In this document: piece by piece, positions 1 through 64,000 of the stretch
How the letters are laid out: the number at the start of each line of letters is the position of its first letter
Numbering within the stretch: the first letter of the stretch is position 1
Virus record (IMG/VR): IMGVR_UViG_3300043411_000942
Span: 62,001 to 126,000 of that record
Reading direction: 5' to 3' (one strand)
Length of the DNA: 64,000 nucleotides
The notes under the pieces: generated by a model
What the model was told of the DNA's origin: nothing
The model's input: the letters and a program-made list of their open reading frames with translations, nothing else
Databases searched by the model: none
Made by a program: the position numbers and the translations under genes

Positions 1-16
1 GGTAAGGGTTGAACCA

Positions 17-277
17 GTGATCTTCGAGCCAGGCTACTACTGGATCAAAGGTCATGGTGTCTGTAAGTACTCCCATGCCACTGGAGGGCTAGCTTACAAC
101 ACTGGGGAGCCTACTCACGTTGTGAACCCCTACCAGTTCGATTCAAACAAATTTGAAGGGAACCTCTACATCGAAACTTCGGACATCACCAGACCAGCGT
201 CTGAAAAAGAAGCCAAGTCGTACAAGGCAGCAGTTCGGAGAAAGCTCACGTCTTCAGGCGTGAAAAGAAAAAACTAG
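17..277 (+). CDS. hypothetical protein
   Basis: 86 aa ORF ending immediately at the first class-1 promoter. Confidence 0.6.
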   Translation: MIFEPGYYWIKGHGVCKYSHATGGLAYNTGEPTHVVNPYQFDSNKFEGNLYIETSDITRPASEKEAKSYKAAVRRKLTSSGVKRKN

Positions 278-305
278 TTAAGGCCGTTACCCCAAAGGAC
301 GTAGG
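277..305 (+). promoter_or_regulatory. class-1 promoter GTTAAG-N17-CGTAGG
   Basis: ATG 313. Other + copies: 1373, 1702, 2020, 3171, 4359, 5196, 6828, 7432, 8996, 10084, 11161, 11834, 12129, 13753, 14059, 15700, 18642, 39895, 45213. Confidence 0.85.
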
Positions 306-312
306 TCTCTAC

Positions 313-426
313 ATGAACTACGATGACTGGAAAGCGACGGACCCCCGAGACACTGACCGCGACTATGACCTCGAAGGAGAGGAAGACCACTTCGAGATCG
401 AAAAAGACTACTCTGGTGAAGACTGA
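313..426 (+). CDS. small acidic protein (37 aa, MNYDDWKATDPRD...), not in ORF track
   Basis: ATG 7 nt after CGTAGG of promoter 277-305; open to TGA 424-426. Confidence 0.6.
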   Translation: MNYDDWKATDPRDTDRDYDLEGEEDHFEIEKDYSGED

Positions 427-530
427 TTCCGTGTGACCGTGTACTCCTGGGATACCCAACAGGTGACGGCTCTGCCTTAGGGAGCGTTAACAACGTCTAT
501 TCAACCAACCCGGCACGGGTGTAGAGTATT

Positions 531-1112
531 GGGTAAGTGCTGACACCTCGGAAAGACGGGGAAATTTCTTAACTCCTACTGGCGAGACACGTTAAGTGTC
601 GGGACACATGTGAACTAGAGTCACAGAACCAACGTAGGAGCTGTAGTCAACCTAGCAAGTCAAAACGTAGACTCCGGAAGGTAGCCAACCCTCTTCGGAC
701 GAGTCAGACCCAAGTAGGATGGCGAAGGGTAAAGCCGAGAGGCGAGCAAAACCCATGCCCCGAATTTGCTGCGGGGCGCTTTTCTTACTTTGAGAGTTGA
801 AATGCACATCCGTGACTGGGTTGCCGTAACCTGAGGGTCTCATCCTTCCTCTAGCCTCGGCAATTCGGAGCACACCCACAGGCCTGATGAACCTGGACGG
901 TTCGGTTCAAACCCGTGTGTAATGGGACACTAGCTCCCACGTCATGTGCTAGGGTTACGGGTGTGCTTTTCAACTTTCCAAGTAACTACAAGCACTTTTC
1001 TTCTTCATAGGTCTGGAAGCCAAGCGGTCTAGTTTGAGGAGACTGATCCTCTCTGTGAACTAGGACGTGGGGTCAACGCACGGGAAAACCTAGCCCTGCT
1101 TCCAGACCTATG
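531..1112 (+). ncRNA. candidate large structured ncRNA (possibly two domains, 534-997 and 1006-1112)
   Basis: No credible ORF. Stems: 535-541/991-997, 573-579/634-640, 712-719/783-790, 795-817/953-975 (23 positions, with G-U), 1006-1020/1098-1112 (15 bp perfect). GAAA/GAGA/UUCG loops. GGTGTA motif at 518-523. Confidence 0.65.
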
Positions 1113-1353
1113 GGGTAGGGGACTTCTTAACTACCGAGGATAAAAATGAGAGATATAGTTGATTGGACCGAAATGACACCAGAAGAGGAGGCGGAGTTGG
1201 CGGACAGAAGAATGAGGACGTGCCAGGCATGCATGGGCTTTGGTGGCCACGGAATCTCCGGCACAGCTCAGTGGTCCGAATGCTCCGCATGTGGCGGTAC
1301 TGGGGCACGACGCTCATCTAAGCACGGGAAAACCTAGCCCTGCTTTCAGACTT
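1078..1353 (+). repeat. 32-nt direct repeat (1078-1109 and 1322-1353, 2 mismatches) flanking a one-gene insert
   Basis: GCACGGGAAAACCTAGCCCTGCTT(C/T)CAGAC(C/T)T read at both positions. Confidence 0.9.
1146..1337 (+). CDS. small DnaJ-type zinc-finger protein
   Basis: CQACMGFGG and CSACGGTG (CxxCxGxG) repeats. Confidence 0.7.
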   Translation: MRDIVDWTEMTPEEEAELADRRMRTCQACMGFGGHGISGTAQWSECSACGGTGARRSSKHGKT

Positions 1354-1372
1354 GGTTCTTTTGTCTATTGTA

Positions 1373-1401
1373 GTTAAAGACACCTCCAAGCCGTACGTAG
1401 G
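1373..1401 (+). promoter_or_regulatory. class-1 promoter
   Basis: GTTAAA-N17-CGTAGG-N7-ATG. Confidence 0.85.
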
Positions 1402-1408
1402 TCTCTAT

Positions 1409-1651
1409 ATGAACGACTCAAGCTACCTCGCTCTCTGGCAAGCTGGAAACAACGAGGGGGACGGCTACATCCCCGACTTCGGAGGCGATGACGTGCATGC
1501 AGCTGCCGCAGCCTATGAGGGTGAGGGGGCCACCGTGATCCACTGGTCTACCACGGACGATGACGTGACGGTTCTGGACTACTACGGTGTAATGATCGCC
1601 ATTGGGGACGCTCACGGTCCTTGGGCTGTCACGATCGACCGGGGTATCTAA
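1409..1651 (+). CDS. hypothetical protein
   Basis: start moved to ATG 1409 behind promoter 1373-1401. Confidence 0.7.
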   Translation: MNDSSYLALWQAGNNEGDGYIPDFGGDDVHAAAAAYEGEGATVIHWSTTDDDVTVLDYYGVMIAIGDAHGPWAVTIDRGI

Positions 1652-1737
1652 CCATGCGCTACATTGGAAAACGACGAAAGCTTCGTCAGTGGGTGGTTTG
1701 AGTTAAACTTCCTAGACAACTCTTCGTAGGTACAGAC

Positions 1738-2001
1738 ATGAACACCTCCTCTAAGATTACGGTTGGCTCCTCGGTGAAGATCCTGAAGGGCTGTAAGGCT
1801 AGGAACGTTTCCGTGGGGTCTGCTACGATCAAGGACGTGACCGAGCTGGGGAAGGATTACGGTTACTCCGTACGGGTCCTCCTCGCCTACAATGGACGGC
1901 TTATCGCTTTCTACGCGAGGCACCCTAACCGGCTGGCTGACCCTCAGGTTAGCCTCAACGATGGGAACCCCCTCCACAACATCAAGATTTGCCTTTCTTA
2001 A
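1738..2001 (+). CDS. hypothetical beta-rich (SH3-like?) protein
   Basis: ATG behind promoter 1702-1730. Confidence 0.7.
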   Translation: MNTSSKITVGSSVKILKGCKARNVSVGSATIKDVTELGKDYGYSVRVLLAYNGRLIAFYARHPNRLADPQVSLNDGNPLHNIKICLS

Positions 2002-2101
2002 CGTAATTGGTAGAGTGAGGTTAACTCGAACCTCACTCATTACGTAGGTCTCTACGGACAACTCAAGTTACGATGAAATTCATTACAAAGGACGAACTAC
2101 G

Positions 2102-2287
2102 ATGAACCCCCCTACGGTTGCAGAGCTTCGCAAAGTGTACTTCGCAGGTTTCTTGGAATCTGCGAGAGATGTAAACTCTAAGGAGGACCCGAGGGATGCA
2201 GGATACCGGGCCTTGTTTGAGTTCGGGCGAGCTTACGGGCGAGATTACAAGGACTCAAGGGACCCAACCACTCAGGCCCCAGAATGA
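2102..2287 (+). CDS. hypothetical protein
   Basis: ORF coupled by ATGA to next gene. Confidence 0.55.
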   Translation: MNPPTVAELRKVYFAGFLESARDVNSKEDPRDAGYRALFEFGRAYGRDYKDSRDPTTQAPE

Positions 2288-2522
2288 AAGTCCCCTGCTT
2301 CCAAATTTACCACACTTACCTGGACAATGGTAAGTACCTCTTCTCATCTCTTTTCGCCCCGAGTTGTCCAACCACGGAGGTGGCTAGGGGTTCCGCAGAC
2401 TCAGTGGTTGCTGCCTACTACGGGCTTCGTAGTTTGTACCTAATCCCTCCACCACTCTGTAGCAACCTCACTAGATTACCGATCCCTCCAACCCCACCAT
2501 TGGTGGGTATCAAGTAGGGCCT

Positions 2523-2834
2523 ATGGGAGTCAAACTAGCCATTACTCCTGGTGCCGCCCGTGTAAATTCGGCGTACATAGCTCACACGGCTCCCAACATT
2601 GTGTGCATCGAGATCGACATGCACTCCAAGTATGCCGTCAGTGAGTCCTCCGAGGATGGAGACCAGGACTTTGCGCCAGCGATCTACATTGAGGCGGACG
2701 AGAGAACCCTCCATAAGCATACCAGATTCAAGAGGGATACTCGGGTAGCCTTCCCGGAGTTCAAGGGCTGGAAGATTTACCTCCAGAGTTGTTGTCGCTA
2801 CACATGCCGTGTAGTTTTGGTTCGAGGAGCGTAG
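2523..2834 (+). CDS. hypothetical protein
   Basis: 103 aa ORF in + block. Confidence 0.6.
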   Translation: MGVKLAITPGAARVNSAYIAHTAPNIVCIEIDMHSKYAVSESSEDGDQDFAPAIYIEADERTLHKHTRFKRDTRVAFPEFKGWKIYLQSCCRYTCRVVLVRGA

Positions 2835-2844
2835 GTTTATTTTT

Positions 2845-3165
2845 ATGCAAGACGTTTTTTGGGTATCCCAGCCGCCGCCAAACATTGGAATTCACCGTAA
2901 CATCACATCTCAACTAATTTCAATTCAAGGTATCCTTTGTGCTCTCGTCGTTCCGACCCGCGTAGCGATCCTACAGGCTATCGCGGAGAGCCCACTCACC
3001 ATGGGCGTCCTCGCCAAGCGGGTGGGGAAATGCCAAGCTACCATTTCAAGTCATGTGAAAATTCTTGAGGCTGCTGGGCTCGTCACGGTGACGTGTAAGG
3101 GGCGAAGGAGCTTTGTCAAGGCCAGATACAAGGACATCAGGCTCGTCTGCGATGTGATGGTGTGA
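2845..3165 (+). CDS. ArsR-like winged-HTH transcriptional regulator
   Basis: PTRVAILQAI...LAKRVGKCQATISSHVKILEAAGLV pattern. Confidence 0.8.
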   Translation: MQDVFWVSQPPPNIGIHRNITSQLISIQGILCALVVPTRVAILQAIAESPLTMGVLAKRVGKCQATISSHVKILEAAGLVTVTCKGRRSFVKARYKDIRLVCDVMV

Positions 3166-3206
3166 AACCAGTTAAGAGCCACTCTCAAGAAAACGTAGGT
3201 CTCAAT

Positions 3207-3431
3207 ATGAGCAATCGTAAAGACTCCCAAGGCTTCGATACGAAGGTGACCTTTCTGGGAAAGGGTTACGGGGTTCGAGTTCTCCGAAACGGCAAAGTCG
3301 TGTCGGAAGCTACGGCACCTACAAAACTTCAAATCGGTTCGACCATCAAAGACATGCTCCGCATGATCGACAAGTGCGGGAACCCAAGCGAGATGGCTAG
3401 CTCCTCTCGCGACCGCAGAAAGACTGCTTGA
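3207..3431 (+). CDS. hypothetical protein
   Basis: start moved to ATG 3207 behind promoter 3171-3199. Confidence 0.7.
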   Translation: MSNRKDSQGFDTKVTFLGKGYGVRVLRNGKVVSEATAPTKLQIGSTIKDMLRMIDKCGNPSEMASSSRDRRKTA

Positions 3432-4132
3432 TGCTCTTTAGAGATATCCCGCCATTCACTAGGTCATCCAGCTACATGGTCAACGTGGGGCTGGATTACC
3501 TGTCTGCTCACTACGCTCGGTACGTCATACATTACGGGCTCGACGTGAATCCAGACTTCCAACGCAACTATGTCTGGACTCCGGAGCAAAAGACTCGATT
3601 CATGGAGTACTTCCTTCGAGGGGGTACGTCAGGGTTGGACATCTACGTGAACTCCCCAACGTTCCACGGTGGGAACTTGGGTCCAGAACACCCTGAGTCC
3701 TGGTGTGTTCTCGTGGACGGCAAGCAACGTCTGGACGCGGCCCTTGGGTTCCTCAACAACGAGGTCCCTGTTTTTGACGGACACTATTTCCGAGACTTCA
3801 CGGACAAGCCAAGGTTCACTCAGTGCAACTTTCGCTGGCATGTCAATGACTTGAAGACTCGCGAGGAGTGTCTTCAGTGGTACCTGGACCTCAACTCTGG
3901 TGGGACGGTCCACCAGCCTGAGGAGCTAGACAAGGTACGAGAGCTTCTGGCTAAGAATGAGCCGTACGCTAAGCCGTCTCACGAAACCATCCTAAGTCAG
4001 TCTCGACTCGACCGTCCATCGGTCCAGGAAGAGGTCCAACTGATTGCTGTAGAGCAGGAGAAGTACCGCCTCACGGCTGAAACGCGAAAGCAGAGCCCAC
4101 CTCCCATCAAAAAGAAAAGTAACAAGAGGTGA
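3428..4132 (+). CDS. DUF262 / ParB-like NTPase domain protein
   Basis: PDFQRNYVWT and VLVDGKQRL motifs. Confidence 0.85.
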   Translation: MMLFRDIPPFTRSSSYMVNVGLDYLSAHYARYVIHYGLDVNPDFQRNYVWTPEQKTRFMEYFLRGGTSGLDIYVNSPTFHGGNLGPEHPESWCVLVDGKQRLDAALGFLNNEVPVFDGHYFRDFTDKPRFTQCNFRWHVNDLKTREECLQWYLDLNSGGTVHQPEELDKVRELLAKNEPYAKPSHETILSQSRLDRPSVQEEVQLIAVEQEKYRLTAETRKQSPPPIKKKSNKR

Positions 4133-4359
4133 ACCAAGTTATGTATAGGAGCCTCAGAGGTCGTCTATGTGAGGCACAGAAAGAAGTTAAAGCGCTGAAG
4201 GCGGAGCTTCTGGCCCTACGGGAGGTAGTATGGGAGGTCGTAAACGACATGGCTCCCTCCGAGGCCTATGTCTACTACACTCCGCAGAGGGAAGCCCTTC
4301 GGGCCGCTCTCGTCAAGGCACCTAAGTCCACTGACCCAGCAAATAATAACGCAGGTTAG
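4129..4359 (+). CDS. hypothetical coiled-coil protein
   Basis: GTGA overlap with upstream gene; EVKALKAE heptad. Confidence 0.55.
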   Translation: MNQVMYRSLRGRLCEAQKEVKALKAELLALREVVWEVVNDMAPSEAYVYYTPQREALRAALVKAPKSTDPANNNAG

Positions 4360-4387
4360 TTAAGTCTCCACTCGCTAGTTACGTAGG
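4359..4387 (+). promoter_or_regulatory. class-1 promoter
   Basis: GTTAAG-N17-CGTAGG-N7-ATG. Confidence 0.85.
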
Positions 4388-4394
4388 GTCTAGC

Positions 4395-4592
4395 ATGAGA
4401 GTTAAAAACCAGATCGTCGAGTGTGAGCTGACAGAGGAAGACATGGCTGTTCTGAGGGACATGGCCTTCGAGTTCAAACGACGAGCTTGGAGGCTTCTCA
4501 AGAACTCAAACCCTGACTTGAGTGGGACGGCTACCGAGTCGGTAGCCACGCACCTATGTAACGACCTGATCAAAGAGGTTCAATTCCGATGA
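4395..4592 (+). CDS. hypothetical protein
   Basis: ATG behind promoter 4359-4387. Confidence 0.7.
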   Translation: MRVKNQIVECELTEEDMAVLRDMAFEFKRRAWRLLKNSNPDLSGTATESVATHLCNDLIKEVQFR

Positions 4593-4876
4593 GCACCTCA
4601 AAGTTTCGAGTCTGCGTTAAGCTACACAAGACTGAAGAGCGAAAGTCTTACTTCGAGGGTCCCTGGAGGAAGTCTCCTGAAGCTGCCCTTGACTCCTTTA
4701 CGAAGGTGCTTGTAAAGCACTCCTTGCAGGAGAAGACCCTCTACGAGCCATTCATTATTGAGTGGGATGGGGTTAAGGCTTCAGTTCGAAGTCGGGGTGT
4801 TGCCTCCGGTCTTACCGATCGTGGGTTGGTTGTAGACTCCCCACTGAGCAGCAACGAAATGAAAACGGTCCCGTGA
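4589..4876 (+). CDS. hypothetical protein
   Basis: ATGA coupling. Confidence 0.6.
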   Translation: MSTSKFRVCVKLHKTEERKSYFEGPWRKSPEAALDSFTKVLVKHSLQEKTLYEPFIIEWDGVKASVRSRGVASGLTDRGLVVDSPLSSNEMKTVP

Positions 4877-5193
4877 AAGTACGTACAGTCAACCACATCC
4901 TAAATGACTTGCTGGCAGCTCTCATTGCTGCTCAATGGTCTGGAGGTGCCTACCCAGGACCAAGGTGTTACTGCCATGGGGATGGTTCACCTTGCTGCCC
5001 CTCCTGTGAGGCACTCGCAACGAGGTGTGCAATCGATCCTAGACGTACCGCAACTGAGCCGAACGAGCACAAGCCAAACTGTGCCTACATGGCCCTCATG
5101 CGGGAAGCTCAAGCCTATCTGGATGTTGAGAACACTCTCGCGAAGGAGAGAGGCGAAGAGCCGATCGAGGAATCTCATCTGAATTGGACTTAG
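4873..5193 (+). CDS. hypothetical Cys/His-rich protein
   Basis: GTGA coupling; CxCH...CCxxC. Confidence 0.55.
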   Translation: MKVRTVNHILNDLLAALIAAQWSGGAYPGPRCYCHGDGSPCCPSCEALATRCAIDPRRTATEPNEHKPNCAYMALMREAQAYLDVENTLAKERGEEPIEESHLNWT

Positions 5194-5231
5194 GGGTTAA
5201 GTCTAACCCTCAGACCTACGTAGGTGTTTAC

Positions 5232-5387
5232 ATGGGCAGCATCAAAACCTTCCGAGTTGAGTTCACTGTTGAGACCCGTAAGGGAAGCACCAAGCGGGTC
5301 GCTCTTGAGGGCAAGCGCCTTGAGCCCCTCCTGAAGAAGATCGCGCAGCGTGACGGATACAACGTCCTGACAAGCTACGAAGTGTAG
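5232..5387 (+). CDS. hypothetical protein
   Basis: ATG 5232 behind promoter 5196-5224. Confidence 0.65.
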   Translation: MGSIKTFRVEFTVETRKGSTKRVALEGKRLEPLLKKIAQRDGYNVLTSYEV

Positions 5388-5402
5388 AAAGAAGAAGACC
5401 AA

Positions 5403-5684
5403 ATGAAAATCGAGATTTCCCAGGCCGAGCTTTCCGAGTTGATTCTCCAGCTGAAGGCCGTCCAGAGTGACAACGTGCCCAGCAACCCAGAAATGGACGG
5501 CTTCCAGCAGAACAGGAAGACCGCTTTTATGCGAGAGTTCTCCTGCTTGGTTAAGGCTATCAGCAGCAAGCATAAGATCTCTGCGATTCGTGCCGTTCGA
5601 GCTATGAGCGGGATGGGACTCAAGGAGGCGAAGGATGTCGTGGAGAGTGTTGACGACACGTTCTGGTATCCGCCTCAGGGCTAA
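5403..5684 (+). CDS. ribosomal protein L7/L12 C-terminal domain protein
   Basis: KISAIRAVRAMSGMGLKEAKDVVE matches the bL12 CTD helix-turn-helix. Confidence 0.85.
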   Translation: MKIEISQAELSELILQLKAVQSDNVPSNPEMDGFQQNRKTAFMREFSCLVKAISSKHKISAIRAVRAMSGMGLKEAKDVVESVDDTFWYPPQG

Positions 5685-5687
5685 GAA

Positions 5688-5903
5688 ATGAGTTTCCCAA
5701 CGTTCGTCGCCTACCACGAGCATGGTCTTGGTCGTGCAGACAAGTACCGAGTTGAAACCAGCAGAGAAGCTGCAATTCAACACGCTACAACTTACGGCCC
5801 TGGTCGTATCGTAGTCCTGGACGAGAGTGGGAGTCTTCAGGTCTGGGTTGTCGAGGCAGTTATTACTTACAAGGCAACCCAGTGTAACCCTAATGTTGAA
5901 TGA
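5688..5903 (+). CDS. hypothetical protein
   Basis: 71 aa ORF in + block. Confidence 0.55.
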   Translation: MSFPTFVAYHEHGLGRADKYRVETSREAAIQHATTYGPGRIVVLDESGSLQVWVVEAVITYKATQCNPNVE

Positions 5904-6108
5904 TCGGATAGACGCCCTCGCTGCCTACCTCTCGCGTATCCAAGAGATTCGCGAGAGGCGGGAAGAGTACAAGAGAACTGCTATCGCTCTCTCCAAAGAG
6001 CACTGCCCGGTGTACTACATGGAGAGGGAATGCTCTGACTGTGCCCTCAACATAAGACTTGCGGTAATGACTCGTGTCCGTAAAGACACTGGGTCTACCT
6101 GCCCCTAA
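5893..6108 (+). CDS. hypothetical protein
   Basis: ATG 5893; Cys motifs CPVY..CSDC. Confidence 0.5.
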   Translation: MLNDRIDALAAYLSRIQEIRERREEYKRTAIALSKEHCPVYYMERECSDCALNIRLAVMTRVRKDTGSTCP

Positions 6109-6124
6109 ATCCACATCAGGATCC

Positions 6125-6832
6125 ATGTTCACCATTGAGAAGACTGAGCCTAGTGTGCGGTACCGATTGCTCTTGGTACCCATCGAACAAATTTCGCCGT
6201 CTATGTACAGAAAGGACCGGCTACATGTTACCACCTCTGTGGCTCAGTATGCTACGCGTGAGGACATAGTTGCGCTGATACCTGAGGACCGAATCAGCCC
6301 AACAAGCCCTCCGTCACCCGAATGGCACGCATGGCATCAGACCCAGATGGCGATCGATTACCACCGTCGAGTTGACGAGCCTGGATCGGATACCGTACGC
6401 CGCCTAGCGAGGGAGCGAGATACAGCTAACGTTGAGGTGAAGGCTCTGAAGGCAGAGGTGAAGGCTCTGAAGGCAGATCTTGAGCGTCAGCAAAGTGATG
6501 CTAAGCTTTGCATCGAAGACCTGGAAAGGTCACTCGATTTCCAGACTAAACGTTGCGAGTGGCAAAGGTCAGAGATGGGGGTCCTAGAGGACCGGGCGGC
6601 AAAGGCCGAGCGGCAATGCGTAGATCGCATTGCCGCTATTCGACAAGAACAATGCCTTTTGACGAAGGCTGTCTCATTGAAGGTGGCCCTAGATATCGCA
6701 CCTTGCTCTGAAAATCCATATTGTTGGAGGATTCTCTACAACAATAAAGGGACGCACGGTATTTCAGCAGGTGACCCCTCCGAGGTCCACAGTAAAGTGG
6801 CTTCAATCCTAGCTAGATTCGAAAACAGTTAA
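6125..6832 (+). CDS. coiled-coil protein with 21-nt tandem duplication (EVKALKA x2)
   Basis: long ORF, start uncertain (6074 or 6125); TAA stop lies inside the next promoter -35. Confidence 0.65.
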   Translation: MFTIEKTEPSVRYRLLLVPIEQISPSMYRKDRLHVTTSVAQYATREDIVALIPEDRISPTSPPSPEWHAWHQTQMAIDYHRRVDEPGSDTVRRLARERDTANVEVKALKAEVKALKADLERQQSDAKLCIEDLERSLDFQTKRCEWQRSEMGVLEDRAAKAERQCVDRIAAIRQEQCLLTKAVSLKVALDIAPCSENPYCWRILYNNKGTHGISAGDPSEVHSKVASILARFENS

Positions 6833-6856
6833 ACCTCCACCACCCAGTTACGTAGG
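6828..6856 (+). promoter_or_regulatory. class-1 promoter whose -35 contains the upstream TAA stop
   Basis: GTTAAA-N17-CGTAGG-N7-ATG. Confidence 0.85.
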
Positions 6857-6863
6857 GTTCTAC

Positions 6864-7127
6864 ATGACAACCCGAGTAAAGTCTGCTGAGGAAATGGCGC
6901 TTGAAACTGAATTCCAGCGTCGACGGAACATGGTGAGCTGCAACGTCCTCTATGAGCAGGGGGGCAAGCGCTCCACGTCCGTTACCCTTACCGTTCTTGG
7001 TGTAGAGATCGGTACCCGTACCGAGTTCACCACTCGCGGTAAGGTGTCCTCGGTCCTCATCACTCTCCCTTCGCTGGACCGCCTTAACGCGCTCCTTTCC
7101 CTTCCTGTCGCTGGCACGGAAGCTTAG
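6864..7127 (+). CDS. hypothetical protein
   Basis: ATG behind promoter 6828-6856. Confidence 0.7.
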   Translation: MTTRVKSAEEMALETEFQRRRNMVSCNVLYEQGGKRSTSVTLTVLGVEIGTRTEFTTRGKVSSVLITLPSLDRLNALLSLPVAGTEA

Positions 7128-7235
7128 CCACTTGGGTAATTACGGGAACCGGGTGTGGGTGTACCACTGAAGTGTGTCCCGGATCTGGGAAGCCCACCAT
7201 TCTCTAGGATTCTTGGAGGGGGAGGTTAAAGACCT

Positions 7236-7436
7236 ATGAGTAAAGTGAGGCAATACGTAACCACGGGAGCCAGTTTATACGATACGGACGATCGAGGGTA
7301 TAGGGTGTACCTAGAGCCAAGGATGGTACCCGACCCCGTTCCTCCTGACTTTACTGACACCTGGGATCTAAAGTCGTCCATTGAGTATGACGGCAACGTT
7401 CTTTGGTTTTGGCAAAGGGATGTGGAGTCCAGTTAA
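7236..7436 (+). CDS. hypothetical protein
   Basis: 66 aa ORF ending in TAA of next promoter. Confidence 0.55.
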   Translation: MSKVRQYVTTGASLYDTDDRGYRVYLEPRMVPDPVPPDFTDTWDLKSSIEYDGNVLWFWQRDVESS

Positions 7437-7467
7437 ACTTCCCCCTCCCATACCCGTAGGTGCTGCT

Positions 7468-7665
7468 ATGTGCGAATGTTATCAAGTTGGAGGTCCGTGG
7501 ATTGCAGAGGACCCAAACTGCCCTACTCATGGAGATGAGGCTCGATCGCGAGCTACCAAAGCTGCCAGTCTTGAGGATGAGGTCGAGCACCTTGAGGCCG
7601 AGGTTGCTCATCTTACGCGAAGACTCGAAGCTTTGGAGCGTGCTGTCTTTGGGAAGACCTTATGA
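7468..7665 (+). CDS. Zn-ribbon plus coiled-coil small protein
   Basis: ATG 7468 behind promoter; CEC...CPTHG. Confidence 0.65.
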   Translation: MCECYQVGGPWIAEDPNCPTHGDEARSRATKAASLEDEVEHLEAEVAHLTRRLEALERAVFGKTL

Positions 7666-7925
7666 AAGCTCGTAACCCGTTGCCATTCGTCACCCCTCCA
7701 TCCAATGGGAGCCGTATCCTCCTGGAGGGTACCAAGGAGGTCCTTGGGTTGTTCTTTGGCTCCTACTCCAGGGACTATCACCTTGCGAGGTATACGCCCT
7801 ACGGTGGAGGCCCTAGAGACACTCTCTGTAGTCAGTACGTTGGCATACTGACCTCCTCGGCTAGTCCCGAAGGCCTCACTTGCAAGATTTGCATCAAGAA
7901 TGCAAGAAAGATTATCAATGCCTGA
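7662..7925 (+). CDS. hypothetical protein
   Basis: ATGA coupling; HLAR...TLCS...TCKIC. Confidence 0.6.
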   Translation: MKARNPLPFVTPPSNGSRILLEGTKEVLGLFFGSYSRDYHLARYTPYGGGPRDTLCSQYVGILTSSASPEGLTCKICIKNARKIINA

Positions 7926-8189
7926 CACGAAGCCTTGGCACCCTATGGATGCCAACCTAGAGCCAGAGAGGGCCGAGAAACTTACCCCTGACATATCTAC
8001 TGAAGTAGGTTGCGAGGAGGGGAGCGCTGATACTCCTGAGGCTGGGGTCGGTTTGGAGACAGTTGCGATCGAGATGCCAGTTGTAATGCTGGAACTGAGC
8101 GAGGGGTACGAACAGTTCCCGTTGCCGTATGATAAGTGGGTTATCTTGGTGACTCGGTTTACTAGGCTCCACAACAAGCTCAAGTAGTC

Positions 8190-8993
8190 ATGTACAAATA
8201 CACAGCACACATACGCCTACTTGATACTTCAAAGATCACGTACCGTCCTGAGCTGCATGGAGAGCTTACGCGAAGCTCTGTGTTAGCCACGCGGCTCAGT
8301 AAAGCCCTTGCCAAGGTGATTTTTGCCTCCAAAGCCCTCCAACTTCTAAAGACTGAGGAAGCTAGAGCCGCACACAATAGGGCGGTTCTAGCTCTACTCA
8401 AAGTGGAGGGAGAGCTGCTCGAAAATGTAGAAAAGTGCGGGAGTCAGAGGCGCTCGGTAACCACAACCCGAACCGCAGTTACTACCACTAATCCAACGTG
8501 GCCTAAGCACAAAGCCCCTGACCCAGTCCGTAAGCATGCGAAACTTCTAGAAGCTGTCTTCCAGCCAGGGGATGGCCCACAGGATCTTGTGGGTAAGCTA
8601 ACGTGTGAGGCTACCCAAGGGAAGCCTCTCGAAGAGCGCTTCTGGAGAGAAATTGTAGGCTTCCGTAGGCTACGGCACGACACTCGTCTCACTGTGGCCA
8701 AGAAATTCCTGGAGAGATCCGTGACATCCCAGATTACTCATGTAGCAATCAAGTTTGGTCTTCGGGTAGAGTGTCTCCCCCGACCCAATCGACACCACCA
8801 TGTGCTGCATGCCATCAACCTCAAGGGTGGTCGCAGAGAAGAGCGTGGGGTGGAGGGGTTTCTCACAAGCGATGGAGACTTTCTCACTCGGGAAGAAGCG
8901 TACACGCTTGCGAAGCGAAATGGGCAGTTTGCACGTCAAATGAGGCCAGGTTGCTATGACGGCCCCAAGCTTTTCTCAGAAGACCTGTGGTAG
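8190..8993 (+). CDS. two-domain hypothetical protein with a common phage C-terminal domain
   Basis: C-terminal RHHHV...EGFLTSDGDFLTREEA...LFSEDLW, recalled from phage proteins. Confidence 0.7.
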   Translation: MYKYTAHIRLLDTSKITYRPELHGELTRSSVLATRLSKALAKVIFASKALQLLKTEEARAAHNRAVLALLKVEGELLENVEKCGSQRRSVTTTRTAVTTTNPTWPKHKAPDPVRKHAKLLEAVFQPGDGPQDLVGKLTCEATQGKPLEERFWREIVGFRRLRHDTRLTVAKKFLERSVTSQITHVAIKFGLRVECLPRPNRHHHVLHAINLKGGRREERGVEGFLTSDGDFLTREEAYTLAKRNGQFARQMRPGCYDGPKLFSEDLW

Positions 8994-9030
8994 TCGTTAA
9001 ACTTCCAGCTTGGGCTACGTAGGAGACTAC

Positions 9031-9252
9031 ATGTACATATACCTATTGAAGCAGACCTCTCAAGCGAGTTTCGACAACAACGAAGCCTTCGTTGTTCGAG
9101 CAAAGAACTTCACGGAAGCTCGCGAAATCGCCTCAAAAGCATGTGGAGATGAGGGGCCTCATCTGTGGTTGGATAAGAATCGGTCTTCCTGTAAGCGCGT
9201 CAACCCAGTGGGTAAGTCGGAACTTATCCTGAATTCCTACAAGAGCGGATAA
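9031..9252 (+). CDS. hypothetical protein
   Basis: ATG 9031 behind promoter 8996-9023. Confidence 0.7.
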   Translation: MYIYLLKQTSQASFDNNEAFVVRAKNFTEAREIASKACGDEGPHLWLDKNRSSCKRVNPVGKSELILNSYKSG

Positions 9253-9258
9253 CCCTAC

Positions 9259-9528
9259 GTGGCTGCCATAGAAGAATCATTCAAGAAGCGTGGATTTAAG
9301 CCTCAGGACATCCTTAAGGTTGCTGAGAAGCACGTACGACTCTACGAGCGTAGAATCGCCCGAGGTGGGTCTTGGGTGCGTATTGACGAGTGTCAAGCAC
9401 TCCTACAGCTTTGGCAAGGCGTTGTCCGAGGGCAAGGAGAAGTTCTCACGCCAACCCAGATGTGCGAGATTTTGGATGCGGATGACGCAGGTGAATTCGA
9501 GGAATTCACCATAGTAATCAAAGAGTAG
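9259..9528 (+). CDS. hypothetical protein
   Basis: 89 aa ORF in + block. Confidence 0.55.
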   Translation: MAAIEESFKKRGFKPQDILKVAEKHVRLYERRIARGGSWVRIDECQALLQLWQGVVRGQGEVLTPTQMCEILDADDAGEFEEFTIVIKE

Positions 9529-9530
9529 CC

Positions 9531-10088
9531 ATGCTCCCCCCTACCGTTTTATACTACTCACGCTTTCTGCGAGAACCCGGCCCGGTCTTTGACGCGCTCC
9601 GGGTTGCTTCGGCTTGGGAGCAGAAGAGCGTCACAATCTATGGGAAGTCGATTCCGCAGCCTCGCTTGATCGCGTGGTACGGGGACCCTGGTACCTCGTA
9701 CACCTACTCGGGGCTCAGAGTAGACCCCAACCCCTGGTTCCCTGCCCTGGCCTCTCTGAAGGCTGAGGTTGAGCGAGCTACGGGAGCCACCTTCAACTCG
9801 GTACTTCTTAACCTGTACCGTAACGGGTCGGATTCCGTAGCCTGGCATGCAGATGATGAGCCAGAACTTGGCTCGAATCCTACGATCGCCTCGGTAAGTC
9901 TTGGAGCTACACGTAAGTTTCAGCTCAAGCACAACCTTACCAAGGAGGTTTTCAGTGTAGACCTAACCTCAGGTAGTCTTCTCGTGATGTCTGGGAGCAC
10001 CCAGGAGACTTACAAACACGCGGTTTTGAAGACGACACGTCCTGTTGGAGAAAGGATCAACCTGACGTTTAGGCGAATTTTCAGTTAA
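9531..10088 (+). CDS. alkB: AlkB-family 2OG-Fe(II) dioxygenase (ALKBH2/3-like)
   Basis: QPRLIAWYG, NSVLLNLYRNG, WHADDE (HxD), YKHAV, RINLTFR. Confidence 0.93.
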   Translation: MLPPTVLYYSRFLREPGPVFDALRVASAWEQKSVTIYGKSIPQPRLIAWYGDPGTSYTYSGLRVDPNPWFPALASLKAEVERATGATFNSVLLNLYRNGSDSVAWHADDEPELGSNPTIASVSLGATRKFQLKHNLTKEVFSVDLTSGSLLVMSGSTQETYKHAVLKTTRPVGERINLTFRRIFS

Positions 10089-10112
10089 GCCTCCCGCAAG
10101 GGGATCCGTAGG
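10084..10112 (+). promoter_or_regulatory. class-1 promoter for the HicA-like gene and tRNA-Lys
   Basis: GTTAAG-N17-CGTAGG. Confidence 0.8.
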
Positions 10113-10132
10113 GACTCTCAGAGGCACTGAAA

Positions 10133-10345
10133 ATGTCGGACTATCGAAAGTGGATCAAGAAGGTGGTTGCGCTTGTGAGTAAGCTCGGCTGGAAGGTCGA
10201 CCAGAAGAACCACTACAAGTTCAAGTCCCCTAATGGCGGCACGACCGTGATCGCGCCTTGTACTCCCAGTAGTTACAACGCCATGTGGACGGTTCGACGA
10301 GATTTTCGTAAGGCTGGGCTCGAATTGGACATGAGCAGCCTCTAG
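10133..10345 (+). CDS. HicA-like dsRBD-fold RNase/toxin homolog
   Basis: LGWKVDQKNHYKFKSPNGG..V..P.TPS...RRDFRKAG resembles HicA; no HicB nearby. Confidence 0.6.
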   Translation: MSDYRKWIKKVVALVSKLGWKVDQKNHYKFKSPNGGTTVIAPCTPSSYNAMWTVRRDFRKAGLELDMSSL

Positions 10346-10352
10346 TGTATTC

Positions 10353-10425
10353 GGGACCTTAGCTCAGTTGGTAGAGCTGCGGACTTTTAATCCGTAGGTC
10401 GTGGGTTCAAGTCCCACAGGTCCCA
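10353..10425 (+). tRNA. trnK: tRNA-Lys(UUU), CCA not encoded
   Basis: GGGACCT/AGGTCCC acceptor; D arm GCTC-AGTTGGTA-GAGC; anticodon arm GCGGA-CTTTTAA-TCCGT; T arm GTGGG-TTCAAGT-CCCAC. Confidence 0.97.
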
Positions 10426-10580
10426 CTAACTGGATACTGTCTTAGCGAAGGTGTGCACCCTGAGCTATGATCGGACTCCAGCGAGGAGCTACCCGTTCCC
10501 ACGTAGATAGAGTGAGTCGCCCATCCCCCACTGGACTTGTTAAGCCCAACCGGATGGTCAACGACCCACTTAAACGGTAG

Positions 10581-10620
10581 AGAGGGGGGCTAGTATGCAG
10601 CTAGCCCCCTCTTGTTTTTT
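10581..10620 (+). terminator. intrinsic terminator
   Basis: AGAGGGGGGCTAG/CTAGCCCCCTCT stem followed by T tract. Confidence 0.75.
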
Positions 10621-10841
10621 CTCTTACGCCTGTGTGAGACTGGAGGTGCAAGTGTCTAACGTAAACGAGGTTACTGGTACTGACCATGACGGGCTGTGTG
10701 AGGAATGCGACACAACCTTGACGCACGAGAATCTCATTGAGAGCAGACTGGGTTTCTACTGTTCCGAGACATGCAAGGCTACGGCAGAGGACTACCCATA
10801 CGCCCCTTACCGCGAGGACTTCCACGCAGATTGAATGCAGC

Positions 10842-11165
10842 ATGTCAAAAAAGAACGTGAGGCAGAAGTTCAGGGACTTGGTCTTCACTCGGGACAAGCA
10901 TGTTTGCCGGGTCTGTAGGGCCTTAGGTGAGCTAGATGCTCACCACATTACAGATCGCAACCTGATGCCGGGTGGGGGCTATGTGCCGGGGAACGGAATT
11001 TCCCTGTGCAAAGATTGTCACTTAAAGGCAGAGCATTTCCACTCAACAGGTGAGAGCTTGCCAGGGTTTTCTCCAGAGGACCTGTACCAACTAATCGGTT
11101 CAAGTTATGCCGAAGCTCTTGAAGCTTCGAGACTCCATGAGAGATTTAAGCACCTCTCTGGTTAA
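10842..11165 (+). CDS. HNH endonuclease
   Basis: RDKHVCRVC, LDAHHI, NGISLCKDCH. Confidence 0.88.
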   Translation: MSKKNVRQKFRDLVFTRDKHVCRVCRALGELDAHHITDRNLMPGGGYVPGNGISLCKDCHLKAEHFHSTGESLPGFSPEDLYQLIGSSYAEALEASRLHERFKHLSG

Positions 11166-11195
11166 GCCGCACTAGCAGAATCCGTAAGGCTTTAC

Positions 11196-11558
11196 ATGAC
11201 CGACTACAACCTATCTAAGATCGATCAACTCTTCGTGTCCGGTTTGGAAGCCCACATCGAGATGATGAAAGCTACTCCTGGTGAGGATGGCGTTACGCGT
11301 CAACTCGAAGCTCAAGCTCTTTTGCAGACGTTCAAGACCTTGGGGGCAACCCTAATCTTGCGGGTTGTACACGATGCACTAGCTGCGTCTACTGGGGAGC
11401 AAGAACAAACCATTGGTCTTGACTCGGCTTCCGTGGATTGGCACTTGAACCAACTCGTCACAAGTCTGGGTCGGGCACGAACAATTACCTCGAACTTGAG
11501 TCGACGCACTGCTAGTGAACTCCAGGGTATTCAGGCAAAATGGTCGAGCATTCTATGA
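11196..11558 (+). CDS. hypothetical helical protein
   Basis: ATG behind promoter 11161-11188. Confidence 0.7.
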   Translation: MTDYNLSKIDQLFVSGLEAHIEMMKATPGEDGVTRQLEAQALLQTFKTLGATLILRVVHDALAASTGEQEQTIGLDSASVDWHLNQLVTSLGRARTITSNLSRRTASELQGIQAKWSSIL

Positions 11559-11600
11559 CAACAGGAGGTTCGCCGAACCTCCTTCAACCCCTCCCAGGAT

Positions 11601-11828
11601 TTGGGTTTCGGTCAACGCCAACACAAGGGGGTCTGTAAGTCGTGCCACCATGTGATGTTGGAGGTGGATGGGACTTTCTACCACAACGCGGTAGCTGGGG
11701 ATGGTAAACCCTACCGGTGTGAGTACGTACGTCAGGGTAGAACCCAATTCAAATTCGGAGACCCTGAGGTCCTACCGTTCCTCCGTAAGCGGGACCGTCG
11801 CTCAAACAAAAGAGCCGAAAAGTTCTAG
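11601..11828 (+). CDS. hypothetical Zn-ribbon protein
   Basis: CKSC...H...C; TTG start uncertain. Confidence 0.5.
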   Translation: MGFGQRQHKGVCKSCHHVMLEVDGTFYHNAVAGDGKPYRCEYVRQGRTQFKFGDPEVLPFLRKRDRRSNKRAEKF

Positions 11829-11929
11829 TTCCAGTTAAGCTCTCACCTTGAAGGTCCGTAGGTACCCATATGGAAGACGAGAGAGTTTGCAACTGGACGA
11901 TTGACTCCGAGTAAGACAAGGAAACTAAC

Positions 11930-12127
11930 ATGGAAAATCGAGCCACCCACCACGTCACCATTGATGGCGTTGAGACGACCCTCACCTTCGACTCGTTCTC
12001 TCAGGGGAGAGGGTACCAGTACCTGACCCCAGGGAACGCTTCTAGTCACGCCTTCAATTGGCCACTGACCCAGCAGCTTGGTCGCAAGTTTTCGACCAAC
12101 GGCCACGTTTACCAGGTTCTTGATTGA
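11930..12127 (+). CDS. hypothetical protein
   Basis: AAGGA SD-like before ATG. Confidence 0.6.
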   Translation: MENRATHHVTIDGVETTLTFDSFSQGRGYQYLTPGNASSHAFNWPLTQQLGRKFSTNGHVYQVLD

Positions 12128-12164
12128 GGTTAAGGACCCCTTCAACCCCTACGTAGAGTGGGAC

Positions 12165-12350
12165 ATGGAATCAGTAGAAATTACCTACAAGGACGATCCT
12201 GTCTTTGAGTTTTGCGAGTACTTGCGCAAACGTGGGGGTTGGGTTTCGTGTGCGGTTATGGCTAGGGGCCTATCAAATTGGGTGTCCGGCTGCTACGCAA
12301 CACCTAACTTTGCGCTCCAGGCGGCTATTCGAGAGACCTACGGAGATTAG
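12165..12350 (+). CDS. hypothetical protein
   Basis: ATG 12165 behind promoter 12129-12157. Confidence 0.65.
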   Translation: MESVEITYKDDPVFEFCEYLRKRGGWVSCAVMARGLSNWVSGCYATPNFALQAAIRETYGD

Positions 12351-12352
12351 AG

Positions 12353-12595
12353 ATGGCGAAGCGATTCCGTGACGGACTAGAAACCGACTTTTACGTTCGT
12401 GTAGATGGAGGTAGTGAGACAGACTACGAGTTATTTCCAAGGGAGACAGCAGCTCAGGCAGCAAAAGAGTTCTTCCTGACGTTCTACTACGGCAACAATA
12501 TCCAAGCACCCCAACGATTTCATGTACGGCATCCAAACGGCACTGTGCAGACTTTCGACGTCAAGGCTGTAATTGAAGTCACTGAGGTAGCTTAG
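12353..12595 (+). CDS. hypothetical protein
   Basis: 80 aa ORF in + block. Confidence 0.6.
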   Translation: MAKRFRDGLETDFYVRVDGGSETDYELFPRETAAQAAKEFFLTFYYGNNIQAPQRFHVRHPNGTVQTFDVKAVIEVTEVA

Positions 12596-12597
12596 CC

Positions 12598-12774
12598 TTG
12601 TGGGAAGTCTACTGGGGAGTTCTTGGGGAGTGGTACCTAGTAGCCTGCAACTCCGAAGAAGAGGCCTTAGAGCTACAGGACGACCTGCTTGGTTACGCTG
12701 GCTACGTGGACATTGAGGTCTACATTAGGCCAGCTCTACCCGTGTACTTAACTCGTTACGCAAAGCTACCATGA
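12598..12774 (+). CDS. small hypothetical protein (58 aa, not in track)
   Basis: TTG start, fills the gap, ATGA coupling to 12771. Confidence 0.45.
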   Translation: MWEVYWGVLGEWYLVACNSEEEALELQDDLLGYAGYVDIEVYIRPALPVYLTRYAKLP

Positions 12775-13088
12775 TCGAAGACTCCCGCCCCCCGTCCAGC
12801 GTTCGATCTGCTACTGCTCAGGAGCTTGCTCCAAAAGCGTACGAGGTTTTTGTCTCTAAGTACCCAACCACAACTCCTATCTTGGGGTGGCCAGACCTAG
12901 CTAAGGCCTATCGACGTTGGTGGGTATTCAAGATTGAAGCTGCTTTACAGCTAATCTCGAAAGAGCAGCTGAGGGGAACTAACGAGGGTCACGTAGCCAG
13001 ACTTACATTGCTACTTTGGGATAGGTGGGAGGACTGTGGCGCCCAAGGACCGTGTTGGATAGCGGTCGCAAGGTCCCTTTTGGGTTAG
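12771..13088 (+). CDS. hypothetical protein
   Basis: 105 aa ORF. Confidence 0.55.
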   Translation: MIEDSRPPSSVRSATAQELAPKAYEVFVSKYPTTTPILGWPDLAKAYRRWWVFKIEAALQLISKEQLRGTNEGHVARLTLLLWDRWEDCGAQGPCWIAVARSLLG

Positions 13089-13096
13089 GAGTTCGT

Positions 13097-13393
13097 ATGC
13101 GATGGTATAAAAACCTATCGAAGTCCCCAACCGGTACACGGATTGTGTACCGGTTGGGAGGGGACGACTACTTCTCTGCGGAGATTAGGGTAATCAGTAG
13201 GGGAGTAAGCGTGAACACCACAAGCATGAACGATGCCTACCTCCGAGAGTTTCGAGACATGCTCCACCTTGCCAAATGCCAGTACCAAAAGCTAAGTCAA
13301 GGCCTCCCGCCTTTGACCATAGTTGAAGAGAGAGACGTCCTAAGTGACATGCTCTCTCCGGTCATACTTGAGCCGGTAAAGGCTCAAGTATGA
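13097..13393 (+). CDS. hypothetical protein
   Basis: AGGAG SD before ATG 13097. Confidence 0.6.
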   Translation: MRWYKNLSKSPTGTRIVYRLGGDDYFSAEIRVISRGVSVNTTSMNDAYLREFRDMLHLAKCQYQKLSQGLPPLTIVEERDVLSDMLSPVILEPVKAQV

Positions 13394-13746
13394 GGGCTCT
13401 TAACTTTGAGGAGCTAGTGCAGGCCTGCAATAACGTTGGAGTTGACCTCCAGTGTGGAGCTTGCGCAGCCATATTTTTCACTGGGGTTGGGCTACCTCAC
13501 GACAATCACACCTGTAAAAAGAGCGATATCATGAACATCTGGGATTCTAGACCGAACATTGGCGATGTGGTTTACCTGGAAGGGAACCCGCATGTGGCCA
13601 TGACTGTTGTGGAGGTAGACATTCCGTTCCCATCGGAGACTACCAACGTAGAAAACAAGGCTACCGTTTTCTGGTTGGACACGCGTAGGGCTCCGTGTAG
13701 GGCCATCTTCCCTCTCGTGTGTCTCGCAAAGTATACGACCCGCTAG
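13390..13746 (+). CDS. Zn-ribbon plus DUF2158-like SH3 fold protein
   Basis: CGAC...HTC, then IGDVVYLEG.P..MTV...VFW. Confidence 0.55.
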   Translation: MRALNFEELVQACNNVGVDLQCGACAAIFFTGVGLPHDNHTCKKSDIMNIWDSRPNIGDVVYLEGNPHVAMTVVEVDIPFPSETTNVENKATVFWLDTRRAPCRAIFPLVCLAKYTTR

Positions 13747-13752
13747 AAACTA

Positions 13753-13781
13753 GTTAAGGCTTACAGGACTAGTTACGTAGG
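13753..13781 (+). promoter_or_regulatory. class-1 promoter
   Basis: GTTAAG-N17-CGTAGG-N7-ATG. Confidence 0.85.
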
Positions 13782-13788
13782 ATTAGAC

Positions 13789-13974
13789 ATGGAAAACCTG
13801 AAAGTTTGGCTGGTGTTCTCATCTTACGGGTACGGCGACGGCACCAAAGTGGAAGCTGTCTACACTTCGGAAGAATCTGCTCGTGCCTTTATGGCGCAAC
13901 GTAACCGCGAGTATGTGGACAATCTCGTGGGTCCTGGCACGTTTTGGGTTGAGCAGAAAGAGGTTCAGTCGTGA
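13789..13974 (+). CDS. hypothetical protein
   Basis: ATG behind promoter 13753-13781. Confidence 0.7.
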   Translation: MENLKVWLVFSSYGYGDGTKVEAVYTSEESARAFMAQRNREYVDNLVGPGTFWVEQKEVQS

Positions 13975-14094
13975 AAGACACTTACAAGGATAGTTGGAAC
14001 ACGTCCTTCCGACTGCTCGTGCAACAAGAAGGCGTTGTACGAGGAGAAGAAGATTTAGGTTAAGACTGAACCCTCCTCCACCGTAGGGGTTCAT

Positions 14095-14331
14095 ATGAAC
14101 AACCTGAAGATCTCCGGAGACCAAGCTGCACTTCACATCATGCTCGGGCCGGGCTCTGCTAAGGCCAAGCAGGCAAAGCTGACGCAGCTTGCTAGCAAGC
14201 TGCGGGAAGTTGTGACCAACACCATGCCGTGCCCCTCGTGTGATCACACGGGACCGCATGAGGATAACGGTTCCACCCGAGAGTTGACTTACCTATGTGT
14301 CCAGTGTGGAGAGCAGTGGGATGCAGAGTAG
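14095..14331 (+). CDS. C-terminal Zn-ribbon protein
   Basis: ATG behind promoter; CPSC...YLCVQCGEQW. Confidence 0.7.
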   Translation: MNNLKISGDQAALHIMLGPGSAKAKQAKLTQLASKLREVVTNTMPCPSCDHTGPHEDNGSTRELTYLCVQCGEQWDAE

Positions 14332-14347
14332 CTCAGATGCAAGCATG

Positions 14348-14377
14348 AAAGGGGCGGAGCTAATTCCGCCCCTTTTT
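14348..14377 (+). terminator. intrinsic terminator
   Basis: GGGGCGGA-GCTAAT-TCCGCCCC-TTTTT. Confidence 0.85.
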
Positions 14378-14413
14378 CGTTCCTAAATCCAACCCGTTGG
14401 TGTAGTAGATTAA

Positions 14414-14812
14414 ATGAAGTTCCAGTGGACGAAGAGTGTGACACGCCCTCAGATTCGAAGGCTTGTGGTGGCAGTGACGTCGCTAGATGACGGTTGCTGT
14501 GAGAACCACGAAGAGCTTACGGAAGAGGACCTAGAGAACCTCAACGTGGAGTCAATGCAAGAGCTACTTGCAGTGGTTCGAGAACGAGACACCTTGAAAG
14601 ATAGGGTAAATCTTCTGGAGCTTACAGCTACGCCTTGGTTGAACAAGCCACTCCCAGAGGACGATGAGATTATAGCTGCCTTCCCAACTCGCTCAAATCG
14701 ACATGACCTCTATCAAGAGGCTGTGCGGCTTGTAGGGGCTAGGTCCTCGAAGGCGTCGCTTGTGGCTCTGGTTACTTGGCTACTACTTCGTATCGAGAAA
14801 GCAAAAGGGTAA
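14414..14812 (+). CDS. hypothetical protein
   Basis: GGTGTA-N9-ATG start. Confidence 0.65.
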   Translation: MKFQWTKSVTRPQIRRLVVAVTSLDDGCCENHEELTEEDLENLNVESMQELLAVVRERDTLKDRVNLLELTATPWLNKPLPEDDEIIAAFPTRSNRHDLYQEAVRLVGARSSKASLVALVTWLLLRIEKAKG

Positions 14813-14817
14813 ATACT

Positions 14818-15693
14818 ATGTGTGTCTCTATACATGCAAGCGAAATGCGTGCGACAAAAATCTACGCTGGTGAGGCGATTCGAGATGGAAAGTACGTACA
14901 CGTACTTTCCTACCAGAACGAAGCCGTGAGCTTAAGCTCAGGTCCAAACGCCATGATCCTACCCATCCCAGCAGTAGGAGAGTTGGGACCTAAGAACGCG
15001 ATCGACACTCGACAGTTCCCCAAGTTCATCGGAGACATAGCCGAGACTACTAAGCTCCCTATGCGTAGCTTTGGGGGAAAGAGCCTACATAGTGAAGCTC
15101 AGGCAGCTCAGGTATTTGACGTAGGGAACTACACGGTTGCTTTGGGCTCAAGCATTTGGAATGCCCTGGAAGCTTGCCTTTCTATCCCTACGGACAAACG
15201 CCCTACTGGAATCAACCCAGAGATAGTCAACAACCTGGCCAAGCTTTACAAGGATTGGTCTTTCGCAATTTGTTGCTGGAAGGGTGACATCAAGCCAGAG
15301 CCCCTGCTTTGGTGGTTTGAGCCCAAGTACCCTCATGTCTTGTTTGCCCCTGGACTTGACGCCCATGACGGCAACCCACCTTTGGCAGGATCTCCAGTAC
15401 CTGTAGATACCATTATCACCTTTGGCTCTACCCTGAAGCCGACAGGGTTTGCCCCCATTCGGTACTCAGGGAAGATTCCCACAGAGGTTGCAAGCCTCCT
15501 ACCGACCTACGCGGTTGGTCAAAAGATCAACTCGCTACTCCTCAACGGTGACTACTCTTACCCTACGGCGAACTTCACCGGGACTGTAGGGTGGGACACT
15601 CTCCCCTCCCCAGCACTTCGAGTTTTCCCCGAGTGGGGAAGTAAGGGGTCTGCCTCCACCCTGAAAGAGCTTACGCTTAACTCCTGGTGCTAG
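14818..15693 (+). CDS. uncharacterised ~290 aa protein
   Basis: MC start; YQNEA, NAMILPIP, APGLDAHDGNPP look like conserved motifs; family not assigned. Confidence 0.7.
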   Translation: MCVSIHASEMRATKIYAGEAIRDGKYVHVLSYQNEAVSLSSGPNAMILPIPAVGELGPKNAIDTRQFPKFIGDIAETTKLPMRSFGGKSLHSEAQAAQVFDVGNYTVALGSSIWNALEACLSIPTDKRPTGINPEIVNNLAKLYKDWSFAICCWKGDIKPEPLLWWFEPKYPHVLFAPGLDAHDGNPPLAGSPVPVDTIITFGSTLKPTGFAPIRYSGKIPTEVASLLPTYAVGQKINSLLLNGDYSYPTANFTGTVGWDTLPSPALRVFPEWGSKGSASTLKELTLNSWC

Positions 15694-15733
15694 AATTTAG
15701 TTAAGCCCGGACCCTCTACCTACGTAGGTCTCT

Positions 15734-16012
15734 ATGAAGGGCAGGTTCCAAATGAGTCTTCAAGGTTATTACGACAACTTCCGCTCGGGTTACTGGGCAG
15801 ACTCTGACCCCTCCAAGTGCGCTTGTCACGGTCACGGTTACGCTCTTTCGGAGGTGGATACTTGGCACGAGTGCCCCATCCACCATGTGAAGGGGCAGCG
15901 TCATCCGGAAGATGATTGCGATGGCACGGAGGAGGGCTGCTACGAGGTTGAGGCTGCTCCAGCCTACAAGCCAGAACCTGTAACGTTCGATGACGATTCT
16001 GTTCCGTTTTGA
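15734..16012 (+). CDS. small Cys/His metal-binding protein with acidic tail
   Basis: ATG behind promoter; CACHGHG..WHECPIH. Confidence 0.7.
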   Translation: MKGRFQMSLQGYYDNFRSGYWADSDPSKCACHGHGYALSEVDTWHECPIHHVKGQRHPEDDCDGTEEGCYEVEAAPAYKPEPVTFDDDSVPF

Positions 16013-16020
16013 AACTTAAG

Positions 16021-16054
16021 AGGGGTGGTAGTTAGTACTACCACCCCTTCTTTC
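16021..16054 (+). terminator. intrinsic terminator
   Basis: AGGGGTGGTAG/CTACCACCCCT stem plus T-rich tail. Confidence 0.75.
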
Positions 16055-16068
16055 ACATAAGGTAATGT

Positions 16069-16332
16069 ATGGCAAGTCTGAGTCCTGACTGGGAACCCTA
16101 TCTTTTTACGAACAGCGTCCTATTTCGTAAGCGTGATGCACGTAGTAGTGCCAAGGCCGGGAAGGACTTCCTCCGGTTGTGGGGGCATGTGCAACCCACT
16201 CCTAGTTGGTTGACCCCACCTCCCCTCCCACCTCTATCGAAAGCTGCTGTAACCAAGCTGACTCAACTTTTTGAGCTAGCCAGCTCCGTGGTAGTTGTAA
16301 GGAGCCCTGTCTCAAAGAAGGAGGGCACATGA
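16069..16332 (+). CDS. hypothetical protein
   Basis: ATGA coupling to next gene. Confidence 0.5.
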   Translation: MASLSPDWEPYLFTNSVLFRKRDARSSAKAGKDFLRLWGHVQPTPSWLTPPPLPPLSKAAVTKLTQLFELASSVVVVRSPVSKKEGT

Positions 16333-16647
16333 AGTACGAAATCAAGAACGAAGTCAAAGACAAAATCAGGGACGTCGTCTCCGATTGGATGGGTCTCAAC
16401 CTAACCGAAGCTCAAGTGGAAGAGATTCTGTGTCCCCTCCCTCCGAGGCGAAATCGAGGAATGGGGTATCAGCGATACCGTGACCCGAGAGAAGATCGGG
16501 GACTTCCTAGCTCGGAAGATCGTAGGTCGTTCCTGGCCTATGAATGGGGAAGACCAGAAAGGCAAAGATGCCTTCTACGCGTCCTTTGATACCCGAGCCA
16601 AGGAGCTTGGGTATCAGCTTCGTAGACAGTCCCAAAGGGCCAAATGA
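16329..16647 (+). pseudogene. gene split by a +1 frameshift at CCCC 16434-16437 (or a sequencing error)
   Basis: The +1 frame reads SLRGEIEEWGISDTVTREKIGDFLARK...RAK*, has no start of its own, and ends in an ATGA overlap with 16644. Confidence 0.65.
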
Positions 16648-16841
16648 GTAAGTACTCAGTTACGGTTCGTCAGTTTGAGGACCAATTGGTGGAAGCAGAA
16701 GCTCGGGTTCGTAGGTTGGAGCTAGAAAACGAGGAGCTAAGGTGCTACATCAAGGACTACAGGATCAACCTGCAACGTGCACTAGACAACCTGCAACGTG
16801 CACTAGACCTTATAAAGGCTCCAGGTGTAGGCTTAAAGTGA
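16644..16841 (+). CDS. small coiled-coil protein with 21-nt tandem duplication (NLQRALD x2)
   Basis: repeat seen at about 16768-16809. Confidence 0.6.
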   Translation: MSKYSVTVRQFEDQLVEAEARVRRLELENEELRCYIKDYRINLQRALDNLQRALDLIKAPGVGLK

Positions 16842-17470
16842 GTACTTCAACTACCATTGACTCTCGTATTGACGGCATTCAAACCAACTCCTATCGTGAC
16901 TTCCATGCTCGCGGACTCGACTACCTCTGTATTCGTCGAGATCTTGAGCTAACACTCAAGGTGTACTTCTTCGATGGGGACGCGTCGAAAATTGGCGAGG
17001 TCGTAAATCCGCATGACCATCGTTATCACTTTGAAAGTCGTGTACTTGCAGGAGAGGTAGAGAACGTTATCTACTCTGAGACGAATGAGCCAGCCGAACA
17101 CTTCGACTTGTTCCACTACACGACTCCGCTCAACGGCTCGACACAGCCAGGGTTCAAGTATCTGAGAACCGCTCAACTCAAGCGAGATCGCACGGACAAC
17201 CACCAAGCTGGAGCTGTCTGGGACAGCAGGTCGGCTGCAATCCACACGCTATCGATCCGTAAACCTGGTACCGTTTTGTTCCTTCGTCAGTACGTTGACG
17301 TGCTTCCGATTGGTACACCAACCCGAACCTTCGTTCCTGCTGACCGTGGGGCTCCATCGTTGCAGGGACTCTATCGACGCTTCACGAGAGACGAGATCGT
17401 AGCCAAGGTAGCAGAGTTGGAGGCACGTACAGGTAAGACTGTTGACGACCTCCTTAGGCATACGGTGTAG
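16838..17470 (+). CDS. cupin-like (double-stranded beta helix) protein
   Basis: PHDHRYHFESRVLAGEVEN ... IHTL pattern; GTGA coupling. Confidence 0.6.
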   Translation: MSTSTTIDSRIDGIQTNSYRDFHARGLDYLCIRRDLELTLKVYFFDGDASKIGEVVNPHDHRYHFESRVLAGEVENVIYSETNEPAEHFDLFHYTTPLNGSTQPGFKYLRTAQLKRDRTDNHQAGAVWDSRSAAIHTLSIRKPGTVLFLRQYVDVLPIGTPTRTFVPADRGAPSLQGLYRRFTRDEIVAKVAELEARTGKTVDDLLRHTV

Positions 17471-17505
17471 TATCGGTATGCCTCAAGACTCAGCTTTCAA
17501 TAGGG

Positions 17506-17823
17506 TTGTACGAGTGGACCATGCGTTGTAAAGATAAGTGGCATGGGGAACTTGTACTGACGTTCCAACGACTTGCAGGTAAACCTCCTAAGGGCTGTCG
17601 ATGGAATCGTGCTTGGAGACGTAGATTACTCTCAAGCTTTGACTACCACACGGATGTTGCTGCGAGAGTTATGGCTGCGGAAATGGAGCGGGTCGAGAAT
17701 GGCCGGATATTGAACGACCTAATCAGCATGACTAAAGCCCATTGGGACGACACTCATGCTGTCCCGTACGACCTAGAAACTGCTGAAGGTTTGTACCTCA
17801 ACTATGACTACCAAATCGACTAA
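17506..17823 (+). CDS. hypothetical protein
   Basis: 105 aa ORF, start uncertain. Confidence 0.45.
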   Translation: MYEWTMRCKDKWHGELVLTFQRLAGKPPKGCRWNRAWRRRLLSSFDYHTDVAARVMAAEMERVENGRILNDLISMTKAHWDDTHAVPYDLETAEGLYLNYDYQID

Positions 17824-18646
17824 ACCAGGCGAAACCATCAAAGTTGCAGTAGCCAACAACGTCCTTCTAGAGGTTCCCATTTGGGAGGCTCACTTTCGAG
17901 GATCCAATTGGATGGCTGTAATTAACGTAGACGGGTCCAGTCCTGGAGGGCTGAGTCGTAGGTTTATGCCAAGGGGTAAAGGGGATTGCTTCTACTTGAT
18001 TGAGCAACTCCAGCTCTTCGACCCGATCGAATTTGGTGCGGACTACACGACCTCGGTTGGAACTAAGAAACGAGACCGTTGGTACGGTGTGGTCACTGCG
18101 GTCACAGACGGGCACCTAAGCATCGAGAGGGCCTCGACAGGGGTAGCGGCCGTCCTGAGAGCCAAAGAGGCTAGAGAGTCCCCTAGAGATAGAGCAATGG
18201 CCCTTCGTGAGACCCTTCAGGCTCACCTAGACCAGGTGGTTGCCATTGAGAGGGAAATTCACGAGCTTGACCGGACCCCCGTGGAGTCTGAAGTGCCAGC
18301 AGATCTACCTACGGTACCGTTTTCCGTAGAAGACTACCAAGCGCCTGCGGTCCCACCTACAGCTGAGCAGCTAGCCGATTTGTTTAGCGAAGTCGAGCGT
18401 ACAAAAGATTGCGTTGTGAGAGTTTGGGTATCCCCAACGAGTGTTCGAGCCTTGAAGTCACTTCCAGGCTTTACCCTGTGCTCTAGCCTCACCCCTGAGG
18501 TCTTTGGAAGTCTCTGGGGAGCAACGTTTTTAGTATCCCCAAAGATCCCACATGGGAGGGTATACCTTACCCCAGGCAAACTTGAGGATGCCGATCTGGT
18601 ACCAGAGTGGACCCCGGTACCAGAAGAATTGCAATCTTGGGGTTAA
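17804..18646 (+). CDS. fusion of a phage hypothetical N-domain with a capsid-protein-like C-terminal segment
   Basis: N: SPGGLSRRF..IEFGADY..RWYGVV. C: LADLFSEVER..VVRVWVS..GSLWGATFLVSPKIPHGRVY. Confidence 0.55.
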   Translation: MTTKSTKPGETIKVAVANNVLLEVPIWEAHFRGSNWMAVINVDGSSPGGLSRRFMPRGKGDCFYLIEQLQLFDPIEFGADYTTSVGTKKRDRWYGVVTAVTDGHLSIERASTGVAAVLRAKEARESPRDRAMALRETLQAHLDQVVAIEREIHELDRTPVESEVPADLPTVPFSVEDYQAPAVPPTAEQLADLFSEVERTKDCVVRVWVSPTSVRALKSLPGFTLCSSLTPEVFGSLWGATFLVSPKIPHGRVYLTPGKLEDADLVPEWTPVPEELQSWG

Positions 18647-18676
18647 AGATTCCTGACCCTCTCCGTAGGGTAGAGT

Positions 18677-18997
18677 ATGAAAACCACCACGAAGTTTACG
18701 GTTGAGCGCGACGGGCGTGAAGTTACCCTCCTGGTGGAGGCGGATTACTACCCTGGTTCTCCAGGAAGGACCTACGGACCTCCTGAGAACTGCTATCCCC
18801 CTGAGGGGTCGGAACTCGTGATCTCCAAGCTGACTCTGAACGGCCAGGTTTGGGATGACGCCCTCACGGATGAGGAAGAGGACGACATCGTTAACACCAT
18901 GTTGATGGAGGCGGACGCCGCTGAGGAGGAAAGTCCGGAGTACGAGGAATACGAGTACGACGATCCCCCCTGCGAGGACTACTGCGACTACGAGTGA
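18677..18997 (+). CDS. acidic hypothetical protein
   Basis: ATG behind promoter; PPENCYPPEG motif; D/E-rich tail. Confidence 0.75.
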   Translation: MKTTTKFTVERDGREVTLLVEADYYPGSPGRTYGPPENCYPPEGSELVISKLTLNGQVWDDALTDEEEDDIVNTMLMEADAAEEESPEYEEYEYDDPPCEDYCDYE

Positions 18998-19006
18998 GCC
19001 TCAAAC

Positions 19007-19043
19007 AAAAGCCGAGTGTGGGAAGTCCCACACTCGGCTTTTT
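19007..19043. terminator. bidirectional terminator between convergent blocks
   Basis: AAAAGCCGAGTGTGGG-AAGT-CCCACACTCGGCTTTT. Confidence 0.9.
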
Positions 19044-19076
19044 ACGTACTGGAAAGAAGTATGAACCCTAGGAACC

Positions 19077-19267
19077 CTAAATCCAAGTCGCCTCTTTCCT
19101 CCTCAGCCGAGGAGGCTCGTGAGGAGCTTCTGCATAGACTTCACACAAAGCGAAGAAGGGGGAGGTTGCTAGAACAGATCTACACTCTCGCTGGGGAGCT
19201 TCTGCATTTCAAGAAGACAGTCCCCAAGAACGACTCGCACGGATTCAGTGGAGGGTTGGTTGGACAT
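19077..19267 (-). pseudogene. remnant of an N6A/N4C DNA methyltransferase N-terminus
   Basis: MSNQPSTESVRVVLGDCLLEMQKLPSESVDLF* (TAG 19169-19171), continuing in a shifted frame as LATSPFF. Confidence 0.7.
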
Positions 19268-19553
19268 TCGCTGCTCGAAGAGCCTCTAGGATTTTCTCGG
19301 CCTGGTACTTCACGAAGCCAGCTTGAATTACATCCTTCGGGGGGAGGTCTAGTCCTTGGGTAAGTAAACAACTTACCGTCTCCTGGATGTAGGACTCTCG
19401 TATACGTTCTGAATCTACCGCCCACACCCCATCAGGGCTCGTAAAGCCTACCCTTGTGCGCGATGGTAAGGTAGGGTGGACTTTGGATGCACCATGAATT
19501 CGGCATTGCTCTGTAAGCTTAGTGAGGAATTCCTCGAAGGTGTAAGTGCTCAC
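19245..19553 (-). CDS. hypothetical protein
   Basis: 102 aa ORF in - block. Confidence 0.55.
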   Translation of the reverse strand: MSTYTFEEFLTKLTEQCRIHGASKVHPTLPSRTRVGFTSPDGVWAVDSERIRESYIQETVSCLLTQGLDLPPKDVIQAGFVKYQAEKILEALRAANVQPTLH

Positions 19554-19897
19554 TTGACCAGCCTTGTATTGGCTACAACCATAGCCTCTTTGTGCGTTAG
19601 ACCTTCAAGATAGCCAGGACTAGCCCCCACAACCAAGAAGTTACCGTACATTGCTCTCCCGCTAGGTACGAAGCGATTGAACGGTAGGCGCTGAATGTCT
19701 CTGTTTGAAAGGACACTGAACACCCCCTCTCGAATAAGCTCTAAGTTTGCACCACCAAGGAGGAAGTGAGCTTCCTGGAAGAGACGACCGTCACGTCGAC
19801 CTAAGTCAACGATTTTAGGCTTATCGCCAACTCGGTATAGTACGGCCTTAGACTTGGGACTAGGAGTTGAGTTTAGGTTCGGGTTGGTTTTATGCAA
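19550..19897 (-). CDS. DUF3846-like hypothetical protein
   Basis: LLGGANLELI...LPFNR...GNFLVVG pattern. Confidence 0.5.
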   Translation of the reverse strand: MHKTNPNLNSTPSPKSKAVLYRVGDKPKIVDLGRRDGRLFQEAHFLLGGANLELIREGVFSVLSNRDIQRLPFNRFVPSGRAMYGNFLVVGASPGYLEGLTHKEAMVVANTRLVK

Positions 19898-19906
19898 GTC
19901 AATGCC

Positions 19907-20131
19907 TCAGTCTCGATCTGGTAGCTTACCGGTCACTGCCAACAACACCCAGGTTGCGAACATGAGAGCAAGATACATGGCCGGAGGAATGAAAACTACG
20001 TACCCTCTTACCATAGGGATAACGCCTACGACAAGGAGAGCTACTAGGAGAAAGTTGGTAAAGTACGCAACAAAGAAGGTTGAGATGACCCACTTAACAA
20101 GCGCATCAGATTCAGCCTTGCTTTGACTCAT
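19907..20131 (-). CDS. small membrane protein
   Basis: two to three hydrophobic segments. Confidence 0.6.
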   Translation of the reverse strand: MSQSKAESDALVKWVISTFFVAYFTNFLLVALLVVGVIPMVRGYVVFIPPAMYLALMFATWVLLAVTGKLPDRD

Positions 20132-20586
20132 GGGTAACGGTTACCTGTCCAGGTATTTGTTGTAAGATCCCACTCCATCGGGGTGTCGATAATGACCTCT
20201 GGGTCCTTCCGCCAGGTAGAGAGCCGAAAGGTTCCTCTGGGGCCTATAATCTGCCTAGTCTTTTGACTATCTCCTGTATCTAGGTTGAAGAGACCAACCC
20301 AAACCCGTTGAGCTACTGGTAAAAACCCTTCTCGTGGGGCAAGCTGTTTGGCTTCCCATTCGAGTAGCTTCTCTATGGTCACGTCAGCAAACCCTGGTAG
20401 TTCTTGGATGTTGCGGTACCGACACTCGAAAAGCTTTGGGCGGAGCTTTAGCGCGTCAATAACCGCCTGCTTGCACTGAGGGCACCAGGTGCTGTCATTC
20501 AATGGAGCGTCACAACCATGCCCACTTCCTTGGTAGCTGTATCGAGTGCCGCAATGAGAGCAGCGCTTGAGCCGATGAGTTGTCAT
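20128..20586 (-). CDS. N-terminal Zn-finger hypothetical protein
   Basis: CSHCG..Y.YQ.SG.GC..WCPQC; GGTGTA-N9-ATG start. Confidence 0.7.
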   Translation of the reverse strand: MTTHRLKRCSHCGTRYSYQGSGHGCDAPLNDSTWCPQCKQAVIDALKLRPKLFECRYRNIQELPGFADVTIEKLLEWEAKQLAPREGFLPVAQRVWVGLFNLDTGDSQKTRQIIGPRGTFRLSTWRKDPEVIIDTPMEWDLTTNTWTGNRYP

Positions 20587-20594
20587 ACACTCCG

Positions 20595-20771
20595 TTACAC
20601 CAACTTTGACTCAAGCTCCACTGGAGTTGGCTGAAAATTAGGTTGAGATGCCGTAAGCACCCAATTCAAGTAGGCGTCATACCCGATCGTACCAAAGGAC
20701 TTCCACGCAAGAGCTTCACGGGAAGGCTTCTCATTCAGGTTCGGCTTCGGGCAGTCGGGTCGAGTAATCAT
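20595..20771 (-). CDS. hypothetical protein
   Basis: ATG 20771 behind promoter 20779-20807. Confidence 0.6.
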   Translation of the reverse strand: MITRPDCPKPNLNEKPSREALAWKSFGTIGYDAYLNWVLTASQPNFQPTPVELESKLV

Positions 20772-20814
20772 ACCAGTAACTACGAACATTGGACTCAGCT
20801 ACTTAACTACTTTA

Positions 20815-21235
20815 TAGGTAATCTACTTAGCACATGCAGAATAGGTGCGGTTCGACACGCCTAGCCACTTTTGCAGTCTAATGTAGAGCTTCACCAAAGG
20901 GGTTGCCCCCCAACGCACGGGTCTAAAGTAGGAGCCGTAGTAAAATTCGTCTAACATCCGGGACTACTTACGCTAACTCCGCTTGGTAGTCAAATGCTAG
21001 CATGCAGAAAGGCCTACCCGTTTTTAGGTAGGCCTTCTTCCAGGCAGGTGAAGAGACTTGTGGTCTCTTCCGAGGAGCCTAACTCTTGATCAGAAAGCTA
21101 GGGTTCCTCTGCAAGCGGACTCCCTCCGCACGATTATATTCATTGAGGTCTCTTTCATCGCTACAAGGTTAACCTCAGGTAGGACCGAGTCCATACTCTA
21201 GAGGTGCTCTGGTTAAGGTGGCCAACCTCTCCAGT
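20815..21235 (-). ncRNA. candidate ~420-nt structured ncRNA with its own class-1 promoter
   Basis: No ORF over ~25 aa on the - strand; bracketed by promoters 21243-21271 and 20779-20807; hairpins 21009-21036, 21050-21070, GGGG-GCAA-CCCC at 20899-20910. Confidence 0.5.
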
Positions 21236-21242
21236 CATGTTA

Positions 21243-21271
21243 CTTACGTTCGTCTCGTCCTACGCTTTAAC
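21243..21271 (-). promoter_or_regulatory. class-1 promoter upstream of the non-coding structured region
   Basis: GTTAAA-N17-CGTAAG. Other - copies: 20779, 21843, 22871, 24048, 26502, 27663, 29100, 29930, 31173, 32617, 35123, 36455, 37531, 44186, 44844, 60480, 62757, 63090. Confidence 0.8.
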
Positions 21272-21638
21272 CAAGATCTTCGATTTTATCACCTGCGGTT
21301 AGCGTCTCGATCGTGTCTAGGATCCAACGTAGATCTCTACTGGGGGAGTTTAGCTCGATGTCAGACCTATCTTCAAGGTTTGAGCCAGACAGTCGAGCAG
21401 TCTCAGAAAGGAAGCAAAGGTCGAACGACCAACTTTTGGTTGACCATTCTGCTTGAACTCCACCCTCTGGCGTTGGGTAGATGTAAACTCTGGCCTCTAG
21501 GATATCTTCCACACGGGGGAGATACTCTCGTGCTGTCTCTACAGCTGCCCTCGAAGGTGCGAACCCCCAGCCATCTAGCCACCCATCTTTGAGCTTGAGC
21601 AACTCAGTTAGCTGAGCGTTGATCGTTTCCAGGCTCAT
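21267..21638 (-). CDS. hypothetical protein
   Basis: LKDGWLDG.G.AP...YIYPTPEGGVQAEW, a motif recalled from phage proteins. Confidence 0.7.
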   Translation of the reverse strand: MSLETINAQLTELLKLKDGWLDGWGFAPSRAAVETAREYLPRVEDILEARVYIYPTPEGGVQAEWSTKSWSFDLCFLSETARLSGSNLEDRSDIELNSPSRDLRWILDTIETLTAGDKIEDLG

Positions 21639-21835
21639 GACTTACCAAGCTTTGCTAAAGCCAAGGAGTAACCTTCATGTCGTTGACGTTCCAACTCCAA
21701 CTGAGACGCAACGTCCCAACCTTCGAGAAGGGCTGACTCAAGTCGAACGATAGCCTCATCCGTGCTCGCGAGAAGCCTGGAGAGCCTTTCCACTGGGGAG
21801 CCGCGTTGAATCAACCTTGAAGTTACAGTGACCAT
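21635..21835 (-). CDS. hypothetical protein
   Basis: ATG behind promoter 21843-21871. Confidence 0.65.
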   Translation of the reverse strand: MVTVTSRLIQRGSPVERLSRLLASTDEAIVRLESALLEGWDVASQLELERQRHEGYSLALAKLGKS

Positions 21836-21843
21836 ACAATCCC

Positions 21844-22104
21844 CTACGGGTTCGAGGTGATCTTGCTTAACTTTTCTTTCAGCTCTTGAGCAGAAATGTC
21901 GAGTTCGATCAAGCTGCTAAAGAGTGCGAGAACTTCGAGTGTCTTAGAGTGACTCAAAGTAACCTCGTCGAAGGCTGTCTTTGTCGTAACCGCTAGGTGC
22001 TTCCACCTCTCGGTCTCGGATCGCCAGTAGCTAACTTGGGCGCTTTTGTACATGTAGGTCAGCCCGATAGTTACAAGCAAACCAGCGAAAATCAAAACTA
22101 CCAC
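21844..22104 (-). CDS. N-terminal TM protein
   Basis: hydrophobic N-terminus. Confidence 0.55.
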   Translation of the reverse strand: MVVLIFAGLLVTIGLTYMYKSAQVSYWRSETERWKHLAVTTKTAFDEVTLSHSKTLEVLALFSSLIELDISAQELKEKLSKITSNP

Positions 22105-22223
22105 TTAGGCTTCTCCTCTAGACTCAGGTATGTACCGTGAAGTTCACCGAGTAAAGACACGTCTGCCGGATCCCGACTTGATGATCGACTTGGGCGATGG
22201 TGACGCGTGTTGCCATCCAGCAG

Positions 22224-22571
22224 CTAAGGCAACAGACTACGATCTGCATCGGAACTAACCTCTGGACTCAAGTATACCTCTGCCGGGTCCTCTAGAATCA
22301 GACTCAGTCTGGACCTACCTCGAATTTGAATAGGCGGGTTAGGTCCTGGACGAGTCCAATCTAGGGTCTGAGTCGCCATTGTAGCTTCGAGGTGGTCAAG
22401 GTCCCACCCAGCAGCTAAGGCCACAACAACGCCGACCCGAATCGCAGACAACTTCAGAGTATCACCTTCGCGGGGGTACCAGCTAACTACTGGACCCCTC
22501 GCATACTCTGGGAAGGCTGCGAGTACAGCGTTAAAAACTTCAGGGGGCAACTTCATTACTGGCGGGCTCAA
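22224..22571 (-). CDS. hypothetical protein
   Basis: ORF in - block. Confidence 0.5.
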   Translation of the reverse strand: MSPPVMKLPPEVFNAVLAAFPEYARGPVVSWYPREGDTLKLSAIRVGVVVALAAGWDLDHLEATMATQTLDWTRPGPNPPIQIRGRSRLSLILEDPAEVYLSPEVSSDADRSLLP

Positions 22572-22863
22572 CTTCCTCGATGTCGTTGATATCTGCCATA
22601 CACCAGTAGCGACCTCGACCTACCCAAACAATTTGAGGGTTTTGTGCGGGGACCGTTTGACCGTGGAGGGGGTAAGCATCACTGCCAGGCATAAGATGAT
22701 GCACGCGCACCTTACGTCGCTTGGTGTTGATCACGGGGTCACCGTAACCCCCTCGACCCATGTCCACAATCAAGATGTCAGCCTTAAGGGTCACAACATC
22801 CCCCTTCTTAAGGGGGAGCTTACGCTCGTCATGGTAGCCAAGGTACTTTTTGGTGGTGCTCAT
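22540..22863 (-). CDS. hypothetical SH3-like protein
   Basis: ATG behind promoter 22871-22899. Confidence 0.7.
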   Translation of the reverse strand: MSTTKKYLGYHDERKLPLKKGDVVTLKADILIVDMGRGGYGDPVINTKRRKVRVHHLMPGSDAYPLHGQTVPAQNPQIVWVGRGRYWCMADINDIEEVEPASNEVAP

Positions 22864-22924
22864 AGAGTGTAGTACGAGATGGAGGGCTAGGCCCTTAACC
22901 TAGATCGACGGAGACAGGAAGGGC

Positions 22925-22953
22925 TTGATTTTTTCAGACAGGTGCTGTAAGCT
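22925..22953 (+). promoter_or_regulatory. sigma70-like promoter TTGATT-N17-TAAGCT
   Basis: upstream of the lone + strand gene 22986. Confidence 0.45.
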
Positions 22954-22985
22954 AACCCTTAGAAACTCTAACTGAAAAGGTATTT

Positions 22986-23738
22986 GTGTACTCAGAAGAC
23001 GCGTATATTTCCGTGGGTCGACCTGGAGCTGGATCTTGCGTAGTGCGGGCTAAAACGTGGCCTGGAGACGAGAAGCTAATAGAGAGGTTCTCCCGGAACT
23101 ATCCACCAGGCACTATTATCGCGCACAAAGGTTTGCGATGGGTGATTCGGTCAGGGGGAGCACTGGAGGCGGTGGCAGCGACCCCAGCCCTACCAACGAC
23201 CGTGACTCCGAGCTACGTACCTCCAAGCCCCCAAGTAACTGGACCTGGACCTGGACCTCAAGTGCAGCAGCTACCCGTCCAAGTTGAAGTTGACGAAGAG
23301 TTCTTGCTTGAACGCACGAAGCTCCACAGACCTTACGCTCCAGTAGATGTAAAGCCTCCAGTTTTCAGTGAGTACCCTACGCTAGAGGGTCTGGTGCGCC
23401 CAGATACTCACTACCCTCAATACCTCAAGGGTAGTGAGTTAGTGCAGCTAACTCAAAGCGAAGCGCTGGCTCGAATCAAAGAGCTTGAAGCTAAGGTTAG
23501 CCTACTTGAGGCGTATATCCAGAGGTTGGACCCTAATACGAGCGTTGAGACTCCGCCCGTAGCAGATGTTGTAAGCGCTCAACCTACAACCATCAACCCT
23601 GGTGAGGTGTGGGTTTCCAAGGACCCTAGAAGGTCGACTCCATTTACCGTGCAGTCTGTAGATGAAGATAACTTCTACACGACCGCTGGCCGATCAATCA
23701 ACCTTAGCCGCCTCCACTGCTACCGTAGGGTCAGCTAA
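22986..23738 (+). CDS. multi-domain protein with C-terminal SH3-like GEVWxSKDxRR domain
   Basis: C-terminal domain also present in 33731-34372. Confidence 0.65.
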   Translation: MYSEDAYISVGRPGAGSCVVRAKTWPGDEKLIERFSRNYPPGTIIAHKGLRWVIRSGGALEAVAATPALPTTVTPSYVPPSPQVTGPGPGPQVQQLPVQVEVDEEFLLERTKLHRPYAPVDVKPPVFSEYPTLEGLVRPDTHYPQYLKGSELVQLTQSEALARIKELEAKVSLLEAYIQRLDPNTSVETPPVADVVSAQPTTINPGEVWVSKDPRRSTPFTVQSVDEDNFYTTAGRSINLSRLHCYRRVS

Positions 23739-24041
23739 GTCTACCCACTCATAGTGGTTCTGAGGGATCAGAGTAGCGTCAAGCTTGCTAAGGTAGGACT
23801 TGACGCTACTGATTTCTTGAGCACTTAGATGGCCATACCACCCAGGACTTCCGAGGTAGACCCAGTCATCCAGGTTAATCTGTTTTGAACCGTACGTACC
23901 GTAAGGTAGTGGGACGTAGTTGTCGTGCGCTCTCTCCAGGTCCGATGGGTTTTGATCTGGTCGCATCCCATAGGGGATCCCCCAGAGCACGAGATCCTTA
24001 CCTCGATAGAGCACTCGAATAGAAGCTAGCTTCTGGTCCAT
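23694..24041 (-). CDS. hypothetical protein
   Basis: ATG behind promoter 24048-24075. Confidence 0.65.
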   Translation of the reverse strand: MDQKLASIRVLYRGKDLVLWGIPYGMRPDQNPSDLERAHDNYVPLPYGTYGSKQINLDDWVYLGSPGWYGHLSAQEISSVKSYLSKLDATLIPQNHYEWVDLADPTVAVEAAKVD

Positions 24042-24070
24042 GCCTACCCTACGTAATGCAAACGCCAGCG

Positions 24071-24280
24071 TTAACTTGTTTTTGTGTACACCCTAGGCTT
24101 GTACACCCAGTACTCGTTCGACACGTAACCTACAATCGCAGTACCTGTAGCTATCTTATCGTAGGCGATTAGCCAGTCTTTGATCTTCCTCTCAGCTAGC
24201 ACCATGGACAACTCAGACAAGCTCTCGGCTTGGAGCGTAACATCTCCCTGTAGGCCTCCACGGTAGTCGGCGAACACCAT
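24071..24280 (-). CDS. hypothetical protein
   Basis: TGATG coupling at 24280. Confidence 0.5.
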   Translation of the reverse strand: MVFADYRGGLQGDVTLQAESLSELSMVLAERKIKDWLIAYDKIATGTAIVGYVSNEYWVYKPRVYTKTS

Positions 24281-24510
24281 CACCGCTCTTCCCGTATTTC
24301 CGACTTGGCGGCTCTCCTGGCGGCCTTCCGTGGTTTCCGCCTCACCCGAGCCCGCTCCGATGCTGACGTGATGAACACACACCCGCCTCGGTCCGCGATG
24401 CGCTCGGGCTTGGACATGTCCGTGTTTGGTTTTGTACCGTAAGCCTTCATGCGGTTCGGCTTTGAGCGTTTACGCTTTACTGGCTCATGCTTTTTCTTGG
24501 TGTCACTCAC
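24280..24510 (-). CDS. small highly basic protein
   Basis: K/R-rich, coupled on both sides. Confidence 0.6.
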   Translation of the reverse strand: MSDTKKKHEPVKRKRSKPNRMKAYGTKPNTDMSKPERIADRGGCVFITSASERARVRRKPRKAARRAAKSEIREER

Positions 24511-25022
24511 GTCCTCACCTCAACCCCCATAGGAGAGTCTGCTAGGCTAGAATTCGTGTACCGAGCATCAAGAGTCACCTCTTCTCCGAGCCACCCTGGA
24601 AACGAGAACGCTTCATACTCACTAGTCAGCTCAATTTCAGCCATAACTAGTCCCGCGTTCGCTCCATGGAACTCGTCAATCTCCCAAATGTGACCCTCTG
24701 GTCGGTGGGGTTGGTGGTGGTAGCGGTACCGAGTCTTAGATACGATCGACCGGGTACAACGAGCTAACAACTCCTTTGCATCCCGTATTGGAATCTCGTA
24801 CTCGAACTCAGCACGCTTGAGCTTTCCTGCTCCCTTGATCGTAAGGTACCCAGTGCCGCCCCACTTACTCCCAACGGTTCGTATTCGCAGAAGGTGACGG
24901 TTATCTTCTAGAAGATAACCCTGCTCGTAGAGCTTTCCAGCCTCTGCAAATGCTCTCCAGGTGTCGTTCACAACGAGGAACTTGCGTTCAATCTCAATTC
25001 CCACGCCCACCTCCAATGTCAA
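24507..25022 (-). CDS. CYTH-domain triphosphatase (adenylate cyclase-like)
   Basis: EIERKFLV, QGYL, LRIR, LTIKG, KTRY, WEIDEF, AEIEL. Confidence 0.92.
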   Translation of the reverse strand: MTLEVGVGIEIERKFLVVNDTWRAFAEAGKLYEQGYLLEDNRHLLRIRTVGSKWGGTGYLTIKGAGKLKRAEFEYEIPIRDAKELLARCTRSIVSKTRYRYHHQPHRPEGHIWEIDEFHGANAGLVMAEIELTSEYEAFSFPGWLGEEVTLDARYTNSSLADSPMGVEVRT

Positions 25023-25281
25023 ACGTCAAAGTGTTACCGTCAACCTTCGTGATGAGGGAGGCTTTACCTCCAAACAGGAGGTAAGACTCAACCAGAGTGG
25101 GGTCTGTAACCCCATAGGCCACGGACTGAGCAGCCTCGTAGAGATCGTGGTCTGGAAACCTAAGCCCTAGTTGCACCTCAGCTACGAACTTCATTGCCGC
25201 AGCAACCAGGAACTGCTCAATCACACCAGCGTTCTCTAGTTCTCTAACTTGTCGCATTTTCCTCTTTGGAGTCAAGCTCAA
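24994..25281 (-). CDS. hypothetical protein
   Basis: 95 aa ORF. Confidence 0.45.
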   Translation of the reverse strand: MSLTPKRKMRQVRELENAGVIEQFLVAAAMKFVAEVQLGLRFPDHDLYEAAQSVAYGVTDPTLVESYLLFGGKASLITKVDGNTLTFDIGGGRGN

Positions 25282-25786
25282 TGTCCGCCTTCAACAGCTC
25301 AACGAATCTTGGCCACACTCGCTCACAGAAGTGAGTGCATCCAACGTGGTCGTGAGTACTGATCTCCTCATACCAACTGGGACGGTAGCTTGGCAAGGCT
25401 GTCTCACCATTTCTCCAGTCACTAATACCAAGCTCCGTAGAAAAGTCAGCTGCTTCTAGCAACCTCGTCTCTTTTTCGTACTCTGCTGTACCCTTCGGCC
25501 AGATACCCGAGATGAGCGTAGTCATGTTACGCTTCGTCTCCCGCTCGTCAATTCGGTCTGGCACTCCAGTAGGCTTCAGCTTCCCGTAGAGGTAAGTACT
25601 ATCGCACTGAGTAAGGAACTCTCGGAACTCACAGCCTGGTTGGCTCCAGACGTAGACGTAGCTGCCATTATCTGACATGGCAGAGAAGAAGCCAATCGAC
25701 GTGTCGATAACAATGATAGCCCAACCGCTTCGAGCGTCTCTCGGCAAGAAGAACCGTTTCAGATTGGGTTTTGCTAGGTCAGCCAT
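25244..25786 (-). CDS. hypothetical protein, paralog of 53770-54291
   Basis: GWAIIVID..GFFSAMSDNGSYVYVW. Confidence 0.7.
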   Translation of the reverse strand: MADLAKPNLKRFFLPRDARSGWAIIVIDTSIGFFSAMSDNGSYVYVWSQPGCEFREFLTQCDSTYLYGKLKPTGVPDRIDERETKRNMTTLISGIWPKGTAEYEKETRLLEAADFSTELGISDWRNGETALPSYRPSWYEEISTHDHVGCTHFCERVWPRFVELLKADIELDSKEENATS

Positions 25787-26076
25787 TAGCGCCTGCCTAC
25801 CTCGGGGTAAGTGTGTTCCGTTTCAGTAAGCAATGAGGTGAAGCTCATGTACTTAGCCTCTGGTCCAAGAATCCTTAGTAGTACCATGAACGCAGGTTGA
25901 CATATCTTTAAGCAGGCGGGGCAAATCCACTTGATATTCAACCCATCGTAGGCAACGAAGATAGACGTAAACCCAGCTGCCTCGGCCTCTACGGTAGGGT
26001 AACTGCTACCACTAAGAGATGTGAAAGACTTCCCACAATGACAAGAGTGGGTCACCATTTTTTCGGAGTGATTCAT
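25786..26076 (-). CDS. Zn-finger hypothetical protein
   Basis: CHCG...WICPAC. Confidence 0.6.
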   Translation of the reverse strand: MNHSEKMVTHSCHCGKSFTSLSGSSYPTVEAEAAGFTSIFVAYDGLNIKWICPACLKICQPAFMVLLRILGPEAKYMSFTSLLTETEHTYPEVGRR

Positions 26077-26247
26077 GTTTTCGCCAGTATCCGATCCGGT
26101 CCTGTAACGTTCAACGCTGTGAGCTGCTGAAGGGCTGAGCTGTAGCTCAGTTCATTCGACTTCCACTGTCGGAGCACCTCCCGTACTGCATCGTTAGCCC
26201 AGCGCATCAGGGTAGCTCTTCTGAGCTTCACGGTAACCTCGTAAGGC

Positions 26248-26280
26248 TAGGCCCTACTATCTCGGATAGTAGGGCCTAGT
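26248..26280 (-). terminator. terminator-like hairpin
   Basis: CTAGGCCCTACTATC-TCG-GATAGTAGGGCCTAG perfect 15 bp stem. Confidence 0.75.
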
Positions 26281-26286
26281 TCTGTT

Positions 26287-26481
26287 TCAGAGTTTGGCGA
26301 TTCCGTCTCGAATGGCCTTCTGAGTGGCGGCATTCCAGCGGTAGGACTTGGCGTCCATTTGAAGGTTCATGAACGCATCGCTCTTGCTCATCCCATCGAG
26401 GGAGCCGAGAAAATTCTGGACCGCGATGGTCTTGACGTCTTTGCGGGTAGAGAGCTTCTGGATGATTTCTGCGGTAAGCAT
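26287..26481 (-). CDS. small helical phage protein
   Basis: IAVQNFL..NLQMDAKSYRWN..T.KAIRDGI; promoter 26502-26530 and AAGGAG SD. Confidence 0.75.
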   Translation of the reverse strand: MLTAEIIQKLSTRKDVKTIAVQNFLGSLDGMSKSDAFMNLQMDAKSYRWNAATQKAIRDGIAKL

Positions 26482-26556
26482 TGTGTGTCTCCTTGCCTGA
26501 TACTACGAAGTGAGACCAGAAAGCTTTAACCGACTTCTACGATTTTCTTCTTCGGC

Positions 26557-26789
26557 TGGTAGGGTTGGTGGGAGTCGAACCCACTTGGTAGCTGCAAAGT
26601 CATGAGGGAAACGCGCTTCCTTCTATGGGCAGGTATCGGCCGTACCCCCAACTGTTACCAGGTGGGGCCATAGTCAGTGCATCCGCAACCTCACTTCAAT
26701 TCTGAAGCTCCTCTCCGAGCTTCCTACTCCAGCTATGGCTTTCGCCCCTCGATCCGTTTTTGAGTGCCTTTCCGTCAGGCTCCAACCCT
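26557..26789 (-). ncRNA. tRNA-like RNA (233 nt) with a ~150-nt structured insert in the variable-arm position
   Basis: Acceptor AGGGTTG/CAACCCT plus A-CCA; D arm GCCT-GACGGAA-AGGC; 17-nt degenerate anticodon arm; T arm GTGGG-TTCGACT-CCCAC; insert closed by TAGCTG/CAGCTA. Confidence 0.8.
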
Positions 26790-27093
26790 AAAGTGCCGGT
26801 CTTTCCCGGCTGTCACTTGACTCACCCAATTCACCGTACGTCAAGAGTAAGGACGAAGGAGACTCAACACAACCACTTCCGTTGGGTGCCCCGATTCCAC
26901 TACCCGCACACCACCACGACACCACACCACTTAATTAGTCCCGCCTACTTTACCGCAAGCTGTACACACTCCATGCTTCATTGCTGAAGCCCCGTCATGG
27001 TACACATGAGTGCAACGCACCTGTAGGTGTTTTAGCTCTTCCTCGAAGTCCTTTATAGCCTTCTGGAGGTGCTCCTTCAAGGCCTTAGCCGAC

Positions 27094-27360
27094 TCAGCCT
27101 TCAACTTGGCCTCGCTCGGTAATGACCCTACTCACCTCTTCTAGTAGGAATCGCAGTACAAGATTGGACGCTGGAGGGATGACAACTCCTCGCCTCCAAC
27201 GACTTACAATAGGCCTACTTGTATCGAAGACTATTGCCGCCTGAGCGTCGTTGAGTCCTAACGCATCGCAACCTCTAGTGAATAAGCTAGTAAACACCTC
27301 ATTTGCGGACGCAGGACTTACAGCTTGTAGATCAGCTCGCAAGGCTTCCAGAGGAGTCAC
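27094..27360 (-). CDS. XRE-like HTH protein
   Basis: LGLNDAQAAIVFDTSRPIVSRWRRGVVIP. Confidence 0.75.
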   Translation of the reverse strand: MTPLEALRADLQAVSPASANEVFTSLFTRGCDALGLNDAQAAIVFDTSRPIVSRWRRGVVIPPASNLVLRFLLEEVSRVITERGQVEG

Positions 27361-27656
27361 AGGCTAATGACCCCCACAATCCAATCCCCATTGATCTCCA
27401 CATGGCCGGTAGGGCAAGTACACCCGTAGGGGTGAACGAGGGGGAGATCTGATGGGTCGTCAGGGTCCACGTAGACCATGACTACCGTTGGGTTGACTGG
27501 GTCGTCAGCACGAAAGTGACGACAAGTGCCAACAACTTGACGCTGAGTCACCCCAAACTTCAGTTGCATTCCAGCAAGGGACGATGGGGGGTCGTTTGCT
27601 TTGAACCACCGGGCTCGAATCTTCGAGCCCTTGGTGATGTAGGGTGCTTTGCTCAT
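27357..27656 (-). CDS. hypothetical protein
   Basis: ATG behind promoter 27663-27691. Confidence 0.7.
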   Translation of the reverse strand: MSKAPYITKGSKIRARWFKANDPPSSLAGMQLKFGVTQRQVVGTCRHFRADDPVNPTVVMVYVDPDDPSDLPLVHPYGCTCPTGHVEINGDWIVGVISL

Positions 27657-27686
27657 ACAGACCTTACGTACCTCGTACTGAGACCT

Positions 27687-28166
27687 TTAAGTGTAGCTGG
27701 CAAAAAGACGATCGGCTGCCTCTTTTACCGAGAGGCCTTCCTCAAAGACAGTAAAGGGTTGCCCCACTGGGACTTTCTTCCGCTTGACTCTCTTATACTC
27801 TACCACGTCCACGCACATAAGTACCTGAGCAAGGTCGTTTGGAGGGTCTTGGGGGGCTCCAAAAATGAACCGGGCGTTTGGGACTGGAGCGAGCATCAAG
27901 CTGTGGTGAGACTCGAACATCTTCTTTATAGCCTGGAACCTAGGTTTCAGGTCTACTTGACTATCCACCTTGAACGTCGACTTTGAGGGCTGACGGTCTT
28001 GCTCAGCCTGTTCGGCTATGAGCTTCAGACAAGTCTTGCACTTCGGTACGAGGTGAGGGGCCACGTACTTAGGGTCAATGTTACGACCACACCACATGGC
28101 GTCCTCGGTTTCAAGTAACGCATGAGCAACGAGGTGCCCCGAGACGATACCTAGAATCCACTTCAT
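27687..28166 (-). CDS. Zn-binding N-domain hypothetical protein
   Basis: VAHAL..WCG..CKTC; ATGA coupling at 28166. Confidence 0.6.
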   Translation of the reverse strand: MKWILGIVSGHLVAHALLETEDAMWCGRNIDPKYVAPHLVPKCKTCLKLIAEQAEQDRQPSKSTFKVDSQVDLKPRFQAIKKMFESHHSLMLAPVPNARFIFGAPQDPPNDLAQVLMCVDVVEYKRVKRKKVPVGQPFTVFEEGLSVKEAADRLFASYT

Positions 28167-28570
28167 TGCGGCACCTTGAGTCCTTCTACGAGGTCTTTCG
28201 CCTCTTTGAGTCCACACCCTGTGAGCGATCGAACAAGGCGAATCTTTTCAAGCTTATTGTTAAAAGTCGCAGATTTTACCCAGAGGGTGAGCAGGTCACG
28301 AAGATCCGAAAGCTTCTCGGTCTCCATTCTCAATAGAACGTCAATGACCTCCTTAGGAGCCATACGTACATACACGCTCGTATCCGTGAAAGAGTTGTCG
28401 GCAAGTCCTTTACCGACCCGCCTCAGGTACTCTTTTCCACCGTCCACTGCGATGTTACCGCAAGTGCAAGTGAGGTAGTGGTGAACACTTACGCTCTCAA
28501 TTTCTGAGAGGCAAATGTGGCACTTGACCGAGTTGCGAGAAATTTTGATACTATCGTGGTCTGTGAGCAT
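28163..28570 (-). CDS. Zn-ribbon domain fused to ribosomal L7/L12 CTD
   Basis: N: NSVKCHICLSEIES..HHYLTCTCGNIAVDGG. C: KLEKIRLVRSLTGCGLKEAKDLVE. Confidence 0.82.
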   Translation of the reverse strand: MLTDHDSIKISRNSVKCHICLSEIESVSVHHYLTCTCGNIAVDGGKEYLRRVGKGLADNSFTDTSVYVRMAPKEVIDVLLRMETEKLSDLRDLLTLWVKSATFNNKLEKIRLVRSLTGCGLKEAKDLVEGLKVPQ

Positions 28571-28579
28571 AGTCTTTCT

Positions 28580-29092
28580 TTAGCCCCAAGTGAGGGCGCC
28601 AGCCCCGAGTTCATCAAGGGGCACTCTATCGAGAATAGGTTGTACGGCTTCGATGGCCTTCGTCATACCCAAGAGCCGGGACAGGTTGTGCGGGTCCTGC
28701 CTGAGGCTTTCGTAGGCCCTTTGGACCCTAAGCCAGGGGAGTGCTCGGGTACCCCCGAGTTCGAGTCCACGGTCTACCTGGGAGAAGTAGAACATCATCC
28801 AATCCGTGACTTGTTGCACATCGCGCAAGTGCTTGGTTGTCCACACCAGAGCTACTGCAAGCCTGTGCTTACAGTGATTACCCCGTTGGGAGTCTTCGCA
28901 GGTGCAGGTAGATCGACTTCCGTGCACATGGACGAGATAGTCTCCCTTGACCCCCTCTACAGCGTAACAGCCCCCCATGTCGTAAACCTCTCCGACAAGA
29001 GCCAGAGCGCGTTGGATACGACCCTGCAACTTTGGGTTCTTCTCCGTCCAAAGTTGAGCTAGCTCGTTCATCTGCTTCGCGGGGTTACTCAT
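28580..29092 (-). CDS. SWIM zinc-finger protein
   Basis: CTCEDSQRGNHCKH; promoter 29100-29128. Confidence 0.8.
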   Translation of the reverse strand: MSNPAKQMNELAQLWTEKNPKLQGRIQRALALVGEVYDMGGCYAVEGVKGDYLVHVHGSRSTCTCEDSQRGNHCKHRLAVALVWTTKHLRDVQQVTDWMMFYFSQVDRGLELGGTRALPWLRVQRAYESLRQDPHNLSRLLGMTKAIEAVQPILDRVPLDELGAGALTWG

Positions 29093-29123
29093 GGCAGGTA
29101 CTACGTAGGTTGACGTGGGGTCT

Positions 29124-29351
29124 TTAAGGCAAAATGCACTCCTCAGCTGGATCTTCCAGCAGCGGCTCTAGCATAAATCCAGTCAAAGGTGTCCCTTTAG
29201 CTGGGTGAAACCTCTTCGCTGCTTTTTTGGCTTCGTGCTTCGTGCGGAACACAGTTGCGTTCTCGACGAACCCAGGTTTACAACCAGAGGAGTGCACCTC
29301 TAAGTAAGAGGCAGTGCCAATGATTCGAACGAGGTACCCTACTTGGGTCAT
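29124..29351 (-). CDS. hypothetical protein
   Basis: ATGA coupling. Confidence 0.5.
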   Translation of the reverse strand: MTQVGYLVRIIGTASYLEVHSSGCKPGFVENATVFRTKHEAKKAAKRFHPAKGTPLTGFMLEPLLEDPAEECILP

Positions 29352-29557
29352 ATCGGACGGACATTCTCAGGGGCGAGTCGAAGGATCCTACCTGAGCGGT
29401 CCATCTTCACATGGACCAAGTTTTTCTTGTCCAGCTTACGAATAGTTCCGAACCGGTCCCCTCGCATCCAAGCATCCGTGCCAGGATGTAACTCAACCCT
29501 CTGAGGGGGGAGAGTCTCTACTACAGGATCACTTGCCATGAATTCGTCCTCATTCAA
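29348..29557 (-). CDS. small SH3-like phage protein
   Basis: RVELHPGTDAWMRGDRFGTI..VHVKMDRSG. Confidence 0.7.
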   Translation of the reverse strand: MNEDEFMASDPVVETLPPQRVELHPGTDAWMRGDRFGTIRKLDKKNLVHVKMDRSGRILRLAPENVRPI

Positions 29558-29922
29558 GGATAGGCTTTACACTGGGATGGGAGCAAGCGTACCTGCTGCT
29601 CACGTCGCACTTGGTTCCCATCATGACTGCGCAAGATGGTCACACACAGGGATGCCCCGAGTTCGATGTACGGGCGCTCACTAAGGGGGACGGCTGAGAG
29701 GGGCATGGTTGCGATAGCTTCCTCCCCCTTAGATGAGACCGTTCGGAGTCGAAGCTCGACACCCTCGATAGCTTCGATGTAACACTCGAAGCACTCCTCA
29801 ACCACCTCAGTGCTTGGGGTCTTAGCTACCGCTTCTCGCAGTTCACTGATGCGCTCACCACCCTTGCGATGACTCCGACCCCGCCAAGCCGTTCGCTCAG
29901 GGTTGTGCTTAGTCCTCTTCAT
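29554..29922 (-). CDS. hypothetical protein
   Basis: ATG behind promoter 29930-29958. Confidence 0.65.
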   Translation of the reverse strand: MKRTKHNPERTAWRGRSHRKGGERISELREAVAKTPSTEVVEECFECYIEAIEGVELRLRTVSSKGEEAIATMPLSAVPLSERPYIELGASLCVTILRSHDGNQVRREQQVRLLPSQCKAYP

Positions 29923-29958
29923 GTGAAGTCCTACGTAGCGGAGTTGTGGGGATTTAAC

Positions 29959-30210
29959 CTACCGTTTCACTAGAGTTCCAGGTCGGACCTGCAACGCATT
30001 GATACAAGCGTCATCTCGCCTTACGTCGGGTCCCCTCACCCACAGAACTTGGTTAAACAAGTCGCAGCGAGTTCTTGCTTCCGAGAGATTTTGAGTATTC
30101 GGGGCTACATTTCGTTGCAAGTGGGCGCACGTTCCACAGTGGGTAGGATCGAAACCCACTTCAATTACCCTCTCTACCCAAATCTTCAAGGTCCTCTGAT
30201 CGTCTCTCAA
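29959..30210 (-). CDS. Cys-rich hypothetical protein
   Basis: CGTCAHL..CDLF..DACI. Confidence 0.55.
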   Translation of the reverse strand: MRDDQRTLKIWVERVIEVGFDPTHCGTCAHLQRNVAPNTQNLSEARTRCDLFNQVLWVRGPDVRRDDACINALQVRPGTLVKR

Positions 30211-30410
30211 CTTCGACCTCTATTTCCACCTAGCGAGTCTCCACAGTCGAGGCAGGTTGCTCCACCATGGAACATTGGTTTCTGGTTCAGGTGCTTACAG
30301 TTTGCGTCTGCCACCAGGGGCAGGTCATCCAGTCGAATTCCTCGTGGCTTCGAAGGCAAGCTGTTGAGGTCACGGACGCCTTGTCGAGTCACTTTGCTTT
30401 TTTTGCTCAT
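30207..30410 (-). CDS. small Zn-ribbon protein
   Basis: CKH..TCLDCG; ATG 30410. Confidence 0.5.
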   Translation of the reverse strand: MSKKSKVTRQGVRDLNSLPSKPRGIRLDDLPLVADANCKHLNQKPMFHGGATCLDCGDSLGGNRGRS

Positions 30411-30418
30411 TGTCTTCT

Positions 30419-30781
30419 CTACGCAGCCATCAGGCTTTTGATTTGCTCCCGAGTGGGGTCCTCTACTACTACACCCCATTCCCAACTGTGAAGGTAATTT
30501 CCGCAGTTGCCAGCGCAAGTAGTGTCGACCGTCGCAGTGGCCTGAGCATCTTCTTCCGTTTCGCCTTCAGCAATGGCCTCCAAGTAGGCCTCCTGTACCT
30601 GGGCATCACACAGGAGACCAGGGGCGTTATCTACAATCCAGTCGACGGCAACGTCCAAAGCCGTGTCCAGACTGTTCCCCCAGACCATAAGCTGAGTGCC
30701 ACCGTAAGCCCCGAACCACAAGATGTATCGGTGCTTTACCCAGGATCGATCCGTACCATTTACAATGTGAATCATGCTCAT
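30419..30781 (-). CDS. hypothetical protein
   Basis: acidic ORF with CAGNCG..SWEW. Confidence 0.65.
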   Translation of the reverse strand: MSMIHIVNGTDRSWVKHRYILWFGAYGGTQLMVWGNSLDTALDVAVDWIVDNAPGLLCDAQVQEAYLEAIAEGETEEDAQATATVDTTCAGNCGNYLHSWEWGVVVEDPTREQIKSLMAA

Positions 30782-30784
30782 GTC

Positions 30785-31009
30785 TCAAGTTGGAATGTGA
30801 AGAGGAGGGGAAATCCGATTGACGTGGTCGTAGAAGGATGGGCCCCTCCGACGTCCCTTCCCCGCAGTAAACGTACGAATCCAAGCCCAAGCTTCTCTGG
30901 TGCAAGGGCCACACACAATGAACGTAGGGCTGTAAACACAGCCTGTTGCGGGATGGGCTGGTCCATCACAGGTGCGGCAACGATGACTTACAAACTCTGA
31001 GTTGTCCAC
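30785..31009 (-). CDS. Zn-finger hypothetical protein
   Basis: CRTCDG..HPATGC..CGPC. Confidence 0.55.
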   Translation of the reverse strand: MDNSEFVSHRCRTCDGPAHPATGCVYSPTFIVCGPCTREAWAWIRTFTAGKGRRRGPSFYDHVNRISPPLHIPT

Positions 31010-31010
31010 T

Positions 31011-31166
31011 TTAGTCTCGGTATCTGGAGTACCACACGGTGAGGTAACCGTTTACGAAATCTCGACAAGACTTTGTAGCCTCAACCATCACAAGAAAGAG
31101 GTCAGCTTCCTCGTCGCTATCGAACACCTTCTTGAAGTCGTAGTGCTCGCCATCGATCTTGTACAT
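31011..31166 (-). CDS. small hypothetical protein (51 aa, not in track)
   Basis: ATG behind promoter 31173-31201. Confidence 0.55.
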   Translation of the reverse strand: MYKIDGEHYDFKKVFDSDEEADLFLVMVEATKSCRDFVNGYLTVWYSRYRD

Positions 31167-31205
31167 AACTAACTTACGGATGGGACACTCAAACCCTTAA
31201 CGAGA

Positions 31206-31238
31206 AAGAGGCGTAGGTTTTTTTCACCTACGCCTCTT
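31206..31238 (-). terminator. terminator-like hairpin
   Basis: AAGAGGCGTAGGT/ACCTACGCCTCTT stem. Confidence 0.75.
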
Positions 31239-31362
31239 AACTTTTCAGGTAGTTACTTGCCTTACCCAACTGGGTCCGGTCTTTCTCCGGATGGCATCAT
31301 ACAGTGCTCCTCGCGTTGTTACCTTTCGGGATACTTTTAGCTTACTTGCGTCTCAGCTCAAG

Positions 31363-31662
31363 TCAAGTGGATTTTGCCTCTTTTGGGGCGATGTTCGCGT
31401 TATTGACTGCCTCTTGTACGATAGCGTCAGCAGCGTCCATGATGCCAATTCCAGTTGACCAGTACATGGGTACAGCACGCTTACCGAGTTGCTTGCAAAT
31501 CCAATACTGAAGCTCAAGACCTTGCGTCTCGTTGAGTTCAGAGGTTGAGTAGGTTCCACGAGGAAGCAACTTCAGGGGTGGGCGTTTGCCTACCATGGTG
31601 GCAATCGCATCCCCACATGGGTCCTTGATGCCCTCGAAGTAGTAATGGGTTCGCACAATCAA
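31363..31662 (-). CDS. hypothetical protein
   Basis: ATGA coupling. Confidence 0.55.
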   Translation of the reverse strand: MIVRTHYYFEGIKDPCGDAIATMVGKRPPLKLLPRGTYSTSELNETQGLELQYWICKQLGKRAVPMYWSTGIGIMDAADAIVQEAVNNANIAPKEAKST

Positions 31663-31892
31663 CCTCCCAGCTTTAGGTGAGTCTTCGCCAGCAACTTTGC
31701 CTGGATTCGAGTCTTCCCGTCACGAGTACTAATCTGAATCCAAGCAGGTTTTCCTGGGATGGCCCAGAACCAGAGGTGAGATAGAAGATTCCACCAAGAC
31801 TTTGCATGCGTAAGCCAAACACCCCCCTTAGCGTCGATCACAATCATGCCATGAAGGGCGTAGGCTTTCGCTCGAATGATTTCGACTGTCAT
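31659..31892 (-). CDS. hypothetical protein
   Basis: ATGA coupling to the ligase. Confidence 0.5.
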   Translation of the reverse strand: MTVEIIRAKAYALHGMIVIDAKGGVWLTHAKSWWNLLSHLWFWAIPGKPAWIQISTRDGKTRIQAKLLAKTHLKLGG

Positions 31893-32593
31893 GACTCCTC
31901 AAGAAACGACCATCGGTCGGCTAACTTGTTCCTGGCAATTTCTTGGTGTGACCAGTGGTCGCTTGTAGATACGTGATCTTTTCGAACCCACTTGGCGACT
32001 GAGGTGGAGAACTCCGAGTCGCCAAAAGAGCCAGCAACCCGAACCACTACTCCCTCACGGACTCCCCCTAAAGCCGAGGGAGCTGTAGTAAACCTATCGG
32101 TAACCTCCTTGAGTTGATTCTCGGTTGTAACTGAGAACCTACCTAGTAGCGGAACCGTAGCTACTTCTAGTTGCTCTGCCCAGTCCTCAACCAACTCCCA
32201 AGGCTCCCAGCTACGGGTAACTCTAGTTGAGTGTAGCCCGTCGACCAAGTCTAAGTGCCGCACCCCAAAAAGTAGTAAGTAGCTTGGTAGTCTTGTGTAC
32301 TCAATGCTATGCTTTGCGTAGCACCACTCTCCAAAGATCTGGATCCCCTCAGGAATACCAGATTTCACTTGAGCGTGCAACGCCTTCAAAGCATCAAAGC
32401 TTGGGTGTTTTGGGGCCTTAGCATGGCTCCGTGCGTACACTGCGTCATGCTCAAGACAGACGTTAGACCCATCCACCTTCTCAGTGATAACGATCTCTCG
32501 GTTGAGTAGCCCATCAAGGGTTACGATCCTCTTGTCGTCGTTAGTCCCGCCAGGAGACCAGGTGAGATGAGGAGTTCTATTGTACTTGTCCAT
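31889..32593 (-). CDS. ATP-dependent RNA ligase (RNA_ligase family)
   Basis: KYNRTPHL, TEKVDGSN (motif I), FGEW, REGVVVR, KWVRKDH. Confidence 0.9.
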   Translation of the reverse strand: MDKYNRTPHLTWSPGGTNDDKRIVTLDGLLNREIVITEKVDGSNVCLEHDAVYARSHAKAPKHPSFDALKALHAQVKSGIPEGIQIFGEWCYAKHSIEYTRLPSYLLLFGVRHLDLVDGLHSTRVTRSWEPWELVEDWAEQLEVATVPLLGRFSVTTENQLKEVTDRFTTAPSALGGVREGVVVRVAGSFGDSEFSTSVAKWVRKDHVSTSDHWSHQEIARNKLADRWSFLEES

Positions 32594-32661
32594 AACACTG
32601 GCCTTTCTTACTAGTACCTACGAAAAGCCAGTGCTTGGACTTAACTACTTTCTACCGATCG

Positions 32662-33279
32662 TTACGGGTACAACGGAAATTGCGCCTTCACCTCAGGAGG
32701 CTCGCTGGGCTGAGTGGGCATAATGGCCTCGACCATCACGTCGCGCTCCGCCGTCAGGTCCTTTTCCGTAAGACGCCACCTACCAACCCCAAAGTTCTGC
32801 AAAACCCCCCTATTGCGTAGAGTGGTGATGAACCCTCGAACCTTAGGTAGGCGAAGGGGGTCAGAGGGTCCGTAAACGATAGATGCAATCTCGCCTACGC
32901 TTGCCCCCGGATTGTCTCTAAAGGCTGTGACAATCGACTTTACGATAGTACCCTTAGGTGTGTATGGCTTGTTGGCCTTCACCTTACGAGCCTTCTTGGT
33001 AGCCTTGGGGGTGGCCTTCTCTTGTGTACTTGGATTAGCGCCCTTCCTCTTGAATACAGCAAGAGCCTCAGCCATAATTGCTGGGACTTTGAGAGCCCCA
33101 CAACCAGCAATTATGGCAAGTACTTCAGCATCCTCTCGGGTCAGAAACGGATGGTAGCGACTCGTAATAGCATTCAGGTCTGCTACCACATGAGCAGGCA
33201 GATTTCTCTTCATTTGATCCTTCTTCATTTTGATCCTTTTTTTTTCCGCTAGGGGACTTGTGTAGGTTACACCAACCAC
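32662..33279 (-). CDS. C-terminal winged-HTH DNA-binding protein
   Basis: AFRDNPGASVGEIA..LRNRGVL..GRWRL; basic linker; start likely ~33228. Confidence 0.6.
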   Translation of the reverse strand: MVGVTYTSPLAEKKRIKMKKDQMKRNLPAHVVADLNAITSRYHPFLTREDAEVLAIIAGCGALKVPAIMAEALAVFKRKGANPSTQEKATPKATKKARKVKANKPYTPKGTIVKSIVTAFRDNPGASVGEIASIVYGPSDPLRLPKVRGFITTLRNRGVLQNFGVGRWRLTEKDLTAERDVMVEAIMPTQPSEPPEVKAQFPLYP

Positions 33280-33594
33280 CTAGCTAGCCCAGAACTTTTC
33301 AGCCATTTTCATGGCCCTTTGAATGTTTGCCAAACCCACCGGGTTTGCCGAGTGCACTCTCCACGTTATTGAGCGTAGGGTCCCAAAGTAAGCTCTCTTC
33401 TCGATAAACTGGGCTACCAGGTATCCTGTACCTGAAGTGCTTCCGAGGTCATGATCAAAGTCGATCTCGGTAACCTCACCTCTTGCCAAAATTCGACAAG
33501 CCTCCATAGCGGAAGAGACTCCCACCCAACCCTGAGGTGGGTGCCGGTCAGGGGTCGACGGGTCCTCAATTTGGTCATCAAGCCACAACTTCAT
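33280..33594 (-). CDS. cyclic-phosphate-processing receiver domain protein
   Basis: LWLDD, P.GW, DFDHDLG, GTGY, VHSANPVG. Confidence 0.85.
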   Translation of the reverse strand: MKLWLDDQIEDPSTPDRHPPQGWVGVSSAMEACRILARGEVTEIDFDHDLGSTSGTGYLVAQFIEKRAYFGTLRSITWRVHSANPVGLANIQRAMKMAEKFWAS

Positions 33595-33730
33595 GTTATC
33601 GACTCATTGGGTCATGAGGGGACGAGAAGTTCCCTACTCGGAGACCATTCTTCAGGGTGACAATGGGGATGCTCATACTCACGCCTACGGATTCTTGCAG
33701 GTTAGGCTTAAGGTAAAACTGACGTGCCGA

Positions 33731-34372
33731 TCACTTCAGCTTACGGTAACGGCTCATACGACTCAGTTTGATCGTCCGGTGGTCGGAGGTGTGGACCTCC
33801 CCATCCTTGAGGTTTACCGAACGTACCGTAAAGTAGTTGGCACGTCTACGATCTTTGGAGATCCAAACCTCCCCGAACTTCGGGATAAGGTTAGAGTCAG
33901 TCTCGTTGATTTCTATCGGAGACACTACCTCGTTGTCCTTAACGGTGGGGTACTCAAGGTCAAGAAGGTCATTGAATTCTTGGAATTCTTGGATGGGCTT
34001 CTGATCGAGCTTGCCACCTACGGTGCCCTCCTCCGCTGGTGCACCTGGGTCGACCGCTGTAGCCGCATCATCATAAACAAGAAACCCCTTGTCAGTGGCG
34101 GCCGTTGGGTCAGTAGCCGTACATACGTCCAAGTCATTACGGAGCCATGACGTGCACCTATTGACCCCAGCGAACTCTCTCACGTCCTCCTTAAGAGGGC
34201 CACCTACGAGCCGCTCTAAGCTGGCTCGTTTATTTACCGTGACGGCCTCATCTGATAAACGAGCGTTCCGCCACTCGGTAGGGTCTTCTCCAGCCAACCA
34301 AGCAGCGTAAGCTCCCGCTGCACAGGCCCACTCCATGAGAGTGAGCCCCTCAGAATTTTTCTTATTGCGCAT
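33731..34372 (-). CDS. multi-domain protein with C-terminal GEVWxSKDxRR domain
   Basis: GGTGTA-N9-ATG start; C-terminal domain shared with 22986-23738. Confidence 0.65.
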   Translation of the reverse strand: MRNKKNSEGLTLMEWACAAGAYAAWLAGEDPTEWRNARLSDEAVTVNKRASLERLVGGPLKEDVREFAGVNRCTSWLRNDLDVCTATDPTAATDKGFLVYDDAATAVDPGAPAEEGTVGGKLDQKPIQEFQEFNDLLDLEYPTVKDNEVVSPIEINETDSNLIPKFGEVWISKDRRRANYFTVRSVNLKDGEVHTSDHRTIKLSRMSRYRKLK

Positions 34373-34386
34373 ACCTAGTACTACAC

Positions 34387-35115
34387 CTACCAGCGACGCC
34401 GCTGCTGCTTTTTGGTTTTCACTACAGGACCTTTACCCTGAATCCAAGCATCAAGATCCGCCACGGTGCAGAGCATCGAGTTGTAAATGTCTTGCTGCAT
34501 AGGATTGAGCCAGAACTGAACAGTACCATCCGTCGCAAGTCTCGGGGACAAGGCAAAGTACTTCAACCCAGCGGCTTTGATGCGATCAGCAATCCCAGTC
34601 TCTTCTGCGGCCTTACGAAGAGCGTTTCGATCTTCGTCCGCCTTTTTCCAAGCTTGCTTGACTTCCGTAGGGAGGTTCGATGCCACTCCGATGCACAACC
34701 CTGCGTTATCGAAGACTCCCCCACCCCCAAGCCAAATGACAGCGTCGTTTGACTTGATTGCCTCGTAGATCACAAGGAGCTGCTTGATGATTTTGGGGTC
34801 TCCACTGAAAATCCCAAAGGAACCCTCATCCCATGCGCCCCAGGTAACCGTCCCCTTCATGGGTGTAGGGGGCTTTTGGTCCCTCCAAGTGGGGAGGAAT
34901 ATACCCTGAAACCCCTCGCCATTGAACCAGGTGAGTGCTGCTGGTACGGTATGCGTAAGCCGGGACGCTACACCGCACTCATCATCCTTGCAGTCAAAGT
35001 ATCGCCTCAGCAGTTTGATGCCCCACTCGTGCTCAGCACACAGGTCTGATCCAAGGTTTACTGCGACAACCTTGGATTTGCGAGCCACTACCTCTGCTTT
35101 TCGTCCGATTCTCAT
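34387..35115 (-). CDS. hypothetical phage protein
   Basis: ATG 35115 behind promoter 35123-35151; AEHEWGI, AWDEGSF, FALSP, FWLNP. Confidence 0.75.
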   Translation of the reverse strand: MRIGRKAEVVARKSKVVAVNLGSDLCAEHEWGIKLLRRYFDCKDDECGVASRLTHTVPAALTWFNGEGFQGIFLPTWRDQKPPTPMKGTVTWGAWDEGSFGIFSGDPKIIKQLLVIYEAIKSNDAVIWLGGGGVFDNAGLCIGVASNLPTEVKQAWKKADEDRNALRKAAEETGIADRIKAAGLKYFALSPRLATDGTVQFWLNPMQQDIYNSMLCTVADLDAWIQGKGPVVKTKKQQRRRW

Positions 35116-35150
35116 GTCTAGCCCTACGGAAGTAGAGAGAGTAAGCTTAA

Positions 35151-36311
35151 CTAAAATCTCGCCTGTTGGGCCAGGTCGATACACAGGCCGTCTATTCTGT
35201 GCAGGTCTGGCTTCTTAGGGAGCTTCGACACCTTAGCCAGCTCGGTTAGCTCCACGTCTTGCTTCGCTGCCCACTCGACAAGCTCGTAATAGTTCCAAGC
35301 CCCTGCTCGAATGCGTAGCAGGTCCTCAGCGTCCGGACGTCGCACAACAACCTTACCTTCAGTGAGGATTTCGCGGCACATTCGTAGGAGTCTCACTAGG
35401 TGCATGGCATGTTTCGTGTCGTACCCAAACTGCTCTTCTAGTTTCGCACGATCTGGATTGCGATTCTTCTTCCAATCTTGAAATTGCTGCCACTCTCGCA
35501 GTTTACTCGTGTAGCGTCGCTCCAAGTCGAGCAACTCAATGAAGTTCGTTGAAAACCCAAGGGAGTTCGCTGCTGCGTTCCAGGTCTTCTCTTCGACGTC
35601 TTTCCAGGACCACTTGGTGATCTCTAGCAGCCTACGGTAGAACTCGTCCTTAATGGATTGCCGGTTGGCTGGACCAAGCTCCTCTAGCTCGTGCCAATTC
35701 CACTCGTCCATGCGCTTATTGATTGTAGCGGAGGCAGCTGCAAGCTGATCTGCCGGGATAAGCGTGTGCTCAGGTAGATTAAACTCTGCTCGTGTTGGAG
35801 GCGCTACAGGAGGAGTCTTAATCCATCTGTAGTGAGTGTTGATTCTCTTGAGTTGTTGAGTCGCATACCCACTGAACGTGTGCTTTGCACGCTGAGAGAG
35901 GAACAGCTCGCGACTCCCCAGGAGGGTTGTCCCCAATGGGGACACGACCAGGTGGTCACTTTCGTCCGTGTAGAGGATCTCAAGAACGTTTGGATTACAC
36001 TCAGCCGCAAGTTTCATGAACTTGCGGAGTTCGAAGATCGTCAAGTCAGGCTCGGACTGAGTGACCTGCTCTACCGTGTTCAAAAACCCTAGGTAGTACT
36101 CACGCGGAGCGATCATGACTCCGCGTAGATCAAGATCGCTTGTAGGGAGGTTCGTCCCATAGGCGTGACTACCGTGACGAGTCAGGTAGATTGTCCGACT
36201 CGGTACCCACGATAAGTTACCTGAATACACGGGCTTCCAATCAAAGAGAAGCGTACTCTTGACTGGGATCAAGTCACTCCTTGGTGTATCCATGGAACCA
36301 CCCTTCTCCAC
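35151..36311 (-). CDS. Pol-beta-superfamily nucleotidyltransferase (Nuc-transf/YcgL-like)
   Basis: HGSHAYGTNLPTSDLDLRGV, NPNVLEIL, YDTKHAMHLVRLL. Confidence 0.9.
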   Translation of the reverse strand: MEKGGSMDTPRSDLIPVKSTLLFDWKPVYSGNLSWVPSRTIYLTRHGSHAYGTNLPTSDLDLRGVMIAPREYYLGFLNTVEQVTQSEPDLTIFELRKFMKLAAECNPNVLEILYTDESDHLVVSPLGTTLLGSRELFLSQRAKHTFSGYATQQLKRINTHYRWIKTPPVAPPTRAEFNLPEHTLIPADQLAAASATINKRMDEWNWHELEELGPANRQSIKDEFYRRLLEITKWSWKDVEEKTWNAAANSLGFSTNFIELLDLERRYTSKLREWQQFQDWKKNRNPDRAKLEEQFGYDTKHAMHLVRLLRMCREILTEGKVVVRRPDAEDLLRIRAGAWNYYELVEWAAKQDVELTELAKVSKLPKKPDLHRIDGLCIDLAQQARF

Positions 36312-36852
36312 GCGTGTCCGGACGCTGGCAGTGGGCCTGAGCCTCAGCTAGACTCAGGCCTCGCTTACCTCGCACAGCCTTGGGTGGGCCATTGAAGGTA
36401 AACTTGACGATCTTGTATGTATCGTTCGAGGTAGGCTTGCTGCTCATAAGCCCACCTACGGAAAGTAGAGCTGGGCTCTTAACTCCTTTCTCCACCTCAA
36501 GTTTTATGTACGCAATACATGCCGCCTGGAGCTTTGAGAGGTACTTTCCACATTCTAAGCCATGGAAATGTAAGTCTTTTTTGGGGGATCCTATGGCTGA
36601 CTCTAGAGTTACAGCCATCTGCATCGCTGCCTCCACAAGCTCTTGCGTAACGGCACGTTTACGGTTCGGAGTTAGTCGGAGGATACGAGCGGCTGGGAAA
36701 TCTTCCTGGGCGACTCGGCAAACATCTTGAGCTTCCTCAAGTTCGTGCGCTCCCCAACGTTTCGGCTTAACCTGCATCCCAAAGTAGGGGCCCCCAGGCT
36801 TCCCCGAGTAGGACAGAACGTAACCTAGTAGTTCTTGAGACTTGCGGCCCAT
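36274..36852 (-). CDS. read-through fusion ORF containing a nested small gene (36274-36447) with its own promoter
   Basis: class-1 promoter at 36455-36483 inside the ORF with in-frame ATG 36447; C-terminal YKIVKF..GLSLAEAQAHC..WFHGY. Confidence 0.65.
   Translation of the reverse strand: MGRKSQELLGYVLSYSGKPGGPYFGMQVKPKRWGAHELEEAQDVCRVAQEDFPAARILRLTPNRKRAVTQELVEAAMQMAVTLESAIGSPKKDLHFHGLECGKYLSKLQAACIAYIKLEVEKGVKSPALLSVGGLMSSKPTSNDTYKIVKFTFNGPPKAVRGKRGLSLAEAQAHCQRPDTRGEGWFHGYTKE
36455..36483 (-). promoter_or_regulatory. class-1 promoter nested inside an ORF
   Basis: GTTAAG-N17-CGTAGG-N7-ATG, in frame. Confidence 0.8.
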
Positions 36853-37259
36853 AGTTGATCCGTTAGCGTGGGAGCCCAAGGGGACTCTAGTAAAAATCTA
36901 AAGAGGTTGAGATTGTACTCTCGAAAAGAGCAAGCCTCCCCCAAGAGCCGTTTGGGATGAACCCAAGAGACAAACACCCCTGGCTCCAGTGTAGCAGGGT
37001 CCCCTTGCCACTGAGTAATCATGTAGGTCCAAACCAAGCATTTACTTACGGAGTCTACCCGAGTAAGTACATGCTCAGCCCTGAGGACCTTTACTCCAGT
37101 CTCCTCCTGGACCTCTCTCACTAGAGCGTCAAATGGCGTCTCGTCGATTTCTAGCTTACCTCCAGGTAACCCTAGATCGTACTGGTTACCTCTTCTGGAA
37201 ACAGCTAGAAGAGCCTCCTCGTGGAGGAGTAGCCCAACTACAGCGATAGGTTTTTGCAT
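36825..37259 (-). CDS. NUDIX hydrolase
   Basis: GLPGGKLEIDETPFDALVREVQEETGV Nudix box. Confidence 0.92.
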   Translation of the reverse strand: MQKPIAVVGLLLHEEALLAVSRRGNQYDLGLPGGKLEIDETPFDALVREVQEETGVKVLRAEHVLTRVDSVSKCLVWTYMITQWQGDPATLEPGVFVSWVHPKRLLGEACSFREYNLNLFRFLLESPWAPTLTDQLWAASLKNY

Positions 37260-37490
37260 TACCGCAGCCTTGTTGGGTTGTCGGAGTTGACTGCGTCTAC
37301 AAGGTCATCGTAGAACCGTAGCTCGTCGAATCTCCCTGGAATAGCCACGGCGTCCCGACTTTGACCTAGACTGTCTGCGTACGCTAGAGCTGCTTCCTCG
37401 GAGTAGAAAACTCTTCGAGTAGCTAGAGTGTAACGACCCAGACTATTGTCCTCCTTGCGGTCTTCTCTTGCAATTACGATAAACTTCATT
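37259..37490 (-). CDS. hypothetical protein
   Basis: ATG (MKFIV); downstream of promoter 37531-37559. Confidence 0.55.
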
Positions 37491-37588
37491 TGACTAGACA
37501 CTGACAATCCTCGCACCAACCCATACGACCCCTACGATTTTCCCACTTAGAGGTTTAACCTCGCAATGTTAGGATCGTAGTTACTAGT

Positions 37589-37885
37589 ATGAAGCGAGCT
37601 AGTACAAAAGCGTCTCGTGCGGTCGACGCTATGATGGTAAAGAAGGTGGACGTCCACAAGCTCTACCTTGTCGAACATCCGAACATATACGAGAAGTTGG
37701 TGCTGGAACTATCTACGGAGATTGAAAAGCAGCGCAGCGGTCCTAATTACACCTGTGTGTCATGGACTGCTCAGATGGAGGCAGCGAACTACTTTAACGA
37801 GCACGGGTTTTCTGACACGTTGACGCACATGCTCAAGCTGCGAGAATCTTCCGTCCCAGTAAGCACTGAGACGGAAGAAACCTAA
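37589..37885 (+). CDS. hypothetical protein
   Basis: divergent variant promoter GTTTAA-N17-CGTAGT at 37553-37581. Confidence 0.6.
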   Translation: MKRASTKASRAVDAMMVKKVDVHKLYLVEHPNIYEKLVLELSTEIEKQRSGPNYTCVSWTAQMEAANYFNEHGFSDTLTHMLKLRESSVPVSTETEET

Positions 37886-37888
37886 CTC

Positions 37889-38200
37889 TCAGTACTCGTC
37901 TCGCTCGTTGTTCCTGCGACCCTTCGTCGATCGGGGCTTCTTCCCCTCTCCTCCCACAAACTCTACATACTTGGACGTAGCTGGGGTTGGAGGGGCAGAT
38001 GTCGAGTAGCTCCCAAAGGCTGGAGCTTGAGGCGTCTCACCAGCTCTCCGCGCTTTGTTGGCAGCCACACAGGACTTACAACGCTTCGGAGGGGTGTACC
38101 CCTTCGAGGCAAAGAACTCTTGGTCCCTTACCGAGTGGATGAATTGCGCACGACAGTTGGGTTCAATGCAAGTGAGAGTGAGATCAGACGGAGCGTTCAT
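37889..38200 (-). CDS. zinc-ribbon (zf-trcl-like) protein
   Basis: LTCIEPNCRAQF..QEFF..KGYTPPKRCKSC. Confidence 0.8.
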   Translation of the reverse strand: MNAPSDLTLTCIEPNCRAQFIHSVRDQEFFASKGYTPPKRCKSCVAANKARRAGETPQAPAFGSYSTSAPPTPATSKYVEFVGGEGKKPRSTKGRRNNERDEY

Positions 38201-38215
38201 GAACGTAGCGGTTCC

Positions 38216-38494
38216 TTATTTGTGGAGAGTTTCGAGAAGTTGCGTAACAAAGGCGTCTCGTTCGCTTTCAATTCGAACGAGGTCCTCACTGAGTCGACAA
38301 GCCCTGCTTAACATAGCCTCAATTTCCTTAGCTTGCAACTCTACGTCGAGAGATGTAGAATCTGCTAGTCGTTGTCGAGCTTCGTCCAACTCTCGGCCCT
38401 TCTCCTCTATTCGAGTCGAGTACAGACCTAAGGTGGACATTGCTTGGCTATCGACCTTACCGAAGAAGTAAGAGTCAAGGTGCGTAGGACCCAT
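38216..38494 (-). CDS. coiled-coil hypothetical protein
   Basis: heptad pattern. Confidence 0.45.
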   Translation of the reverse strand: MGPTHLDSYFFGKVDSQAMSTLGLYSTRIEEKGRELDEARQRLADSTSLDVELQAKEIEAMLSRACRLSEDLVRIESERDAFVTQLLETLHK

Positions 38495-38572
38495 CCTTCC
38501 CCATATACACTAGACACTAGCGCTCGTCTAGGTTTTTCGCACTTGTTGGGCCTAGACGGTGTAAGAGTACCC

Positions 38573-38983
38573 ATGCCACTCGACTTTGACTTCAAGTATG
38601 ATGAGCGCACTGACGCAATCCAAAGGCTTGGGCACTACTCGTCTGCCAGTAATCGTGAGGCAACCCGCGAAGAAGCTTTGATGTGGGATCGTATTCAGGA
38701 GCTAGAGAAGCTTCTAGAGAAGGATTGGCCAAAGCCGTTCCGGTCTCTCTTCGACCAGATTCTTACGGTAACCACTCCTTGCGTTGAGCTAAGCGCTGCT
38801 GATATAGGGAGGCTCCTAAGGTACGCAGCTCATTACACCCAGACTGTAACTGACCTTAACTTAACTCGTAAGCAGATTATATGCTCCATTCGACTCATGG
38901 TGGACGGACACCCCACAGTGATTTGGATTAAGCCGAGCACGGAGGTCCCAAGTGGTACGATTCGTGAGGCACCTGGTTGGTAA
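38573..38983 (+). CDS. hypothetical protein
   Basis: start moved to GGTGTA-N9-ATG at 38573. Confidence 0.6.
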   Translation: MPLDFDFKYDERTDAIQRLGHYSSASNREATREEALMWDRIQELEKLLEKDWPKPFRSLFDQILTVTTPCVELSAADIGRLLRYAAHYTQTVTDLNLTRKQIICSIRLMVDGHPTVIWIKPSTEVPSGTIREAPGW

Positions 38984-39177
38984 TGTCAACTCCTAAGTTC
39001 CAAATACGTACCGTCATTGTTCGAGGTAACACTTACCTACGAGTCGAGGACGTAGCTGAGTATATTCGGGAGTGTGGGTATGGAGAGGAGACTGATGTAC
39101 GTAACCGATTGAAGAAAGCTGCCGATACCCTTACCGACCAGACCTGGTACTTAGATGGATCTCAAACTCCTACTTGA
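38977..39177 (+). CDS. hypothetical protein
   Basis: coupled ORF. Confidence 0.55.
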   Translation: MVMSTPKFQIRTVIVRGNTYLRVEDVAEYIRECGYGEETDVRNRLKKAADTLTDQTWYLDGSQTPT

Positions 39178-39559
39178 GATGGGTATTACAGTGGAGAGTC
39201 TACGGGAGGTAGATCAAGCTCCATCTCTAGCTGTAGCCAGCTCTAAGCTAGAGGCCCTTAAGCTTCGATTCAAGAGGGAGTTCAATCGGCTTGCCCTAAG
39301 CCTTCACCCCGACCAGACCGGAGGGGATCCCAAAAAGACGGAGAAGTTTAAGCGCCTCTGTCAACTGAAGGTGGAATTTGAAACACTTCAGGCGAAGGAG
39401 CCTACCGTAGCTCCTACGGAGGATGACCTAACCCCTCCTCCTATTCGTATTCGATACTACCCAGTCGCTCGGAAAGTTGATCCAGTGAGTCCAGACCAAA
39501 AAGCCTACCGAACGGCGAACATGACTCCCTCTGACGTAAGGCCTAAACGTGACAGATGA
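39155..39559 (+). CDS. J-domain (DnaJ-like) protein
   Basis: KREFNRLALSLHPDQTGGD..KFKRL (HPD motif). Confidence 0.85.
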   Translation: MDLKLLLEMGITVESLREVDQAPSLAVASSKLEALKLRFKREFNRLALSLHPDQTGGDPKKTEKFKRLCQLKVEFETLQAKEPTVAPTEDDLTPPPIRIRYYPVARKVDPVSPDQKAYRTANMTPSDVRPKRDR

Positions 39560-39899
39560 GCTAAGTACCCCAATCGACCTACCAGACTTTACACATCTGT
39601 CCGTGCCGGAGCTAACGTCCCTCCGGAATCACATTGCGATGCAGACAAAGGAGGCCAGAAAGAAGGCCAACGTAGCCATAGCTAAAACAGGCTCACCTAC
39701 CCTCAAGTCTCTTTGGATGAACTACGTTAGCCTACGTTCGGATACGAGTGCTGAGGATCGTCGAGCCACTAGTAAGCCTTTCTACAATGAGCTTTTGCGG
39801 CACCCGATAGCCTTCCTTGCTTACTCCTACGTGAACTCTCTCCTGATCCTGGATCAAGCGATCGTTCAGGACATGCTACGTAGGTCAAAAGTAGGTTAA
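39549..39899 (+). CDS. hypothetical protein
   Basis: TAA stop inside next promoter -35. Confidence 0.55.
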   Translation: MTDELSTPIDLPDFTHLSVPELTSLRNHIAMQTKEARKKANVAIAKTGSPTLKSLWMNYVSLRSDTSAEDRRATSKPFYNELLRHPIAFLAYSYVNSLLILDQAIVQDMLRRSKVG

Positions 39900-39932
39900 A
39901 CCTTCCACCAAAGATTACGTAGGGGTTAGCAT

Positions 39933-40676
39933 ATGCGAATTCGAGTAGTGTCTGACCTGCATTGTGAGATGCACAGGGACCGAGGTTGGACCTTGGCCGT
40001 AGAGATTTGCCAAGACCTTGCATTTGACGTCCTAGTTCTTGCTGGGGACATTGCAACGGATGCGACACTAGATCCAGTACTCACAATGTTCTGCGAGCTG
40101 GTTGCACCTAAGCCCGTTCTATTCGTACTAGGAAACCACGAGTACTACGGCGGTTCCGTAGCTGGTACCGAGACAAAAGCTAGAGCGGTAGCGGAAGTGT
40201 TCCCCAACCTTCACGTCTTGGAGGGGGATATCGTAGAACTCCAGGGCCAAAGGTTCCTGGGGTGTACCCTTTGGTACGAGCACCCTAACTGGCTTCCCTC
40301 AGACGCAGACTTCGGGGACTTCAATCACATTGAAGGGTTTGCTGACTTTGTCCACCAGCAAGCAATGGACTCAGCAGACTTCCTTCGGTCCTCGATTCAA
40401 CCTGGTGACGTAGTAATCACACACTTTCTACCTCACCAGGATAGTATCGCACCTAAGTACAGGTTCTCGTCCTCGAATGGGTACTTCCTGCACAACGTGT
40501 CAGACATCGTAAGGTGTGGGGAGGCCAAGCTCTGGATCCACGGTCACACGCATAGCAGCGTAGATTACACGATTAACCAGACTAGGGTAATCTGCAACCC
40601 ATTCGGGTACGCTACAAAACCATACCCAGGAGAGCCAAATCCTGAGTTCAAGTCTCTACTTACAGTGAGGGTTTAG
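39933..40676 (+). CDS. calcineurin-like metallophosphoesterase
   Basis: SDLH, AGDI, GNHEYY, ITHFLP, WIHGHTH. Confidence 0.93.
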   Translation: MRIRVVSDLHCEMHRDRGWTLAVEICQDLAFDVLVLAGDIATDATLDPVLTMFCELVAPKPVLFVLGNHEYYGGSVAGTETKARAVAEVFPNLHVLEGDIVELQGQRFLGCTLWYEHPNWLPSDADFGDFNHIEGFADFVHQQAMDSADFLRSSIQPGDVVITHFLPHQDSIAPKYRFSSSNGYFLHNVSDIVRCGEAKLWIHGHTHSSVDYTINQTRVICNPFGYATKPYPGEPNPEFKSLLTVRV

Positions 40677-40678
40677 CG

Positions 40679-40864
40679 ATGGGTATTTTTTGGGAAGCTG
40701 CTTTCAATGCTGCATTGTCAGCGTTAGTCAGCAAGGAGTACCATGACTCCCCTTCAAGCAGGGAGGCGCTGGTCCGGAGGGCTGGTGAGATTGCTACCGC
40801 AGCAGAAGCCGAGAGGGACCGACTAACGAGGCTCTTACTAGAGGACACGCCTTATCGAGGGTGA
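40679..40864 (+). CDS. hypothetical protein
   Basis: 61 aa ORF. Confidence 0.5.
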   Translation: MGIFWEAAFNAALSALVSKEYHDSPSSREALVRRAGEIATAAEAERDRLTRLLLEDTPYRG

Positions 40865-41119
40865 AGTCACTTACAGTAACGGTGTAAGTTAGCACCAAAG
40901 GGGAACTCCACGTCCTCGGTGCTCGGGATTGGCCCGTGGACGAAAAGCTCCATAGCCTCTGGATTCCCACACCTACCTGAATTTAAGCGATGGGGGTAAT
41001 GGTAGGCACCACACCTGCAAATTACCCCTTTCTCTTTACGCCTCCACCTACAAAGCGGTCGACCCAAGCGACACTTCGCAGAGTGTCGCTTGGGTCCATG
41101 GCATTTTGTTGGCTTGGGG

Positions 41120-41581
41120 TTACTTCCCAATACGATCAAACCTAGTGGTGTACTTAGCGGTAGGCTTGTCAGACTTGTTGCGTTTAGCTCGTTTGCGTCG
41201 AGGTACCTCAGCGGCACCTTCCGCAGTTTCAGTCCCCTCAGCCACCTCCGCGAGTCTAATCTGTTCCTCGTAACCTACACGAGCGTCTGCTAATCGCCTC
41301 GCCTCCTCCTGAGCCTGCCGTTCCCGCCTCTCGTAGCTTTTCTTGGCTTTTTCGTAGTTTTCTCTAGGGATCGGGTCATACTTTGGAGTTAACCCCAGTA
41401 AGACTAGGGTTGTCCAACAACCCCAAATGACCGTAACCACAAAGACAAAGTTGGATGTTACAGGTGTGACCTCGAACCACCAATGGGGGCAAAGTCTGGA
41501 CTTGAGTAGCCACAGCACGATGGCAGTTAGAGTAACCCACAAGTAGGTTTGTAGGTACTCCACCAAGTGAGTCTTCAACAT
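41120..41581 (-). CDS. membrane protein (2 TM) with coiled-coil, basic tail
   Basis: hydrophobic N-half; ends TTRFDRIGK. Confidence 0.65.
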   Translation of the reverse strand: MLKTHLVEYLQTYLWVTLTAIVLWLLKSRLCPHWWFEVTPVTSNFVFVVTVIWGCWTTLVLLGLTPKYDPIPRENYEKAKKSYERRERQAQEEARRLADARVGYEEQIRLAEVAEGTETAEGAAEVPRRKRAKRNKSDKPTAKYTTRFDRIGK

Positions 41582-42078
41582 GTCAGCTCCATGGGGATTA
41601 CGTAGATTGGCTTACCTGACTTTGACGCCATTTGCAAGGTTTGATAGGTGCCAGATTTGTAATCCTCAGCCCGCCAGAACCCGACTAGGAATGCGCAGTT
41701 GTCAACTAAGTATTGGTTCCTAGTCCTGTAACTCGACTTCAAGTGAAGTGGGTTCTGCAACTCTACGATGCGATCTGCCTTCCTTGACCACTCCTGAGTA
41801 GCTCTGGGTTGGTTCTCAAGGACGTCTGGGACGACAACGACAAGAGAAGGAGTTGCCTTCCCTGAAAGGGCTCTAATCTCTAATGCAGCTTTGAGGGCCT
41901 CCGTGTCCGCACCTAAGGCACCTCCAAAGTAGATGGCGTCTACGTTCGTATTGCCGACAAGACCTCGCATTGCGTTGAATATCCTGAGGGTATCCTTGTA
42001 GGTTACCTGTCGATGTCCCGTGATTGCAGCGACTCTAGGCACAGCTACCTCGCAAGAGCCAGTTACTCTGTATGGCAA
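41575..42078 (-). CDS. SLOG-superfamily (DprA/YspA-like) protein
   Basis: ITGHR, GGALGAD, RNQYLVDNC, GTYQT..GKP. Confidence 0.85.
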   Translation of the reverse strand: MPYRVTGSCEVAVPRVAAITGHRQVTYKDTLRIFNAMRGLVGNTNVDAIYFGGALGADTEALKAALEIRALSGKATPSLVVVVPDVLENQPRATQEWSRKADRIVELQNPLHLKSSYRTRNQYLVDNCAFLVGFWRAEDYKSGTYQTLQMASKSGKPIYVIPMELTC

Positions 42079-42112
42079 AGCGCCTAACCTCTAGGGGGTC
42101 TATGGGGAGTAC

Positions 42113-42149
42113 TAGGTTGGACTTGGAGTGTAACTCAAGGTCCAACCTA
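42113..42149. terminator. intergenic hairpin
   Basis: TAGGTTGGAC...GTCCAACCTA. Confidence 0.55.
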
Positions 42150-42191
42150 TGTGGAAAGCAAGCATGTTTTTCCGTGAGGAGGGTCCAGAAG

Positions 42192-42503
42192 TTACATCGG
42201 GGACACTTTGTCATCGCTTTTCAAATCAGCTTGCAGCTTGAGCAGGGCTGCAACAACCTCGTCAAGGTGTTTGAGAGCAAATCCGCTTCCCTGGTCACAC
42301 CAAGAACCTCGCTCAGTTTCTCCTGGTTGAAGGTAATCATGGCGGAAGTGAACTCCATGAGGGGTAGTCTCTATTACGAACCAATCTCGCCACTGCTCCT
42401 CGGGTGGGAGATCGTCATGTACTGTCGTTGTTTCAATGTCCGCAAGAATCGTCACTTGAGTTCTCCTCCTTAGGCTCTTCTTCGTCGGGTAGTAAGAACA
42501 CAC
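42192..42503 (-). CDS. hypothetical protein
   Basis: ORF in - block. Confidence 0.45.
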   Translation of the reverse strand: MCSYYPTKKSLRRRTQVTILADIETTTVHDDLPPEEQWRDWFVIETTPHGVHFRHDYLQPGETERGSWCDQGSGFALKHLDEVVAALLKLQADLKSDDKVSPM

Positions 42504-42647
42504 TCTTACGCATAGAGCCTAACTGGAGGCTGGCTATTAGCTCAAGGTGAGCTTTGGCAAGCTCTTGTACACCAGTAAGGCACTCTGTAAGTACCTTACT
42601 GGTGGCTTCGAGGTAAGCTTTCGCTACTTTGTTACTCTTCTGGTTAC

Positions 42648-43880
42648 TCACGAGATGCCCAAGTATCGCATAGCTACTCGCGTCGTTAGGGGTTCGGAGA
42701 ACTTACTCCCAAGTTCCACCTCAACCTGAGCTTCAAGGGCTTGGGGGTTCAAGGTAGGGTTTGCGAGTAGTTGTTGGCGTGCCACCTGGAGTACTACGTT
42801 TCTCTCTTTCGGGGGAATCGAGTACTTGGCGAACAGCCTCTGTTGGTCAACAGGAGGCTTCTTGAGAGCCTCTACAAGAGCTACACCGTCTGAGGGGGGT
42901 AGCGCAAGAAGAAGCACCCTCAGTCGCTGCTGAGCAGCTCTATCGAGGAATGATAGAGGGGTTCGGATAACCCAACCAAGGTCAAGCAAGTCCAGCAACA
43001 GCTCAGCTTGCTTGTCATTCACATTCCTGCCAAGGGCCGCAGCAAAACCTGGCTCTGCCTCCAACATCTCCTTGATAGCGTCCGACAACCCCAACTGCAC
43101 TAGCAGCTCAACGCTCTTCCTTGGGGCAGGTCCCCCCAGGATATCCCCTACGAGGATTGAGCGCACAGCATCCCACGGCATTTTCTTGAGGCTTGGAGCA
43201 TTCTTTCGAATGCTGGCTACCATGTCCGGAGGAATCTTGAATCCGTACTTCGCTACGAACTTGATTGCACGTAGCATTCGGGTGGGGTCGTCTGAGAAGG
43301 TCTTGTCTGGATTCACCGGGGTCTTGAGCAACCTCTCTTCGAGGTGCTGCTTCCCTAGTCCCGTGAGGTCCAAAACCTCAGCTCGATCTGGACCGTGCTC
43401 AAGATCCAGTAAGCGCCACAACAGCGTGTTGAAGGTGAACTCACGCCGCTTGAGGTCCTCTTCGATGGTCGCAGGTTCCACCATGTGGGGCTTGTAGCCC
43501 TTACCACCCTCTCCGCCATAACTCTCCTTACGAGCGTTGGCAATCTCGATTACCTCGCCCTTTAGGTCATGACCGTCAAGGATCCAAGATTCCGAGATAG
43601 AGAGGATTGCGACCCCGTACTGATTGGTCGTCAGGTTGCATCGAGCGGGAATGAACTCCGAAACCTTCTTGGCAAACCAATCCGAGTCTCGGCCCTTCCC
43701 AGCAGCAACGCTGTCAAATACAACGTCGATGTCCTTGATGGGCTCCTTGAGGATCCAGTTTCGGACTGCCCCGCCTACAACGTAGACGTTCTCTGCAACA
43801 CCCAAGGATCGTGCCACCTTGGACAGGAACTTCATCAGGGCGACAGATCGATCGTGTAGGGAAGATGCGGTAATCATCAT
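42648..43880 (-). CDS. cca: class II tRNA nucleotidyltransferase (CCA-adding / poly(A) polymerase family)
   Basis: YVVGGAVRN, KDIDVV, EDLKRREFTFN, FSDDPTRMLRAIKF; no HD domain; C-terminal RVAMRY. Confidence 0.88.
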   Translation of the reverse strand: MMITASSLHDRSVALMKFLSKVARSLGVAENVYVVGGAVRNWILKEPIKDIDVVFDSVAAGKGRDSDWFAKKVSEFIPARCNLTTNQYGVAILSISESWILDGHDLKGEVIEIANARKESYGGEGGKGYKPHMVEPATIEEDLKRREFTFNTLLWRLLDLEHGPDRAEVLDLTGLGKQHLEERLLKTPVNPDKTFSDDPTRMLRAIKFVAKYGFKIPPDMVASIRKNAPSLKKMPWDAVRSILVGDILGGPAPRKSVELLVQLGLSDAIKEMLEAEPGFAAALGRNVNDKQAELLLDLLDLGWVIRTPLSFLDRAAQQRLRVLLLALPPSDGVALVEALKKPPVDQQRLFAKYSIPPKERNVVLQVARQQLLANPTLNPQALEAQVEVELGSKFSEPLTTRVAMRYLGIS

Positions 43881-43912
43881 CGTAGTTCCAAGCTTGTGAG
43901 TTAGAGCAGAGG

Positions 43913-44176
43913 CTACCGAAACTGGTAGGAGAAAACCTCTCCCTCCTCCTCTAAGAGTCTCTTATAGTACTTAATTTGCTTTTCGACCCCTTGTACAGGG
44001 CACCCCTTGAAGTGCTTACCTGCTACACTCAAGGCTGGGTCGGTAATCCCACACTGCTTACATTTCCAGTAGGGGTTACCCTTACCGCTTCGAACGTGGT
44101 TCACATCCAAAAAGTATTGAAGGTCTGTTATACGAGACCTCAACCGAACACTTCTGGGGATGTGGTTCTGTCTCAT
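43913..44176 (-). CDS. Zn-finger hypothetical protein
   Basis: ATG behind promoter 44186-44213; CKQCG..HFKGC. Confidence 0.65.
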   Translation of the reverse strand: MRQNHIPRSVRLRSRITDLQYFLDVNHVRSGKGNPYWKCKQCGITDPALSVAGKHFKGCPVQGVEKQIKYYKRLLEEEGEVFSYQFR

Positions 44177-44215
44177 ATGGTACACCCTACGAAAGGTAAC
44201 GGTGTAACTTAACCG

Positions 44216-44542
44216 ATGGCTCTAAGAATTCCACCAGTAACTCAACTAATTCGAGAGTTCCTAGCTGAAAACCCAGGCTCTACCGCCACTCAAGTTGCTA
44301 ACGGTATTGGACTAAAGTCCGCCAGCATCTCGTCTAAACTTACAGCTCAAGTTAACGAGGGGAAGCTGATCCGTGTAGCTGGAGAAGGGGTACGTGGAGG
44401 GTATGGGTACTATCTACCCCCCCCACGTATCCGCCTTCTAGTCCCCCGTACCCTACTAGGTGGGACAGACTTTTCAGCGCTGACTTTGAACAAAGTCCCA
44501 GTCACTCTGAGCATCCGCCATCGTCATCCCAACGATAGCTGA
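44216..44542 (+). CDS. winged-HTH protein (C8 tract, C-terminus uncertain)
   Basis: IREFLAENPGSTATQVA..ISSKL..GKLIR; GGTGTA-N9-ATG. Confidence 0.7.
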   Translation: MALRIPPVTQLIREFLAENPGSTATQVANGIGLKSASISSKLTAQVNEGKLIRVAGEGVRGGYGYYLPPPRIRLLVPRTLLGGTDFSALTLNKVPVTLSIRHRHPNDS

Positions 44543-44822
44543 CTCGAAGAAGTGCTCGTTCTTGCGCTCAGCCTCCATCTCAGCGCTCTCGGGCTTCGTC
44601 TCCGGGTGGAAGATCTCCCGGTAGTACTGCTTCGTGGCCTCTCGCTGGCTCTCAAGCGTCCCAGGGGGGCACTTCGTCACGGAGGCGCTCACCACCCCAT
44701 CAACCTCCTGGACCTTGCCGTTCTTGACGGAACGGCAGTAGGACTTCGCAAGAGTCTCCGTGGGGAAGGTTGCGGAACCGGTGGAGCCATTCTTCTGAGT
44801 GAACGTAACGCGGAAGGCCATG
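44474..44822 (-). CDS. hypothetical protein
   Basis: ATG 44822 (MAFRVTF); promoter 44844-44872. Confidence 0.65.
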
Positions 44823-44871
44823 TGGACACCTCTTTCAAGTCTCCCTACGTAAGTCACGGCTGACGAGTTAA

Positions 44872-45195
44872 CTACTTTTTAGAACCCAGATCAAAACCAA
44901 GCCTCAGTAGATGCAACACGAGCCACTCTGCATCCGCCCATTGGACCTTGGTCTCGATAGCTGTAAGTTGAGGTGCGAGACCAACGCGAAGATCTCCTAC
45001 CTGTAAGTAGTTGTAGCTTCGATCCTCAGAGCGACGGACCACTGCTGAGGCTACGTCCCGCAGGGGAAATGGTTCGTTTGGGGTTAGAAACGACTGGAGG
45101 CTCTTTAGAGCCTGGTCTCGTTCGGGGGAGGGCTCAGACCCTGGGGATCCCTCGGCAGTAAGGGTGGAGATGAGGATTTCTAGTTCTTTACGCAT
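44872..45195 (-). CDS. hypothetical protein
   Basis: GGTGTA-N10-ATG. Confidence 0.55.
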   Translation of the reverse strand: MRKELEILISTLTAEGSPGSEPSPERDQALKSLQSFLTPNEPFPLRDVASAVVRRSEDRSYNYLQVGDLRVGLAPQLTAIETKVQWADAEWLVLHLLRLGFDLGSKK

Positions 45196-45248
45196 CCTAA
45201 CCTTATACACCGGTTAAGTTTGCAGCGAGGCCTTACGTAAGGGTACAC

Positions 45249-45548
45249 ATGACCCCCCAAGACGAGCCTGAGTACGCTTCGGTTGAAGCTTTGGCAGAAT
45301 TTCTTATGGACGACAATCGAGACAGTTTCTCGGTTGAGGATGTCATCAAGCTCGCGGAACGTACCCAAGGCTCCAACCTCAAGATCATTCACGAGTTGAA
45401 GGCCTACGGTCTGAAAATGGTAGCAAGGCAGCCAGTGAGGGTCGTTCGAGGCTTCAAGTCGAACTCCCATGATCGTTGGACTGCCTACCCATCTCATGGC
45501 GGATCAGGTTGGGAACAAATTACCGGGTGTGCGGGTAAGCCTGGGTGA
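45249..45548 (+). CDS. hypothetical protein
   Basis: ATG behind promoter 45213-45241. Confidence 0.72.
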   Translation: MTPQDEPEYASVEALAEFLMDDNRDSFSVEDVIKLAERTQGSNLKIIHELKAYGLKMVARQPVRVVRGFKSNSHDRWTAYPSHGGSGWEQITGCAGKPG

Positions 45549-45602
45549 TTAGATTTCATCCTTTTACTATTGACCGCTACACCTAAGGAGGTACAATGGT
45601 GG

Positions 45603-46286
45603 ATGCCTCTCAAAGACCCAGTCAAGCGCAAAAAGTACCTTCAAGAGTATAGAGCAAAAAGGCAGGCGGACGCCCCCATTATCCTATGTGGTTGTGGGTG
45701 CGGTACCTCGATCTACTCAGCCGATGGGAACGGAGTGCAAAGAGGGTTTGCATTTGGTCATAAAACTCCTCTCCCGGCTGATCACATCGCGAAACGAATT
45801 GCCAATGCAACTCTAATTCAGTGCGGGTGCGGGTGCGGAGAAACACTTCGCGACCGTAACAAACACGGAAACAAGCAATTGTATATCTATGGTCACGTTG
45901 CAAACAAGCAGTATGTGACGATTGCCCCACCGATTTCGTTACTGGCTCGCTCTGGAGGGGCTAAGCAGGTAAACCTTCGAGGCTTAAAGTGGGCTCGTAA
46001 GATTACGATACTAACCTACTACAGCGGAGGTCAGCCAACGTGCTCTTGTTGTGGGGAGACAGACCCTATTTTCCTAGCTTTAGATCACCTAGACGGTGGC
46101 GGCAACATGCACCGTAAGGCCACTAACACGAAGGGTGGGAGTGGTACTTACAATTGGATAGTAAAAGCGGGGTTCCCGCCTGGATTTAGAGTTCTTTGTC
46201 ACAACTGTAACATGGCATTTGGTGCTTACGGTTACTGCCCGCACTCTCCTCCGATACTAGATGGAGTCGAACAGGCAAACGGCTAG
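45603..46286 (+). CDS. HNH-type endonuclease with CGCGCG Zn repeats
   Basis: two CGCGCG modules; CSCCGE..LALDH..VLCHNCN. Confidence 0.78.
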   Translation: MPLKDPVKRKKYLQEYRAKRQADAPIILCGCGCGTSIYSADGNGVQRGFAFGHKTPLPADHIAKRIANATLIQCGCGCGETLRDRNKHGNKQLYIYGHVANKQYVTIAPPISLLARSGGAKQVNLRGLKWARKITILTYYSGGQPTCSCCGETDPIFLALDHLDGGGNMHRKATNTKGGSGTYNWIVKAGFPPGFRVLCHNCNMAFGAYGYCPHSPPILDGVEQANG

Positions 46287-46288
46287 CA

Positions 46289-46480
46289 TCACTTAGAGGT
46301 AGGAGTCTTCAAGATTTCCGAGTACAACTCCTGAAGACGCTCTCTCCTACCAACACGCTCTGGGTGCTTGGCTAGCTCCTCAGGGTCCGTTTGAAGGAAG
46401 TTGTAGATCTGCTCCCAGTACCGGTCCTCTATTTGATTGAGAAGTTGCTTGGATGGGGTCTGTGGGGTCTGCCAGGTCAT
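46289..46480 (-). CDS. hypothetical protein
   Basis: 63 aa ORF. Confidence 0.45.
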   Translation of the reverse strand: MTWQTPQTPSKQLLNQIEDRYWEQIYNFLQTDPEELAKHPERVGRRERLQELYSEILKTPTSK

Positions 46481-46533
46481 CCTTAGTTTTCTCGTAGGTC
46501 TCCAAGTAAAGACGGATGAATTCTGGTGGTACT

Positions 46534-46551
46534 GGTGTAGCCATAGAGATG
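46534..46551 (+). promoter_or_regulatory. class-2 motif GGTGTA-N9-ATG
   Basis: same geometry at starts 14414(+), 20586(-), 34372(-), 38573(+), 44216(+); N10 at 45195(-); also 518-523 before the ncRNA. Confidence 0.6.
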
Positions 46552-47505
46552 CTCCATCCTAACCCTAAGATGCTGTTACGCATAGCCCAAGGTGACGCCT
46601 TTGGTATGGCGTGTGAATTTCGAACCGACAACCTGAAGGCAGCGTTGGAGTTCGATCGGTATATCCGTCATCCTGAGTGGGGTCCGGAAGCAGGTCATTA
46701 CACCGATGACACTCAGATGTCTATCGCAGTAGCCGAGAGCCTTATCCACCCACAAGGCCGTCGTCCTCCGAAATACGCACGCCCTGAAGACCTAACAAAA
46801 GAGGCTTTTGCTGAGGCCTTCGTCCAAGCATACAAGAGAGACCCACGACCTGGGTATGCGGTAAAGTTCCAGGCCTTCCTAGACTCAGTAAGCTCTGGTG
46901 CCGAATTCCTCTTGAAGATAAACCCGGAGTCAGATAAGAACGGTGCCGCAATGCGCTCCGTTCCGCTTGGCGTTATCTTACACGAACCCAATCTACTAGA
47001 GGTAGCTGCAACGCAAGCGAGCCTGACTCACAACACAGAGGGAGGTATTACCTCTTCTCAGATGGTAGCCCTTGCATCTAGGTTCGCCTTGTACGAGAGT
47101 GCTCCACTCACGGAGATTTTCGATTACATTGGAGACTGGCTACACCTGAGCAACCTACGGTGGGAGGGCGGTCCTGTAGTAGGACCTAACCTGGGGATGC
47201 TCACTGCAAGGGCAGCTATTACCCTAGTAATTGGTGAACCTAACTTACTGAGTATTGCAAAGAAGGCTCTTATCTGGGGTGGAGACACTGACTCTGTGCT
47301 AGCTATCGCCTGGGGTATTGCTAGTGCTCGAAAGGACGGAGCGGAGCTTCCCGACTTCTTCCATAGAGACCTAGAGAACGGACCTTACGGTCGAGACTAC
47401 CTAGCAGGGTTAGGTAGAGCCTTGATGGGTTACTTTGCTCCACCTGGGTTTGCTGCTGAGTTTGTTGTAAGCAAGAACGCGGTCTTGCCCCTCAAGAAGG
47501 ACTGA
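46549..47505 (+). CDS. ADP-ribosylglycohydrolase (ARH/DraG family)
   Basis: GDAFG, YTDDTQMS, NGAAMRSVP, GGDTDS; GGTGTA-N9-ATG. Confidence 0.92.
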   Translation: MLHPNPKMLLRIAQGDAFGMACEFRTDNLKAALEFDRYIRHPEWGPEAGHYTDDTQMSIAVAESLIHPQGRRPPKYARPEDLTKEAFAEAFVQAYKRDPRPGYAVKFQAFLDSVSSGAEFLLKINPESDKNGAAMRSVPLGVILHEPNLLEVAATQASLTHNTEGGITSSQMVALASRFALYESAPLTEIFDYIGDWLHLSNLRWEGGPVVGPNLGMLTARAAITLVIGEPNLLSIAKKALIWGGDTDSVLAIAWGIASARKDGAELPDFFHRDLENGPYGRDYLAGLGRALMGYFAPPGFAAEFVVSKNAVLPLKKD

Positions 47506-47506
47506 G

Positions 47507-48112
47507 ATGAGTATACTTACCGGTAGCAAGATCAAGAGTGAAGTTGAGGCTGGTAACATCCGTATTACCCCATACTCAGAGGACCAACTCAACCCAGCTA
47601 GCTATGACCTTACCCTTGGGGATGAGCTTAGGGTCTACAAGGATTGGGTAGGGTACAATGAGCACGCTAGCCCCCCAAGGGCTGGTCAGGACATGTTCCC
47701 TTGCGCCAAGGTGTGTGATGTCAAGCAAGAGCTTGAAACGGTAAGTTTCCAGATCCCACCTACGGGATGGGTACTAAGACCAGGTATCGGCTACCTCTTA
47801 CACACAGTAGAGCAAGTGTGGACACGGAATTACGTGCCAATTGTAGATGGGAAGTCTTCGATTGGTAGGCTATTTGTCCTCATCCACTTCACGGCTGGAT
47901 TCGGGGACCCAAACTTTGACGGCCAGTACACTCTAGAGGTGTCTGCTCTCCACCCAGTACGAATCTACCCAGGTATGCGTATAGGTCAGATTCGATTCCA
48001 TACGGTTGAGGGGGAGTTGGACCGACCGTATGAAGGTAACTACAAGGAGGGTACCGCGAGGGGAGCTGTAGCCTCAAGGTCGTGGAATCAATTCCCTAAG
48101 AAAGATGACTAA
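47507..48112 (+). CDS. dcd: dCTP deaminase
   Basis: QLNPASYDLTLG, GKSSIGR, AGFGDPNFDGQYTLE, PGMRIGQI. Confidence 0.93.
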   Translation: MSILTGSKIKSEVEAGNIRITPYSEDQLNPASYDLTLGDELRVYKDWVGYNEHASPPRAGQDMFPCAKVCDVKQELETVSFQIPPTGWVLRPGIGYLLHTVEQVWTRNYVPIVDGKSSIGRLFVLIHFTAGFGDPNFDGQYTLEVSALHPVRIYPGMRIGQIRFHTVEGELDRPYEGNYKEGTARGAVASRSWNQFPKKDD

Positions 48113-48635
48113 CATGCTCATGCCCAAGCGCTTGCCTATCCGATACTACCCAGATGCCATCCTCCACCAGAAGTGTGCACCCGTAACCGAGGTTACGGAG
48201 AGCGTGAAGCAGCTAGCTTCCGACATGCTTCTTACGATGATGCAGTGTCGAGGGCTGGGGTTGGCTGCACCTCAAGTTGGGGTGCCTATTCGACTTTTCG
48301 TTGTTGACGTAGAGTGGCCAGATGGCGTAGAGAACTCCACCTCCTACATATTCATCAACCCTACTTTGAGGTTGCTTGAACCCACTGTAAAGTCTGTCGA
48401 GGGCTGCATCTCGTTCCCAGGAGAACGATTTGAGCTGACTCGTGCAAGTCGCATCGAGGTTGACGCGCTAGACCTCGATGGTAAGCCCTTCACTCTCGAA
48501 GCAGAAGGGCTCCTTGCTGTAGCTATCCAACACGAGTACGACCACCTAGAGGGAAAGACTGGAGCGGAAAGTCTTTCCTGGCTAAAGCGGAACCTACTAC
48601 GTAAGAAGGTCGAGAAGCTTACGAAGCGTGGCTAA
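48105..48635 (+). CDS. def: peptide deformylase
   Basis: GLGLAAPQVG, EGCIS, QHEYDHLEG. Confidence 0.96.
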   Translation: MTNMLMPKRLPIRYYPDAILHQKCAPVTEVTESVKQLASDMLLTMMQCRGLGLAAPQVGVPIRLFVVDVEWPDGVENSTSYIFINPTLRLLEPTVKSVEGCISFPGERFELTRASRIEVDALDLDGKPFTLEAEGLLAVAIQHEYDHLEGKTGAESLSWLKRNLLRKKVEKLTKRG

Positions 48636-49312
48636 TCCAGCATCACGCAGCGAGTACTGCCGTTGTGCCCGTGAATCTTCATGAGAGTCTCTAAGTTAGC
48701 GTAGTTCCCAGTGCTTGCGTGCTCGGTCAACCAAGACAGTACGCAAGCACCTGTGGAGAACTGAACGCCCTCTGCGATCACGCCTACCCCACTGATCCCG
48801 CTATGGTCGTGGTCTCTAAGTAGGTAGAACCGCTTAGACTTTGCTTCGGGTAGTGGTGAGATTGTCTGCGGGTAACTGTACCTTTGAACTTGAATTGGAG
48901 CAGAGCCTTCTTCAGGCTTGAACCGCTGGACTACCAGCGTGTTGGCAGACCGCACACCTAAGGACTCGTATATGATACGTTGAGCCAAGTCGGCATCGAA
49001 GTCCTTACAGGAGAATGCATCCAAGGCGAAGTACTTCTGAAGGGGCCAGGCGTGCAAGCTCAAGTGAGAGGTGGAAATCACCTGAACGGTAGAAATCCCC
49101 CCCTCATCCTCGAAGTTACCCGTGAGCTTCACTCTAGCAAGTATCGCAGGGTCTACGGGTACTTCGTAGACCTGAATCTTATCCAGAGCTTGCATACCTA
49201 AGGCTTCGACTATGCTTGCGAATAGTCGAGTTAGGTGTTCCTTCGTGAACACAGCTGAGTCTTCCACTCTAGCGTCCATGATCAAGTGGAGCCCAGCCGA
49301 ATCATTTCCCAT
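48632..49312 (-). CDS. speD: S-adenosylmethionine decarboxylase proenzyme fused to a small phage domain
   Basis: GLHLIMD, ISTSHLSLHAWP, DAFSCKDFD; C-terminal RDHDHSGISGVGVIAEGVQF..HGHNG. Confidence 0.85.
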   Translation of the reverse strand: MGNDSAGLHLIMDARVEDSAVFTKEHLTRLFASIVEALGMQALDKIQVYEVPVDPAILARVKLTGNFEDEGGISTVQVISTSHLSLHAWPLQKYFALDAFSCKDFDADLAQRIIYESLGVRSANTLVVQRFKPEEGSAPIQVQRYSYPQTISPLPEAKSKRFYLLRDHDHSGISGVGVIAEGVQFSTGACVLSWLTEHASTGNYANLETLMKIHGHNGSTRCVMLD

Positions 49313-49362
49313 TGCCTACCTCACCTCGTTAGCAATGGACCTGAGATAAAACCATTATGGTT

Positions 49363-50202
49363 TCAGAACTCTGTACCGAGAGTTGGAACCCAAAGGTCAG
49401 AGGTGTTTTCCCACGTAATGTAATCTGGAGTCAGTAGTGCGAACCCACCATCCCTCCAGTGCTTACCCCATGAATTTTTCACGAGGAAATTGCCGTCTAC
49501 GTACCCTACGATCATCATAGCGTGCCCACCTGCGGTAGCTCCCTTCGGGGGGTCTACGATCGAGGGTCCAAGGCGCTGCAAAAAGGGGTGGTCGACAAGG
49601 GTGCCGAAAACAACGGGGTGCTTTGCTTGCAGTGCCGACTTGATTGCCTCAAGTCGGTCATCTCCAGTCTCCCTGATTCGGTAGTAGGAGTGGATGCGAT
49701 GACCTACCGCCTGACGCATAGCCTTGATGCTAGGGGCCGTGTAGACCTTAGACTCGTCGTAGGCCCAAATGTTCTCGTCGCAGACTCCAAAGCGACTGAG
49801 CACCTCAAAGCAATTTCGGATGTAGGTCCCCTCATCCTTGTCAATGTCACCCTGGCCATCCCCGTCATCGTCCATCATCCCACGAGCTAGAGCGTAGATG
49901 AATAGACGAGAGACCTGAATCGTAGGGCGAGGGCTTCGCTTCTCAGAGACAGCTAGAGTAGCCTCTCGGATAGCGTTAAGTAACTCAATGCTATCTGCTG
50001 TAGCGTTTCCCGCACAGGAGGACAGCCCGAACTGATTGGTCTCAGTGGTGAAGCTAGATAGGTCCACGTCCCCATCCGCCATCACTAGACTTGGCTTGAG
50101 GTTGGTGGTGAAGTCCAGGTCCTTAGCGAGCCAATCGAACTCGTTCCCATTCTCATCAATACCTACAGTAGGGTCTGGCTTATATCCGAATAGAGTGGTC
50201 AT
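49363..50202 (-). CDS. papain-like C1 cysteine peptidase
   Basis: NQFGLSSCAGNA, GGHAMMIVGY, VKNSWG. Confidence 0.9.
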   Translation of the reverse strand: MTTLFGYKPDPTVGIDENGNEFDWLAKDLDFTTNLKPSLVMADGDVDLSSFTTETNQFGLSSCAGNATADSIELLNAIREATLAVSEKRSPRPTIQVSRLFIYALARGMMDDDGDGQGDIDKDEGTYIRNCFEVLSRFGVCDENIWAYDESKVYTAPSIKAMRQAVGHRIHSYYRIRETGDDRLEAIKSALQAKHPVVFGTLVDHPFLQRLGPSIVDPPKGATAGGHAMMIVGYVDGNFLVKNSWGKHWRDGGFALLTPDYITWENTSDLWVPTLGTEF

Positions 50203-50204
50203 GC

Positions 50205-50624
50205 CTAAGTACCTCTGATAGAAGAGTTAGCGGTCTCAGTAGACACTACCGTAAGTTCCAGTGTTTTCGGCGGGGCTGGGGCAACTGAGCCGGGGACCTC
50301 GATTGAGTGGTCCGTTACTAGCTGTATGCGACCCTCAGTGGTGCGTAGAGCGTCATAAATAGTCCTAGCGATACCCTCAGGGATCTTTGTACTCAGGGCA
50401 AAGTGTTTGACTCTAGTTAGCTTGATACCCCAAGATGGGGGTTCGGATTCGCAGATTCCGTCATAGTCTGGATTGAGACATTGAGTGCAAGTACAGTCCT
50501 CCTTTGCCCCCCATGCAAGGATCAGTTGCTGGGGTTGGTCTGCAAGCTCAACCTTACCTCCAGCTTTCGTGTAAGCTCTAACGTCACGTAACAACTCAAG
50601 AATATCCGTGTACATTGTCAACAT
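50205..50624 (-). CDS. hypothetical protein
   Basis: sigma70-like TTGTGT-N17-TATACT at 50631-50659 (-). Confidence 0.55.
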   Translation of the reverse strand: MLTMYTDILELLRDVRAYTKAGGKVELADQPQQLILAWGAKEDCTCTQCLNPDYDGICESEPPSWGIKLTRVKHFALSTKIPEGIARTIYDALRTTEGRIQLVTDHSIEVPGSVAPAPPKTLELTVVSTETANSSIRGT

Positions 50625-50683
50625 GTGGTTAGTATACTCTATGTTAGCTCAATACACAATCCTTTCATACCCTATCCAGGGTT

Positions 50684-51028
50684 ATGAGAACCCTACTAGC
50701 AGTGGCCACCGCCCTAACTCTACTTGGCTGTCCCGGTCGAGAGGCGCCTGGTCCAAATCCCGTCACACCTCCGGATACGGATCTTTGCGGAAAGATGTGT
50801 AAACACCTTGGACCAAAGGTTGACGGGGGGCTGGGATGCGAAGAAGGCATGCCAGTGTATGACTCCGACCGTCCAGGCCCCAAGGATGTCCCCAACATGA
50901 GTTGCGAGACCTTTTGCCGTACAGCTCAGGATCGTGGAGCCTTCCTTAACCCTCGATGCCTGACTCTCGTGAAGAGCTGTGAGGAAATCGAAATCGCAAG
51001 GAAGCGCAAACCTGAAACTTGTAATTAA
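50684..51028 (+). CDS. Cys-rich lipoprotein
   Basis: signal peptide with lipobox LLGC; several further cysteines. Confidence 0.75.
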   Translation: MRTLLAVATALTLLGCPGREAPGPNPVTPPDTDLCGKMCKHLGPKVDGGLGCEEGMPVYDSDRPGPKDVPNMSCETFCRTAQDRGAFLNPRCLTLVKSCEEIEIARKRKPETCN

Positions 51029-51110
51029 GTCGCACACTTAGCTCTAACTTAAGCTAGGTGTGGGTAAAGACTACCCATTTCAAAACTTCTACTTATACCC
51101 TACAAGGAGT

Positions 51111-51656
51111 ATGGCCTTCGACCATCTATTTGAAGGTATTGTTACGGCTCTGGTGTCAGGGGGTGGTACAGCTTCGTCCACAATCCTATTTTTCCGCGAC
51201 TTGAAGTCTCGCGTGGAGGTTCTTGAGAAGCTTGTAGGGACAGCCGACCATAAGACTGGACTCAGTCACACCGTACACGAACTCTCTCAGAAACACGATA
51301 AGAGTGAAGATCAACACGACTCTATGGGTGGGCGAGTTGAACGTCTTGAGGCTCTATGCAGTAGAGTTGATCGTCTTGAAGGGGAGTCTTCCGCCAATAG
51401 GCGGAAGTCTTTCCCAGGGGGGGAGTCTCTGGAAGAGGCTCAAATTAGAGAGCTTAATCGTCGACTGAAGGACGCAGAAGAGACGATTACTCGACTTGAA
51501 GCTCGACAGAAACGATATGTACTTGCGGATGATCTTGATGCGTCTGATCGTCAACGAGCTGACGAAATTGGACATCTCAAGAACACTCTCGCCCAAATGC
51601 ATGGTTTGCTTCAGGGGCTGCAAACCGCACTTGGGTACCATCACTTGAAACGTTAA
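51111..51656 (+). CDS. N-terminal hydrophobic, coiled-coil protein
   Basis: AAGGAG SD; long heptad region. Confidence 0.7.
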   Translation: MAFDHLFEGIVTALVSGGGTASSTILFFRDLKSRVEVLEKLVGTADHKTGLSHTVHELSQKHDKSEDQHDSMGGRVERLEALCSRVDRLEGESSANRRKSFPGGESLEEAQIRELNRRLKDAEETITRLEARQKRYVLADDLDASDRQRADEIGHLKNTLAQMHGLLQGLQTALGYHHLKR

Positions 51657-51675
51657 CCAACACTGGAGATTAAGA

Positions 51676-51849
51676 ATGTCAAGCCCGGAGCCCAAGCTAT
51701 TTAAGCGTCAATCTCAACAGATGCGTGCAGTAAGAACAGAAGCCACGCATCTCGTAGAGGAGCTGACAGCGTTCCTTGAGCGAGCTAAGACTGAACCCCC
51801 TCCAGTTTACGTAGACAACGAGTATCAAGAGTACGGTAAGTCAGCCTAG
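51676..51849 (+). CDS. small hypothetical protein (57 aa, not in track)
   Basis: GGAG SD, open to TAG 51847-51849. Confidence 0.5.
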   Translation: MSSPEPKLFKRQSQQMRAVRTEATHLVEELTAFLERAKTEPPPVYVDNEYQEYGKSA

Positions 51850-52023
51850 GCACTGGCAACTCACTCTCAGTCATTGCATTGCGCCTACGGTGAAACGCGG
51901 ACCATTTTGACGATGGGCCCCCGCACTCATCACACTTGCAATACTTCCAGTAGTTACGCCCCTGGTCTGACCTGCGGACCCAGTGATTCGTTCGCTTGGG
52001 TCGTCGTGCCGAGCGGCTCACCG

Positions 52024-53757
52024 CTATGTCGCTTTCCAATACAAGACCGGTAGTGGAGTCTCCACGTCTTCAGGGGTACTTACAGCTGCGAGTACTGATC
52101 GGAAACTCTCCACCTGATCTCGACTCATGTCCACTTCAAGTACATAGTGGGCAAACACCTCAGCGAACGCCTCATCAATGTTACTAGCTCCGTAGGTGGA
52201 GACGGGTGCCACTGGAGCGGGGTTGTTCTCGTAGCTCTCAAGCCAAGCTTTTGTAGCAGGGTCGTTCTTTGCTTTTTGATGTGCTTGCTCGTTGTGGGCT
52301 ACCACAGCTGAGTCTAGGTAGATGAGAGCCTCGGTCACCAGGGTACGCACCAAGACTAAGGCCTCTGCTGTCCATGTGGCCTTCGTTTCGTCCGTAACCC
52401 CGTAGAAGTCATCTACGTGCTCGTGGAGCTTCGCACGAGTACGGTAAACCTCGTCTTTAGCCTTGTCTACTTCTGGGGTCGTATCGAACTCTGGAGTGGT
52501 TATAGCGTCAACAATCTCGTTACTGAATTGCCGACTCAGGTCCGTAAGTTTACTCTCATCCCCTAGTTCGCTGTACTTCATTACCGCGCTCTCTAGGTTA
52601 CTACCCCAGGTGTCGACAGCTTTACGGTAAGGTTGGATCGTACTCTCACGTACCAGCTTAACCTCAACTGGTTTCGAGGGTCTTGATACCGTGTGCGTCT
52701 TTACTAGAGACTCGAACTTTGCTCGCTGCGAAGTTCGCATTTGTTTGAACCAGTACCTGTGTCCAAGCTCATGTACGACAAGCTCAACGATAAAGGAAGA
52801 TGGTCGACTGAAAATTGAGACAGTGTCCTCCCCAATAACGTAGTGACCGCCAACCCCCCCTCCGTTATTGGAGTTCACCCCTCCGCACTCACTGCACTGG
52901 ATGAACACGGTACCGTACCAAGCCTTTGCGAACCCCTTAGCCTTCAACTTGTTGAAGGCTGCGTCCAAATGGCGTACGTACTTCTTGATGTCGTCTGGGA
53001 GTAGGGTAGTGTCGTCTACGACAACTTTCATTCCGTACAGGTCGAACTCCCTGAATCCAGCAGGGGAGTTCTCGATAGCCTTCTGAGAGTAGTTCGCCTC
53101 CAACATTACAAGTATACGGTCGACCCAGTCGGTGAAGTCCAACTCAAGCTTGGTTCGACTTAGAGCCTTCAATGCTGACGCCTCAAAGTTGATGGACTCT
53201 AGGAACGCGTACTTACGATGGTATTGACCCTCATCAGTAAGGGCCTCCATTTGACCTGGAGTTGCAGCCTTCAAGGTCCTAGCTACAAGCCGATCAACCA
53301 TCTTCTCGTCGATATACCAAGAGTACCTGAACAAGTACCCTATGGTCTTGGCTGACGCTTTGATCTTGCCGAAGATAGCGTTTATCGCGTACCATCGAAG
53401 GTAATCTACAGGGTCGTTGAAGTTGACGTAACTATGGTCTTTGGGTAGCTTCTGGGCCACTGCTTCAATGTAGCGTCTGATGGACGCTACTCGGTCTTTG
53501 ATGGACTCCAACGCCTGAGCGGCTATGGGCCCAGAGCCAACCTGCTTCCGAAAGTCATTTAGGAAGTCGTCGAAGAAGAAGATGAGCTTCTCGTCGATGA
53601 TGTTCGGCCAGTCGTTGACGTCGCTCGACAGAGACTTTTGGAGACGTTGCTTAAGGTCTTTGCTACGCTCCTTGAACCAGGATTGAGGTAGCGTAGCCGC
53701 TACCTTGACGTAGTACCTAGTGGCAACTCGAAGGGCAATACTCACACCTGGGATCAT
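52024..53757 (-). CDS. large zincin metallopeptidase-domain protein with N-terminal RVATRY motif
   Basis: VHELGHRYW ... STYGASNIDEAFAE (lethal-factor-like zincin). Confidence 0.8.
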   Translation of the reverse strand: MIPGVSIALRVATRYYVKVAATLPQSWFKERSKDLKQRLQKSLSSDVNDWPNIIDEKLIFFFDDFLNDFRKQVGSGPIAAQALESIKDRVASIRRYIEAVAQKLPKDHSYVNFNDPVDYLRWYAINAIFGKIKASAKTIGYLFRYSWYIDEKMVDRLVARTLKAATPGQMEALTDEGQYHRKYAFLESINFEASALKALSRTKLELDFTDWVDRILVMLEANYSQKAIENSPAGFREFDLYGMKVVVDDTTLLPDDIKKYVRHLDAAFNKLKAKGFAKAWYGTVFIQCSECGGVNSNNGGGVGGHYVIGEDTVSIFSRPSSFIVELVVHELGHRYWFKQMRTSQRAKFESLVKTHTVSRPSKPVEVKLVRESTIQPYRKAVDTWGSNLESAVMKYSELGDESKLTDLSRQFSNEIVDAITTPEFDTTPEVDKAKDEVYRTRAKLHEHVDDFYGVTDETKATWTAEALVLVRTLVTEALIYLDSAVVAHNEQAHQKAKNDPATKAWLESYENNPAPVAPVSTYGASNIDEAFAEVFAHYVLEVDMSRDQVESFRSVLAAVSTPEDVETPLPVLYWKAT

Positions 53758-53769
53758 TCAACAAGAAGG

Positions 53770-54291
53770 TTAACCCTTCGAGATTAACCCCTCAGCTGCC
53801 AACTCTTCTTGGAGTAGTAACCTAAGCCTAGGTAGAACCTTCTCGACAAAGGACCAAGATTGACCTTCGCGTTTGCATACTAGAATGTCAACCCAATCCT
53901 GGTAGTCCAGGTCTGAGTCACTAGACCAACTTTCTAGACTAGACCAGTCTTCTACCGTGGAGAGTAGATCACGAGCCCCCTCCATAATCTCTATGTCTAT
54001 CTTCCCTGCCACTAGCATGCCATCAAGCTTTAACTGCATGGCTTTTTGGGTAGCGTCTACGTCCCAAACCCAAGCCTCACGACCTTGCGTAATTTTTCCC
54101 CAGAAGGAGTCAGGAGCCGTACTACATAGGAACTGCCTAAAGTCCAACCCCTCCCCGATGTTGGGCCACATGTACGAGTAGTTCCCCCAGTCGCTCACGG
54201 TGGAGAAGTACCCGTCCTTCAGATCCAATACAACGACAGCCCAACCCTCGCCATTGATCGAGGGGATGTTGTAGCGACGAAAAGAGGTCAT
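53770..54291 (-). CDS. hypothetical protein, paralog of 25244-25786
   Basis: GWAVVVLD..GYFSTVSDWGNYSYMW. Confidence 0.7.
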   Translation of the reverse strand: MTSFRRYNIPSINGEGWAVVVLDLKDGYFSTVSDWGNYSYMWPNIGEGLDFRQFLCSTAPDSFWGKITQGREAWVWDVDATQKAMQLKLDGMLVAGKIDIEIMEGARDLLSTVEDWSSLESWSSDSDLDYQDWVDILVCKREGQSWSFVEKVLPRLRLLLQEELAAEGLISKG

Positions 54292-54309
54292 CCTAGGTAG
54301 GACACCAAT

Positions 54310-55581
54310 TCAGTGACTGTCTGCCAAGAATCTACCCAAAACTCGCGCCTCAATCTGACTTGAGGCCACCTTTACAGCTCCAGGCATAGCCGTGTCGAGC
54401 CACCAGCGTACCTTCTCGTGGACCGCCCTAGGGCCGTAGGCTACGAGTAACCCAATCGCCTCGCAGAAGGCTTCCTCTGGATTCTTGTCGGCATAACCAG
54501 TGATAGGAGTCTTCGGAACTCGGATCTTACGCTCCCCCCTATCGTAGAGCTTTTGGAAGTCCTCCTTGGTGTTGAGGTGATCATCCTTTATCGACTCGAC
54601 TTGGAGCGCTAAGATAGGGTCAGAGTCTCCTAGGTACTTCGTGAAATCGAAGGACCAAGCGCCTTCAGGCCACTTATCCAATAACTCCTTGAGGTCAAGG
54701 TCCCCGTAGTCCCCTTTGATCGTCTGGTACCAAAAGTCCTGAGCCTCTTTGGCGAGGTAGGACTTCCAAATGTGGTGCCCCATCTCGTGTGCCATTACAT
54801 GAGCTACCCAAGAGGGTCCTTTGGATACCGAGGACATGTACAGGTTAATGTACCCCGCAGAGTTGTACTCGCCTCCCTTGTCTAAGGTAGACTTGAACTC
54901 ACACACTACCGGAAGTTGCTTCCTGAGGAGGATTGGAGCTACCATCCCTGCCCGCTTACGGTACAGACTCAAACCAGCCTTAAGAGTTTCAAGGTCTTGC
55001 TGGTTGTGCTCATCGTCTGGCTTAAAGCCATTCATGACAAGCTTGAAGCCCTCTATGGTGGCATTCTCTACAGTAGGAAGGTCGGTCTCCAAGTCACCGT
55101 GGACCCGCTGAAGGTACTCAATAACATCCTTCATCGCCTTCCAGAAGACTTGGGCTTTACGTTGCACCCTAACCTTCCATTGAGGGTACTCTCGCTCAAA
55201 GTTGACGAACCTAGCCCCCTCCGTGTAGTACTCGTCCTGATGCCCAACGGGGAGTCTCAGATCTGATGAGAATTCCCAAGCAACTGATCTCAACTTATCG
55301 TTGATATAGGAGGCGTGATTAGCTAGCTTGGGGTCCTCTTTCAGACTCTTGTTCAGGAACGCCTCGAAGAAGACCGCATCAAACCTATTCCGGTAGATTT
55401 GGAACGCCTGCTTGACGGTGTGGGCCGTCTTGTAGTCTTTTATCTTGGGGAGGTTCTTCAGGAGCGTGAGGAAGTCCTTTCGAAGGCCCTCTACCCAAGC
55501 CAAGTCCAACTTATGCGTAGCTGCAAACCGTACAACCACGTTTGAGGTAAGCGTATCCATCGTAGTGGAACTAAGCATCAA
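54310..55581 (-). CDS. zincin metallopeptidase-domain protein with terminal VVRF and RVLGRF motifs
   Basis: AHEMGHHIW ... TGYADKNPEEAFCE. Confidence 0.8.
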   Translation of the reverse strand: MMLSSTTMDTLTSNVVVRFAATHKLDLAWVEGLRKDFLTLLKNLPKIKDYKTAHTVKQAFQIYRNRFDAVFFEAFLNKSLKEDPKLANHASYINDKLRSVAWEFSSDLRLPVGHQDEYYTEGARFVNFEREYPQWKVRVQRKAQVFWKAMKDVIEYLQRVHGDLETDLPTVENATIEGFKLVMNGFKPDDEHNQQDLETLKAGLSLYRKRAGMVAPILLRKQLPVVCEFKSTLDKGGEYNSAGYINLYMSSVSKGPSWVAHVMAHEMGHHIWKSYLAKEAQDFWYQTIKGDYGDLDLKELLDKWPEGAWSFDFTKYLGDSDPILALQVESIKDDHLNTKEDFQKLYDRGERKIRVPKTPITGYADKNPEEAFCEAIGLLVAYGPRAVHEKVRWWLDTAMPGAVKVASSQIEARVLGRFLADSH

Positions 55582-55584
55582 AAG

Positions 55585-55803
55585 TTAATCTCCTGCTAGG
55601 AGGGCCTTACGAGCTTCCACTATCCCAACCTCAGTTACAAAGCAATAGGCTAGGTCGAAGGCATCTCCACCCCTAAGGAGGATCTCCCCGTTCCTTACGT
55701 GCCGCCAATCAATGACGAACCCACCTCCGCAAGTAACGTCGGCTGCCTGGAGGGTGCGTCCTCCAAGCAGAGCTACTGCACAATCAAAGGTGACTGCGTA
55801 CAC
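55585..55803 (-). CDS. hypothetical protein
   Basis: 72 aa ORF in - block. Confidence 0.45.
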   Translation of the reverse strand: MYAVTFDCAVALLGGRTLQAADVTCGGGFVIDWRHVRNGEILLRGGDAFDLAYCFVTEVGIVEARKALLAGD

Positions 55804-56028
55804 TTACCAAGTAACCCCAGACCGGTCAATGTGTTGACCCTCGTGGCCCATTAGGTATTGACAGATATCGAAACAACCCCGTACAAAGAAGTGGGACTCG
55901 TGAGCCTTAACTACATGAACTGCATTGCAAATCTTGAAGTGTCTAGAGCACTGGGGACAGAACCCTGTACGAGGGTGATCCTTAGGCTCCACTAGAGTTA
56001 AGGTATGCAAACACTGAGGACAATTCAC
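55804..56028 (-). CDS. Zn-ribbon protein
   Basis: CPQC..FCPQC..C..GHEGQH. Confidence 0.55.
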   Translation of the reverse strand: MNCPQCLHTLTLVEPKDHPRTGFCPQCSRHFKICNAVHVVKAHESHFFVRGCFDICQYLMGHEGQHIDRSGVTW

Positions 56029-56039
56029 ACAAAACCTCG

Positions 56040-57122
56040 TTAACGTAGGAACATGGGAGGTGGTTTGGGGGCCTCACCCACCTGAGGTAGTTCCTGCTTT
56101 TCCCAACTATCAATCAGACCGTCGAGTAGTTTGATGTCCTTCTTCAAATCCGAGATAAGACCCGTGGTAGTTTGAATTCGATCCTTGACTCGGTCATCCC
56201 ACTCTCGCTGACCTAGGTCCTCAAGCGTTAGCTTTCTCCCCTGCGTTGTGTACAACACAAGTACCCTGCCAGCTTGGAGGTCACGTAGAGAAGACTCGGA
56301 GTCCCGCACGGAGTCATGCAAGACTTTCACAAGGTGCTGCGTGCCCTTAGGGCTCAGCTCAAACGGCTGGTAGCCAACACCAAGACACCTACCCTGCACT
56401 TGCCCCCAACCTGGACGCTCGTACCCGTGTAGGACGACCATGTAGTCATCCCCTTGACGTTTGAGCTTGATGTTCCGAAAGCAGCAAGGACACGTACCCG
56501 TGTTCTCACGAGTGCGAGGCTTTGACTCCTCACGCTCCCGCTCATACGTGCTCACTCCAAGTGCATTGGACACCTGAGTTAGGAAACTCGTACTCTCTCG
56601 CAACCACTTGCGAATCTCGTAGTATGGTATCTTCTTAGGATCCGAATACTGAACGTAGTAACTCCTACTTGGTAGTAGCTCAAAGACAGCGCCTTCAGGT
56701 GATGTAAATCGAAGCCCGTTTGCACCTACCCACTCAAGGAAGGAGTAGCCGGTTAGGTCGAAGTTAAAGCCCTCGGAGGTAGGAGCAGTTACATCCATCG
56801 TGTAATGCTTCATCGCTTGCGGGCTGGACGGTAGAGACCTTACCTCTAAGTCCTTAGTTAGCTCCCATCTTGCTTGAACCGTTAACGGATTAGAGTCGGT
56901 TTCCAGATTTGGAGCATTAGGATCTTGCGGGTACCCGTGTAGTTGAACCAAGCCGACGAAAGGCTCTACAGTCCAGCCTCCAAGGTACTGAAGAACTTCA
57001 AGTAGTTGCTTCATCGTAATGCTGGAGTCAGCTCCCTTACGGAGCTTGACAAGAAGCGCCTTTACCTTCTCCTCGCTAAGAGCGGCAGCGTAGCGGGAGA
57101 CTACATTTTCTATTAGAGCCAT
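56040..57122 (-). CDS. hypothetical protein with N-terminal NVVSRY motif and Zn-binding C-domain
   Basis: GTCPCCFR..HGYERPGWG..C.G. Confidence 0.75.
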   Translation of the reverse strand: MALIENVVSRYAAALSEEKVKALLVKLRKGADSSITMKQLLEVLQYLGGWTVEPFVGLVQLHGYPQDPNAPNLETDSNPLTVQARWELTKDLEVRSLPSSPQAMKHYTMDVTAPTSEGFNFDLTGYSFLEWVGANGLRFTSPEGAVFELLPSRSYYVQYSDPKKIPYYEIRKWLRESTSFLTQVSNALGVSTYEREREESKPRTRENTGTCPCCFRNIKLKRQGDDYMVVLHGYERPGWGQVQGRCLGVGYQPFELSPKGTQHLVKVLHDSVRDSESSLRDLQAGRVLVLYTTQGRKLTLEDLGQREWDDRVKDRIQTTTGLISDLKKDIKLLDGLIDSWEKQELPQVGEAPKPPPMFLR

Positions 57123-57193
57123 ACACTTAAGGGTTAGGTATCAAATGACTAGGAGACCACACTACGAGTAGGTAACACACTTATACCCGTAGT

Positions 57194-57859
57194 GTGGGTA
57201 TGGGTAAACTAAACGACTTGACCGGTCAAGTATTTGACAGACTGACTGTCCTACAGAAGGTGCCAGCTCCTCCCACTAAGCCAGGACGTAGGCAAAGAAC
57301 AGAGGCATTTTGGGAGTGTGGTTGTTCTTGCGGCAATTCGAAAGTCGTAGCAGGTCCCAATCTTCGCTCTGGTAATACTCGTTCTTGTGGTTGTGCCCAC
57401 AAAGAGCAGTTAGCTGAGCGAAATCGAATTCTACTTACTCTAGACCCATGGGAGTCCGACATGCGACTATACATTCGGAGACTGGGCTACCGTAAGTTAC
57501 GAGCTAAGTTGGGTTCCAACCAATTCCAAGTGTTAGCCAAAACCCCACAACAGGAAGTACACCCTGGGAATGCAGAATCTTGGGCCCTCACTCTAAGTAG
57601 CTACAAACGATTAGTTTTAGGTGTTTGCTACTACTGTGGTAGGGCTCCAGCTCAACCTGTGCATGGAGCTGCTAGTGCTCTTCTACTTAAGAATGGGATC
57701 GATCGCGTAGACAACACTAAGGGGTACGAGGAATCAAATTGCGTGTCTTGTTGTAAATCATGCAACAAGGAGAAGCGGGCTCAATCGTTAACTGTTTTCG
57801 TTGAAAACACTCGTAGGCGTTACCAATGGCTCAAGTCTAAGGGGTTAATCACCAGTTGA
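57194..57859 (+). CDS. freestanding HNH homing endonuclease
   Basis: DLTGQVFDRLTV, CGCSCGN, SCGC; CYYCG..NGIDRVDN.KGY..NCVSCCKSCN. Confidence 0.85.
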   Translation: MGMGKLNDLTGQVFDRLTVLQKVPAPPTKPGRRQRTEAFWECGCSCGNSKVVAGPNLRSGNTRSCGCAHKEQLAERNRILLTLDPWESDMRLYIRRLGYRKLRAKLGSNQFQVLAKTPQQEVHPGNAESWALTLSSYKRLVLGVCYYCGRAPAQPVHGAASALLLKNGIDRVDNTKGYEESNCVSCCKSCNKEKRAQSLTVFVENTRRRYQWLKSKGLITS

Positions 57860-58454
57860 AGTCACCCTCTGCCTTCTTGTTTCTAAGACGAGCAAGCGTT
57901 AACGGCCCGTATGCCATCATAGCATATACACCACCAGCCCAACGTTTTTTGTCATAGTCGCTACCAGTAGTAAAGGCCCGTTCACGGCGCATCTTAATGT
58001 TGAAGGCCGCTGCATCAATCATTTTCTGGCGATAGGGCTCGTAGATAGGGGCGTGAGCTAACACCCATGTTGCATAATCGACTTCCCCCTCATCATAAAA
58101 TGGCTCGACGGACGGAAACTGGCTCAGTGAGCCATGAACCATCTCGTGAGTCAACTTCTCCAAGGTCTGTCCTGGATTACCCTCTACAGAGGAGCACAGA
58201 CTAATCTGCCCACTCACCATGTCGAAGCTCGCTGTAGCTCCACTCATGTGCATCCCATCTGGGAGCTTAAGTATTCTAGGTTGAGGTTCCGTCCCGAAGG
58301 GACCTAGAGCCTCAACCAGAAAACTGTAAATGCGTGGAGCCCAGTCGACCACAAACTGGTCCCAATCCGAGTTGAACACTTGGCATTGAAATGCCTTGCT
58401 CGACGTCTTCATGGAGGCCGACTTGAGGTACCTCTGAGCTTCAGGAGGGAGCAT
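57849..58454 (-). CDS. HEXXH metallopeptidase-like protein
   Basis: LTHEMVH followed by DEG. Confidence 0.7.
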   Translation of the reverse strand: MLPPEAQRYLKSASMKTSSKAFQCQVFNSDWDQFVVDWAPRIYSFLVEALGPFGTEPQPRILKLPDGMHMSGATASFDMVSGQISLCSSVEGNPGQTLEKLTHEMVHGSLSQFPSVEPFYDEGEVDYATWVLAHAPIYEPYRQKMIDAAAFNIKMRRERAFTTGSDYDKKRWAGGVYAMMAYGPLTLARLRNKKAEGDFNW

Positions 58455-58457
58455 CCC

Positions 58458-59282
58458 TTAGACTTCAGCTCTCTCGTTCTTGACGTCGAAGTGCTTGCGT
58501 AGTACCGACTTGATTTGGTCCTTGTACTTCAACCAAGCTGGGTGCGACATCGGGTTGTTCTTTAGGAACGGGATCATTTGGTCTCGAACAATCTCGGCGT
58601 CCGTATACCCCTGTAGGAGCAAGTCAAAGTAAAGGTCCAGGTCTGGAGTGACCCTGGGGTTTACCTTCCTAGCCAATTCATCTCGGATGTTGTCCAAGTC
58701 ACTCTCTAGAAGGTACTTGTCGAGGTGGTCCCAAGCCCCTGGGTCCTCAATGACCCTCTCAACGCCTTCCAGGTCCGTCATGGAATCCGTGATACTCTTG
58801 TCTTCATCCCCTCTGGTGTCATGCCTAAACTGGTCGATAGCTAGCATGTTGAGGGCCGTAAGGATATAGCTTTCTGCTCTCTTTAGAGGTTGACCTGATA
58901 GGTTCCGTAGGGAGTCAGGCTTAGCTAGAAACTTGAGCATTAGCTCCGTCATCAGGTCTTCTGCTCGGTTCGGATCGCGATGCTTCATGAGTAGCATCTT
59001 GTAAGCCTTCGAGCCAAAGTTGGCGCCGTAACCACTAGGGATCTTACGGTCCATCTCTCGTGCGTTCTGAGGCTTGAAGTTCTCAGCAGGTTGATCCTTG
59101 ATGGGTGGAAGTCCCTCCACCCCGTTCATCAAGAATAACCCGTAGATAACTCTCCCGAACCCAGCAGCGGGCCCAGCTGCTAGCTTCACTAGAAGGTTAG
59201 CCAGCCTATATCCCCATGGAAGGCTGGCATATACCTTACGACCTAACTCACTAGCGACTCTTACTAAGGCGTGTGTATCCAT
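58458..59282 (-). CDS. ECF-like RNA polymerase sigma factor with N-terminal RVAS motif
   Basis: AEDLMTELMLKF..SYILTALNMLAIDQFR (sigma2-like); LLLQGYTDAEI (sigma4-like). Confidence 0.65.
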   Translation of the reverse strand: MDTHALVRVASELGRKVYASLPWGYRLANLLVKLAAGPAAGFGRVIYGLFLMNGVEGLPPIKDQPAENFKPQNAREMDRKIPSGYGANFGSKAYKMLLMKHRDPNRAEDLMTELMLKFLAKPDSLRNLSGQPLKRAESYILTALNMLAIDQFRHDTRGDEDKSITDSMTDLEGVERVIEDPGAWDHLDKYLLESDLDNIRDELARKVNPRVTPDLDLYFDLLLQGYTDAEIVRDQMIPFLKNNPMSHPAWLKYKDQIKSVLRKHFDVKNERAEV

Positions 59283-59308
59283 TACGGATAGTCTACGATA
59301 AAAGGATT

Positions 59309-60472
59309 CTACATCCCCCGAGAGACCATCCGCTGAGTGCCCTTTACGGACAACCCAATGGTGGTTGCAATCTCATTGAGATTGCAACCTTCGCTGAGAA
59401 GCTTAAGGATCTCAGCCTCACGCTCCTGGTTCCCCTCCGCAGACCAGCCCAGAGCCTTGCGGCTAGACTTACCAGAGGCAATCAGCTTCACAGTTTGAGT
59501 AAGGTCCACAATGACCTCTTGCTGGCATCCATGAGGGTCGACGATAGCACTCTCCCATGAGACCTCTTCGCTACCCTCTCTTGGGGTGACAACAATCTCC
59601 TTGTGCCTACGAGACTTGGTTCGCAACCAGTTCACATAGATATTGAAGACAGCTCGGTACAAGTACTGCTTGAAGGTACCACGAGTCCTAGGAAGGTGAG
59701 GAGACCCAGAGGTATCGTAATCAACGACCTTCCGACCTTTGATTCGGAACTCCTCCCGAATCGCCTCGTACTTCTCAATGTCTGCCTTAGAGTAAGTAGC
59801 CTCAGAGGACATGCAATCCCCACTAATAGGAGATGGCGCCCACTGACCCTTTAACCTAGGGCAACAAAAGAGGCACAAGGTGTGCACTTCCGAGAGGGTA
59901 GGTTCAAGACTACTCACTTCCGCATTACCCGTACGGTACAAGTAGAAGTTTTGGAAACGAGAAACCACCCAAAAGACTTGACGGGTCTTAGGGATCCCGA
60001 ACTCCCGCTGAAGGTTCTCTCGTTCCTCCTCTTGAAGGTCCTTGGACATCAACCTAAGCTTGCTAGCATAGGAATTCATGTCGGTACCACAAGAAGAGCA
60101 TACTCCGTGGTCCCTACTCTCCACTTCCTCTAGAAGAGCCTTAGAGGGACGCTCTACCTTCAATCCCTTAGGAAAGACTCCCAAGACGTATCGGTATACC
60201 GCCATCTTGAAAGCACTTTCTTGCATCTTCAGGTAAGCAGCAGCTGAGGAAGCTGTCACAACCTCAGGCAACCTTACCGAGTAGGAGTTGTCATACTTCC
60301 TTAGGAAGTCGGCTTCAAACAACTTGAGCCAGACATGCTGGATGATATCCGCCGAGTTATCAGCTACCTTGTTAGCCTTTCGGATCGCACTACTCACAAA
60401 GGTGGAGTAATGCTTTACGAAGTCGTTGTTGTTCTTAGGTACGTAGTCTTCATCAGTCTTTTTAACAAGCAT
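59309..60472 (-). CDS. ECF-like sigma factor with a large insertion inside sigma2
   Basis: DIIQHVWLKLF ... FKQYLYRAVFNIYVNWLRT ... EILKLLSEGCNLNEIATTIGLS; own class-1 promoter 60480-60508. Confidence 0.72.
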   Translation of the reverse strand: MLVKKTDEDYVPKNNNDFVKHYSTFVSSAIRKANKVADNSADIIQHVWLKLFEADFLRKYDNSYSVRLPEVVTASSAAAYLKMQESAFKMAVYRYVLGVFPKGLKVERPSKALLEEVESRDHGVCSSCGTDMNSYASKLRLMSKDLQEEERENLQREFGIPKTRQVFWVVSRFQNFYLYRTGNAEVSSLEPTLSEVHTLCLFCCPRLKGQWAPSPISGDCMSSEATYSKADIEKYEAIREEFRIKGRKVVDYDTSGSPHLPRTRGTFKQYLYRAVFNIYVNWLRTKSRRHKEIVVTPREGSEEVSWESAIVDPHGCQQEVIVDLTQTVKLIASGKSSRKALGWSAEGNQEREAEILKLLSEGCNLNEIATTIGLSVKGTQRMVSRGM

Positions 60473-60479
60473 CGTCTTC

Positions 60480-60508
60480 CTTACGGAAGTTGGAGGTGAA
60501 CACTTAAC
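60480..60508 (-). promoter_or_regulatory. class-1 promoter of the sigma-factor gene
   Basis: GTTAAG-N17-CGTAAG-N7-ATG. Confidence 0.85.
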
Positions 60509-60522
60509 CGAAAACTTGATCC

Positions 60523-60540
60523 CACACACACACACACACA
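60523..60540. repeat. (CA)9 dinucleotide tract
   Basis: read directly. Confidence 0.9.
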
Positions 60541-61109
60541 TGACTACTAGGTAGGATTGAGGTACTGAGGAGGGCTGCTCTATCTAGGGGGGTAGGGTTA
60601 GGATGACTGGTTAGGTTGAAAGGGATGTTCGTATCAGGATGATTGGTTTTTGAGTTAGTTTCGCTACACTATACCAAAAAGAATAAGATCTGATCGGTAT
60701 AGGAGGGGTTAAGGATGGTGGTCCTAGGTAGTAACCCCTATCTGAGTCTACTGAGTCCTTGAGGGACTCTTTGGTCGGAGTGAGTTATGAAGTACCTACC
60801 TCAATGCTCACTTACTTACGGGATCTGCCTAACTTTCCACAACTTCATGTTAGACTGGAGCGACTCATCTTTCAGAGCCTCCTCTCCAAGGAGAGGACCT
60901 TAAGAGACCTTCTAGAGGAAAGAAGCTGACCCCTCTAGACTAACCCACACAGGCTTTTCAAGTACTGATCAGGAAGTGCTGTCACTACTTGTCCTACTTT
61001 CTAGTAGGTATGGAACCCTATAACCCATCCCTCGGTCACTGAGGTTGACCCCTCTCGTATAGACCTGAGAAACCCCTAGCGCAAGTCATTTTGTTCTGGT
61101 ACCCTCTCA

Positions 61110-61451
61110 TTGAGGTATTTCATGTACTTAGCTAGTGTTGTCGAGCTATCCGATGTGAAAGATAGCCCAAAACTACGGGTCAACTTACCTAGCCCTCTAC
61201 TTATCGGCTCCAAGGTGACTTTGAGCTGTAAAGTGCAGCGTAGGAGGGGACCTAGGACAGAGGAGCTTTCGATCCAAGGTGAGTTCAGGGTGGTCTCTTG
61301 TGTCTTCGATGTCGCCAAACAGCGTCAGTTAGTTTCTATCGAGACTACCCAGGTAGCTCCAGTGTGGAGGTCCATTCGAAATCCTCCTCAGAGGGGGTTA
61401 GCTCCTACTCACTCTCACTCCATAGTTGACGGTAAGTTATGTCCGACCTGA
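61110..61451 (+). CDS. hypothetical protein
   Basis: GAGG SD; 113 aa. Confidence 0.6.
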   Translation: MRYFMYLASVVELSDVKDSPKLRVNLPSPLLIGSKVTLSCKVQRRRGPRTEELSIQGEFRVVSCVFDVAKQRQLVSIETTQVAPVWRSIRNPPQRGLAPTHSHSIVDGKLCPT

Positions 61452-61729
61452 GTATAGGTAAGCTCACTGATGCGCTACCTCTTGCGATCTGGTTACCTCG
61501 TAGTAGCTACGATGTTTACCGGGGGAGCCCATCGGAGATCATCCAAGAACTTACTGGGAACAAGTCTACTTCCATGCGGCAAGCCATCAAGAAGGTCACG
61601 AAAAGTCTTGAGGTGACTCGTCGAGTGAAGCTGGAACTTCCCTGGGGTGAGTCCGATGACGTCCTTGCTACTCTTTTGGTTCACGCTATGCTTCAGTTGA
61701 AAATCAGTCAACCCGTACCATCCGCCTAA
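61439..61729 (+). CDS. hypothetical protein
   Basis: coupled ORF. Confidence 0.55.
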   Translation: MSDLSIGKLTDALPLAIWLPRSSYDVYRGSPSEIIQELTGNKSTSMRQAIKKVTKSLEVTRRVKLELPWGESDDVLATLLVHAMLQLKISQPVPSA

Positions 61730-61737
61730 GAGGCTTC

Positions 61738-61923
61738 ATGAAACTAGTCAATGCGATTGCTCTCTCCGTTGTTTTTCTTGCCTTGGTAGGTTCCTGCGTC
61801 GCAGGCGTCTACCTCAAGGTCCAGGGTAAACTTACTTGGGCTCCCTTTGGGATCTGGATGCTAACCGCAGGGTGCCTGCTTGCCATGGTTGGTTACATGA
61901 TTCGAGGGTTGAACCAAAAGTGA
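61738..61923 (+). CDS. small 2-TM membrane protein
   Basis: two hydrophobic helices. Confidence 0.65.
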   Translation: MKLVNAIALSVVFLALVGSCVAGVYLKVQGKLTWAPFGIWMLTAGCLLAMVGYMIRGLNQK

Positions 61924-61927
61924 TTGT

Positions 61928-61966
61928 TCGGTTGCCTCTACCTCCTAACTTGGTAGAGGCAACCGA
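61928..61966. terminator. hairpin terminator between convergent genes
   Basis: TCGGTTGCCTCTACC/GGTAGAGGCAACCGA. Confidence 0.8.
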
Positions 61967-61972
61967 CAGAGC

Positions 61973-62749
61973 TTAGGTTCGGTTGACGGCAGCTTCGATG
62001 CTAGCTTTGAGTGCTGCAAGGAGGTCTGTCATAGGAGCCTGAGCCTTCACTGGGGTGTCGATAGCAAGACCTTCCTGCTTCTTGGCTACAGCCTCCTTCA
62101 CCCGTTTGGCGTAGTTGTCCTCGTACTTCTGAGGCTCGAAGGTCTTGGTAGCCAGAGCTTCCACGAGCATGCAAGCAACCTTCTCTTCTGCTTCCATCAC
62201 TTGAGCTTTGGCAGCAGGGACCTCCCCGAAGTCTCGCACTTCGTTGGCGTAGAACATTTGGTGCATCACCAGACCACCCTCGTAGGGGCGGACAAGCACC
62301 AAGTGCTCTCGCCCTCGGTTGGACCACTGAGCCACAGCGATCTTGCCTTGCTTCTTCATGACCTGACTAAGCAGGTAGTAAGACTTGTCACCACCCTTGT
62401 TGGGACCCAGGTAGTAGGACTTCTCGACCTGGAAGACGTTGAAGGCTTCTGCGGGGATAAACTCCTTTATCTCCATGCTGTTTGCGTTCTCGCTATCGAG
62501 AACAGACAGCTCTTCCTTGCTGAAGCGAACAAGGGTTCCGCCCTTCTCGACTTCGTAACCTCGCCCACATTCGGAGTACTCCACAGGGGCTCCCGTGATG
62601 GAGTCGGTATACTTCTGCTTCACCTTGTTGCCAGCAGGAGTGACCATGCACAGGCTTACGGTCTCTGCACTTGCAGAGAGGTAGATTTTGACCGGAACGG
62701 AAACCAGCCCGAAGGACAGGGTTGCACTAGCGATGGATCGAATGCTCAT
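61973..62749 (-). CDS. ku: Ku DNA end-binding protein
   Basis: ATLSFGLVSVPVKIY, RGYEVEKG, EKSYYLGP, KSYYLL, HLVLVRP, DLLAALKAS. Confidence 0.95.
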   Translation of the reverse strand: MSIRSIASATLSFGLVSVPVKIYLSASAETVSLCMVTPAGNKVKQKYTDSITGAPVEYSECGRGYEVEKGGTLVRFSKEELSVLDSENANSMEIKEFIPAEAFNVFQVEKSYYLGPNKGGDKSYYLLSQVMKKQGKIAVAQWSNRGREHLVLVRPYEGGLVMHQMFYANEVRDFGEVPAAKAQVMEAEEKVACMLVEALATKTFEPQKYEDNYAKRVKEAVAKKQEGLAIDTPVKAQAPMTDLLAALKASIEAAVNRT

Positions 62750-62756
62750 ATTATCT

Positions 62757-62785
62757 CTTACGGAAAGGTTTAGGTTCGACTTAAC
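62757..62785 (-). promoter_or_regulatory. class-1 promoter of ku
   Basis: GTTAAG-N17-CGTAAG-N7-ATG. Confidence 0.85.
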
Positions 62786-62806
62786 GTGAATCTGCGGAAC
62801 CCAGGG

Positions 62807-63082
62807 TCACAGGTCTTCACGGATACTTTTGCGATCCCAGTTGTACTTGACAGCAAGTACAACCGCCTCTTGTAGAAGCTCGGAGTTCTTGAGAGTGTTG
62901 TCCAACCCCAGAACCTGAGGTGGGCTAGAGACAAAGCAAAATGCCTCAATAGCCCTTTCGTAGGACTCCCATCGGTAACTCAGGCAGAGACAGTTGATGA
63001 TTTGAACAAGAAGCTTTCGACGCTCCTTGTTCCCACCCTCCGCGTTAACCCAGGCTACCCAAACGCCTTCCAAGTGACTCAT
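62807..63082 (-). CDS. hypothetical protein
   Basis: ATG behind promoter 63090-63118. Confidence 0.65.
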   Translation of the reverse strand: MSHLEGVWVAWVNAEGGNKERRKLLVQIINCLCLSYRWESYERAIEAFCFVSSPPQVLGLDNTLKNSELLQEAVVLAVKYNWDRKSIREDL

Positions 63083-63233
63083 AGAGTACTATACGGAAAG
63101 ACCTAGGTTCGCCTTAACCCTTACCGACCGTACTCATACACAAAAACAGGGATGTCCCGAAGCTGCTCCTGAATGATTGGTTCAATTACACTCCAATCTA
63201 TCCTCCAATCGAGTTATAGGTAAGTGATTGGCA

Positions 63234-63998
63234 TCAATCAGGACTTTCTGAGTTGAAGTAGCCTCGGAGGACGTTGAAAGAGGATCGAAGGTTGCGGTAA
63301 ACCTGAGCCCAGATTTCTTGGACCTTGTTAATATGCTCAAACTCACCATCCTCCCCATTACGATGAGCTACCTCATGGATAAGGGTAAGCAGGACTTCGT
63401 CTTGTTCGAAGCATCTGTGAGAGATGAGGACCTTACCGTTATTGTACTGACCCAGAAGGTCCGACCTGAATTCGACGATACTGACGTCCGAGAGAGTTAC
63501 AGGCTCAACTTCATTGACGACTTTAATTACGTCCAGGAGCTTAGCTTGCTCATCTGTGCTCAAATCTCCCCAAGAGAACGTACGAGTGACTTCCTTCTCC
63601 AGGGACTTCAGGATCTCTTCCTTGGTTCCAAAAGTCTGAGCCAGAACCGCCCCCAGAGGCTTGGAGACAACGATTCCCCGCTTACCCAAGTGTTCTACGC
63701 TCTTGCTTTCTTCCAAGTTGGAGACTGGGATCGCATTTGAACCATAGCGCTCCTGGAAGTTTCCTTGTACATCGTTTGCAATGGACTTGGAAACACCGTA
63801 GTTTGCCGTAACTTCGTCCAGCCCCTCAGTCTCCAAGGTTGGCAGGTCCAACATCTGGATAAACTTAGGGAAAAGGAGGGATGGCTCCTTATTTACCGAA
63901 CTCAGGAAGATGTTACGGCAGTGGTACTTCAGGTTCCACGATTCGACCATCCTACGGTCACGGTCAAGCTCCACATCCTTCAGGTCATACCCAAAGTT
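63234..63998 (-). CDS. C-terminal part of a protein with a zincin HEXXH motif (runs off the window)
   Basis: frame open to window end; LIHEVAH. Confidence 0.65.
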   Translation of the reverse strand, partial: NFGYDLKDVELDRDRRMVESWNLKYHCRNIFLSSVNKEPSLLFPKFIQMLDLPTLETEGLDEVTANYGVSKSIANDVQGNFQERYGSNAIPVSNLEESKSVEHLGKRGIVVSKPLGAVLAQTFGTKEEILKSLEKEVTRTFSWGDLSTDEQAKLLDVIKVVNEVEPVTLSDVSIVEFRSDLLGQYNNGKVLISHRCFEQDEVLLTLIHEVAHRNGEDGEFEHINKVQEIWAQVYRNLRSSFNVLRGYFNSESPD

Positions 63999-64000
63999 GG

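What the first reader, a model, noticed from the sequence alone, without database searches (positions are those of the whole stretch)
277..63118. 39 copies of a fixed-geometry ECF-type promoter driving apparently leaderless genes
Seen: GTTAA(G/A/C)-N17 (sometimes N16)-CGTA(G/A)G on both strands, always oriented with the downstream gene. In most copies ATG lies 9 nt after CGTA (range 7-11), leaving little or no leader. Established: ECF sigma factors use -35 elements containing AA(C) and -10 elements containing CGT, with about 16-17 nt spacing. Inference: a phage regulon of leaderless mRNAs, plausibly read by one of the two sigma-like proteins in this window; the gene at 59309-60472 carries the motif itself, suggesting autoregulation. 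The AGG within -10 could alternatively act as a weak SD.
Basis: partly seen in the sequence, partly recalled or inferred. Interest (0 to 1): 0.78.

Follow-up and report, generated by a model that had tools for sequence, protein, structure and literature searches.

The report
Huge-phage sigma regulon of leaderless genes
An uncultivated huge phage carries dozens of copies of one rigid two-part promoter. The promoter is placed so that transcription should begin on the ATG of the gene behind it. The phage also encodes two divergent ECF-like sigma factors that most likely read this promoter, so this is a new example of a known way for a phage to take over transcription.

Summary
GTTAAV-N16/17-CGTARG occurs 32 times against 0.09 expected. 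A looser form gives 37 credible copies, all pointing the same way as the gene downstream.

- **Geometry.** ATG lies exactly 9 nt after CGTA in 25 copies, and a pyrimidine precedes that position in 32 of 37.
- **It is a promoter, not a Shine-Dalgarno (SD) site.** Five copies have no ATG there. They carry a purine followed by a true SD and a later ATG. Just outside the window the same motif sits 5-17 nt ahead of tRNA genes.
- **Conservation.** In a related strain GTTAA shows 0/95 changes and CGTARG 3/114, while the spacer shows 35/340.
- **Sigma genes.** The 387-aa protein at 59309-60472 belongs to a divergent sigma-70/ECF-like family (51 of 88 relatives hit Sigma70_r2) and has an HNH-like insertion. 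The neighbouring 274-aa protein is also sigma-like.
- **Relatives.** Phages of 50-64% GC keep this gene pair and a variant promoter, GGTTGA-N17-CGTY-N8-start, in front of the sigma gene. One host-type TTGACA promoter lies further upstream.

No transcription starts could be read from public RNA data. The host is unknown, and which sigma reads the motif is inferred. I rate it a new variant of a known kind, of moderate to high interest.

The parts
277..305 (+). promoter copy, leaderless
   Evidence: GTTAAG-N17-CGTAGG; ATG at 313, 9 nt after CGTA; 37-aa ORF
1373..1401 (+). promoter copy, leaderless
   Evidence: GTTAAA-N17-CGTAGG; ATG 1409; 80 aa
1702..1730 (+). promoter copy, leaderless
   Evidence: GTTAAA-N17-CGTAGG; ATG 1738; 87 aa
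2020..2048 (+). promoter copy, leadered
   Evidence: G at the predicted start 2056; 46-nt leader with AAAGGA, then ATG 2102 (61 aa)
3171..3199 (+). promoter copy, leaderless
   Evidence: ATG 3207; 74 aa
4359..4387 (+). promoter copy, leaderless; also a strain-mosaic boundary
   Evidence: ATG 4395; 65 aa; other strains lack 4117-4358, with the joint directly in front of GTTAAG
5196..5224 (+). promoter copy, leaderless
   Evidence: ATG 5232; 51 aa
6828..6856 (+). promoter copy, leaderless
   Evidence: ATG 6864; 87 aa
7432..7460 (+). promoter copy, leaderless
   Evidence: ATG 7468; 65 aa
8996..9023 (+). promoter copy (N16), leaderless
   Evidence: ATG 9031; 73 aa
10084..10112 (+). promoter copy, leadered; its unit also holds tRNA-Lys
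   Evidence: A at the predicted start 10120, followed at once by AGAGG and ATG 10133 (70 aa); tRNA-Lys 10353-10426 follows
11161..11188 (+). promoter copy (N16), leaderless
   Evidence: CGTAAG; ATG 11196; 120 aa
11834..11862 (+). promoter copy; first ATG gives only 14 aa
   Evidence: ATG 11870; possibly a mini-ORF, or a leader for the gene at 11930
12129..12157 (+). promoter copy, leaderless
   Evidence: CGTAGA; ATG 12165; 61 aa
13753..13781 (+). promoter copy, leaderless
   Evidence: ATG 13789; 61 aa
14059..14087 (+). promoter copy, leaderless
   Evidence: ATG 14095; 78 aa
15700..15728 (+). promoter copy, ATG 7 nt after CGTA
   Evidence: ATG 15734; 92 aa
18642..18669 (+). promoter copy (N16), leaderless
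   Evidence: ATG 18677; 106 aa
20779..20807 (-). promoter copy, leaderless
   Evidence: CGTAGT; ATG 20771; 58 aa
21243..21271 (-). promoter copy, weak case
   Evidence: ATG 6 nt after CGTA; 25-aa ORF only
21843..21871 (-). promoter copy, leaderless
   Evidence: ATG 21835; 66 aa
22871..22899 (-). promoter copy, leaderless
   Evidence: CGTACT; ATG 22863; 107 aa
24048..24075 (-). promoter copy (N16), ATG 8 nt after CGTA
   Evidence: ATG 24041; 115 aa
26502..26530 (-). promoter copy, leadered
   Evidence: the predicted start 26494 begins AAGGAG, then 7 nt, then ATG (64 aa)
29930..29958 (-). promoter copy, leaderless
   Evidence: ATG 29922; 122 aa
31173..31201 (-). promoter copy, ATG 8 nt after CGTA
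   Evidence: ATG 31166; 51 aa
32617..32645 (-). promoter copy, leadered, in front of the RNA ligase gene
   Evidence: A at the predicted start 32609; AAAGG; ATG 32593 (234 aa, Pfam RNA_ligase 4.7e-28)
35123..35151 (-). promoter copy, leaderless
   Evidence: ATG 35115; 242 aa
36455..36483 (-). promoter copy, leaderless
   Evidence: ATG 36447; 57 aa
37531..37559 (-). promoter copy, probably leadered
   Evidence: the first ATG gives 12 aa; GAGGA plus GTG 37501 follows (80 aa)
39895..39923 (+). promoter copy, 2-nt leader
   Evidence: A at the predicted start 39931, then T-ATG 39933; 247 aa metallophosphoesterase
44186..44213 (-). promoter copy (N16), 2-nt leader
   Evidence: A at the predicted start 44178, ATG 44176; 87 aa
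44844..44872 (-). promoter copy, leadered
   Evidence: the predicted start 44836 begins GAAAGAGGTG, ATG 44821 (115 aa)
45213..45241 (+). promoter copy, leaderless
   Evidence: CGTAAG; ATG 45249; 99 aa
60480..60508 (-). promoter copy in front of the sigma operon (autoregulatory copy)
   Evidence: GTTAAG-N17-CGTAAG; ATG 60472. Counterparts stand in front of the sigma gene in L046, L047, L051 and L052
62757..62785 (-). promoter copy, leaderless, in front of the Ku gene
   Evidence: ATG 62749; 258 aa; PHROG Ku-like 1.2e-44
63090..63118 (-). promoter copy, leaderless
   Evidence: CGTATA; ATG 63082; 91 aa
59309..60472 (-). 387-aa divergent ECF-like sigma factor with an HNH-like insertion (about residues 100-207)
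58458..59282 (-). 274-aa second sigma-like protein, next gene in the same operon
   Evidence: each line of evidence is weak, but all agree
60932..60961 (-). candidate host-type promoter TTGAAA-N18-TAGAGG upstream of the sigma operon
   Evidence: it is the positional analogue of the TTGACA-N18-TAAGNC element conserved in six relatives. Inference only.

Best explanation
The motif is a class of bacterial-type promoter belonging to an uncultivated huge phage. The window is bases 62001-126000 of a 232,937-bp metagenomic contig, and a related strain is represented by a 379,936-bp contig.

GTTAAR acts as the -35 element and (T)(A/C)CGTAGG as the -10 element, 17 bp apart. I propose that host core RNA polymerase reads this promoter when it carries a phage-encoded, highly divergent ECF-like sigma factor. 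The candidates are the 387-aa protein at 59309-60472, its 274-aa sigma-like neighbour at 58458-59282, or both together. Initiation would occur at the purine 9 nt downstream of CGTA.

In about two thirds of copies that purine is the A of an ATG, so the mRNA has no leader and no SD. In the other copies the transcript begins with a very short SD leader or with a tRNA precursor.

The sigma operon carries its own copy of the promoter, which would give positive feedback. It is probably first switched on from a single host-type promoter further upstream.

**Shown:** the motif, its geometry, its conservation, the sigma homology, and the link between sigma gene and promoter in relatives.
**Inferred:** the start site, which sigma reads the motif, the use of host core enzyme, and the order of the cascade.
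For: 1. **Enrichment and orientation.** 32 matches against 0.09 expected, all pointing with the genes.

2. **Rigid two-part shape with a free spacer.** In a related strain of 75-99% identity, GTTAA has 0/95 changes and CGTARG 3/114. The spacer has 35/340, the upstream flank 30/353 and the discriminator 12/133. Fisher's test of the hexamers against the non-coding remainder gives p = 1.9e-5.

3. **Start-site signature.** A pyrimidine precedes the proposed start in 32 of 37 copies and an A occupies it in 31 of 37. ATG is the only start codon at that position. It begins 21 of 21 promoter-proximal genes called, against 78 ATG, 31 GTG and 19 TTG for other genes.

4. **Internal controls.** Five copies lack ATG at that position. 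They have a purine there, immediately followed by AAGGAG, AGAGG or GAAAGAGGTG and then an ATG.

5. **tRNA genes.** The same motif precedes tRNA genes just right of the window. The predicted start at record base 127686 lies 5 nt before a tRNA-Tyr gene, and the one at 129281 lies 17 nt before another. Two further cases occur in strain contigs. This rules out a translational role for CGTAGG.

6. **The 387-aa protein is sigma-like.**
   - It has region 2.1/2.2, 2.3/2.4 and 4.2-like segments.
   - Its family has 273 cluster representatives at E <= 0.001.
   - 51 of 88 members hit Pfam Sigma70_r2, and a few hit r4, r4_2 or Sigma70_ECF.
   - An AlphaFold model with pLDDT 84 matches the sigma-2 domains of Mycobacterium tuberculosis SigH, E. 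coli SigE, AlgU and SigK at Z 6.5-8.

7. **The 274-aa protein is probably sigma-like.**
   - PHROG sigma family, E 5e-5.
   - Sigma70_r2, E 0.044.
   - Best PDB profile hit is an ECF RpoE, E 0.02.
   - hhalign against the 387-aa family, E 1.4e-4.
   - Its nearest protein-language-model clusters are all sigma-70/ECF.

8. **Relatives of 50-64% GC.**
   - They keep the gene order sigma, sigma-like, methyltransferase.
   - In L046, L047, L051 and L052 a GGTTGA-N17(19)-CGTY-N8 promoter stands in front of the sigma gene. Other copies start exactly on an ATG.

9. **Autoregulation.** It is the usual property by which ECF target promoters are identified (PMC7826278).

10. **Host-type promoter.** In all six relatives a single TTGACA-N18-TAAGNC promoter (TAATAC in one of them) lies upstream of the sigma gene.
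Against: - No transcription start has been measured. Contigs from public RNA runs span the promoters and look like DNA or read-through.
- The window's own 387-aa protein reaches no Pfam threshold. Its sigma assignment rests on its family and on a predicted fold with middling Z-scores.
- The -35 element lacks the ECF hallmark AAC.
- If only the phage sigma reads the motif, its first synthesis needs another promoter. The candidate in the window (TTGAAA-N18-TAGAGG) is weak.
- The gene downstream of the sigma is not a recognisable anti-sigma.
- About 130 kb of the contig was not read, so a phage-encoded polymerase cannot be excluded.
- The host is unknown, so its ability to translate leaderless mRNA is unknown.
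- Most pieces of the second strain used for the conservation test were retrieved with the motif itself. That favours conserved copies to some extent.
Confidence: 0.65

Rival explanations
1. The motif is a promoter, but a host sigma factor reads it: a cellular ECF or another alternative sigma, or an unusual housekeeping sigma. The phage sigma-like proteins would then serve another promoter class, for example the GGTGTAR class.
For: - The sigma operon sits under the motif itself, so some pre-existing factor has to read it first, or another promoter has to.
- A second leaderless motif, GGTGTAR-N8-ATG, is enriched in the window (8 against 1.4 expected) and in relatives (11 against 0.75). That leaves an unassigned promoter class for an unassigned sigma.
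- The host is unknown.
Against: - The -35 element changes from GTTAAR in the window to GGTTGA in relatives, together with the predicted recognition helix of the phage sigma.
- The motif stands in front of the phage sigma gene in five lineages, which is the ECF autoregulation signature.
- A separate host-type TTGACA promoter is present upstream and can supply the first sigma.
- Scans of 185,579 genomes found no cellular relative of this sigma.
Confidence: 0.17
2. The motif is read by a polymerase the phage encodes itself, either single-subunit or a phiKZ-type multisubunit enzyme. It might be carried in the virion, and its gene would lie in the unread part of the genome.
For: - The motif is dense in a roughly 100-kb region of small genes, which looks like an early region.
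- Jumbo phages with their own polymerases exist (PMC7598289).
- About 130 kb of the contig was not inspected.
Against: - Two conserved blocks with a free 17-bp spacer, tolerating 16 bp, is the signature of sigma-2 and sigma-4 contacts. Known promoters of phage polymerases are contiguous or lack a -35 element.
- The genome encodes sigma-70 family proteins, which only make sense with a bacterial-type core enzyme.
- The CGT -10 core and the 9-nt distance to the start fit ECF geometry.
Confidence: 0.1
3. CGTAGG works at the RNA level as a weak Shine-Dalgarno site or a binding site for a phage protein. The real start would then lie upstream, for example just after GTTAAR.
For: - AGG lies 7 nt before ATG, which is a workable SD distance.
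- The phage's internal genes use canonical GGAGG-type SD sites.
Against: - Copies precede tRNA genes by 5-25 nt.
- Five or more copies carry a separate real SD downstream of the motif.
- Relatives have CGTC or CGTT without AGG at the same place.
- There is no conserved element upstream of GTTAAR that could serve as its -35.
Confidence: 0.03
4. The motif is not a promoter but an operator, a recombination site or a packaging-related repeat.
For: Ends of homology blocks between strains fall near copies more often than expected: 6 of 36 against 1.8 expected.
Against: - Strict co-orientation with genes.
- Fixed distance to ATG.
- Positions at the heads of operons and of tRNA arrays.
- Presence in front of the sigma gene in relatives.

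Recombination at repeated promoters is a known by-product of having many identical copies.
Confidence: 0.03

Closest known systems
ECF (group 4) sigma factors and their promoters, e.g. Bacillus subtilis SigW (TGAAAC-N16-CGTA, from my own knowledge), E. coli SigE, Mycobacterium tuberculosis SigH and SigL
   Same: - The protein is built of sigma-2 plus sigma-4 domains.
- The promoter has two parts, with AA in the -35 element and CGT in the -10 element, 16-17 bp apart.
- The start lies about 9 nt after the CGT core.
- The sigma gene stands under its own promoter (PMC7826278).
   Different: - It is phage-encoded and too divergent to reach Pfam thresholds.
- About 200 residues are inserted within sigma-2, including a degenerate HNH zinc finger.
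- The -35 element is GTTAAR rather than GAAC.
- No recognisable anti-sigma follows. A second sigma-like gene follows instead.
- The regulon has more than 50 promoters rather than a handful.
phiEco32 gp36 with gp79, and its relative phage 7-11 (PMC12276001, PMC8948821)
   Same: - A phage-encoded ECF-like sigma redirects the host core enzyme to phage promoters.
- The gp36 chain (9m7y_F) aligns to the sigma-2 domain of the model at Z 6.2.
   Different: - The genome is small, with far fewer promoters, and fixed leaderless spacing is not a described feature there (from my own knowledge).
- gp36 needs the co-factor gp79, which has no detected homologue here.
Leaderless mRNAs of Actinobacteria and Deinococcus-Thermus, and lambda cI from PRM (PMC3898074, PMC3160421)
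   Same: The -10 element sits at a fixed short distance from the start codon, so transcription and translation start at the same base. No SD is used.
   Different: In those organisms the housekeeping sigma's TANNNT element is used, mostly without a -35 element. Here a phage-specific ECF-like promoter with a strong -35 element does the job. SD-led genes also coexist inside the same operons.
T4-type early promoter arrays and promoter-bounded gene cassettes (from my own knowledge)
   Same: - Dozens of near-identical strong promoters head small genes of unknown function.
- Mosaic boundaries between strains tend to fall at the promoters.
   Different: T4 early promoters are read by the host sigma-70 and are not leaderless.
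Tandem or split phage and bacterial sigma systems: SPO1 gp33/gp34, T4 gp55/gp33, B. subtilis SigO-RsoA (from my own knowledge), and mycobacteriophage D29 gp53-gp52 (bioRxiv 10.64898/2026.10.05.756390)
   Same: Two adjacent sigma-related genes are conserved as a pair.
   Different: Both proteins here appear to hold regions resembling sigma-2 and sigma-4. Nothing shows that they act together. The hit of the 274-aa protein to the gp53 family is not significant (E 0.042).

Membership tests
Sigma-70 family, ECF-like (387-aa protein, 59309-60472) | Sigma-2 domain (regions 2.1-2.4) | tested here: met
   - 51 of 88 family members hit Pfam Sigma70_r2, best E 1e-8.
- Model residues 13-296 align to about 80 residues of ECF sigma-2 domains at 2.7-2.9 A, Z 6.5-8.
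- Motif segments are visible in the alignment.
- The window protein on its own reaches no Pfam threshold.
Sigma-70 family, ECF-like (387-aa protein) | Sigma-4 helix-turn-helix domain | tested here: inconclusive
   - The profile hits LuxR/GerE-type HTH domains in the PDB at E 0.02-0.08.
- A few family members hit Sigma70_r4, r4_2 or GerE.
- The model has three C-terminal helices.
Sigma-70 family, ECF-like (387-aa protein) | No sigma-1.1 or sigma-3 domain | tested here: inconclusive
   No such domain was detected. About 200 extra residues are inserted within sigma-2. Part of the insertion is an HNH-like fold (ZRANB3 HNH: Foldseek probability 0.96, Z 7.6; hmmsearch E 0.011).
Sigma-70 family, ECF-like (387-aa protein) | Gene preceded by its own target promoter | tested here: met
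   The window copy is at 60480-60508. Variant copies stand in front of the orthologue in L046, L047, L051 and L052. This is evidence from sequence only.
Sigma-70 family, ECF-like (387-aa protein) | Co-transcribed anti-sigma factor | tested here: not met
   The next gene is itself sigma-like. No anti-sigma family was detected.
Sigma-70 family (274-aa protein, 58458-59282) | Significant match to sigma domains | tested here: inconclusive
   - PHROG sigma family, E 5e-5.
- Pfam Sigma70_r2, E 0.044, below the family cutoff.
- PDB profile hit to an ECF RpoE, E 0.02.
- hhalign against the 387-aa family, probability 52%, E 1.4e-4.
- Nearest atlas clusters are all sigma-70/ECF.

ECF-type promoter | -10 element with a CGT core, 16-17 bp from the -35 element | tested here: met
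   CGTA is invariant in the set by definition, and CGTAGG is conserved in a related strain. The spacer is N17 in 32 copies and N16 in 5.
ECF-type promoter | -35 element containing AAC | tested here: not met
   The -35 element is GTTAA followed by G (21), A (14) or C (2). AA is present, but C is rare. Relatives have GGTTGA.
ECF-type promoter | Dependence on the cognate sigma for initiation | not testable with these tools
   This needs in vitro transcription or infection transcriptomics.
Leaderless mRNA | The transcript's 5' end coincides with the start codon | not testable with these tools
   Public RNA runs gave only contigs that span the promoters.
Leaderless mRNA | Sequence signature: -10 element at a fixed distance, ATG only, no SD of its own | tested here: met
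   - ATG lies exactly 9 nt after CGTA in 25 of 37 copies.
- No GTG or TTG occurs at that place.
- A pyrimidine sits at -1 in 32 of 37 copies.
- Leadered copies start their SD at that same place.

Housekeeping sigma-70 promoter | TTGACA-N17-TATAAT-like hexamers | tested here: not met
   The motif does not resemble it. Consensus-like sites are not enriched in 1-20 kb (6 found against 10.7 expected).

The most novel reading that the evidence does not exclude
A clade of uncultivated huge phages runs a self-contained three-step transcription programme:

1. One host-type promoter fires a tandem pair of phage sigma genes, one of which carries an HNH zinc-finger insertion.
2. These sigmas re-aim the host core enzyme at more than 50 promoters built so that RNA synthesis begins on the AUG itself.
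3. The resulting leaderless mRNAs, together with phage tRNA arrays, a phage L7/L12 homologue, peptide deformylase and tRNA-repair enzymes, form a translation-takeover strategy. It would favour phage messages over SD-dependent host messages.
Probability: 0.2. Interest if true: 0.8.

Novelty: new variant of a known kind. Interest (0 to 1): 0.62.

Why it matters
- **A testable pairing.** Phage sigma factors are missing from the ECF classification because they are too divergent (PMC7826278). Here a large unannotated sigma family (273 clusters at 50% identity) is linked to a predicted target promoter. That pairing can be tested in vitro without cultivating the host.
- **Annotation of huge phages.** The promoter gives dozens of exact predicted transcription and translation starts in a genome with almost no annotated genes. 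It also marks a regulon of about 100 kb that includes tRNA arrays.
- **Leaderless expression.** If the starts are confirmed, this would be an unusually clean case of leaderless expression on a regulon-wide scale, driven by an alternative sigma. That bears on how leaderless translation is used outside Actinobacteria and Deinococcus-Thermus.
- **A possible tool.** An orthogonal sigma and promoter pair with a fixed start site could be useful in synthetic biology.

Tried and rejected
- **Known phages.** Megablast of 1-20 kb found nothing among 50,697 phage records. tblastn of the 387-aa protein found nothing, and tblastn of the 577-aa protein gave one weak, partial hit to an uncultured 485-kb phage.
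- **RNA evidence.** Twenty-four RNA-labelled runs hold parts of 1-6 kb. They look like wastewater total nucleic acid to me. The contigs laid down cross the promoters and show no clustered ends, so they give no information on starts.
- **First structure model.** A four-sequence alignment gave pLDDT 51 and the model was discarded. A second model from 88 sequences was used instead.
- **Direct searches with the 387-aa protein.** Pfam, PHROGs and PDB searches gave nothing.
- **Cellular relatives of the sigma.** The scan of genome contigs found none.
- **Host inference from peptide deformylase.** The nearest cellular homologues are 37-49% identical and spread over Myxococcota, Acidobacteriota, Verrucomicrobiota and other phyla, so the host stays unresolved.
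- **Rfam.** Only the tRNA was found in the window.
- **Weight-matrix scan.** It found no copies beyond the regex set.
- **SD reading of CGTAGG.** Rejected because of the copies in front of tRNA genes and the leadered copies.
- **Singleton matches.** The strict pattern hit 25 other viral contigs once each. None of these loci shows the dense clustering of copies seen on the two phage contigs, so they are chance matches.
- **The most distant relative.** L049/L050 (64% GC) shows no clear class-1 motif in the 21 kb read.

Full report

Yes. GTTAAV-N16/17-CGTARG occurs 32 times in the 64-kb window. One hundred dinucleotide-preserving shuffles gave a mean of 0.09 and never more than 1.

I discard two of these:
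- 23874(+), which has an aberrant spacer and no gene behind it.
- 60466(-), which lies inside a coding sequence.

The remaining 37 copies (20 on +, 17 on -) all point the same way as the open reading frame behind them.

Exact tallies:
- The spacer between GTTAAR and CGTA is 17 nt in 32 copies and 16 nt in 5.
- ATG lies exactly 9 nt after CGTA in 25 copies, 6-8 nt after in 5, and 11 nt after in 2.
- Five copies have no nearby ATG.

It reads R-GTTAA-R, about 15 unconstrained C-rich and G-poor bases, T-(A/C)-CGTAGG-(G/T), five free bases, a pyrimidine (32/37), then A (31/37) T G. Consensus sigma-70 promoters are not enriched in 1-20 kb (6 against 10.7 expected).

**2. Where the window comes from**

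The window is bases 62001-126000 of a 232,937-bp freshwater metagenome contig, which is also held in IMG/VR. A related strain is represented by a 379,936-bp viral contig. No record in the phage collection resembles it.

DNA of this phage or close strains appears in freshwater, groundwater, river, wastewater and activated-sludge runs. It is therefore an uncultivated huge phage.

A scan of 2.9 million viral contigs with a strict form of the motif found multiple matches only on these two contigs. Twenty-five other contigs had one match each, and none showed the dense clustering of copies seen on the two phage contigs.

On the pieces of the home contig that I could read, loose copies number 58 and run from about 39.8 kb to 131.1 kb. 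Strain contigs extend the series by roughly another 13 kb. The strict form found nothing in the rest of the contig.

**3. Promoter, not a translation signal**

Four independent observations bear on this.

- **(a) Conservation in a related strain.** I compared the 19 copies that could be aligned to the related strain, which is 75-99% identical and mosaic. GTTAA had 0 changes in 95 positions and CGTARG 3 in 114. The spacer had 35 in 340, the 20 nt upstream 30 in 353, the discriminator 12 in 133, and the coding sequence downstream 28 in 437. Fisher's test of the hexamers against the non-coding remainder gives p = 1.9e-5. One caveat applies. Most pieces of the second strain were fetched through the motif itself, which favours conserved copies somewhat. 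Each piece, however, holds several copies and needed only one match to be fetched.
- **(b) The five copies without ATG.** These are 2020, 10084, 26530, 32645 and 44872. Each has a purine exactly where the A of ATG would be. In four of them a genuine SD follows at once (AGAGG, AAGGAG, AAAGG, GAAAGAGGTG), and an ATG comes 13-19 nt later. The fifth, 2020, has a 46-nt leader. CGTAGG cannot be the SD of these genes, yet it is conserved there.
- **(c) Start codons.** ATG is the only start codon found at the fixed position. Among the genes called, all 21 promoter-proximal ones start with ATG, whereas other genes in the window use 78 ATG, 31 GTG and 19 TTG. These internal genes have ordinary GGAGG-type SD sites.
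- **(d) tRNA genes.** Just right of the window the same motif heads tRNA arrays. On the home contig the start predicted from the copy at record base 127650 is 127686, and a tRNA-Tyr gene begins at 127691. The copy at 129246 predicts 129281, and another tRNA-Tyr gene begins at 129298. Strain contigs add copies 12 and 25 nt ahead of tRNA-Gln genes. A signal in front of tRNA genes is a transcription signal.

**4. Geometry**

If the A of ATG is +1, CGTA occupies -13 to -10 and GTTAAR occupies -36 to -31, with its AA at -33/-32. This is the layout of promoters read by ECF sigma factors: a -35 element containing AA, a -10 element with a CGT core, 16-17 bp between them, and a start about 9 nt after the CGT core (established knowledge; see also PMC7826278).

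A pyrimidine at -1 and a purine at +1 is the usual preference of bacterial RNA polymerase. In two copies (39895 and 44213) the A at +1 is followed by T-ATG, which gives a 2-nt leader.

**5. The sigma genes**

*The 387-aa protein (59309-60472).* On its own it matches nothing in Pfam, PHROGs or the PDB. Aligned with three orthologues, it shows segments that read like sigma regions 2.1/2.2, 2.3/2.4 and 4.2.

- A profile search of 1.84 billion cluster representatives found 273 relatives at E <= 0.001. Many are 250-340 aa long and lack the middle part.
- Of 88 aligned members, 51 hit Pfam Sigma70_r2 (best E 1e-8). A few hit Sigma70_r4, r4_2, Sigma70_ECF or GerE.
- With this alignment the AlphaFold model reached pLDDT 84.
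- The best structural matches are the sigma-2 domains of ECF sigmas, with about 80 residues aligned at 2.7-2.9 A and Z 6.5-8. They include M. tuberculosis SigH, E. coli SigE (also in its complex with -10 DNA), AlgU, SigK and phiEco32 gp36. These Z-scores are middling, but sigma factors make up most of the best matches.
- Residues of roughly 100-207 form an HNH-like zinc finger (ZRANB3 HNH: probability 0.96, Z 7.6; hmmsearch E 0.011). Where the template has the catalytic Asp-His pair, the window protein has Ser-Arg (alignments). The insertion is therefore probably not a nuclease.

*The 274-aa protein (58458-59282).* It is the next gene in the operon and gives only weak signals, but all of them point to sigma:
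- PHROG sigma family, E 5e-5.
- Sigma70_r2, E 0.044.
- Best PDB profile hit is an ECF RpoE, E 0.02.
- hhalign against the 387-aa family, E 1.4e-4.
- All nearest named protein-language-model clusters are sigma-70/ECF.

**6. Relatives**

Homologues of the 274-aa protein at 40-57% identity, and of the 387-aa protein, led to contigs of 50-64% GC. One of these is 435 kb long. All keep the order sigma, sigma-like, DNA methyltransferase, and share neighbours such as peptide deformylase and dCTP deaminase.

None of them has GTTAA-N17-CGTA. They have GGTTGA-N17-CGTC/T instead, at 16 matches against 4.75 expected. At least three of those 16 lie inside a conserved coding sequence and are not promoters.

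- In L046, L047 and L051 (N17), and in L052 (N19), this element stands in front of the sigma gene. The position 8 nt after CGTY begins a 12-18-nt leader that carries a GAGGG-type SD.
- Other copies in the same loci put an ATG exactly at that position. These are L046 3979(-) and 4027(+), L047 4904(-) and 5110(+), and L051 5537(-).

So the architecture, the start position and the link to the sigma gene are conserved, while the hexamers differ. The window protein also differs from its relatives in the predicted sigma-4 recognition helix. That is consistent with co-variation of sigma and promoter, but it does not prove it.

**7. How the circuit may be started**

In all six relatives one perfect TTGACA, 18 bp, then TAAGNC (TAATAC in one) lies in the intergenic stretch upstream of the sigma gene. 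Where an ECF-type promoter was identified, it lies about 85-100 nt upstream of that promoter. No other copy of this form was found in those loci.

In the window the best analogue is TTGAAA-N18-TAGAGG at 60932-60961(-), inside a non-coding stretch of about 600 nt.

I infer a cascade: the host holoenzyme makes the first sigma transcripts, then the phage sigma amplifies its own synthesis and turns on the regulon. This step is inference only.

**8. What could not be shown**

- Public RNA-labelled runs that hold the sequence look like wastewater nucleic acid to me. Their contigs cross the promoters, and no clustered 5' ends were seen.
- The host is unresolved. The nearest cellular peptide deformylases are 37-49% identical and are spread over several phyla.
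- About 130 kb of the contig was not read, so a phage polymerase cannot be excluded.
- Which of the two sigma-like proteins reads the motif is open.
- A second motif, GGTGTAR followed 8 nt later by ATG, has the same GTA-to-ATG distance and no -35 element. It is enriched in the window (8 against 1.4) and in relatives (11 against 0.75). It is nearly unchanged across relatives, as is the 274-aa protein. One sigma per class is therefore an attractive but untested idea.

**9. Comparison with known systems, and verdict**

The motif works like an ECF sigma regulon with positive autoregulation. Among phages it is closest to phiEco32 gp36 (PMC12276001, PMC8948821).

It differs from these in five ways:
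- The sigma is very divergent and carries an HNH insertion.
- It is paired with a second sigma-like gene rather than an anti-sigma.
- The -35 element lacks AAC.
- The number of promoters is very large.
- The promoter is positioned so that most transcripts should begin on the start codon.

Leaderless genes with a -10 element at a fixed distance are well known in Actinobacteria and Deinococcus-Thermus (PMC3898074, PMC3160421). There the housekeeping sigma is used.

I rate this a new variant of a known kind. My confidence that the motif is a promoter is about 0.9, that most transcripts are leaderless about 0.8, and that a phage sigma reads it about 0.65-0.7.

Noticed in passing
window 14400(+), 16825(+), 20600(-), 34386(-), 38559(+), 44202(+), 46535(+); also L046, L047, L049, L051, L052: A second apparently leaderless motif: G-GTGTA(G/A), 8 nt, then ATG or GTG. 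It has the same GTA-to-start distance as the main motif but no GTTAA -35 element. Counts are 8 against 1.4 expected in the window and 11 against 0.75 in relatives. In several relatives it heads the methyltransferase and dCTP deaminase genes.
   Followed up: partly
L046 8695, L047 8686, L049 7965, L051 9853, L052 9860, L053 448; window 60932-60961(-): One host-type promoter, TTGACA-N18-TAAGNC, lies upstream of the sigma gene in every relative. Its last -10 base is C rather than the usual T. The window analogue, TTGAAA-N18-TAGAGG, is weaker and lies further away.
   Followed up: partly
window 59309-60472(-), residues about 100-207: The sigma protein carries an inserted HNH-like zinc-finger domain. 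The CxxC pairs are kept, but Ser-Arg stands where the HNH template has Asp-His. Shorter family members lack the insertion.
   Followed up: partly
record 126-140 kb, just right of the window (L003 1-5500; L134 6700-16300; L135 11300-13930): Large tRNA arrays: 14 tRNAs in L003, and 26 ARAGORN calls in L134 (Rfam confirms about 20 of them). Several arrays are headed by the same promoter motif. Nearby lie a ribosomal protein L7/L12 homologue, JAB, ThiF and VWA proteins, and HNH and LAGLIDADG genes.
   Followed up: partly
L135 13023-13340: A 105-aa protein made of a Cys-rich N-terminus plus a canonical sigma-70 region 4.2 (Pfam Sigma70_r4). It is preceded by the GGTGTAG motif, and is a third sigma-related gene in this phage.
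   Followed up: no
window 4117-4358, 4117-9505 and other block ends: Strains are mosaic. Other strains replace 4117-4358 with 32 nt, joining exactly in front of the promoter at 4359. The 380-kb strain lacks 4117-9505. Homology-block ends fall within 30 nt of a promoter 6 times in 36 against 1.8 expected (p 0.009). This suggests that the repeated promoters serve as recombination points.
   Followed up: partly
window 60521-60540(-): A (GT)n run lies about 12 nt upstream of the sigma operon's -35 element. It appears 6 nt shorter in the related strain.
   Followed up: no
window 31889-32593(-), 35151-36311(-), 42648-43880(-), 3428-4132(+), 61973-62749(-), 46516-47505(+), 48105-48635(+), 47507-48112(+): Gene content of the regulon region: RNA ligase, RlaP-type nucleotidyltransferase, CCA-adding enzyme, a GmrSD_N-like protein, Ku, ADP-ribosylglycohydrolase, peptide deformylase and dCTP deaminase.
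   Followed up: partly
window, promoter spacers (positions -16 to -7 relative to CGTA): The unconserved spacer is C-rich and G-poor on the coding strand, often as CCTCC or CCCTC.
   Followed up: no
record 126624(-)/126646(+), just right of the window; window 37559(-)/37576(+): Back-to-back divergent promoter copies whose -35 regions nearly abut.
   Followed up: no
L046, L047, L051, L052, between the TTGACA promoter and the sigma promoter: A conserved short inverted repeat (TCCGG...CCGGA, around GGCACCCGGA) lies just upstream of the ECF-type -35 element. Its role is unknown.
   Followed up: no

What the first reader, a model, noticed from the sequence alone, without database searches (positions are those of the whole stretch)
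1078..1353. One-gene insert flanked by a 32-nt duplication of the ncRNA 3' end
Seen: the 32 nt at the 3' end of the ncRNA candidate (1078-1109) recur at 1322-1353 with two C>T changes, bracketing a 212-bp segment that holds a CxxCxGxG zinc-finger ORF. Established: elements integrating into tRNA/tmRNA genes duplicate the 3' end (attL/attR). Inference: the RNA gene is being used as an attachment site, which independently supports it being a real gene. No integrase is visible in this window.
Basis: partly seen in the sequence, partly recalled or inferred. Interest (0 to 1): 0.6.

Follow-up and report, generated by a model that had tools for sequence, protein, structure and literature searches.

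The report
Old hairpin duplication flanking phage gene
The 32-base repeat is real, but it is an old partial copy of a folded RNA element sitting on either side of a small accessory zinc-finger gene in a very large phage, made by ordinary recombination rather than by an integrating element, so it is a modest curiosity.

Summary
The repeat is confirmed: 1078-1109 and 1322-1353 agree at 30 of 32 bases and are the only two copies in the 233-kb phage record.

The attachment-site reading fails.
- Copy 1 is not the end of an RNA gene. It is one small arm (HP2, 1078-1099) plus ten bases of the 3' strand of the long basal stem of a Y-shaped RNA element of about 135 nt (HP, 992-1127). The stem covaries among relatives and continues past copy 1.
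- Copy 2 is therefore the extra copy. It belongs to the zinc-finger gene unit; the gene's last five codons and its stop lie inside it.
- Every relative that carries the zinc-finger gene also carries both copies. Copy 2 has diverged to 25 of 32, so the duplication is old.
- One nested lineage (G001) lacks the gene and copy 2. It has a different gene flanked by an eroded 5' copy of HP and a full HP.
- No clean empty site was found, and no tyrosine recombinase in either record nor serine recombinase in G000. A RecA-type recombinase is present.
- All changes at pairing positions of copy 2 are compatible with G-U pairs, which suggests RNA-level constraint.

Best reading: HP is a recombination junction where gene units are gained and swapped.

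The parts
313..426 (+). ORF37, a small conserved gene upstream of the RNA region. It starts at the phage's gene-start motif.
   Evidence: The identical protein is on at least 24 contigs.
430..991 (+). Structured non-coding RNA region made of separable modules: A about 436-538, B about 539-795, C about 796-991 (closed by a stem of about 26 bp). No known family matches.
   Evidence: No Rfam hit. The fold has z = -3.2. Compensatory pairs are seen in B and C. Modules are present or absent among relatives. The only sizeable ORF (minus strand) is frameshifted in L027.
992..1127 (+). HP, a Y-shaped RNA element. Basal stem 992-1018 pairs with 1100-1127; arm HP1 is 1019-1073; arm HP2 is 1078-1099.
   Evidence: Consensus fold of five lineages gives 50 pairs, 4 of them with changes on both sides. 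G001 has a perfect 25-bp basal stem. HP is single-copy in each genome by sequence and by covariance model.
1078..1109 (+). Repeat copy 1: arm HP2 plus the first 10 nt of the basal-stem 3' strand.
   Evidence: It shows 0-1 mismatch across all lineages.
1136..1337 (+). Zinc-finger gene unit: Shine-Dalgarno-like GAGGA at 1136-1140 and ORF 1146-1337 (63 aa, two CxxCxGxG motifs).
   Evidence: in-frame 5-codon indel, cysteines conserved across four lineages. Weak DnaJ_CXXCXGXG match, E = 0.029, below Pfam's cut-off. The gene lacks the phage gene-start motif.
1322..1353 (+). Repeat copy 2: arm HP2' (1322-1343, with the stop codon in its loop) plus 10 nt that can still pair with the HP 5' strand.
   Evidence: It shows 2, 3 or 7 mismatches to copy 1 depending on lineage. 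All changes at pairing positions are C>T or A>G.
1395..1651 (+). Gene-start motif (1395-1417) and ORF80 (1409-1651), the conserved gene downstream of the variable unit.

Best explanation
The 32-nt repeat is an old partial duplication of the 3' part of HP, a conserved Y-shaped RNA element of about 135 nt. HP closes a modular structured RNA region of about 700 nt in a very large phage.

Shown:
- The zinc-finger gene lies between the intact HP and the partial copy.
- The partial copy belongs to the gene unit and supplies the gene's last codons and its stop.

Inferred:
- The arrangement arose by general recombination, not site-specific integration. The most likely route is a single crossover between the genomic HP and an HP carried next to the gene on another molecule, either a co-infecting relative or a small circle. 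That gives HP-gene-HP.
- One copy then eroded. The same process, on the other side, explains G001: an eroded 5' HP copy, then ORF182, then a full HP.
- The phage's RecA-type recombinase would supply the activity.
- The surviving copy 2 is not a neutral relic. It keeps the small HP2 hairpin and complementarity to the HP 5' strand through G-U-compatible changes only. It probably acts in the RNA, either as a 3' structure of the zinc-finger message or as an alternative pairing partner of the HP 5' strand.
For: - The repeat is real and unique in the genome.
- The HP structure covaries, and its basal stem continues past copy 1. G001 has a perfect 25-bp stem directly after its single copy.
- Of the contigs that span the locus, about 25 independent ones carry HP, the zinc-finger gene and both copies. 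The G001 type carries ORF182 instead. None has HP followed directly by ORF80.
- Copy 2 diverges with lineage (2, 3 or 7 mismatches) while copy 1 is invariant.
- G001 is nested inside the zinc-finger-bearing lineages in the upstream flank, at 97.8% identity to the window. Its state is therefore derived.
- In G001 an eroded HP copy (14 of 17 bases of the 5' strand and linker against its own full HP, plus 14 of 15 bases of the HP1/HP2 linker and HP2 5' half) lies on the left of ORF181-position gene ORF182, and a full HP lies on the right.
- Seven site changes at pairing positions of copy 2 are all C>T or A>G. Unpaired positions show transversions. The coded residues change (H>Y, H>R, K>E, T>P), so protein constraint does not explain the pattern.
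- The three changes in the G001 relic are G>A, which break pairs. A general C>T mutational bias is therefore unlikely.
- No tyrosine or serine recombinase was found. A RecA-family gene is present in both records.
- Several other short direct repeats lie close together in G000; for at least one pair (46052/46331) a single small open frame lies between the copies. I did not check these as genes.
- The filler after HP in G001 is a copy of a repeated non-coding element, so local shuffling is active.
Against: - HP is single-copy per genome, so it is not a dispersed recombination cassette.
- No donor context for the zinc-finger gene was found; the only relatives are in this phage group.
- Local folding of copy 2 is no more stable than shuffled sequence.
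- The 5' strand never varies, so alternative pairing has no covariation test.
- The G-U argument rests on only 7 site changes. My rough estimate is p about 0.01-0.03.
Confidence: 0.55

Rival explanations
1. First reader's model. A one-gene integrating element uses the RNA gene's 3' end as an attachment site, and the repeats are attL and attR made by a site-specific recombinase encoded elsewhere.
For: Direct repeats flank a single accessory gene. One lineage lacks the gene and the second copy. G000 is estimated to be only 49% complete, so a recombinase could lie outside the record.
Against: - No tRNA or tmRNA is at the site.
- No tyrosine or serine recombinase was found in G000, and no tyrosine recombinase in the 380-kb G001 record, which has terminal repeats.
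- The HP stem continues after copy 1, not after copy 2.
- No clean empty site was seen in about 27 contigs.
- The duplication predates lineage splits, and copy 2 is down to 25/32.
- L013 keeps both copies although it lacks the RNA.
Confidence: 0.05
2. Neutral scar. An illegitimate recombination or local duplication left a 32-nt relic that has no function and is slowly decaying.
For: Copy 2 diverges while copy 1 does not. The local fold of copy 2 is not unusually stable. No terminator was predicted there. L013 lacks the 5' strand, yet its copies are intact.
Against: All 7 changes at pairing positions preserve pairing, while nearby unpaired and coding positions take transversions and amino-acid changes. 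The comparable relic in G001 lost most of its length and took pair-breaking G>A changes. The L013 deletion is recent, since its flank is 100% identical to L039, so its intact copies say little.
Confidence: 0.25
3. RNA switch. The HP 5' strand (about 1006-1020) pairs either with copy 1, closing HP, or with copy 2, looping out the whole zinc-finger message. This would control processing or translation of the gene.
For: Copy 2 can form 13 consecutive pairs with the 5' strand in every lineage, and all its changes give G-U pairs (L027 by hand). The G-U pairs in the window's own basal stem point to function as plus-strand RNA.
Against: The minimum-energy fold uses copy 1. A 13-bp stem spanning about 330 nt competes poorly with a local stem of 25-28 bp. 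The invariant 5' strand gives no covariation. No expression data are available.
Confidence: 0.12

Closest known systems
PeSL regulatory cassettes of T4-type phages (Arbiol et al. 2010, PMC2839356; Comeau et al. 2014, PMC4122927)
   Same: A stem-loop-containing intergenic element lies as direct repeats on both sides of small genes of unknown function, in a variable region. Close relatives differ by insertion, deletion and replacement at these elements. General recombination between the elements, possibly through small circles, is the proposed mechanism.
   Different: HP is much larger (about 135 nt, Y-shaped) and single-copy per genome rather than dispersed. No sigma-70-type promoter or canonical terminator was predicted in it. 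It is the last domain of a larger structured RNA.
Phage morons (accessory genes inserted between conserved genes)
   Same: The unit is one small gene that is present in some relatives and absent from another. It has its own Shine-Dalgarno-like signal instead of the phage's usual gene-start motif.
   Different: No promoter or terminator of its own was detected. The gene is ancestral to most of the clade, not a recent gain.
Integration into tRNA or tmRNA genes with duplication of the 3' end (attL/attR)
   Same: Direct repeats that include part of a structured RNA flank an accessory segment.
   Different: There is no tRNA or tmRNA and no integrase. The repeat is internal to the RNA element, not its 3' end. 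The element is intact only at the left copy. No empty site was found.
RNase III processing hairpins between genes of phage T7 early operons (from my own knowledge, not tested here)
   Same: Long imperfect stems lie between genes of one transcription unit, and related hairpins recur at several gene boundaries.
   Different: Cleavage was not tested. The phage encodes no RNase III. HP has a branched top.

Membership tests
tRNA/tmRNA-targeting integrative element (att duplication) | The target is a tRNA or tmRNA gene. | tested here: not met
   ARAGORN and Rfam find only tRNA-Lys at 10353-10426 and nothing at 300-1500.
tRNA/tmRNA-targeting integrative element (att duplication) | A tyrosine or serine recombinase lies in the element or the genome. 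| tested here: not met
   PF00589 and PF00239 are absent from G000, and PF00589 is absent from G001. G000 is an incomplete record, so absence there is not proof.
tRNA/tmRNA-targeting integrative element (att duplication) | The repeats abut the insert, and the original sequence resumes after the right-hand copy. | tested here: not met
   The HP basal stem resumes after copy 1 (1110-1127), not after copy 2.
tRNA/tmRNA-targeting integrative element (att duplication) | Empty-site alleles exist with one core copy. | tested here: not met
   None was found among about 27 contigs spanning the locus. G001 lacks the gene but carries other inserts. Reads could not be examined.
PeSL-type mobile regulatory cassette | The motif is dispersed in many copies through variable regions. 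| tested here: not met
   HP occurs once per genome plus the partial copy, by sequence and by covariance model.
PeSL-type mobile regulatory cassette | The motif combines a promoter with a terminator stem-loop. | tested here: inconclusive
   No sigma-70-type promoter or terminator was predicted at HP or copy 2. The phage may use other signals.
PeSL-type mobile regulatory cassette | The motif flanks small genes at which close relatives differ by insertion or replacement. | tested here: met
   The zinc-finger type and the ORF182 type share flanks that are 97.8% identical.
PeSL-type mobile regulatory cassette | Recombination between the flanking copies produces small circles. | not testable with these tools
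   This needs reads or PCR.
Rfam RNA families (including group I and II introns, GOLLD, ROOL, Y RNA) | The sequence scores against the family covariance model. | tested here: not met
   No relevant match up to E = 10 over 300-1500. No Ro/TROVE gene was found.
DnaJ-type zinc finger (Pfam PF00684) | Two CxxCxGxG motifs and a score over Pfam's cut-off. | tested here: inconclusive
   Both motifs are present and conserved, but the score is 15.1 bits against a cut-off of 32.7.

The most novel reading that the evidence does not exclude
The RNA region of about 700 nt (modules A, B, C and HP) may be a new class of large structured phage RNA. Its terminal Y-shaped domain would serve both as a docking point where gene units are gained and swapped, and as an RNA switch: its 5' strand would choose between two copies of its 3' strand and so gate the enclosed zinc-finger message.
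Probability: 0.12. Interest if true: 0.65.

Novelty: new variant of a known kind. Interest (0 to 1): 0.35.

Why it matters
This case shows how small accessory genes are gained and replaced in a very large uncultured phage without any integrase: a single folded RNA element acts as the recombination junction. It also documents a conserved, modular structured RNA of unknown family, with compensatory changes, that is worth its own study. For the scan, the lesson is that a direct repeat next to a structured RNA is not by itself evidence of an attachment site. Whether the fold continues through each copy is a quick test.

Tried and rejected
- **Known RNA families.** Rfam at gathering and permissive thresholds, and ARAGORN, gave nothing at the site.
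- **Intron reading.** L013 lacks window 415-1059 and reads ORF37 in frame into copy 1, which looks like an intron-less allele. I rejected this for three reasons: the L013 upstream flank is 100% identical to L039, which keeps module C and the full HP; the junction shows CTA/GGAC microhomology; and no intron model matches.
- **Y RNA / Ro idea.** No TROVE gene was found.
- **Phage RNase III.** None was found.
- **HP as a dispersed repeat.** No other copies were found by BLAST, regex or covariance model.
- **Wider relatives of the RNA.** Exact-pattern scans of IMG/VR found only G001. Three hits to a 17-mer were chance matches. Two scans each of the metagenome and genome collections found nothing.
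- **Relatives of the zinc-finger protein.** Only this phage group carries it. No PHROG matched.
- **Named phages.** No DNA match.
- **Terminator at copy 2.** Not predicted, and the local folds are no more stable than shuffles.

Full report
**Source.** The window is bases 62001-126000 of a single-contig virus record of 232,937 bp. IMG/VR classes the record as linear and about 49% complete. It has 52% G+C, many small genes, one tRNA-Lys in the window and eight HNH-domain matches. No named phage matches it at the DNA level. It is a very large uncultured phage. A close relative, G001, is a 379,936-bp record with terminal repeats.

**Observation.** Window 1078-1109 and 1322-1353 agree at 30 of 32 positions, differing by two C>T changes. 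They are the only copies in the genome even at 6 mismatches. About 7e-6 such pairs are expected by chance.
- The zinc-finger ORF (1146-1337) runs 16 nt into copy 2, so its last five codons and its stop are part of the repeat.
- Copy 1 is not the end of the RNA element (see next paragraph).

**What copy 1 is.** The stretch 992-1127 folds into a Y-shaped element that I call HP.
- A long basal stem pairs 992-1018 with 1100-1127.
- Arm HP1 is 1019-1073 and the small arm HP2 is 1078-1099.
- In a five-lineage alignment, 50 pairs are predicted and four show changes on both sides. The outer stem alternates between U-G, U-A and C-G pairs.
- In G001 the basal stem is a perfect 25-bp duplex.
- The G-U pairs in the window's version mean the structure is read on the plus strand as RNA.
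- The 32-nt repeat is therefore HP2 plus the first ten bases of the basal 3' strand, an internal piece of HP.
- HP occurs once per genome (plus the partial copy 2) by BLAST and by a covariance model.

**The RNA upstream.** Bases 430-991 have no conserved reading frame.
- The one sizeable ORF (minus strand) is frameshifted by a 1-nt deletion in L027, and its tail differs in other lineages.
- The region folds better than shuffled sequence, z = -3.2.
- Variable hairpins carry compensatory changes in modules B and C.
- It matches no Rfam family.
- It is modular. L027 and L035 lack about 436-538. L039 lacks about 450-790. L013 lacks everything from 415 to 1059.
- L013 and L039 have 100% identical upstream flanks, and the L013 junction shows microhomology. 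L013 is therefore a recent deletion, not an ancestral RNA-free or intron-free state.

**Relatives at the locus.** I reached relatives through homologues of the flanking proteins and tallied the contigs.
- About 25 independent contigs from many samples have HP, the zinc-finger gene and both repeat copies.
- The G001 type (at least two independent contigs) has no zinc-finger gene and no copy 2.
- No contig has HP followed directly by ORF80.
- Copy 1 has 0-1 mismatch everywhere. Copy 2 has 2 (window), 3 (L006 type, L013) or 7 (L027 and L035 types) mismatches.
- In the upstream flank, G001 is nested inside the zinc-finger-bearing lineages, at 97.8% identity to the window against 86-90% for L027 and L013.
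- By parsimony, the zinc-finger gene and copy 2 are ancestral to the group, and G001 is a later replacement.

**The G001 arrangement.** After module C comes a heavily eroded HP copy. It keeps 14 of 17 bases of the 5' strand and linker (against its own full HP) and 14 of 15 bases of the HP1/HP2 linker and HP2 5' half; the outer stem, HP1 and the 3' half are gone. Then comes a 182-aa ORF with no family match, then a full HP. After the full HP lies a filler of about 280 nt. The filler is a copy of a repeated non-coding element that is also found at G000:61054-61260 and on the minus strand at window 21114-21233. So two different genes each sit between a full HP and a partial HP, on opposite sides.

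**Why this is not an att duplication.**
- The site holds no tRNA or tmRNA.
- No tyrosine or serine recombinase was found.
- In a core-type duplication the original sequence should resume after the right-hand copy. Here the HP stem resumes after copy 1.
- The duplication is old and fixed.
- L013 keeps both copies without the RNA.

**Most likely origin (inference).** The pattern of a full element plus a decaying element around a gene is what a single homologous crossover at HP would leave. The crossover would be between the genome and a molecule carrying the gene next to an HP. One copy would then erode. This is the mechanism proposed for PeSL cassettes and their small circles in T4-type phages (PMC2839356). 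The phage has a RecA-family recombinase. Other closely spaced short direct repeats occur elsewhere in G000; for at least one pair a single small open frame lies between the copies, though I did not verify these as genes. Unlike PeSLs, HP is single-copy and has no predicted promoter or terminator.

**Is copy 2 a relic or a working part?**
- Across lineages, seven site changes fall at positions that pair in HP2' or that can pair with the HP 5' strand. All are C>T or A>G, which keep pairing through G-U (L027 read by hand).
- Unpaired positions take transversions.
- The five coded residues change freely (H>Y, H>R, K>E, T>P), so protein constraint does not explain the pattern.
- The G001 relic took three G>A changes that break pairs, so a simple C>T mutational bias is unlikely.
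- My rough estimate of chance for the copy-2 pattern is 0.01-0.03.
- Against a working role: the local fold of copy 2 is no more stable than shuffles, no terminator is predicted there, and the 5' strand never varies, so there is no covariation test for long-range pairing.
- I conclude that RNA-level constraint on copy 2 is likely but not proven. Whether it acts as a 3' structure of the message or as an alternative partner of the HP 5' strand is open.

**The zinc-finger gene.** It is a real coding gene. Four lineages keep the frame through a 5-codon indel and keep both CxxCxGxG motifs. Its only family signal is a sub-threshold DnaJ zinc-finger match. It has a Shine-Dalgarno-like GAGGA (1136-1140) instead of the phage's usual gene-start motif. 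Its function is unknown.

**Limits.** No expression data were available. The host is unknown.

Noticed in passing
window 299-321, 1395-1417, 1724-1746, 2042-2064, 3193-3215; about 50 sites in G000: A conserved motif of about 20 nt (core CGTAGGTCTCTA followed by the ATG) sits directly on the start codons of many small genes, on both strands. It contains a 4-bp palindrome, GTAG/CTAC. The zinc-finger gene and G001's ORF182 lack it. It could be a phage promoter giving nearly leaderless messages, or a translation signal.
   Followed up: partly
window 21114-21233 (minus strand); G000:C1:61054-61260; L001 1165-1440: A second repeated non-coding element (about 200 nt, conserved core, terminator-like hairpin at its end) is present in at least three places across G000 and G001. 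It has no Rfam match. In G001 one copy replaces the zinc-finger unit.
   Followed up: partly
window 436-991 compared with L027, L035, L039, L013: The structured RNA region is polymorphic by whole modules among close relatives. Module A is missing in two lineages, A and B in one, and everything in one. L006-type genomes carry a 9-nt tandem duplication inside module C.
   Followed up: yes
G000:C1 46052/46331, 183244/183571, 58557/60262, 195633/196771 (outside the window): Other direct repeats of 43-59 nt lie close together. At 46052/46331 a single small open frame lies between two copies that each hold the gene-start motif and a stem-loop; at 183244/183571 the copies overlap the ends of two neighbouring small open frames. 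These are raw ORFs, not checked as genes.
   Followed up: partly
window 35151-36311 (-), 42648-43880 (-), 46516-47505 (+), 3428-4132 (+), 10905-11033 (+): Pfam matches to RlaP (RNA repair), a CCA-adding / poly(A) polymerase head domain, ADP-ribosylglycohydrolase and the GmrSD N-terminal domain. One of eight HNH-domain matches lies near tRNA-Lys. Relatives carry a ribosomal L12-like gene nearby.
   Followed up: no
L013 2859-2993: In L013 the recent deletion fuses ORF37 in frame to copy 1. As a result, ORF37 and the zinc-finger gene there end with the same four residues and stop, both encoded by the repeat. I read this as a by-product of the deletion.
   Followed up: yes

What the first reader, a model, noticed from the sequence alone, without database searches (positions are those of the whole stretch)
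531..1112. ~580-nt highly structured non-coding RNA candidate
Seen: a 580-nt gap with no credible ORF, starting about 8 nt after a GGTGTA motif. It has nested long-range helices (535-541/991-997, 573-579/634-640, 712-719/783-790, a 23-position helix 795-817/953-975 whose irregularities are mostly G-U, and a perfect 15-bp 1006-1020/1098-1112) plus GAAA, GAGA and UUCG loops. G-U wobble on the + strand points to RNA-level selection. Established: phages carry large ncRNAs such as GOLLD and ROOL. Inference: this may be a new or divergent class, or two adjacent RNAs split at the U-tract near 995-1005. I cannot assign a family by eye.
Basis: partly seen in the sequence, partly recalled or inferred. 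Interest (0 to 1): 0.82.

Follow-up and report, generated by a model that had tools for sequence, protein, structure and literature searches.

The report
Modular structured RNA stretch, huge phage
A 700-base stretch with no gene in an uncultured huge phage is a conserved, selected set of three separately folding RNA structures inside an early transcript; it belongs to no known RNA family, is found only in a handful of close relatives, and its job is unknown.

Summary
The gene-free gap is real. It spans 427-1145 and is the only + strand ORF-free stretch of 120 nt or more in the first 19.5 kb apart from a tRNA gene and the cut-off end of that stretch. It lies in a + strand transcription unit bracketed by two copies of a 26-copy phage promoter motif. 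It is under purifying selection: 3.8-6.9% divergence against 9.5-24.6% at third codon positions of flanking genes. It is not one 580-nt RNA. Relatives lose or separate the pieces independently: a variable spacer (427-538), domain 1 (539-780), domain 2 (781-990) and hairpin D (992-1126). The "U-tract" is the 5' strand of D's 27-position stem. Structure support is uneven:
- Domain 1 has compensatory changes in small hairpins.
- D has 5 double changes, all from one relative.
- Domain 2 has almost no covariation.
- The two long helices hold 9 G·U and 0 A·C mismatches, which favours the + strand.

No Rfam family matches (GOLLD, ROOL, OLE, RNase P, tmRNA and introns included). No homologue was found outside about six closely related lineages. 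Function is unknown. My best guess is accessory RNA modules released or stabilised through the long double-stranded stems.

The parts
277..312 (+). Phage promoter-like motif GTTAA-N18-CGTAGG-N7 ending at the ATG of the 37-aa ORF. Presumed start of the transcription unit (leaderless geometry).
   Evidence: 26 copies in the window against 0.14 expected, oriented with the local genes. The start codon lies about 7 nt after the second box in most copies.
313..426 (+). 37-aa highly acidic ORF, the first cistron of the unit.
   Evidence: Present in all relatives. A paralogue lies 5.9 kb upstream. No family match.
427..538 (+). Spacer segment A: lineage-variable and not notably structured.
   Evidence: Replaced by 9 nt in the L005 and L020 lineages and truncated in L018. 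MFE z = +1.4.
539..780 (+). Domain 1, a multi-hairpin module. Elements: hairpin 546-561; junction stem 573-582/629-640 holding hairpins 586-600 and 609-625; stem 646-654/715-723 capped by a variable hairpin (659-709); 727-730/751-754 with a GAGA hairpin 734-743; hairpin 757-777.
   Evidence: Compensatory changes at 609/625 (UA<->CG), 611/623 (UA->GC) and 660/708 (UA<->GC). A 9-nt insertion lengthens hairpin 609-625 in L002 and L009. The variable hairpin is swapped for another hairpin. Block 720-800 is almost invariant. Absent in L017, L018 and L019. MFE z is only -1.5.
781..990 (+). Domain 2: a 33-position basal helix 785-817/953-985 capped by a branched tip whose inner fold is ambiguous.
   Evidence: z = -5.35. 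27 WC, 4 G·U, 0 A·C. Present without domain 1 in L018 and L019. Covariation is weak: 2 double changes, reached by 40 of 500 shuffles. No other copy in the window or loci.
992..1126 (+). Hairpin D: a 27-position basal stem 994-1020/1098-1124 (perfect 15-bp core 1006-1020/1098-1112) with a Y-shaped tip.
   Evidence: z = -4.1 on + (-58.7 kcal/mol) against -45.6 kcal/mol on -. 20 WC, 5 G·U, 0 A·C. 5 pairs changed on both sides, reached by 1 of 500 shuffles, all from L002, whose different flanks are again complementary. Its 3' half is kept even in L017.
1146..1337 (+). 63-aa ORF with two CxxCxGxG motifs. It has a GAGGA Shine-Dalgarno but no promoter motif of its own, so it is presumably read from the same transcript.
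   Evidence: Absent in L002.
1317..1351 (+). D': a 35-nt direct repeat of the 3' part of hairpin D (1073-1107), overlapping the stop of the 63-aa ORF.
   Evidence: 91% identity. Weak match to the D model.
1373..1408 (+). Next copy of the promoter motif. It marks the end of the unit and the start of the 80-aa gene.

Best explanation
The gap is a string of independently folding RNA structure modules: domain 1, domain 2 and hairpin D, plus a dispensable spacer. They lie between the two cistrons of a + strand early transcription unit of an uncultured huge phage.

SHOWN
- The stretch is non-coding.
- It evolves as slowly as codon positions 1 and 2 of its neighbours.
- It sits between two promoter motifs that point the same way.
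- Its modules are gained, lost and separated independently among close relatives.
- Several hairpins keep pairing through double substitutions and indels.
- The two long helices tolerate G·U but not A·C.

INFERRED
- The modules act as RNA.
- The two long stems (33 and 27 stacked positions) are double-strand-specific processing or stability elements of the RNase III kind. They would cut the transcript between cistrons and release or protect a stable structured RNA.
- The near-invariant core (about 720-800 and much of domain 2) is held fixed because it binds a phage or host factor.
- Whole modules are missing in viable-looking relatives, so the function is accessory, as expected in a hyperplastic early region. 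It is not essential.
For: - Non-coding: stops of all three kinds occur in all six frames. Indels of 1, 2, 8 and 9 nt occur among relatives. ORF pieces have no Pfam or PHROG match and no paralogue.
- Constraint: the modules diverge 3.8-6.9%, third codon positions 9.5-24.6% and positions 1+2 3.4-7.8%. Fisher p ranges from 0.029 to 1e-15 in five lineages.
- Transcription: promoter motifs at 277-305 and 1373-1401 with none between them, and a 63-aa ORF with only a Shine-Dalgarno.
- Uniqueness: it is the only large + strand ORF-free stretch in 19.5 kb besides a tRNA gene.
- Modularity.
- Structure: 4 pairs changed on both sides on the + strand structure, reached by 0 of 500 shuffles. The minus-strand structure has 2, reached by 97 of 500. 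D has 5 double changes, reached by 1 of 500. Hairpin variants preserve their structure.
- Strand: 9 G·U against 0 A·C in 60 register-fixed positions. D is 13 kcal/mol more stable on +. Consensus-fold energy is -154.7 on + against -135.7 on -.
Against: - Only about six closely related lineages (89-95% identity) exist, so covariation is thin. Domain 2 has essentially none, and D's five double changes come from one relative and may be one event.
- The MFE z-score is only about 2.4 sd beyond this genome's own background, and domain 1 alone is unremarkable.
- The minus strand folds almost as well overall and for domain 2.
- There are no expression data, and RNA ends and RNase III cleavage are untested.
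- Mosaic recombination among these phages could inflate the apparent conservation.
- No partner protein was identified.
Confidence: 0.55

Rival explanations
1. One large (~580 nt) ornate ncRNA of the GOLLD/ROOL kind, folded as a single unit closed by a long-range helix.
For: A high overall fold z-score. Nested helices exist in the window sequence. Such RNAs are phage-associated (PMC12286853).
Against: - The closing helix 535-541/991-997 is not conserved.
- The modules occur separately (L018 and L019 carry domain 2 and D only), and a gene sits between domain 2 and D in L002.
- No Rfam match at E up to 10, whether searched whole or in pieces.
Confidence: 0.08
2. DNA-level elements: palindromes that serve as recombination joints for gene-cassette exchange (as PeSL cassettes do in T4-type phages), or as a replication or packaging signal, with no RNA function.
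For: - Indel junctions fall at or next to the long palindromes. A gene is inserted just 5' of D in L002, and a gene flanked by D and the partial repeat D' sits 3' of it.
- The minus strand folds nearly as well.
- PeSL-mediated shuffling is documented (PMC2839356, PMC4122927).
Against: - 9 G·U and 0 A·C mismatches in the long helices; on DNA both are mismatches and should be equally frequent.
- There is strong primary-sequence constraint across unpaired and branched parts, not only the palindromes.
- Each module is single-copy in the window and, by k-mer, in each of the two IMG/VR contigs.
- No iterons and no AT-rich segment.
Confidence: 0.17
3. Purely cis-acting untranslated region: a long structured 3' UTR or intercistronic spacer that only tunes the stability or translation of the 37-aa and 63-aa cistrons.
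For: It lies inside a bicistronic unit. Long stems are typical nuclease barriers or processing sites.
Against: - L017 keeps both flanking cistrons with nearly the whole element deleted, and L002 keeps the element without the 63-aa gene.
- Near-invariance of about 80 nt of branched sequence is more than stability hairpins need.
Confidence: 0.15
4. Decaying remnant of former genes or a mobile non-coding element (MITE-like), with no function.
For: Presence/absence polymorphism. Domain 2 and D are bounded by long inverted repeats.
Against: - Divergence is 2 to 5 times lower than at synonymous-like positions.
- No similarity of any reading-frame piece to any protein family or to other parts of the loci.
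- Single copy, with no other copies found by covariance models.
- No match in the phage, plasmid, metagenome or genome collections.
Confidence: 0.05

Closest known systems
GOLLD, ROOL and OLE large ornate RNAs (Rfam RF01998, RF03087, RF01071; PMC12286853)
   Same: Several hundred nucleotides of branched, conserved non-coding sequence. Phage-associated in the case of GOLLD and ROOL. Function unknown.
   Different: No sequence or structure match. This stretch is three separable modules rather than one closed fold. It is embedded between cistrons. It is known from only about six near-identical lineages.
RNase III processing hairpins between genes of phage T7 early mRNA (from my own knowledge; not looked up here)
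   Same: Long imperfect double-stranded stems between cistrons of an early polycistronic transcript. The stems are 27-33 stacked positions, long enough for RNase III.
   Different: T7 sites are simple hairpins of about 60 nt. Here the stems carry branched, sequence-invariant tips and are accompanied by a 240-nt multi-hairpin domain. Cleavage is untested.
PeSL promoter/stem-loop cassettes of T4-type phages (PMC2839356, PMC4122927)
   Same: A hyperplastic early region of small genes, each with its own conserved promoter. Repeated stem-loop sequence (D and D') flanks an optional gene. Indels between relatives fall at these elements.
   Different: PeSLs are short, many-copy promoter-terminator units. 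Domains 1 and 2 are long, single-copy and not promoter-linked, and D lacks a U-tail terminator.
Modular 3' UTR structures of flaviviruses (xrRNA and dumbbell elements; from my own knowledge)
   Same: A tandem series of independently folding RNA modules whose number differs between close lineages.
   Different: Unrelated sequence and host. No evidence of exonuclease stalling here. The only Rfam hint (Flavi_CRE, 13.9 bits against a threshold of 42) is noise.

Membership tests
GOLLD / ROOL / OLE / HEARO (Rfam) | Match to the family covariance model at or near the gathering score | tested here: not met
   cmscan at gathering score on the whole window, and at E up to 10 on 300-1500, 535-795 and 780-1125. 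No hit to any of them.
RNase P RNA / tmRNA / tRNA-like | Covariance-model or ARAGORN match | tested here: not met
   The only tRNA is tRNA-Lys at 10353-10426 and there is no tmRNA. Nothing in the gap.
Group I / group II intron | Match to the Rfam intron models, and interruption of a host gene whose exons join in frame | tested here: not met
   No Rfam hit. The flanking ORFs are complete and separate genes. L017 lacks the element without fusing them into one conserved protein. No homing endonuclease in the L002 insert.
Known self-cleaving ribozymes (hammerhead, twister, and others) | Covariance-model match | tested here: not met
   A CUGAUGA word occurs in a loop at 884-890, but no ribozyme model matches at E up to 10.
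Intrinsic terminator | G+C-rich stem directly followed by a U-run | tested here: not met
   Hairpin D is followed by GGGGUAGGGG, and the scan finds no terminator there. A canonical bidirectional terminator exists elsewhere at 31206-31238.
RNase III-type processing site | About 20 bp or more of mostly continuous double-stranded RNA | tested here: met
   785-817/953-985 (31 of 33 paired, counting G·U) and 994-1020/1098-1124 (25 of 27 paired).
RNase III-type processing site | Cleavage by RNase III in vivo or in vitro | not testable with these tools
   No expression or cleavage data are available.
MITE-like / dispersed repeat | Multiple copies per genome with terminal inverted repeats and target-site duplications | tested here: not met
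   The covariance models for D and domain 2 find no other copy in the 64-kb window or the loci. K-mers hit one place per IMG/VR contig. Self-BLAST finds only D'.
PeSL-like regulatory cassette | Short conserved promoter plus stem-loop unit, repeated many times and bounding the indels between relatives | tested here: inconclusive
   The promoter motif is repeated 26 times, and D/D' bound an optional gene. However, D itself is not repeated elsewhere and carries no promoter.
Protein-coding gene with recoded stop, or pseudogene | An open frame after reassigning one stop, or residual similarity of the pieces to proteins | tested here: not met
   All frames carry all three stop codons. The pieces were searched separately and gave no family and no paralogue.

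The most novel reading that the evidence does not exclude
A previously undescribed class of accessory phage non-coding RNA: separately exchangeable structured modules carried in the early region of huge phages. They would be cut out of a leaderless mRNA and act in trans, for example as a decoy or sponge for a host defence or RNA-processing factor.
Probability: 0.25. Interest if true: 0.75.

Novelty: new member of a known kind. Interest (0 to 1): 0.5.

Why it matters
Most of the gene content of huge uncultured phages is unknown, and very few phage non-coding RNAs have a known role. This stretch of about 600 nt is clearly selected, matches no family, and occurs naturally in variant forms: domain 1 missing, nearly everything missing, or a gene inserted between modules. 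Those variants amount to ready-made deletion mutants for asking what each module does. The value is limited by the very narrow distribution, the thin covariation and the lack of a cultured host.

Tried and rejected
- Rfam at gathering score and at E up to 10, whole and in pieces: nothing.
- BLAST of the region against INPHARED phages (near and distant modes) and PLSDB plasmids: no match.
- Exact-word scans.
  - IMG/VR found only the source contig and one relative, plus chance 17-mers.
  - Metagenome and GTDB genome collections gave nothing with a 20-mer and only chance hits with an 18-mer.
- Remote homologues of the upstream 86-aa protein (44-49% identity, L052 and L053): neither module is present there, and L052's own 920-nt gap is unrelated.
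- Stop-codon reassignment, pseudogene and small-ORF readings: rejected.
- Counting wobble substitutions as strand evidence: rejected after the minus-strand control gave the same count on a different structure.
- 240-nt tiling z-scores: uninformative for this region because the tiles cut the long helices.
- The ACGTAGG at 632-638, preceded by GTGAA at the right spacing, as an internal promoter: rejected because the 9-nt insertion in L002 and L009 destroys the spacing.
- Domain 2 and D as paralogues: the D model does not hit domain 2.

Full report
**Where the window comes from**

The window is part of IMG/VR contig IMGVR_UViG_3300043411_000942 (233 kb). A relative, IMGVR_UViG_3300020049_006032 (380 kb), is 94-98% identical nearby. 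No isolate phage in INPHARED resembles it. The few recognisable proteins in the window are:
- a CCA-adding/poly(A) polymerase-type enzyme;
- RlaP;
- Ku;
- an ADP-ribosylglycohydrolase;
- a metallophosphatase;
- a GmrSD_N/ParB-like protein;
- an ArsR-type regulator.

**The observation**

The region between the 37-aa ORF (313-426) and the 63-aa ORF (1146-1337) has no credible ORF.
- Every frame on both strands carries TAA, TAG and TGA, so no single stop reassignment opens it.
- On the + strand of the first 19.5 kb, which is packed with small genes, stretches of 120 nt or more without an ORF of 35 aa or more are 437-1145, the tRNA-Lys gene and the cut-off end of that stretch.
- Doing so found no Pfam or PHROG family and no paralogue elsewhere in the window or in related loci.

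The thermodynamic argument is weaker than it looks.
- Region 531-1112 gives z -4.7 on + and -4.4 on -.
- Forty-four other 582-nt tiles of the same window average -1.6 (sd 1.4), and one is lower than the target.
- Split by module, domain 1 has z -1.5, domain 2 has z -5.35, hairpin D has z -4.1 and the 5' spacer has z +1.4.

**Relatives and modularity**

Homologues of the upstream 86-aa protein led to 22 further contigs from Logan, ENA and NCBI assemblies, falling into about six lineages at 89-95% identity. They differ by clean presence or absence of pieces.
- Positions 427-538 are replaced by 9 nt in the L005 and L020 lineages.
- Positions 450-791 (spacer and domain 1) are missing in L018 and L019, which keep domain 2 and D.
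- Positions 415-1061 are missing in L017.
- In L002 a 182-aa gene sits between 985 and 994, exactly between the last pair of domain 2 and the first pair of D.
- The 63-aa gene is absent from L002. In the window it is flanked by D and a 35-nt repeat of D's 3' part.

The stretch is therefore a series of separable units, not one closed RNA. The helix 535-541/991-997 that would close it is not conserved.

**Constraint**

The three modules differ from the window by 3.8-6.9% in five lineages. Third codon positions of six flanking genes differ by 9.5-24.6%, and positions 1+2 by 3.4-7.8% (Fisher p from 0.029 to 1e-15). The non-coding sequence is thus as constrained as amino-acid-determining positions. 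That excludes a neutral spacer or a decaying pseudogene, unless recombination has repeatedly homogenised just this stretch.

**Transcription**

A bipartite motif, GTTAA-N17/18-CGTAGG, occurs 26 times against 0.14 expected. It is on the + strand in 1-19 kb and at 39.9 kb, and on the - strand in 21-45 kb. In most copies an ATG follows about 7 nt after the second box. That spacing has sigma-70-like geometry and implies leaderless mRNAs. The CGT-containing second box recalls ECF-type promoters; this is my own recollection and was not tested. Copies at 277-305 and 1373-1401 bracket the unit made of the 37-aa ORF, the gap and the 63-aa ORF. The 63-aa ORF has only a GAGGA Shine-Dalgarno. The gap should therefore be transcribed on the + strand as the middle of a bicistronic RNA.

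**Structure evidence and its limits**

On eight to ten distinct sequences, RNAalifold gives 127-128 pairs for 539-1000.

- *Domain 1.* Compensatory changes occur at 609/625, 611/623 and 660/708. A 9-nt insertion lengthens hairpin 609-625 from 5 to 11 pairs. The hairpin at 659-709 is replaced by a different hairpin.
- *Whole structure.* Four pairs are changed on both sides on the + strand structure, reached by 0 of 500 shuffles. The minus strand's own structure has 2, reached by 97 of 500.
- *A control that matters.* The 15 Watson-Crick to wobble sites on + are matched by 16 on a quite different minus-strand structure. With so little diversity that count proves nothing.
- *Domain 2.* Alone it has almost no covariation: 2 double changes, both at the L018 junction, reached by 40 of 500 shuffles. 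Its inner branches are ambiguous between two folds.
L002 has different flanks that are again perfectly complementary (27 bp). This gives 5 double changes, reached by 1 of 500 shuffles, but all come from that one lineage.

**Strand**

Counting without any folding program, the two long helices (60 stacked positions, register fixed) contain 47 Watson-Crick pairs, 9 G·U, 0 A·C and 4 other mismatches.
- On DNA or on the minus strand, G·U and A·C would be equivalent. A 9:0 split favours + strand RNA (my sign-test estimate, about 0.004 two-sided).
- D is 13 kcal/mol more stable on +.
- The consensus-fold energy is -154.7 on + against -135.7 on -.
- Domain 2 folds equally well on both strands.

**Known families**

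No Rfam 15 family reaches its threshold in the window except tRNA. With permissive thresholds on the whole gap or its pieces, only noise of 9-16 bits appears. GOLLD, ROOL, OLE, HEARO, RNase P, tmRNA, introns and the ribozymes are therefore not met.

Covariance models built for D and domain 2 find no further copies in the window or in any locus held. They score 150-260 bits on + against 20-45 on -. They also find nothing in the two more distant relatives reached through remote protein homology. Word scans of IMG/VR, JGI metagenome contigs and GTDB genomes found only the two IMG/VR contigs and chance hits. The element is restricted to one small clade as far as these tools can see.

**Interpretation**

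What is shown is a constrained, non-coding, modular stretch inside a + strand early unit, with partial evidence for conserved pairing.

What I infer is that the modules work as RNA.
- The two long stems are of the length used by double-strand-specific nucleases. I propose that they process or protect the transcript and release or stabilise a structured RNA whose invariant core binds some factor.
- Relatives lacking modules keep both flanking genes, and L002 keeps the modules without the 63-aa gene. The function is therefore accessory and not simply a leader or trailer of those genes.

The main rival is a DNA-level role of the palindromes as recombination joints, like PeSL cassettes (PMC2839356, PMC4122927). 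Such a role may well coexist with an RNA function, because the indel junctions cluster at them.

**Verdict**

The feature is real. It is probably a new family of structured phage RNA elements. Its function is unknown.

Noticed in passing
window, 26 sites, e.g. 277-305, 1373-1401, 2020-2048 (+); 21843-21871, 44844-44872 (-): Bipartite promoter-like motif GTTAA-N17/18-CGTAGG (26 copies against 0.14 expected), oriented with the genes. In most copies the ATG follows about 7 nt after the second box, which implies leaderless mRNAs and a phage-specific or alternative sigma factor.
   Followed up: partly
window 10353-10426 (+): tRNA-Lys (anticodon UUU). Apart from the gap, it is the only internal + strand ORF-free stretch in the first 19.5 kb. 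The same tRNA is present in L002.
   Followed up: no
window 31206-31238: Perfect 13-bp G+C-rich hairpin with a T-rich loop (TTTTTTC), flanked by A/T-rich sequence on both sides, between convergent genes. It looks like a canonical bidirectional intrinsic terminator, and it was the most extreme 240-nt fold tile (z -7.8).
   Followed up: partly
window 1146-1337 (+): The 63-aa ORF carries two CxxCxGxG motifs (the DnaJ-type zinc-finger pattern). It is optional among relatives and is flanked by hairpin D and a 35-nt repeat of D (1317-1351).
   Followed up: partly
L002 7462-7700 (+): Where the window has the 63-aa gene, L002 has a promoter motif, an 11-codon ORF, about 190 nt of non-coding sequence and a canonical terminator hairpin with a U-run. 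This may be a small RNA gene. No Rfam match; fold z -2.5.
   Followed up: partly
window 810-831 and 953-960: GGUUACGG (953-960) can pair either with CCGUGACU (810-817) or with the near-repeat CCGUAACC (824-831). These are two mutually exclusive conserved pairings inside domain 2, so a conformational switch is possible.
   Followed up: no
L001 968-1095 (5.9 kb upstream of window position 1): A paralogue (70% nucleotide identity) of the 37-aa acidic ORF, followed directly by a 162-aa ORF and not by a structured gap.
   Followed up: no
window 35151-36311 (-), 42648-43880 (-), 39933-40676 (+), 61973-62749 (-): RlaP (RNA-repair-associated nucleotidyltransferase), a CCA-adding/poly(A) polymerase-type enzyme, a metallophosphatase and a Ku homologue. 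Together they suggest an RNA/DNA repair gene set in this phage.
   Followed up: no
window 42101-42682, 48961-49200, 61701-62282: Other tiles with strongly negative fold z-scores (-5.3, -5.2, -4.0), mostly inside coding regions. Not examined.
   Followed up: no
window 779-790 and 992-1003: Both long hairpins begin with nearly the same word, GC(G/A)CUUUUCUU. The covariance model of D does not otherwise match domain 2.
   Followed up: partly
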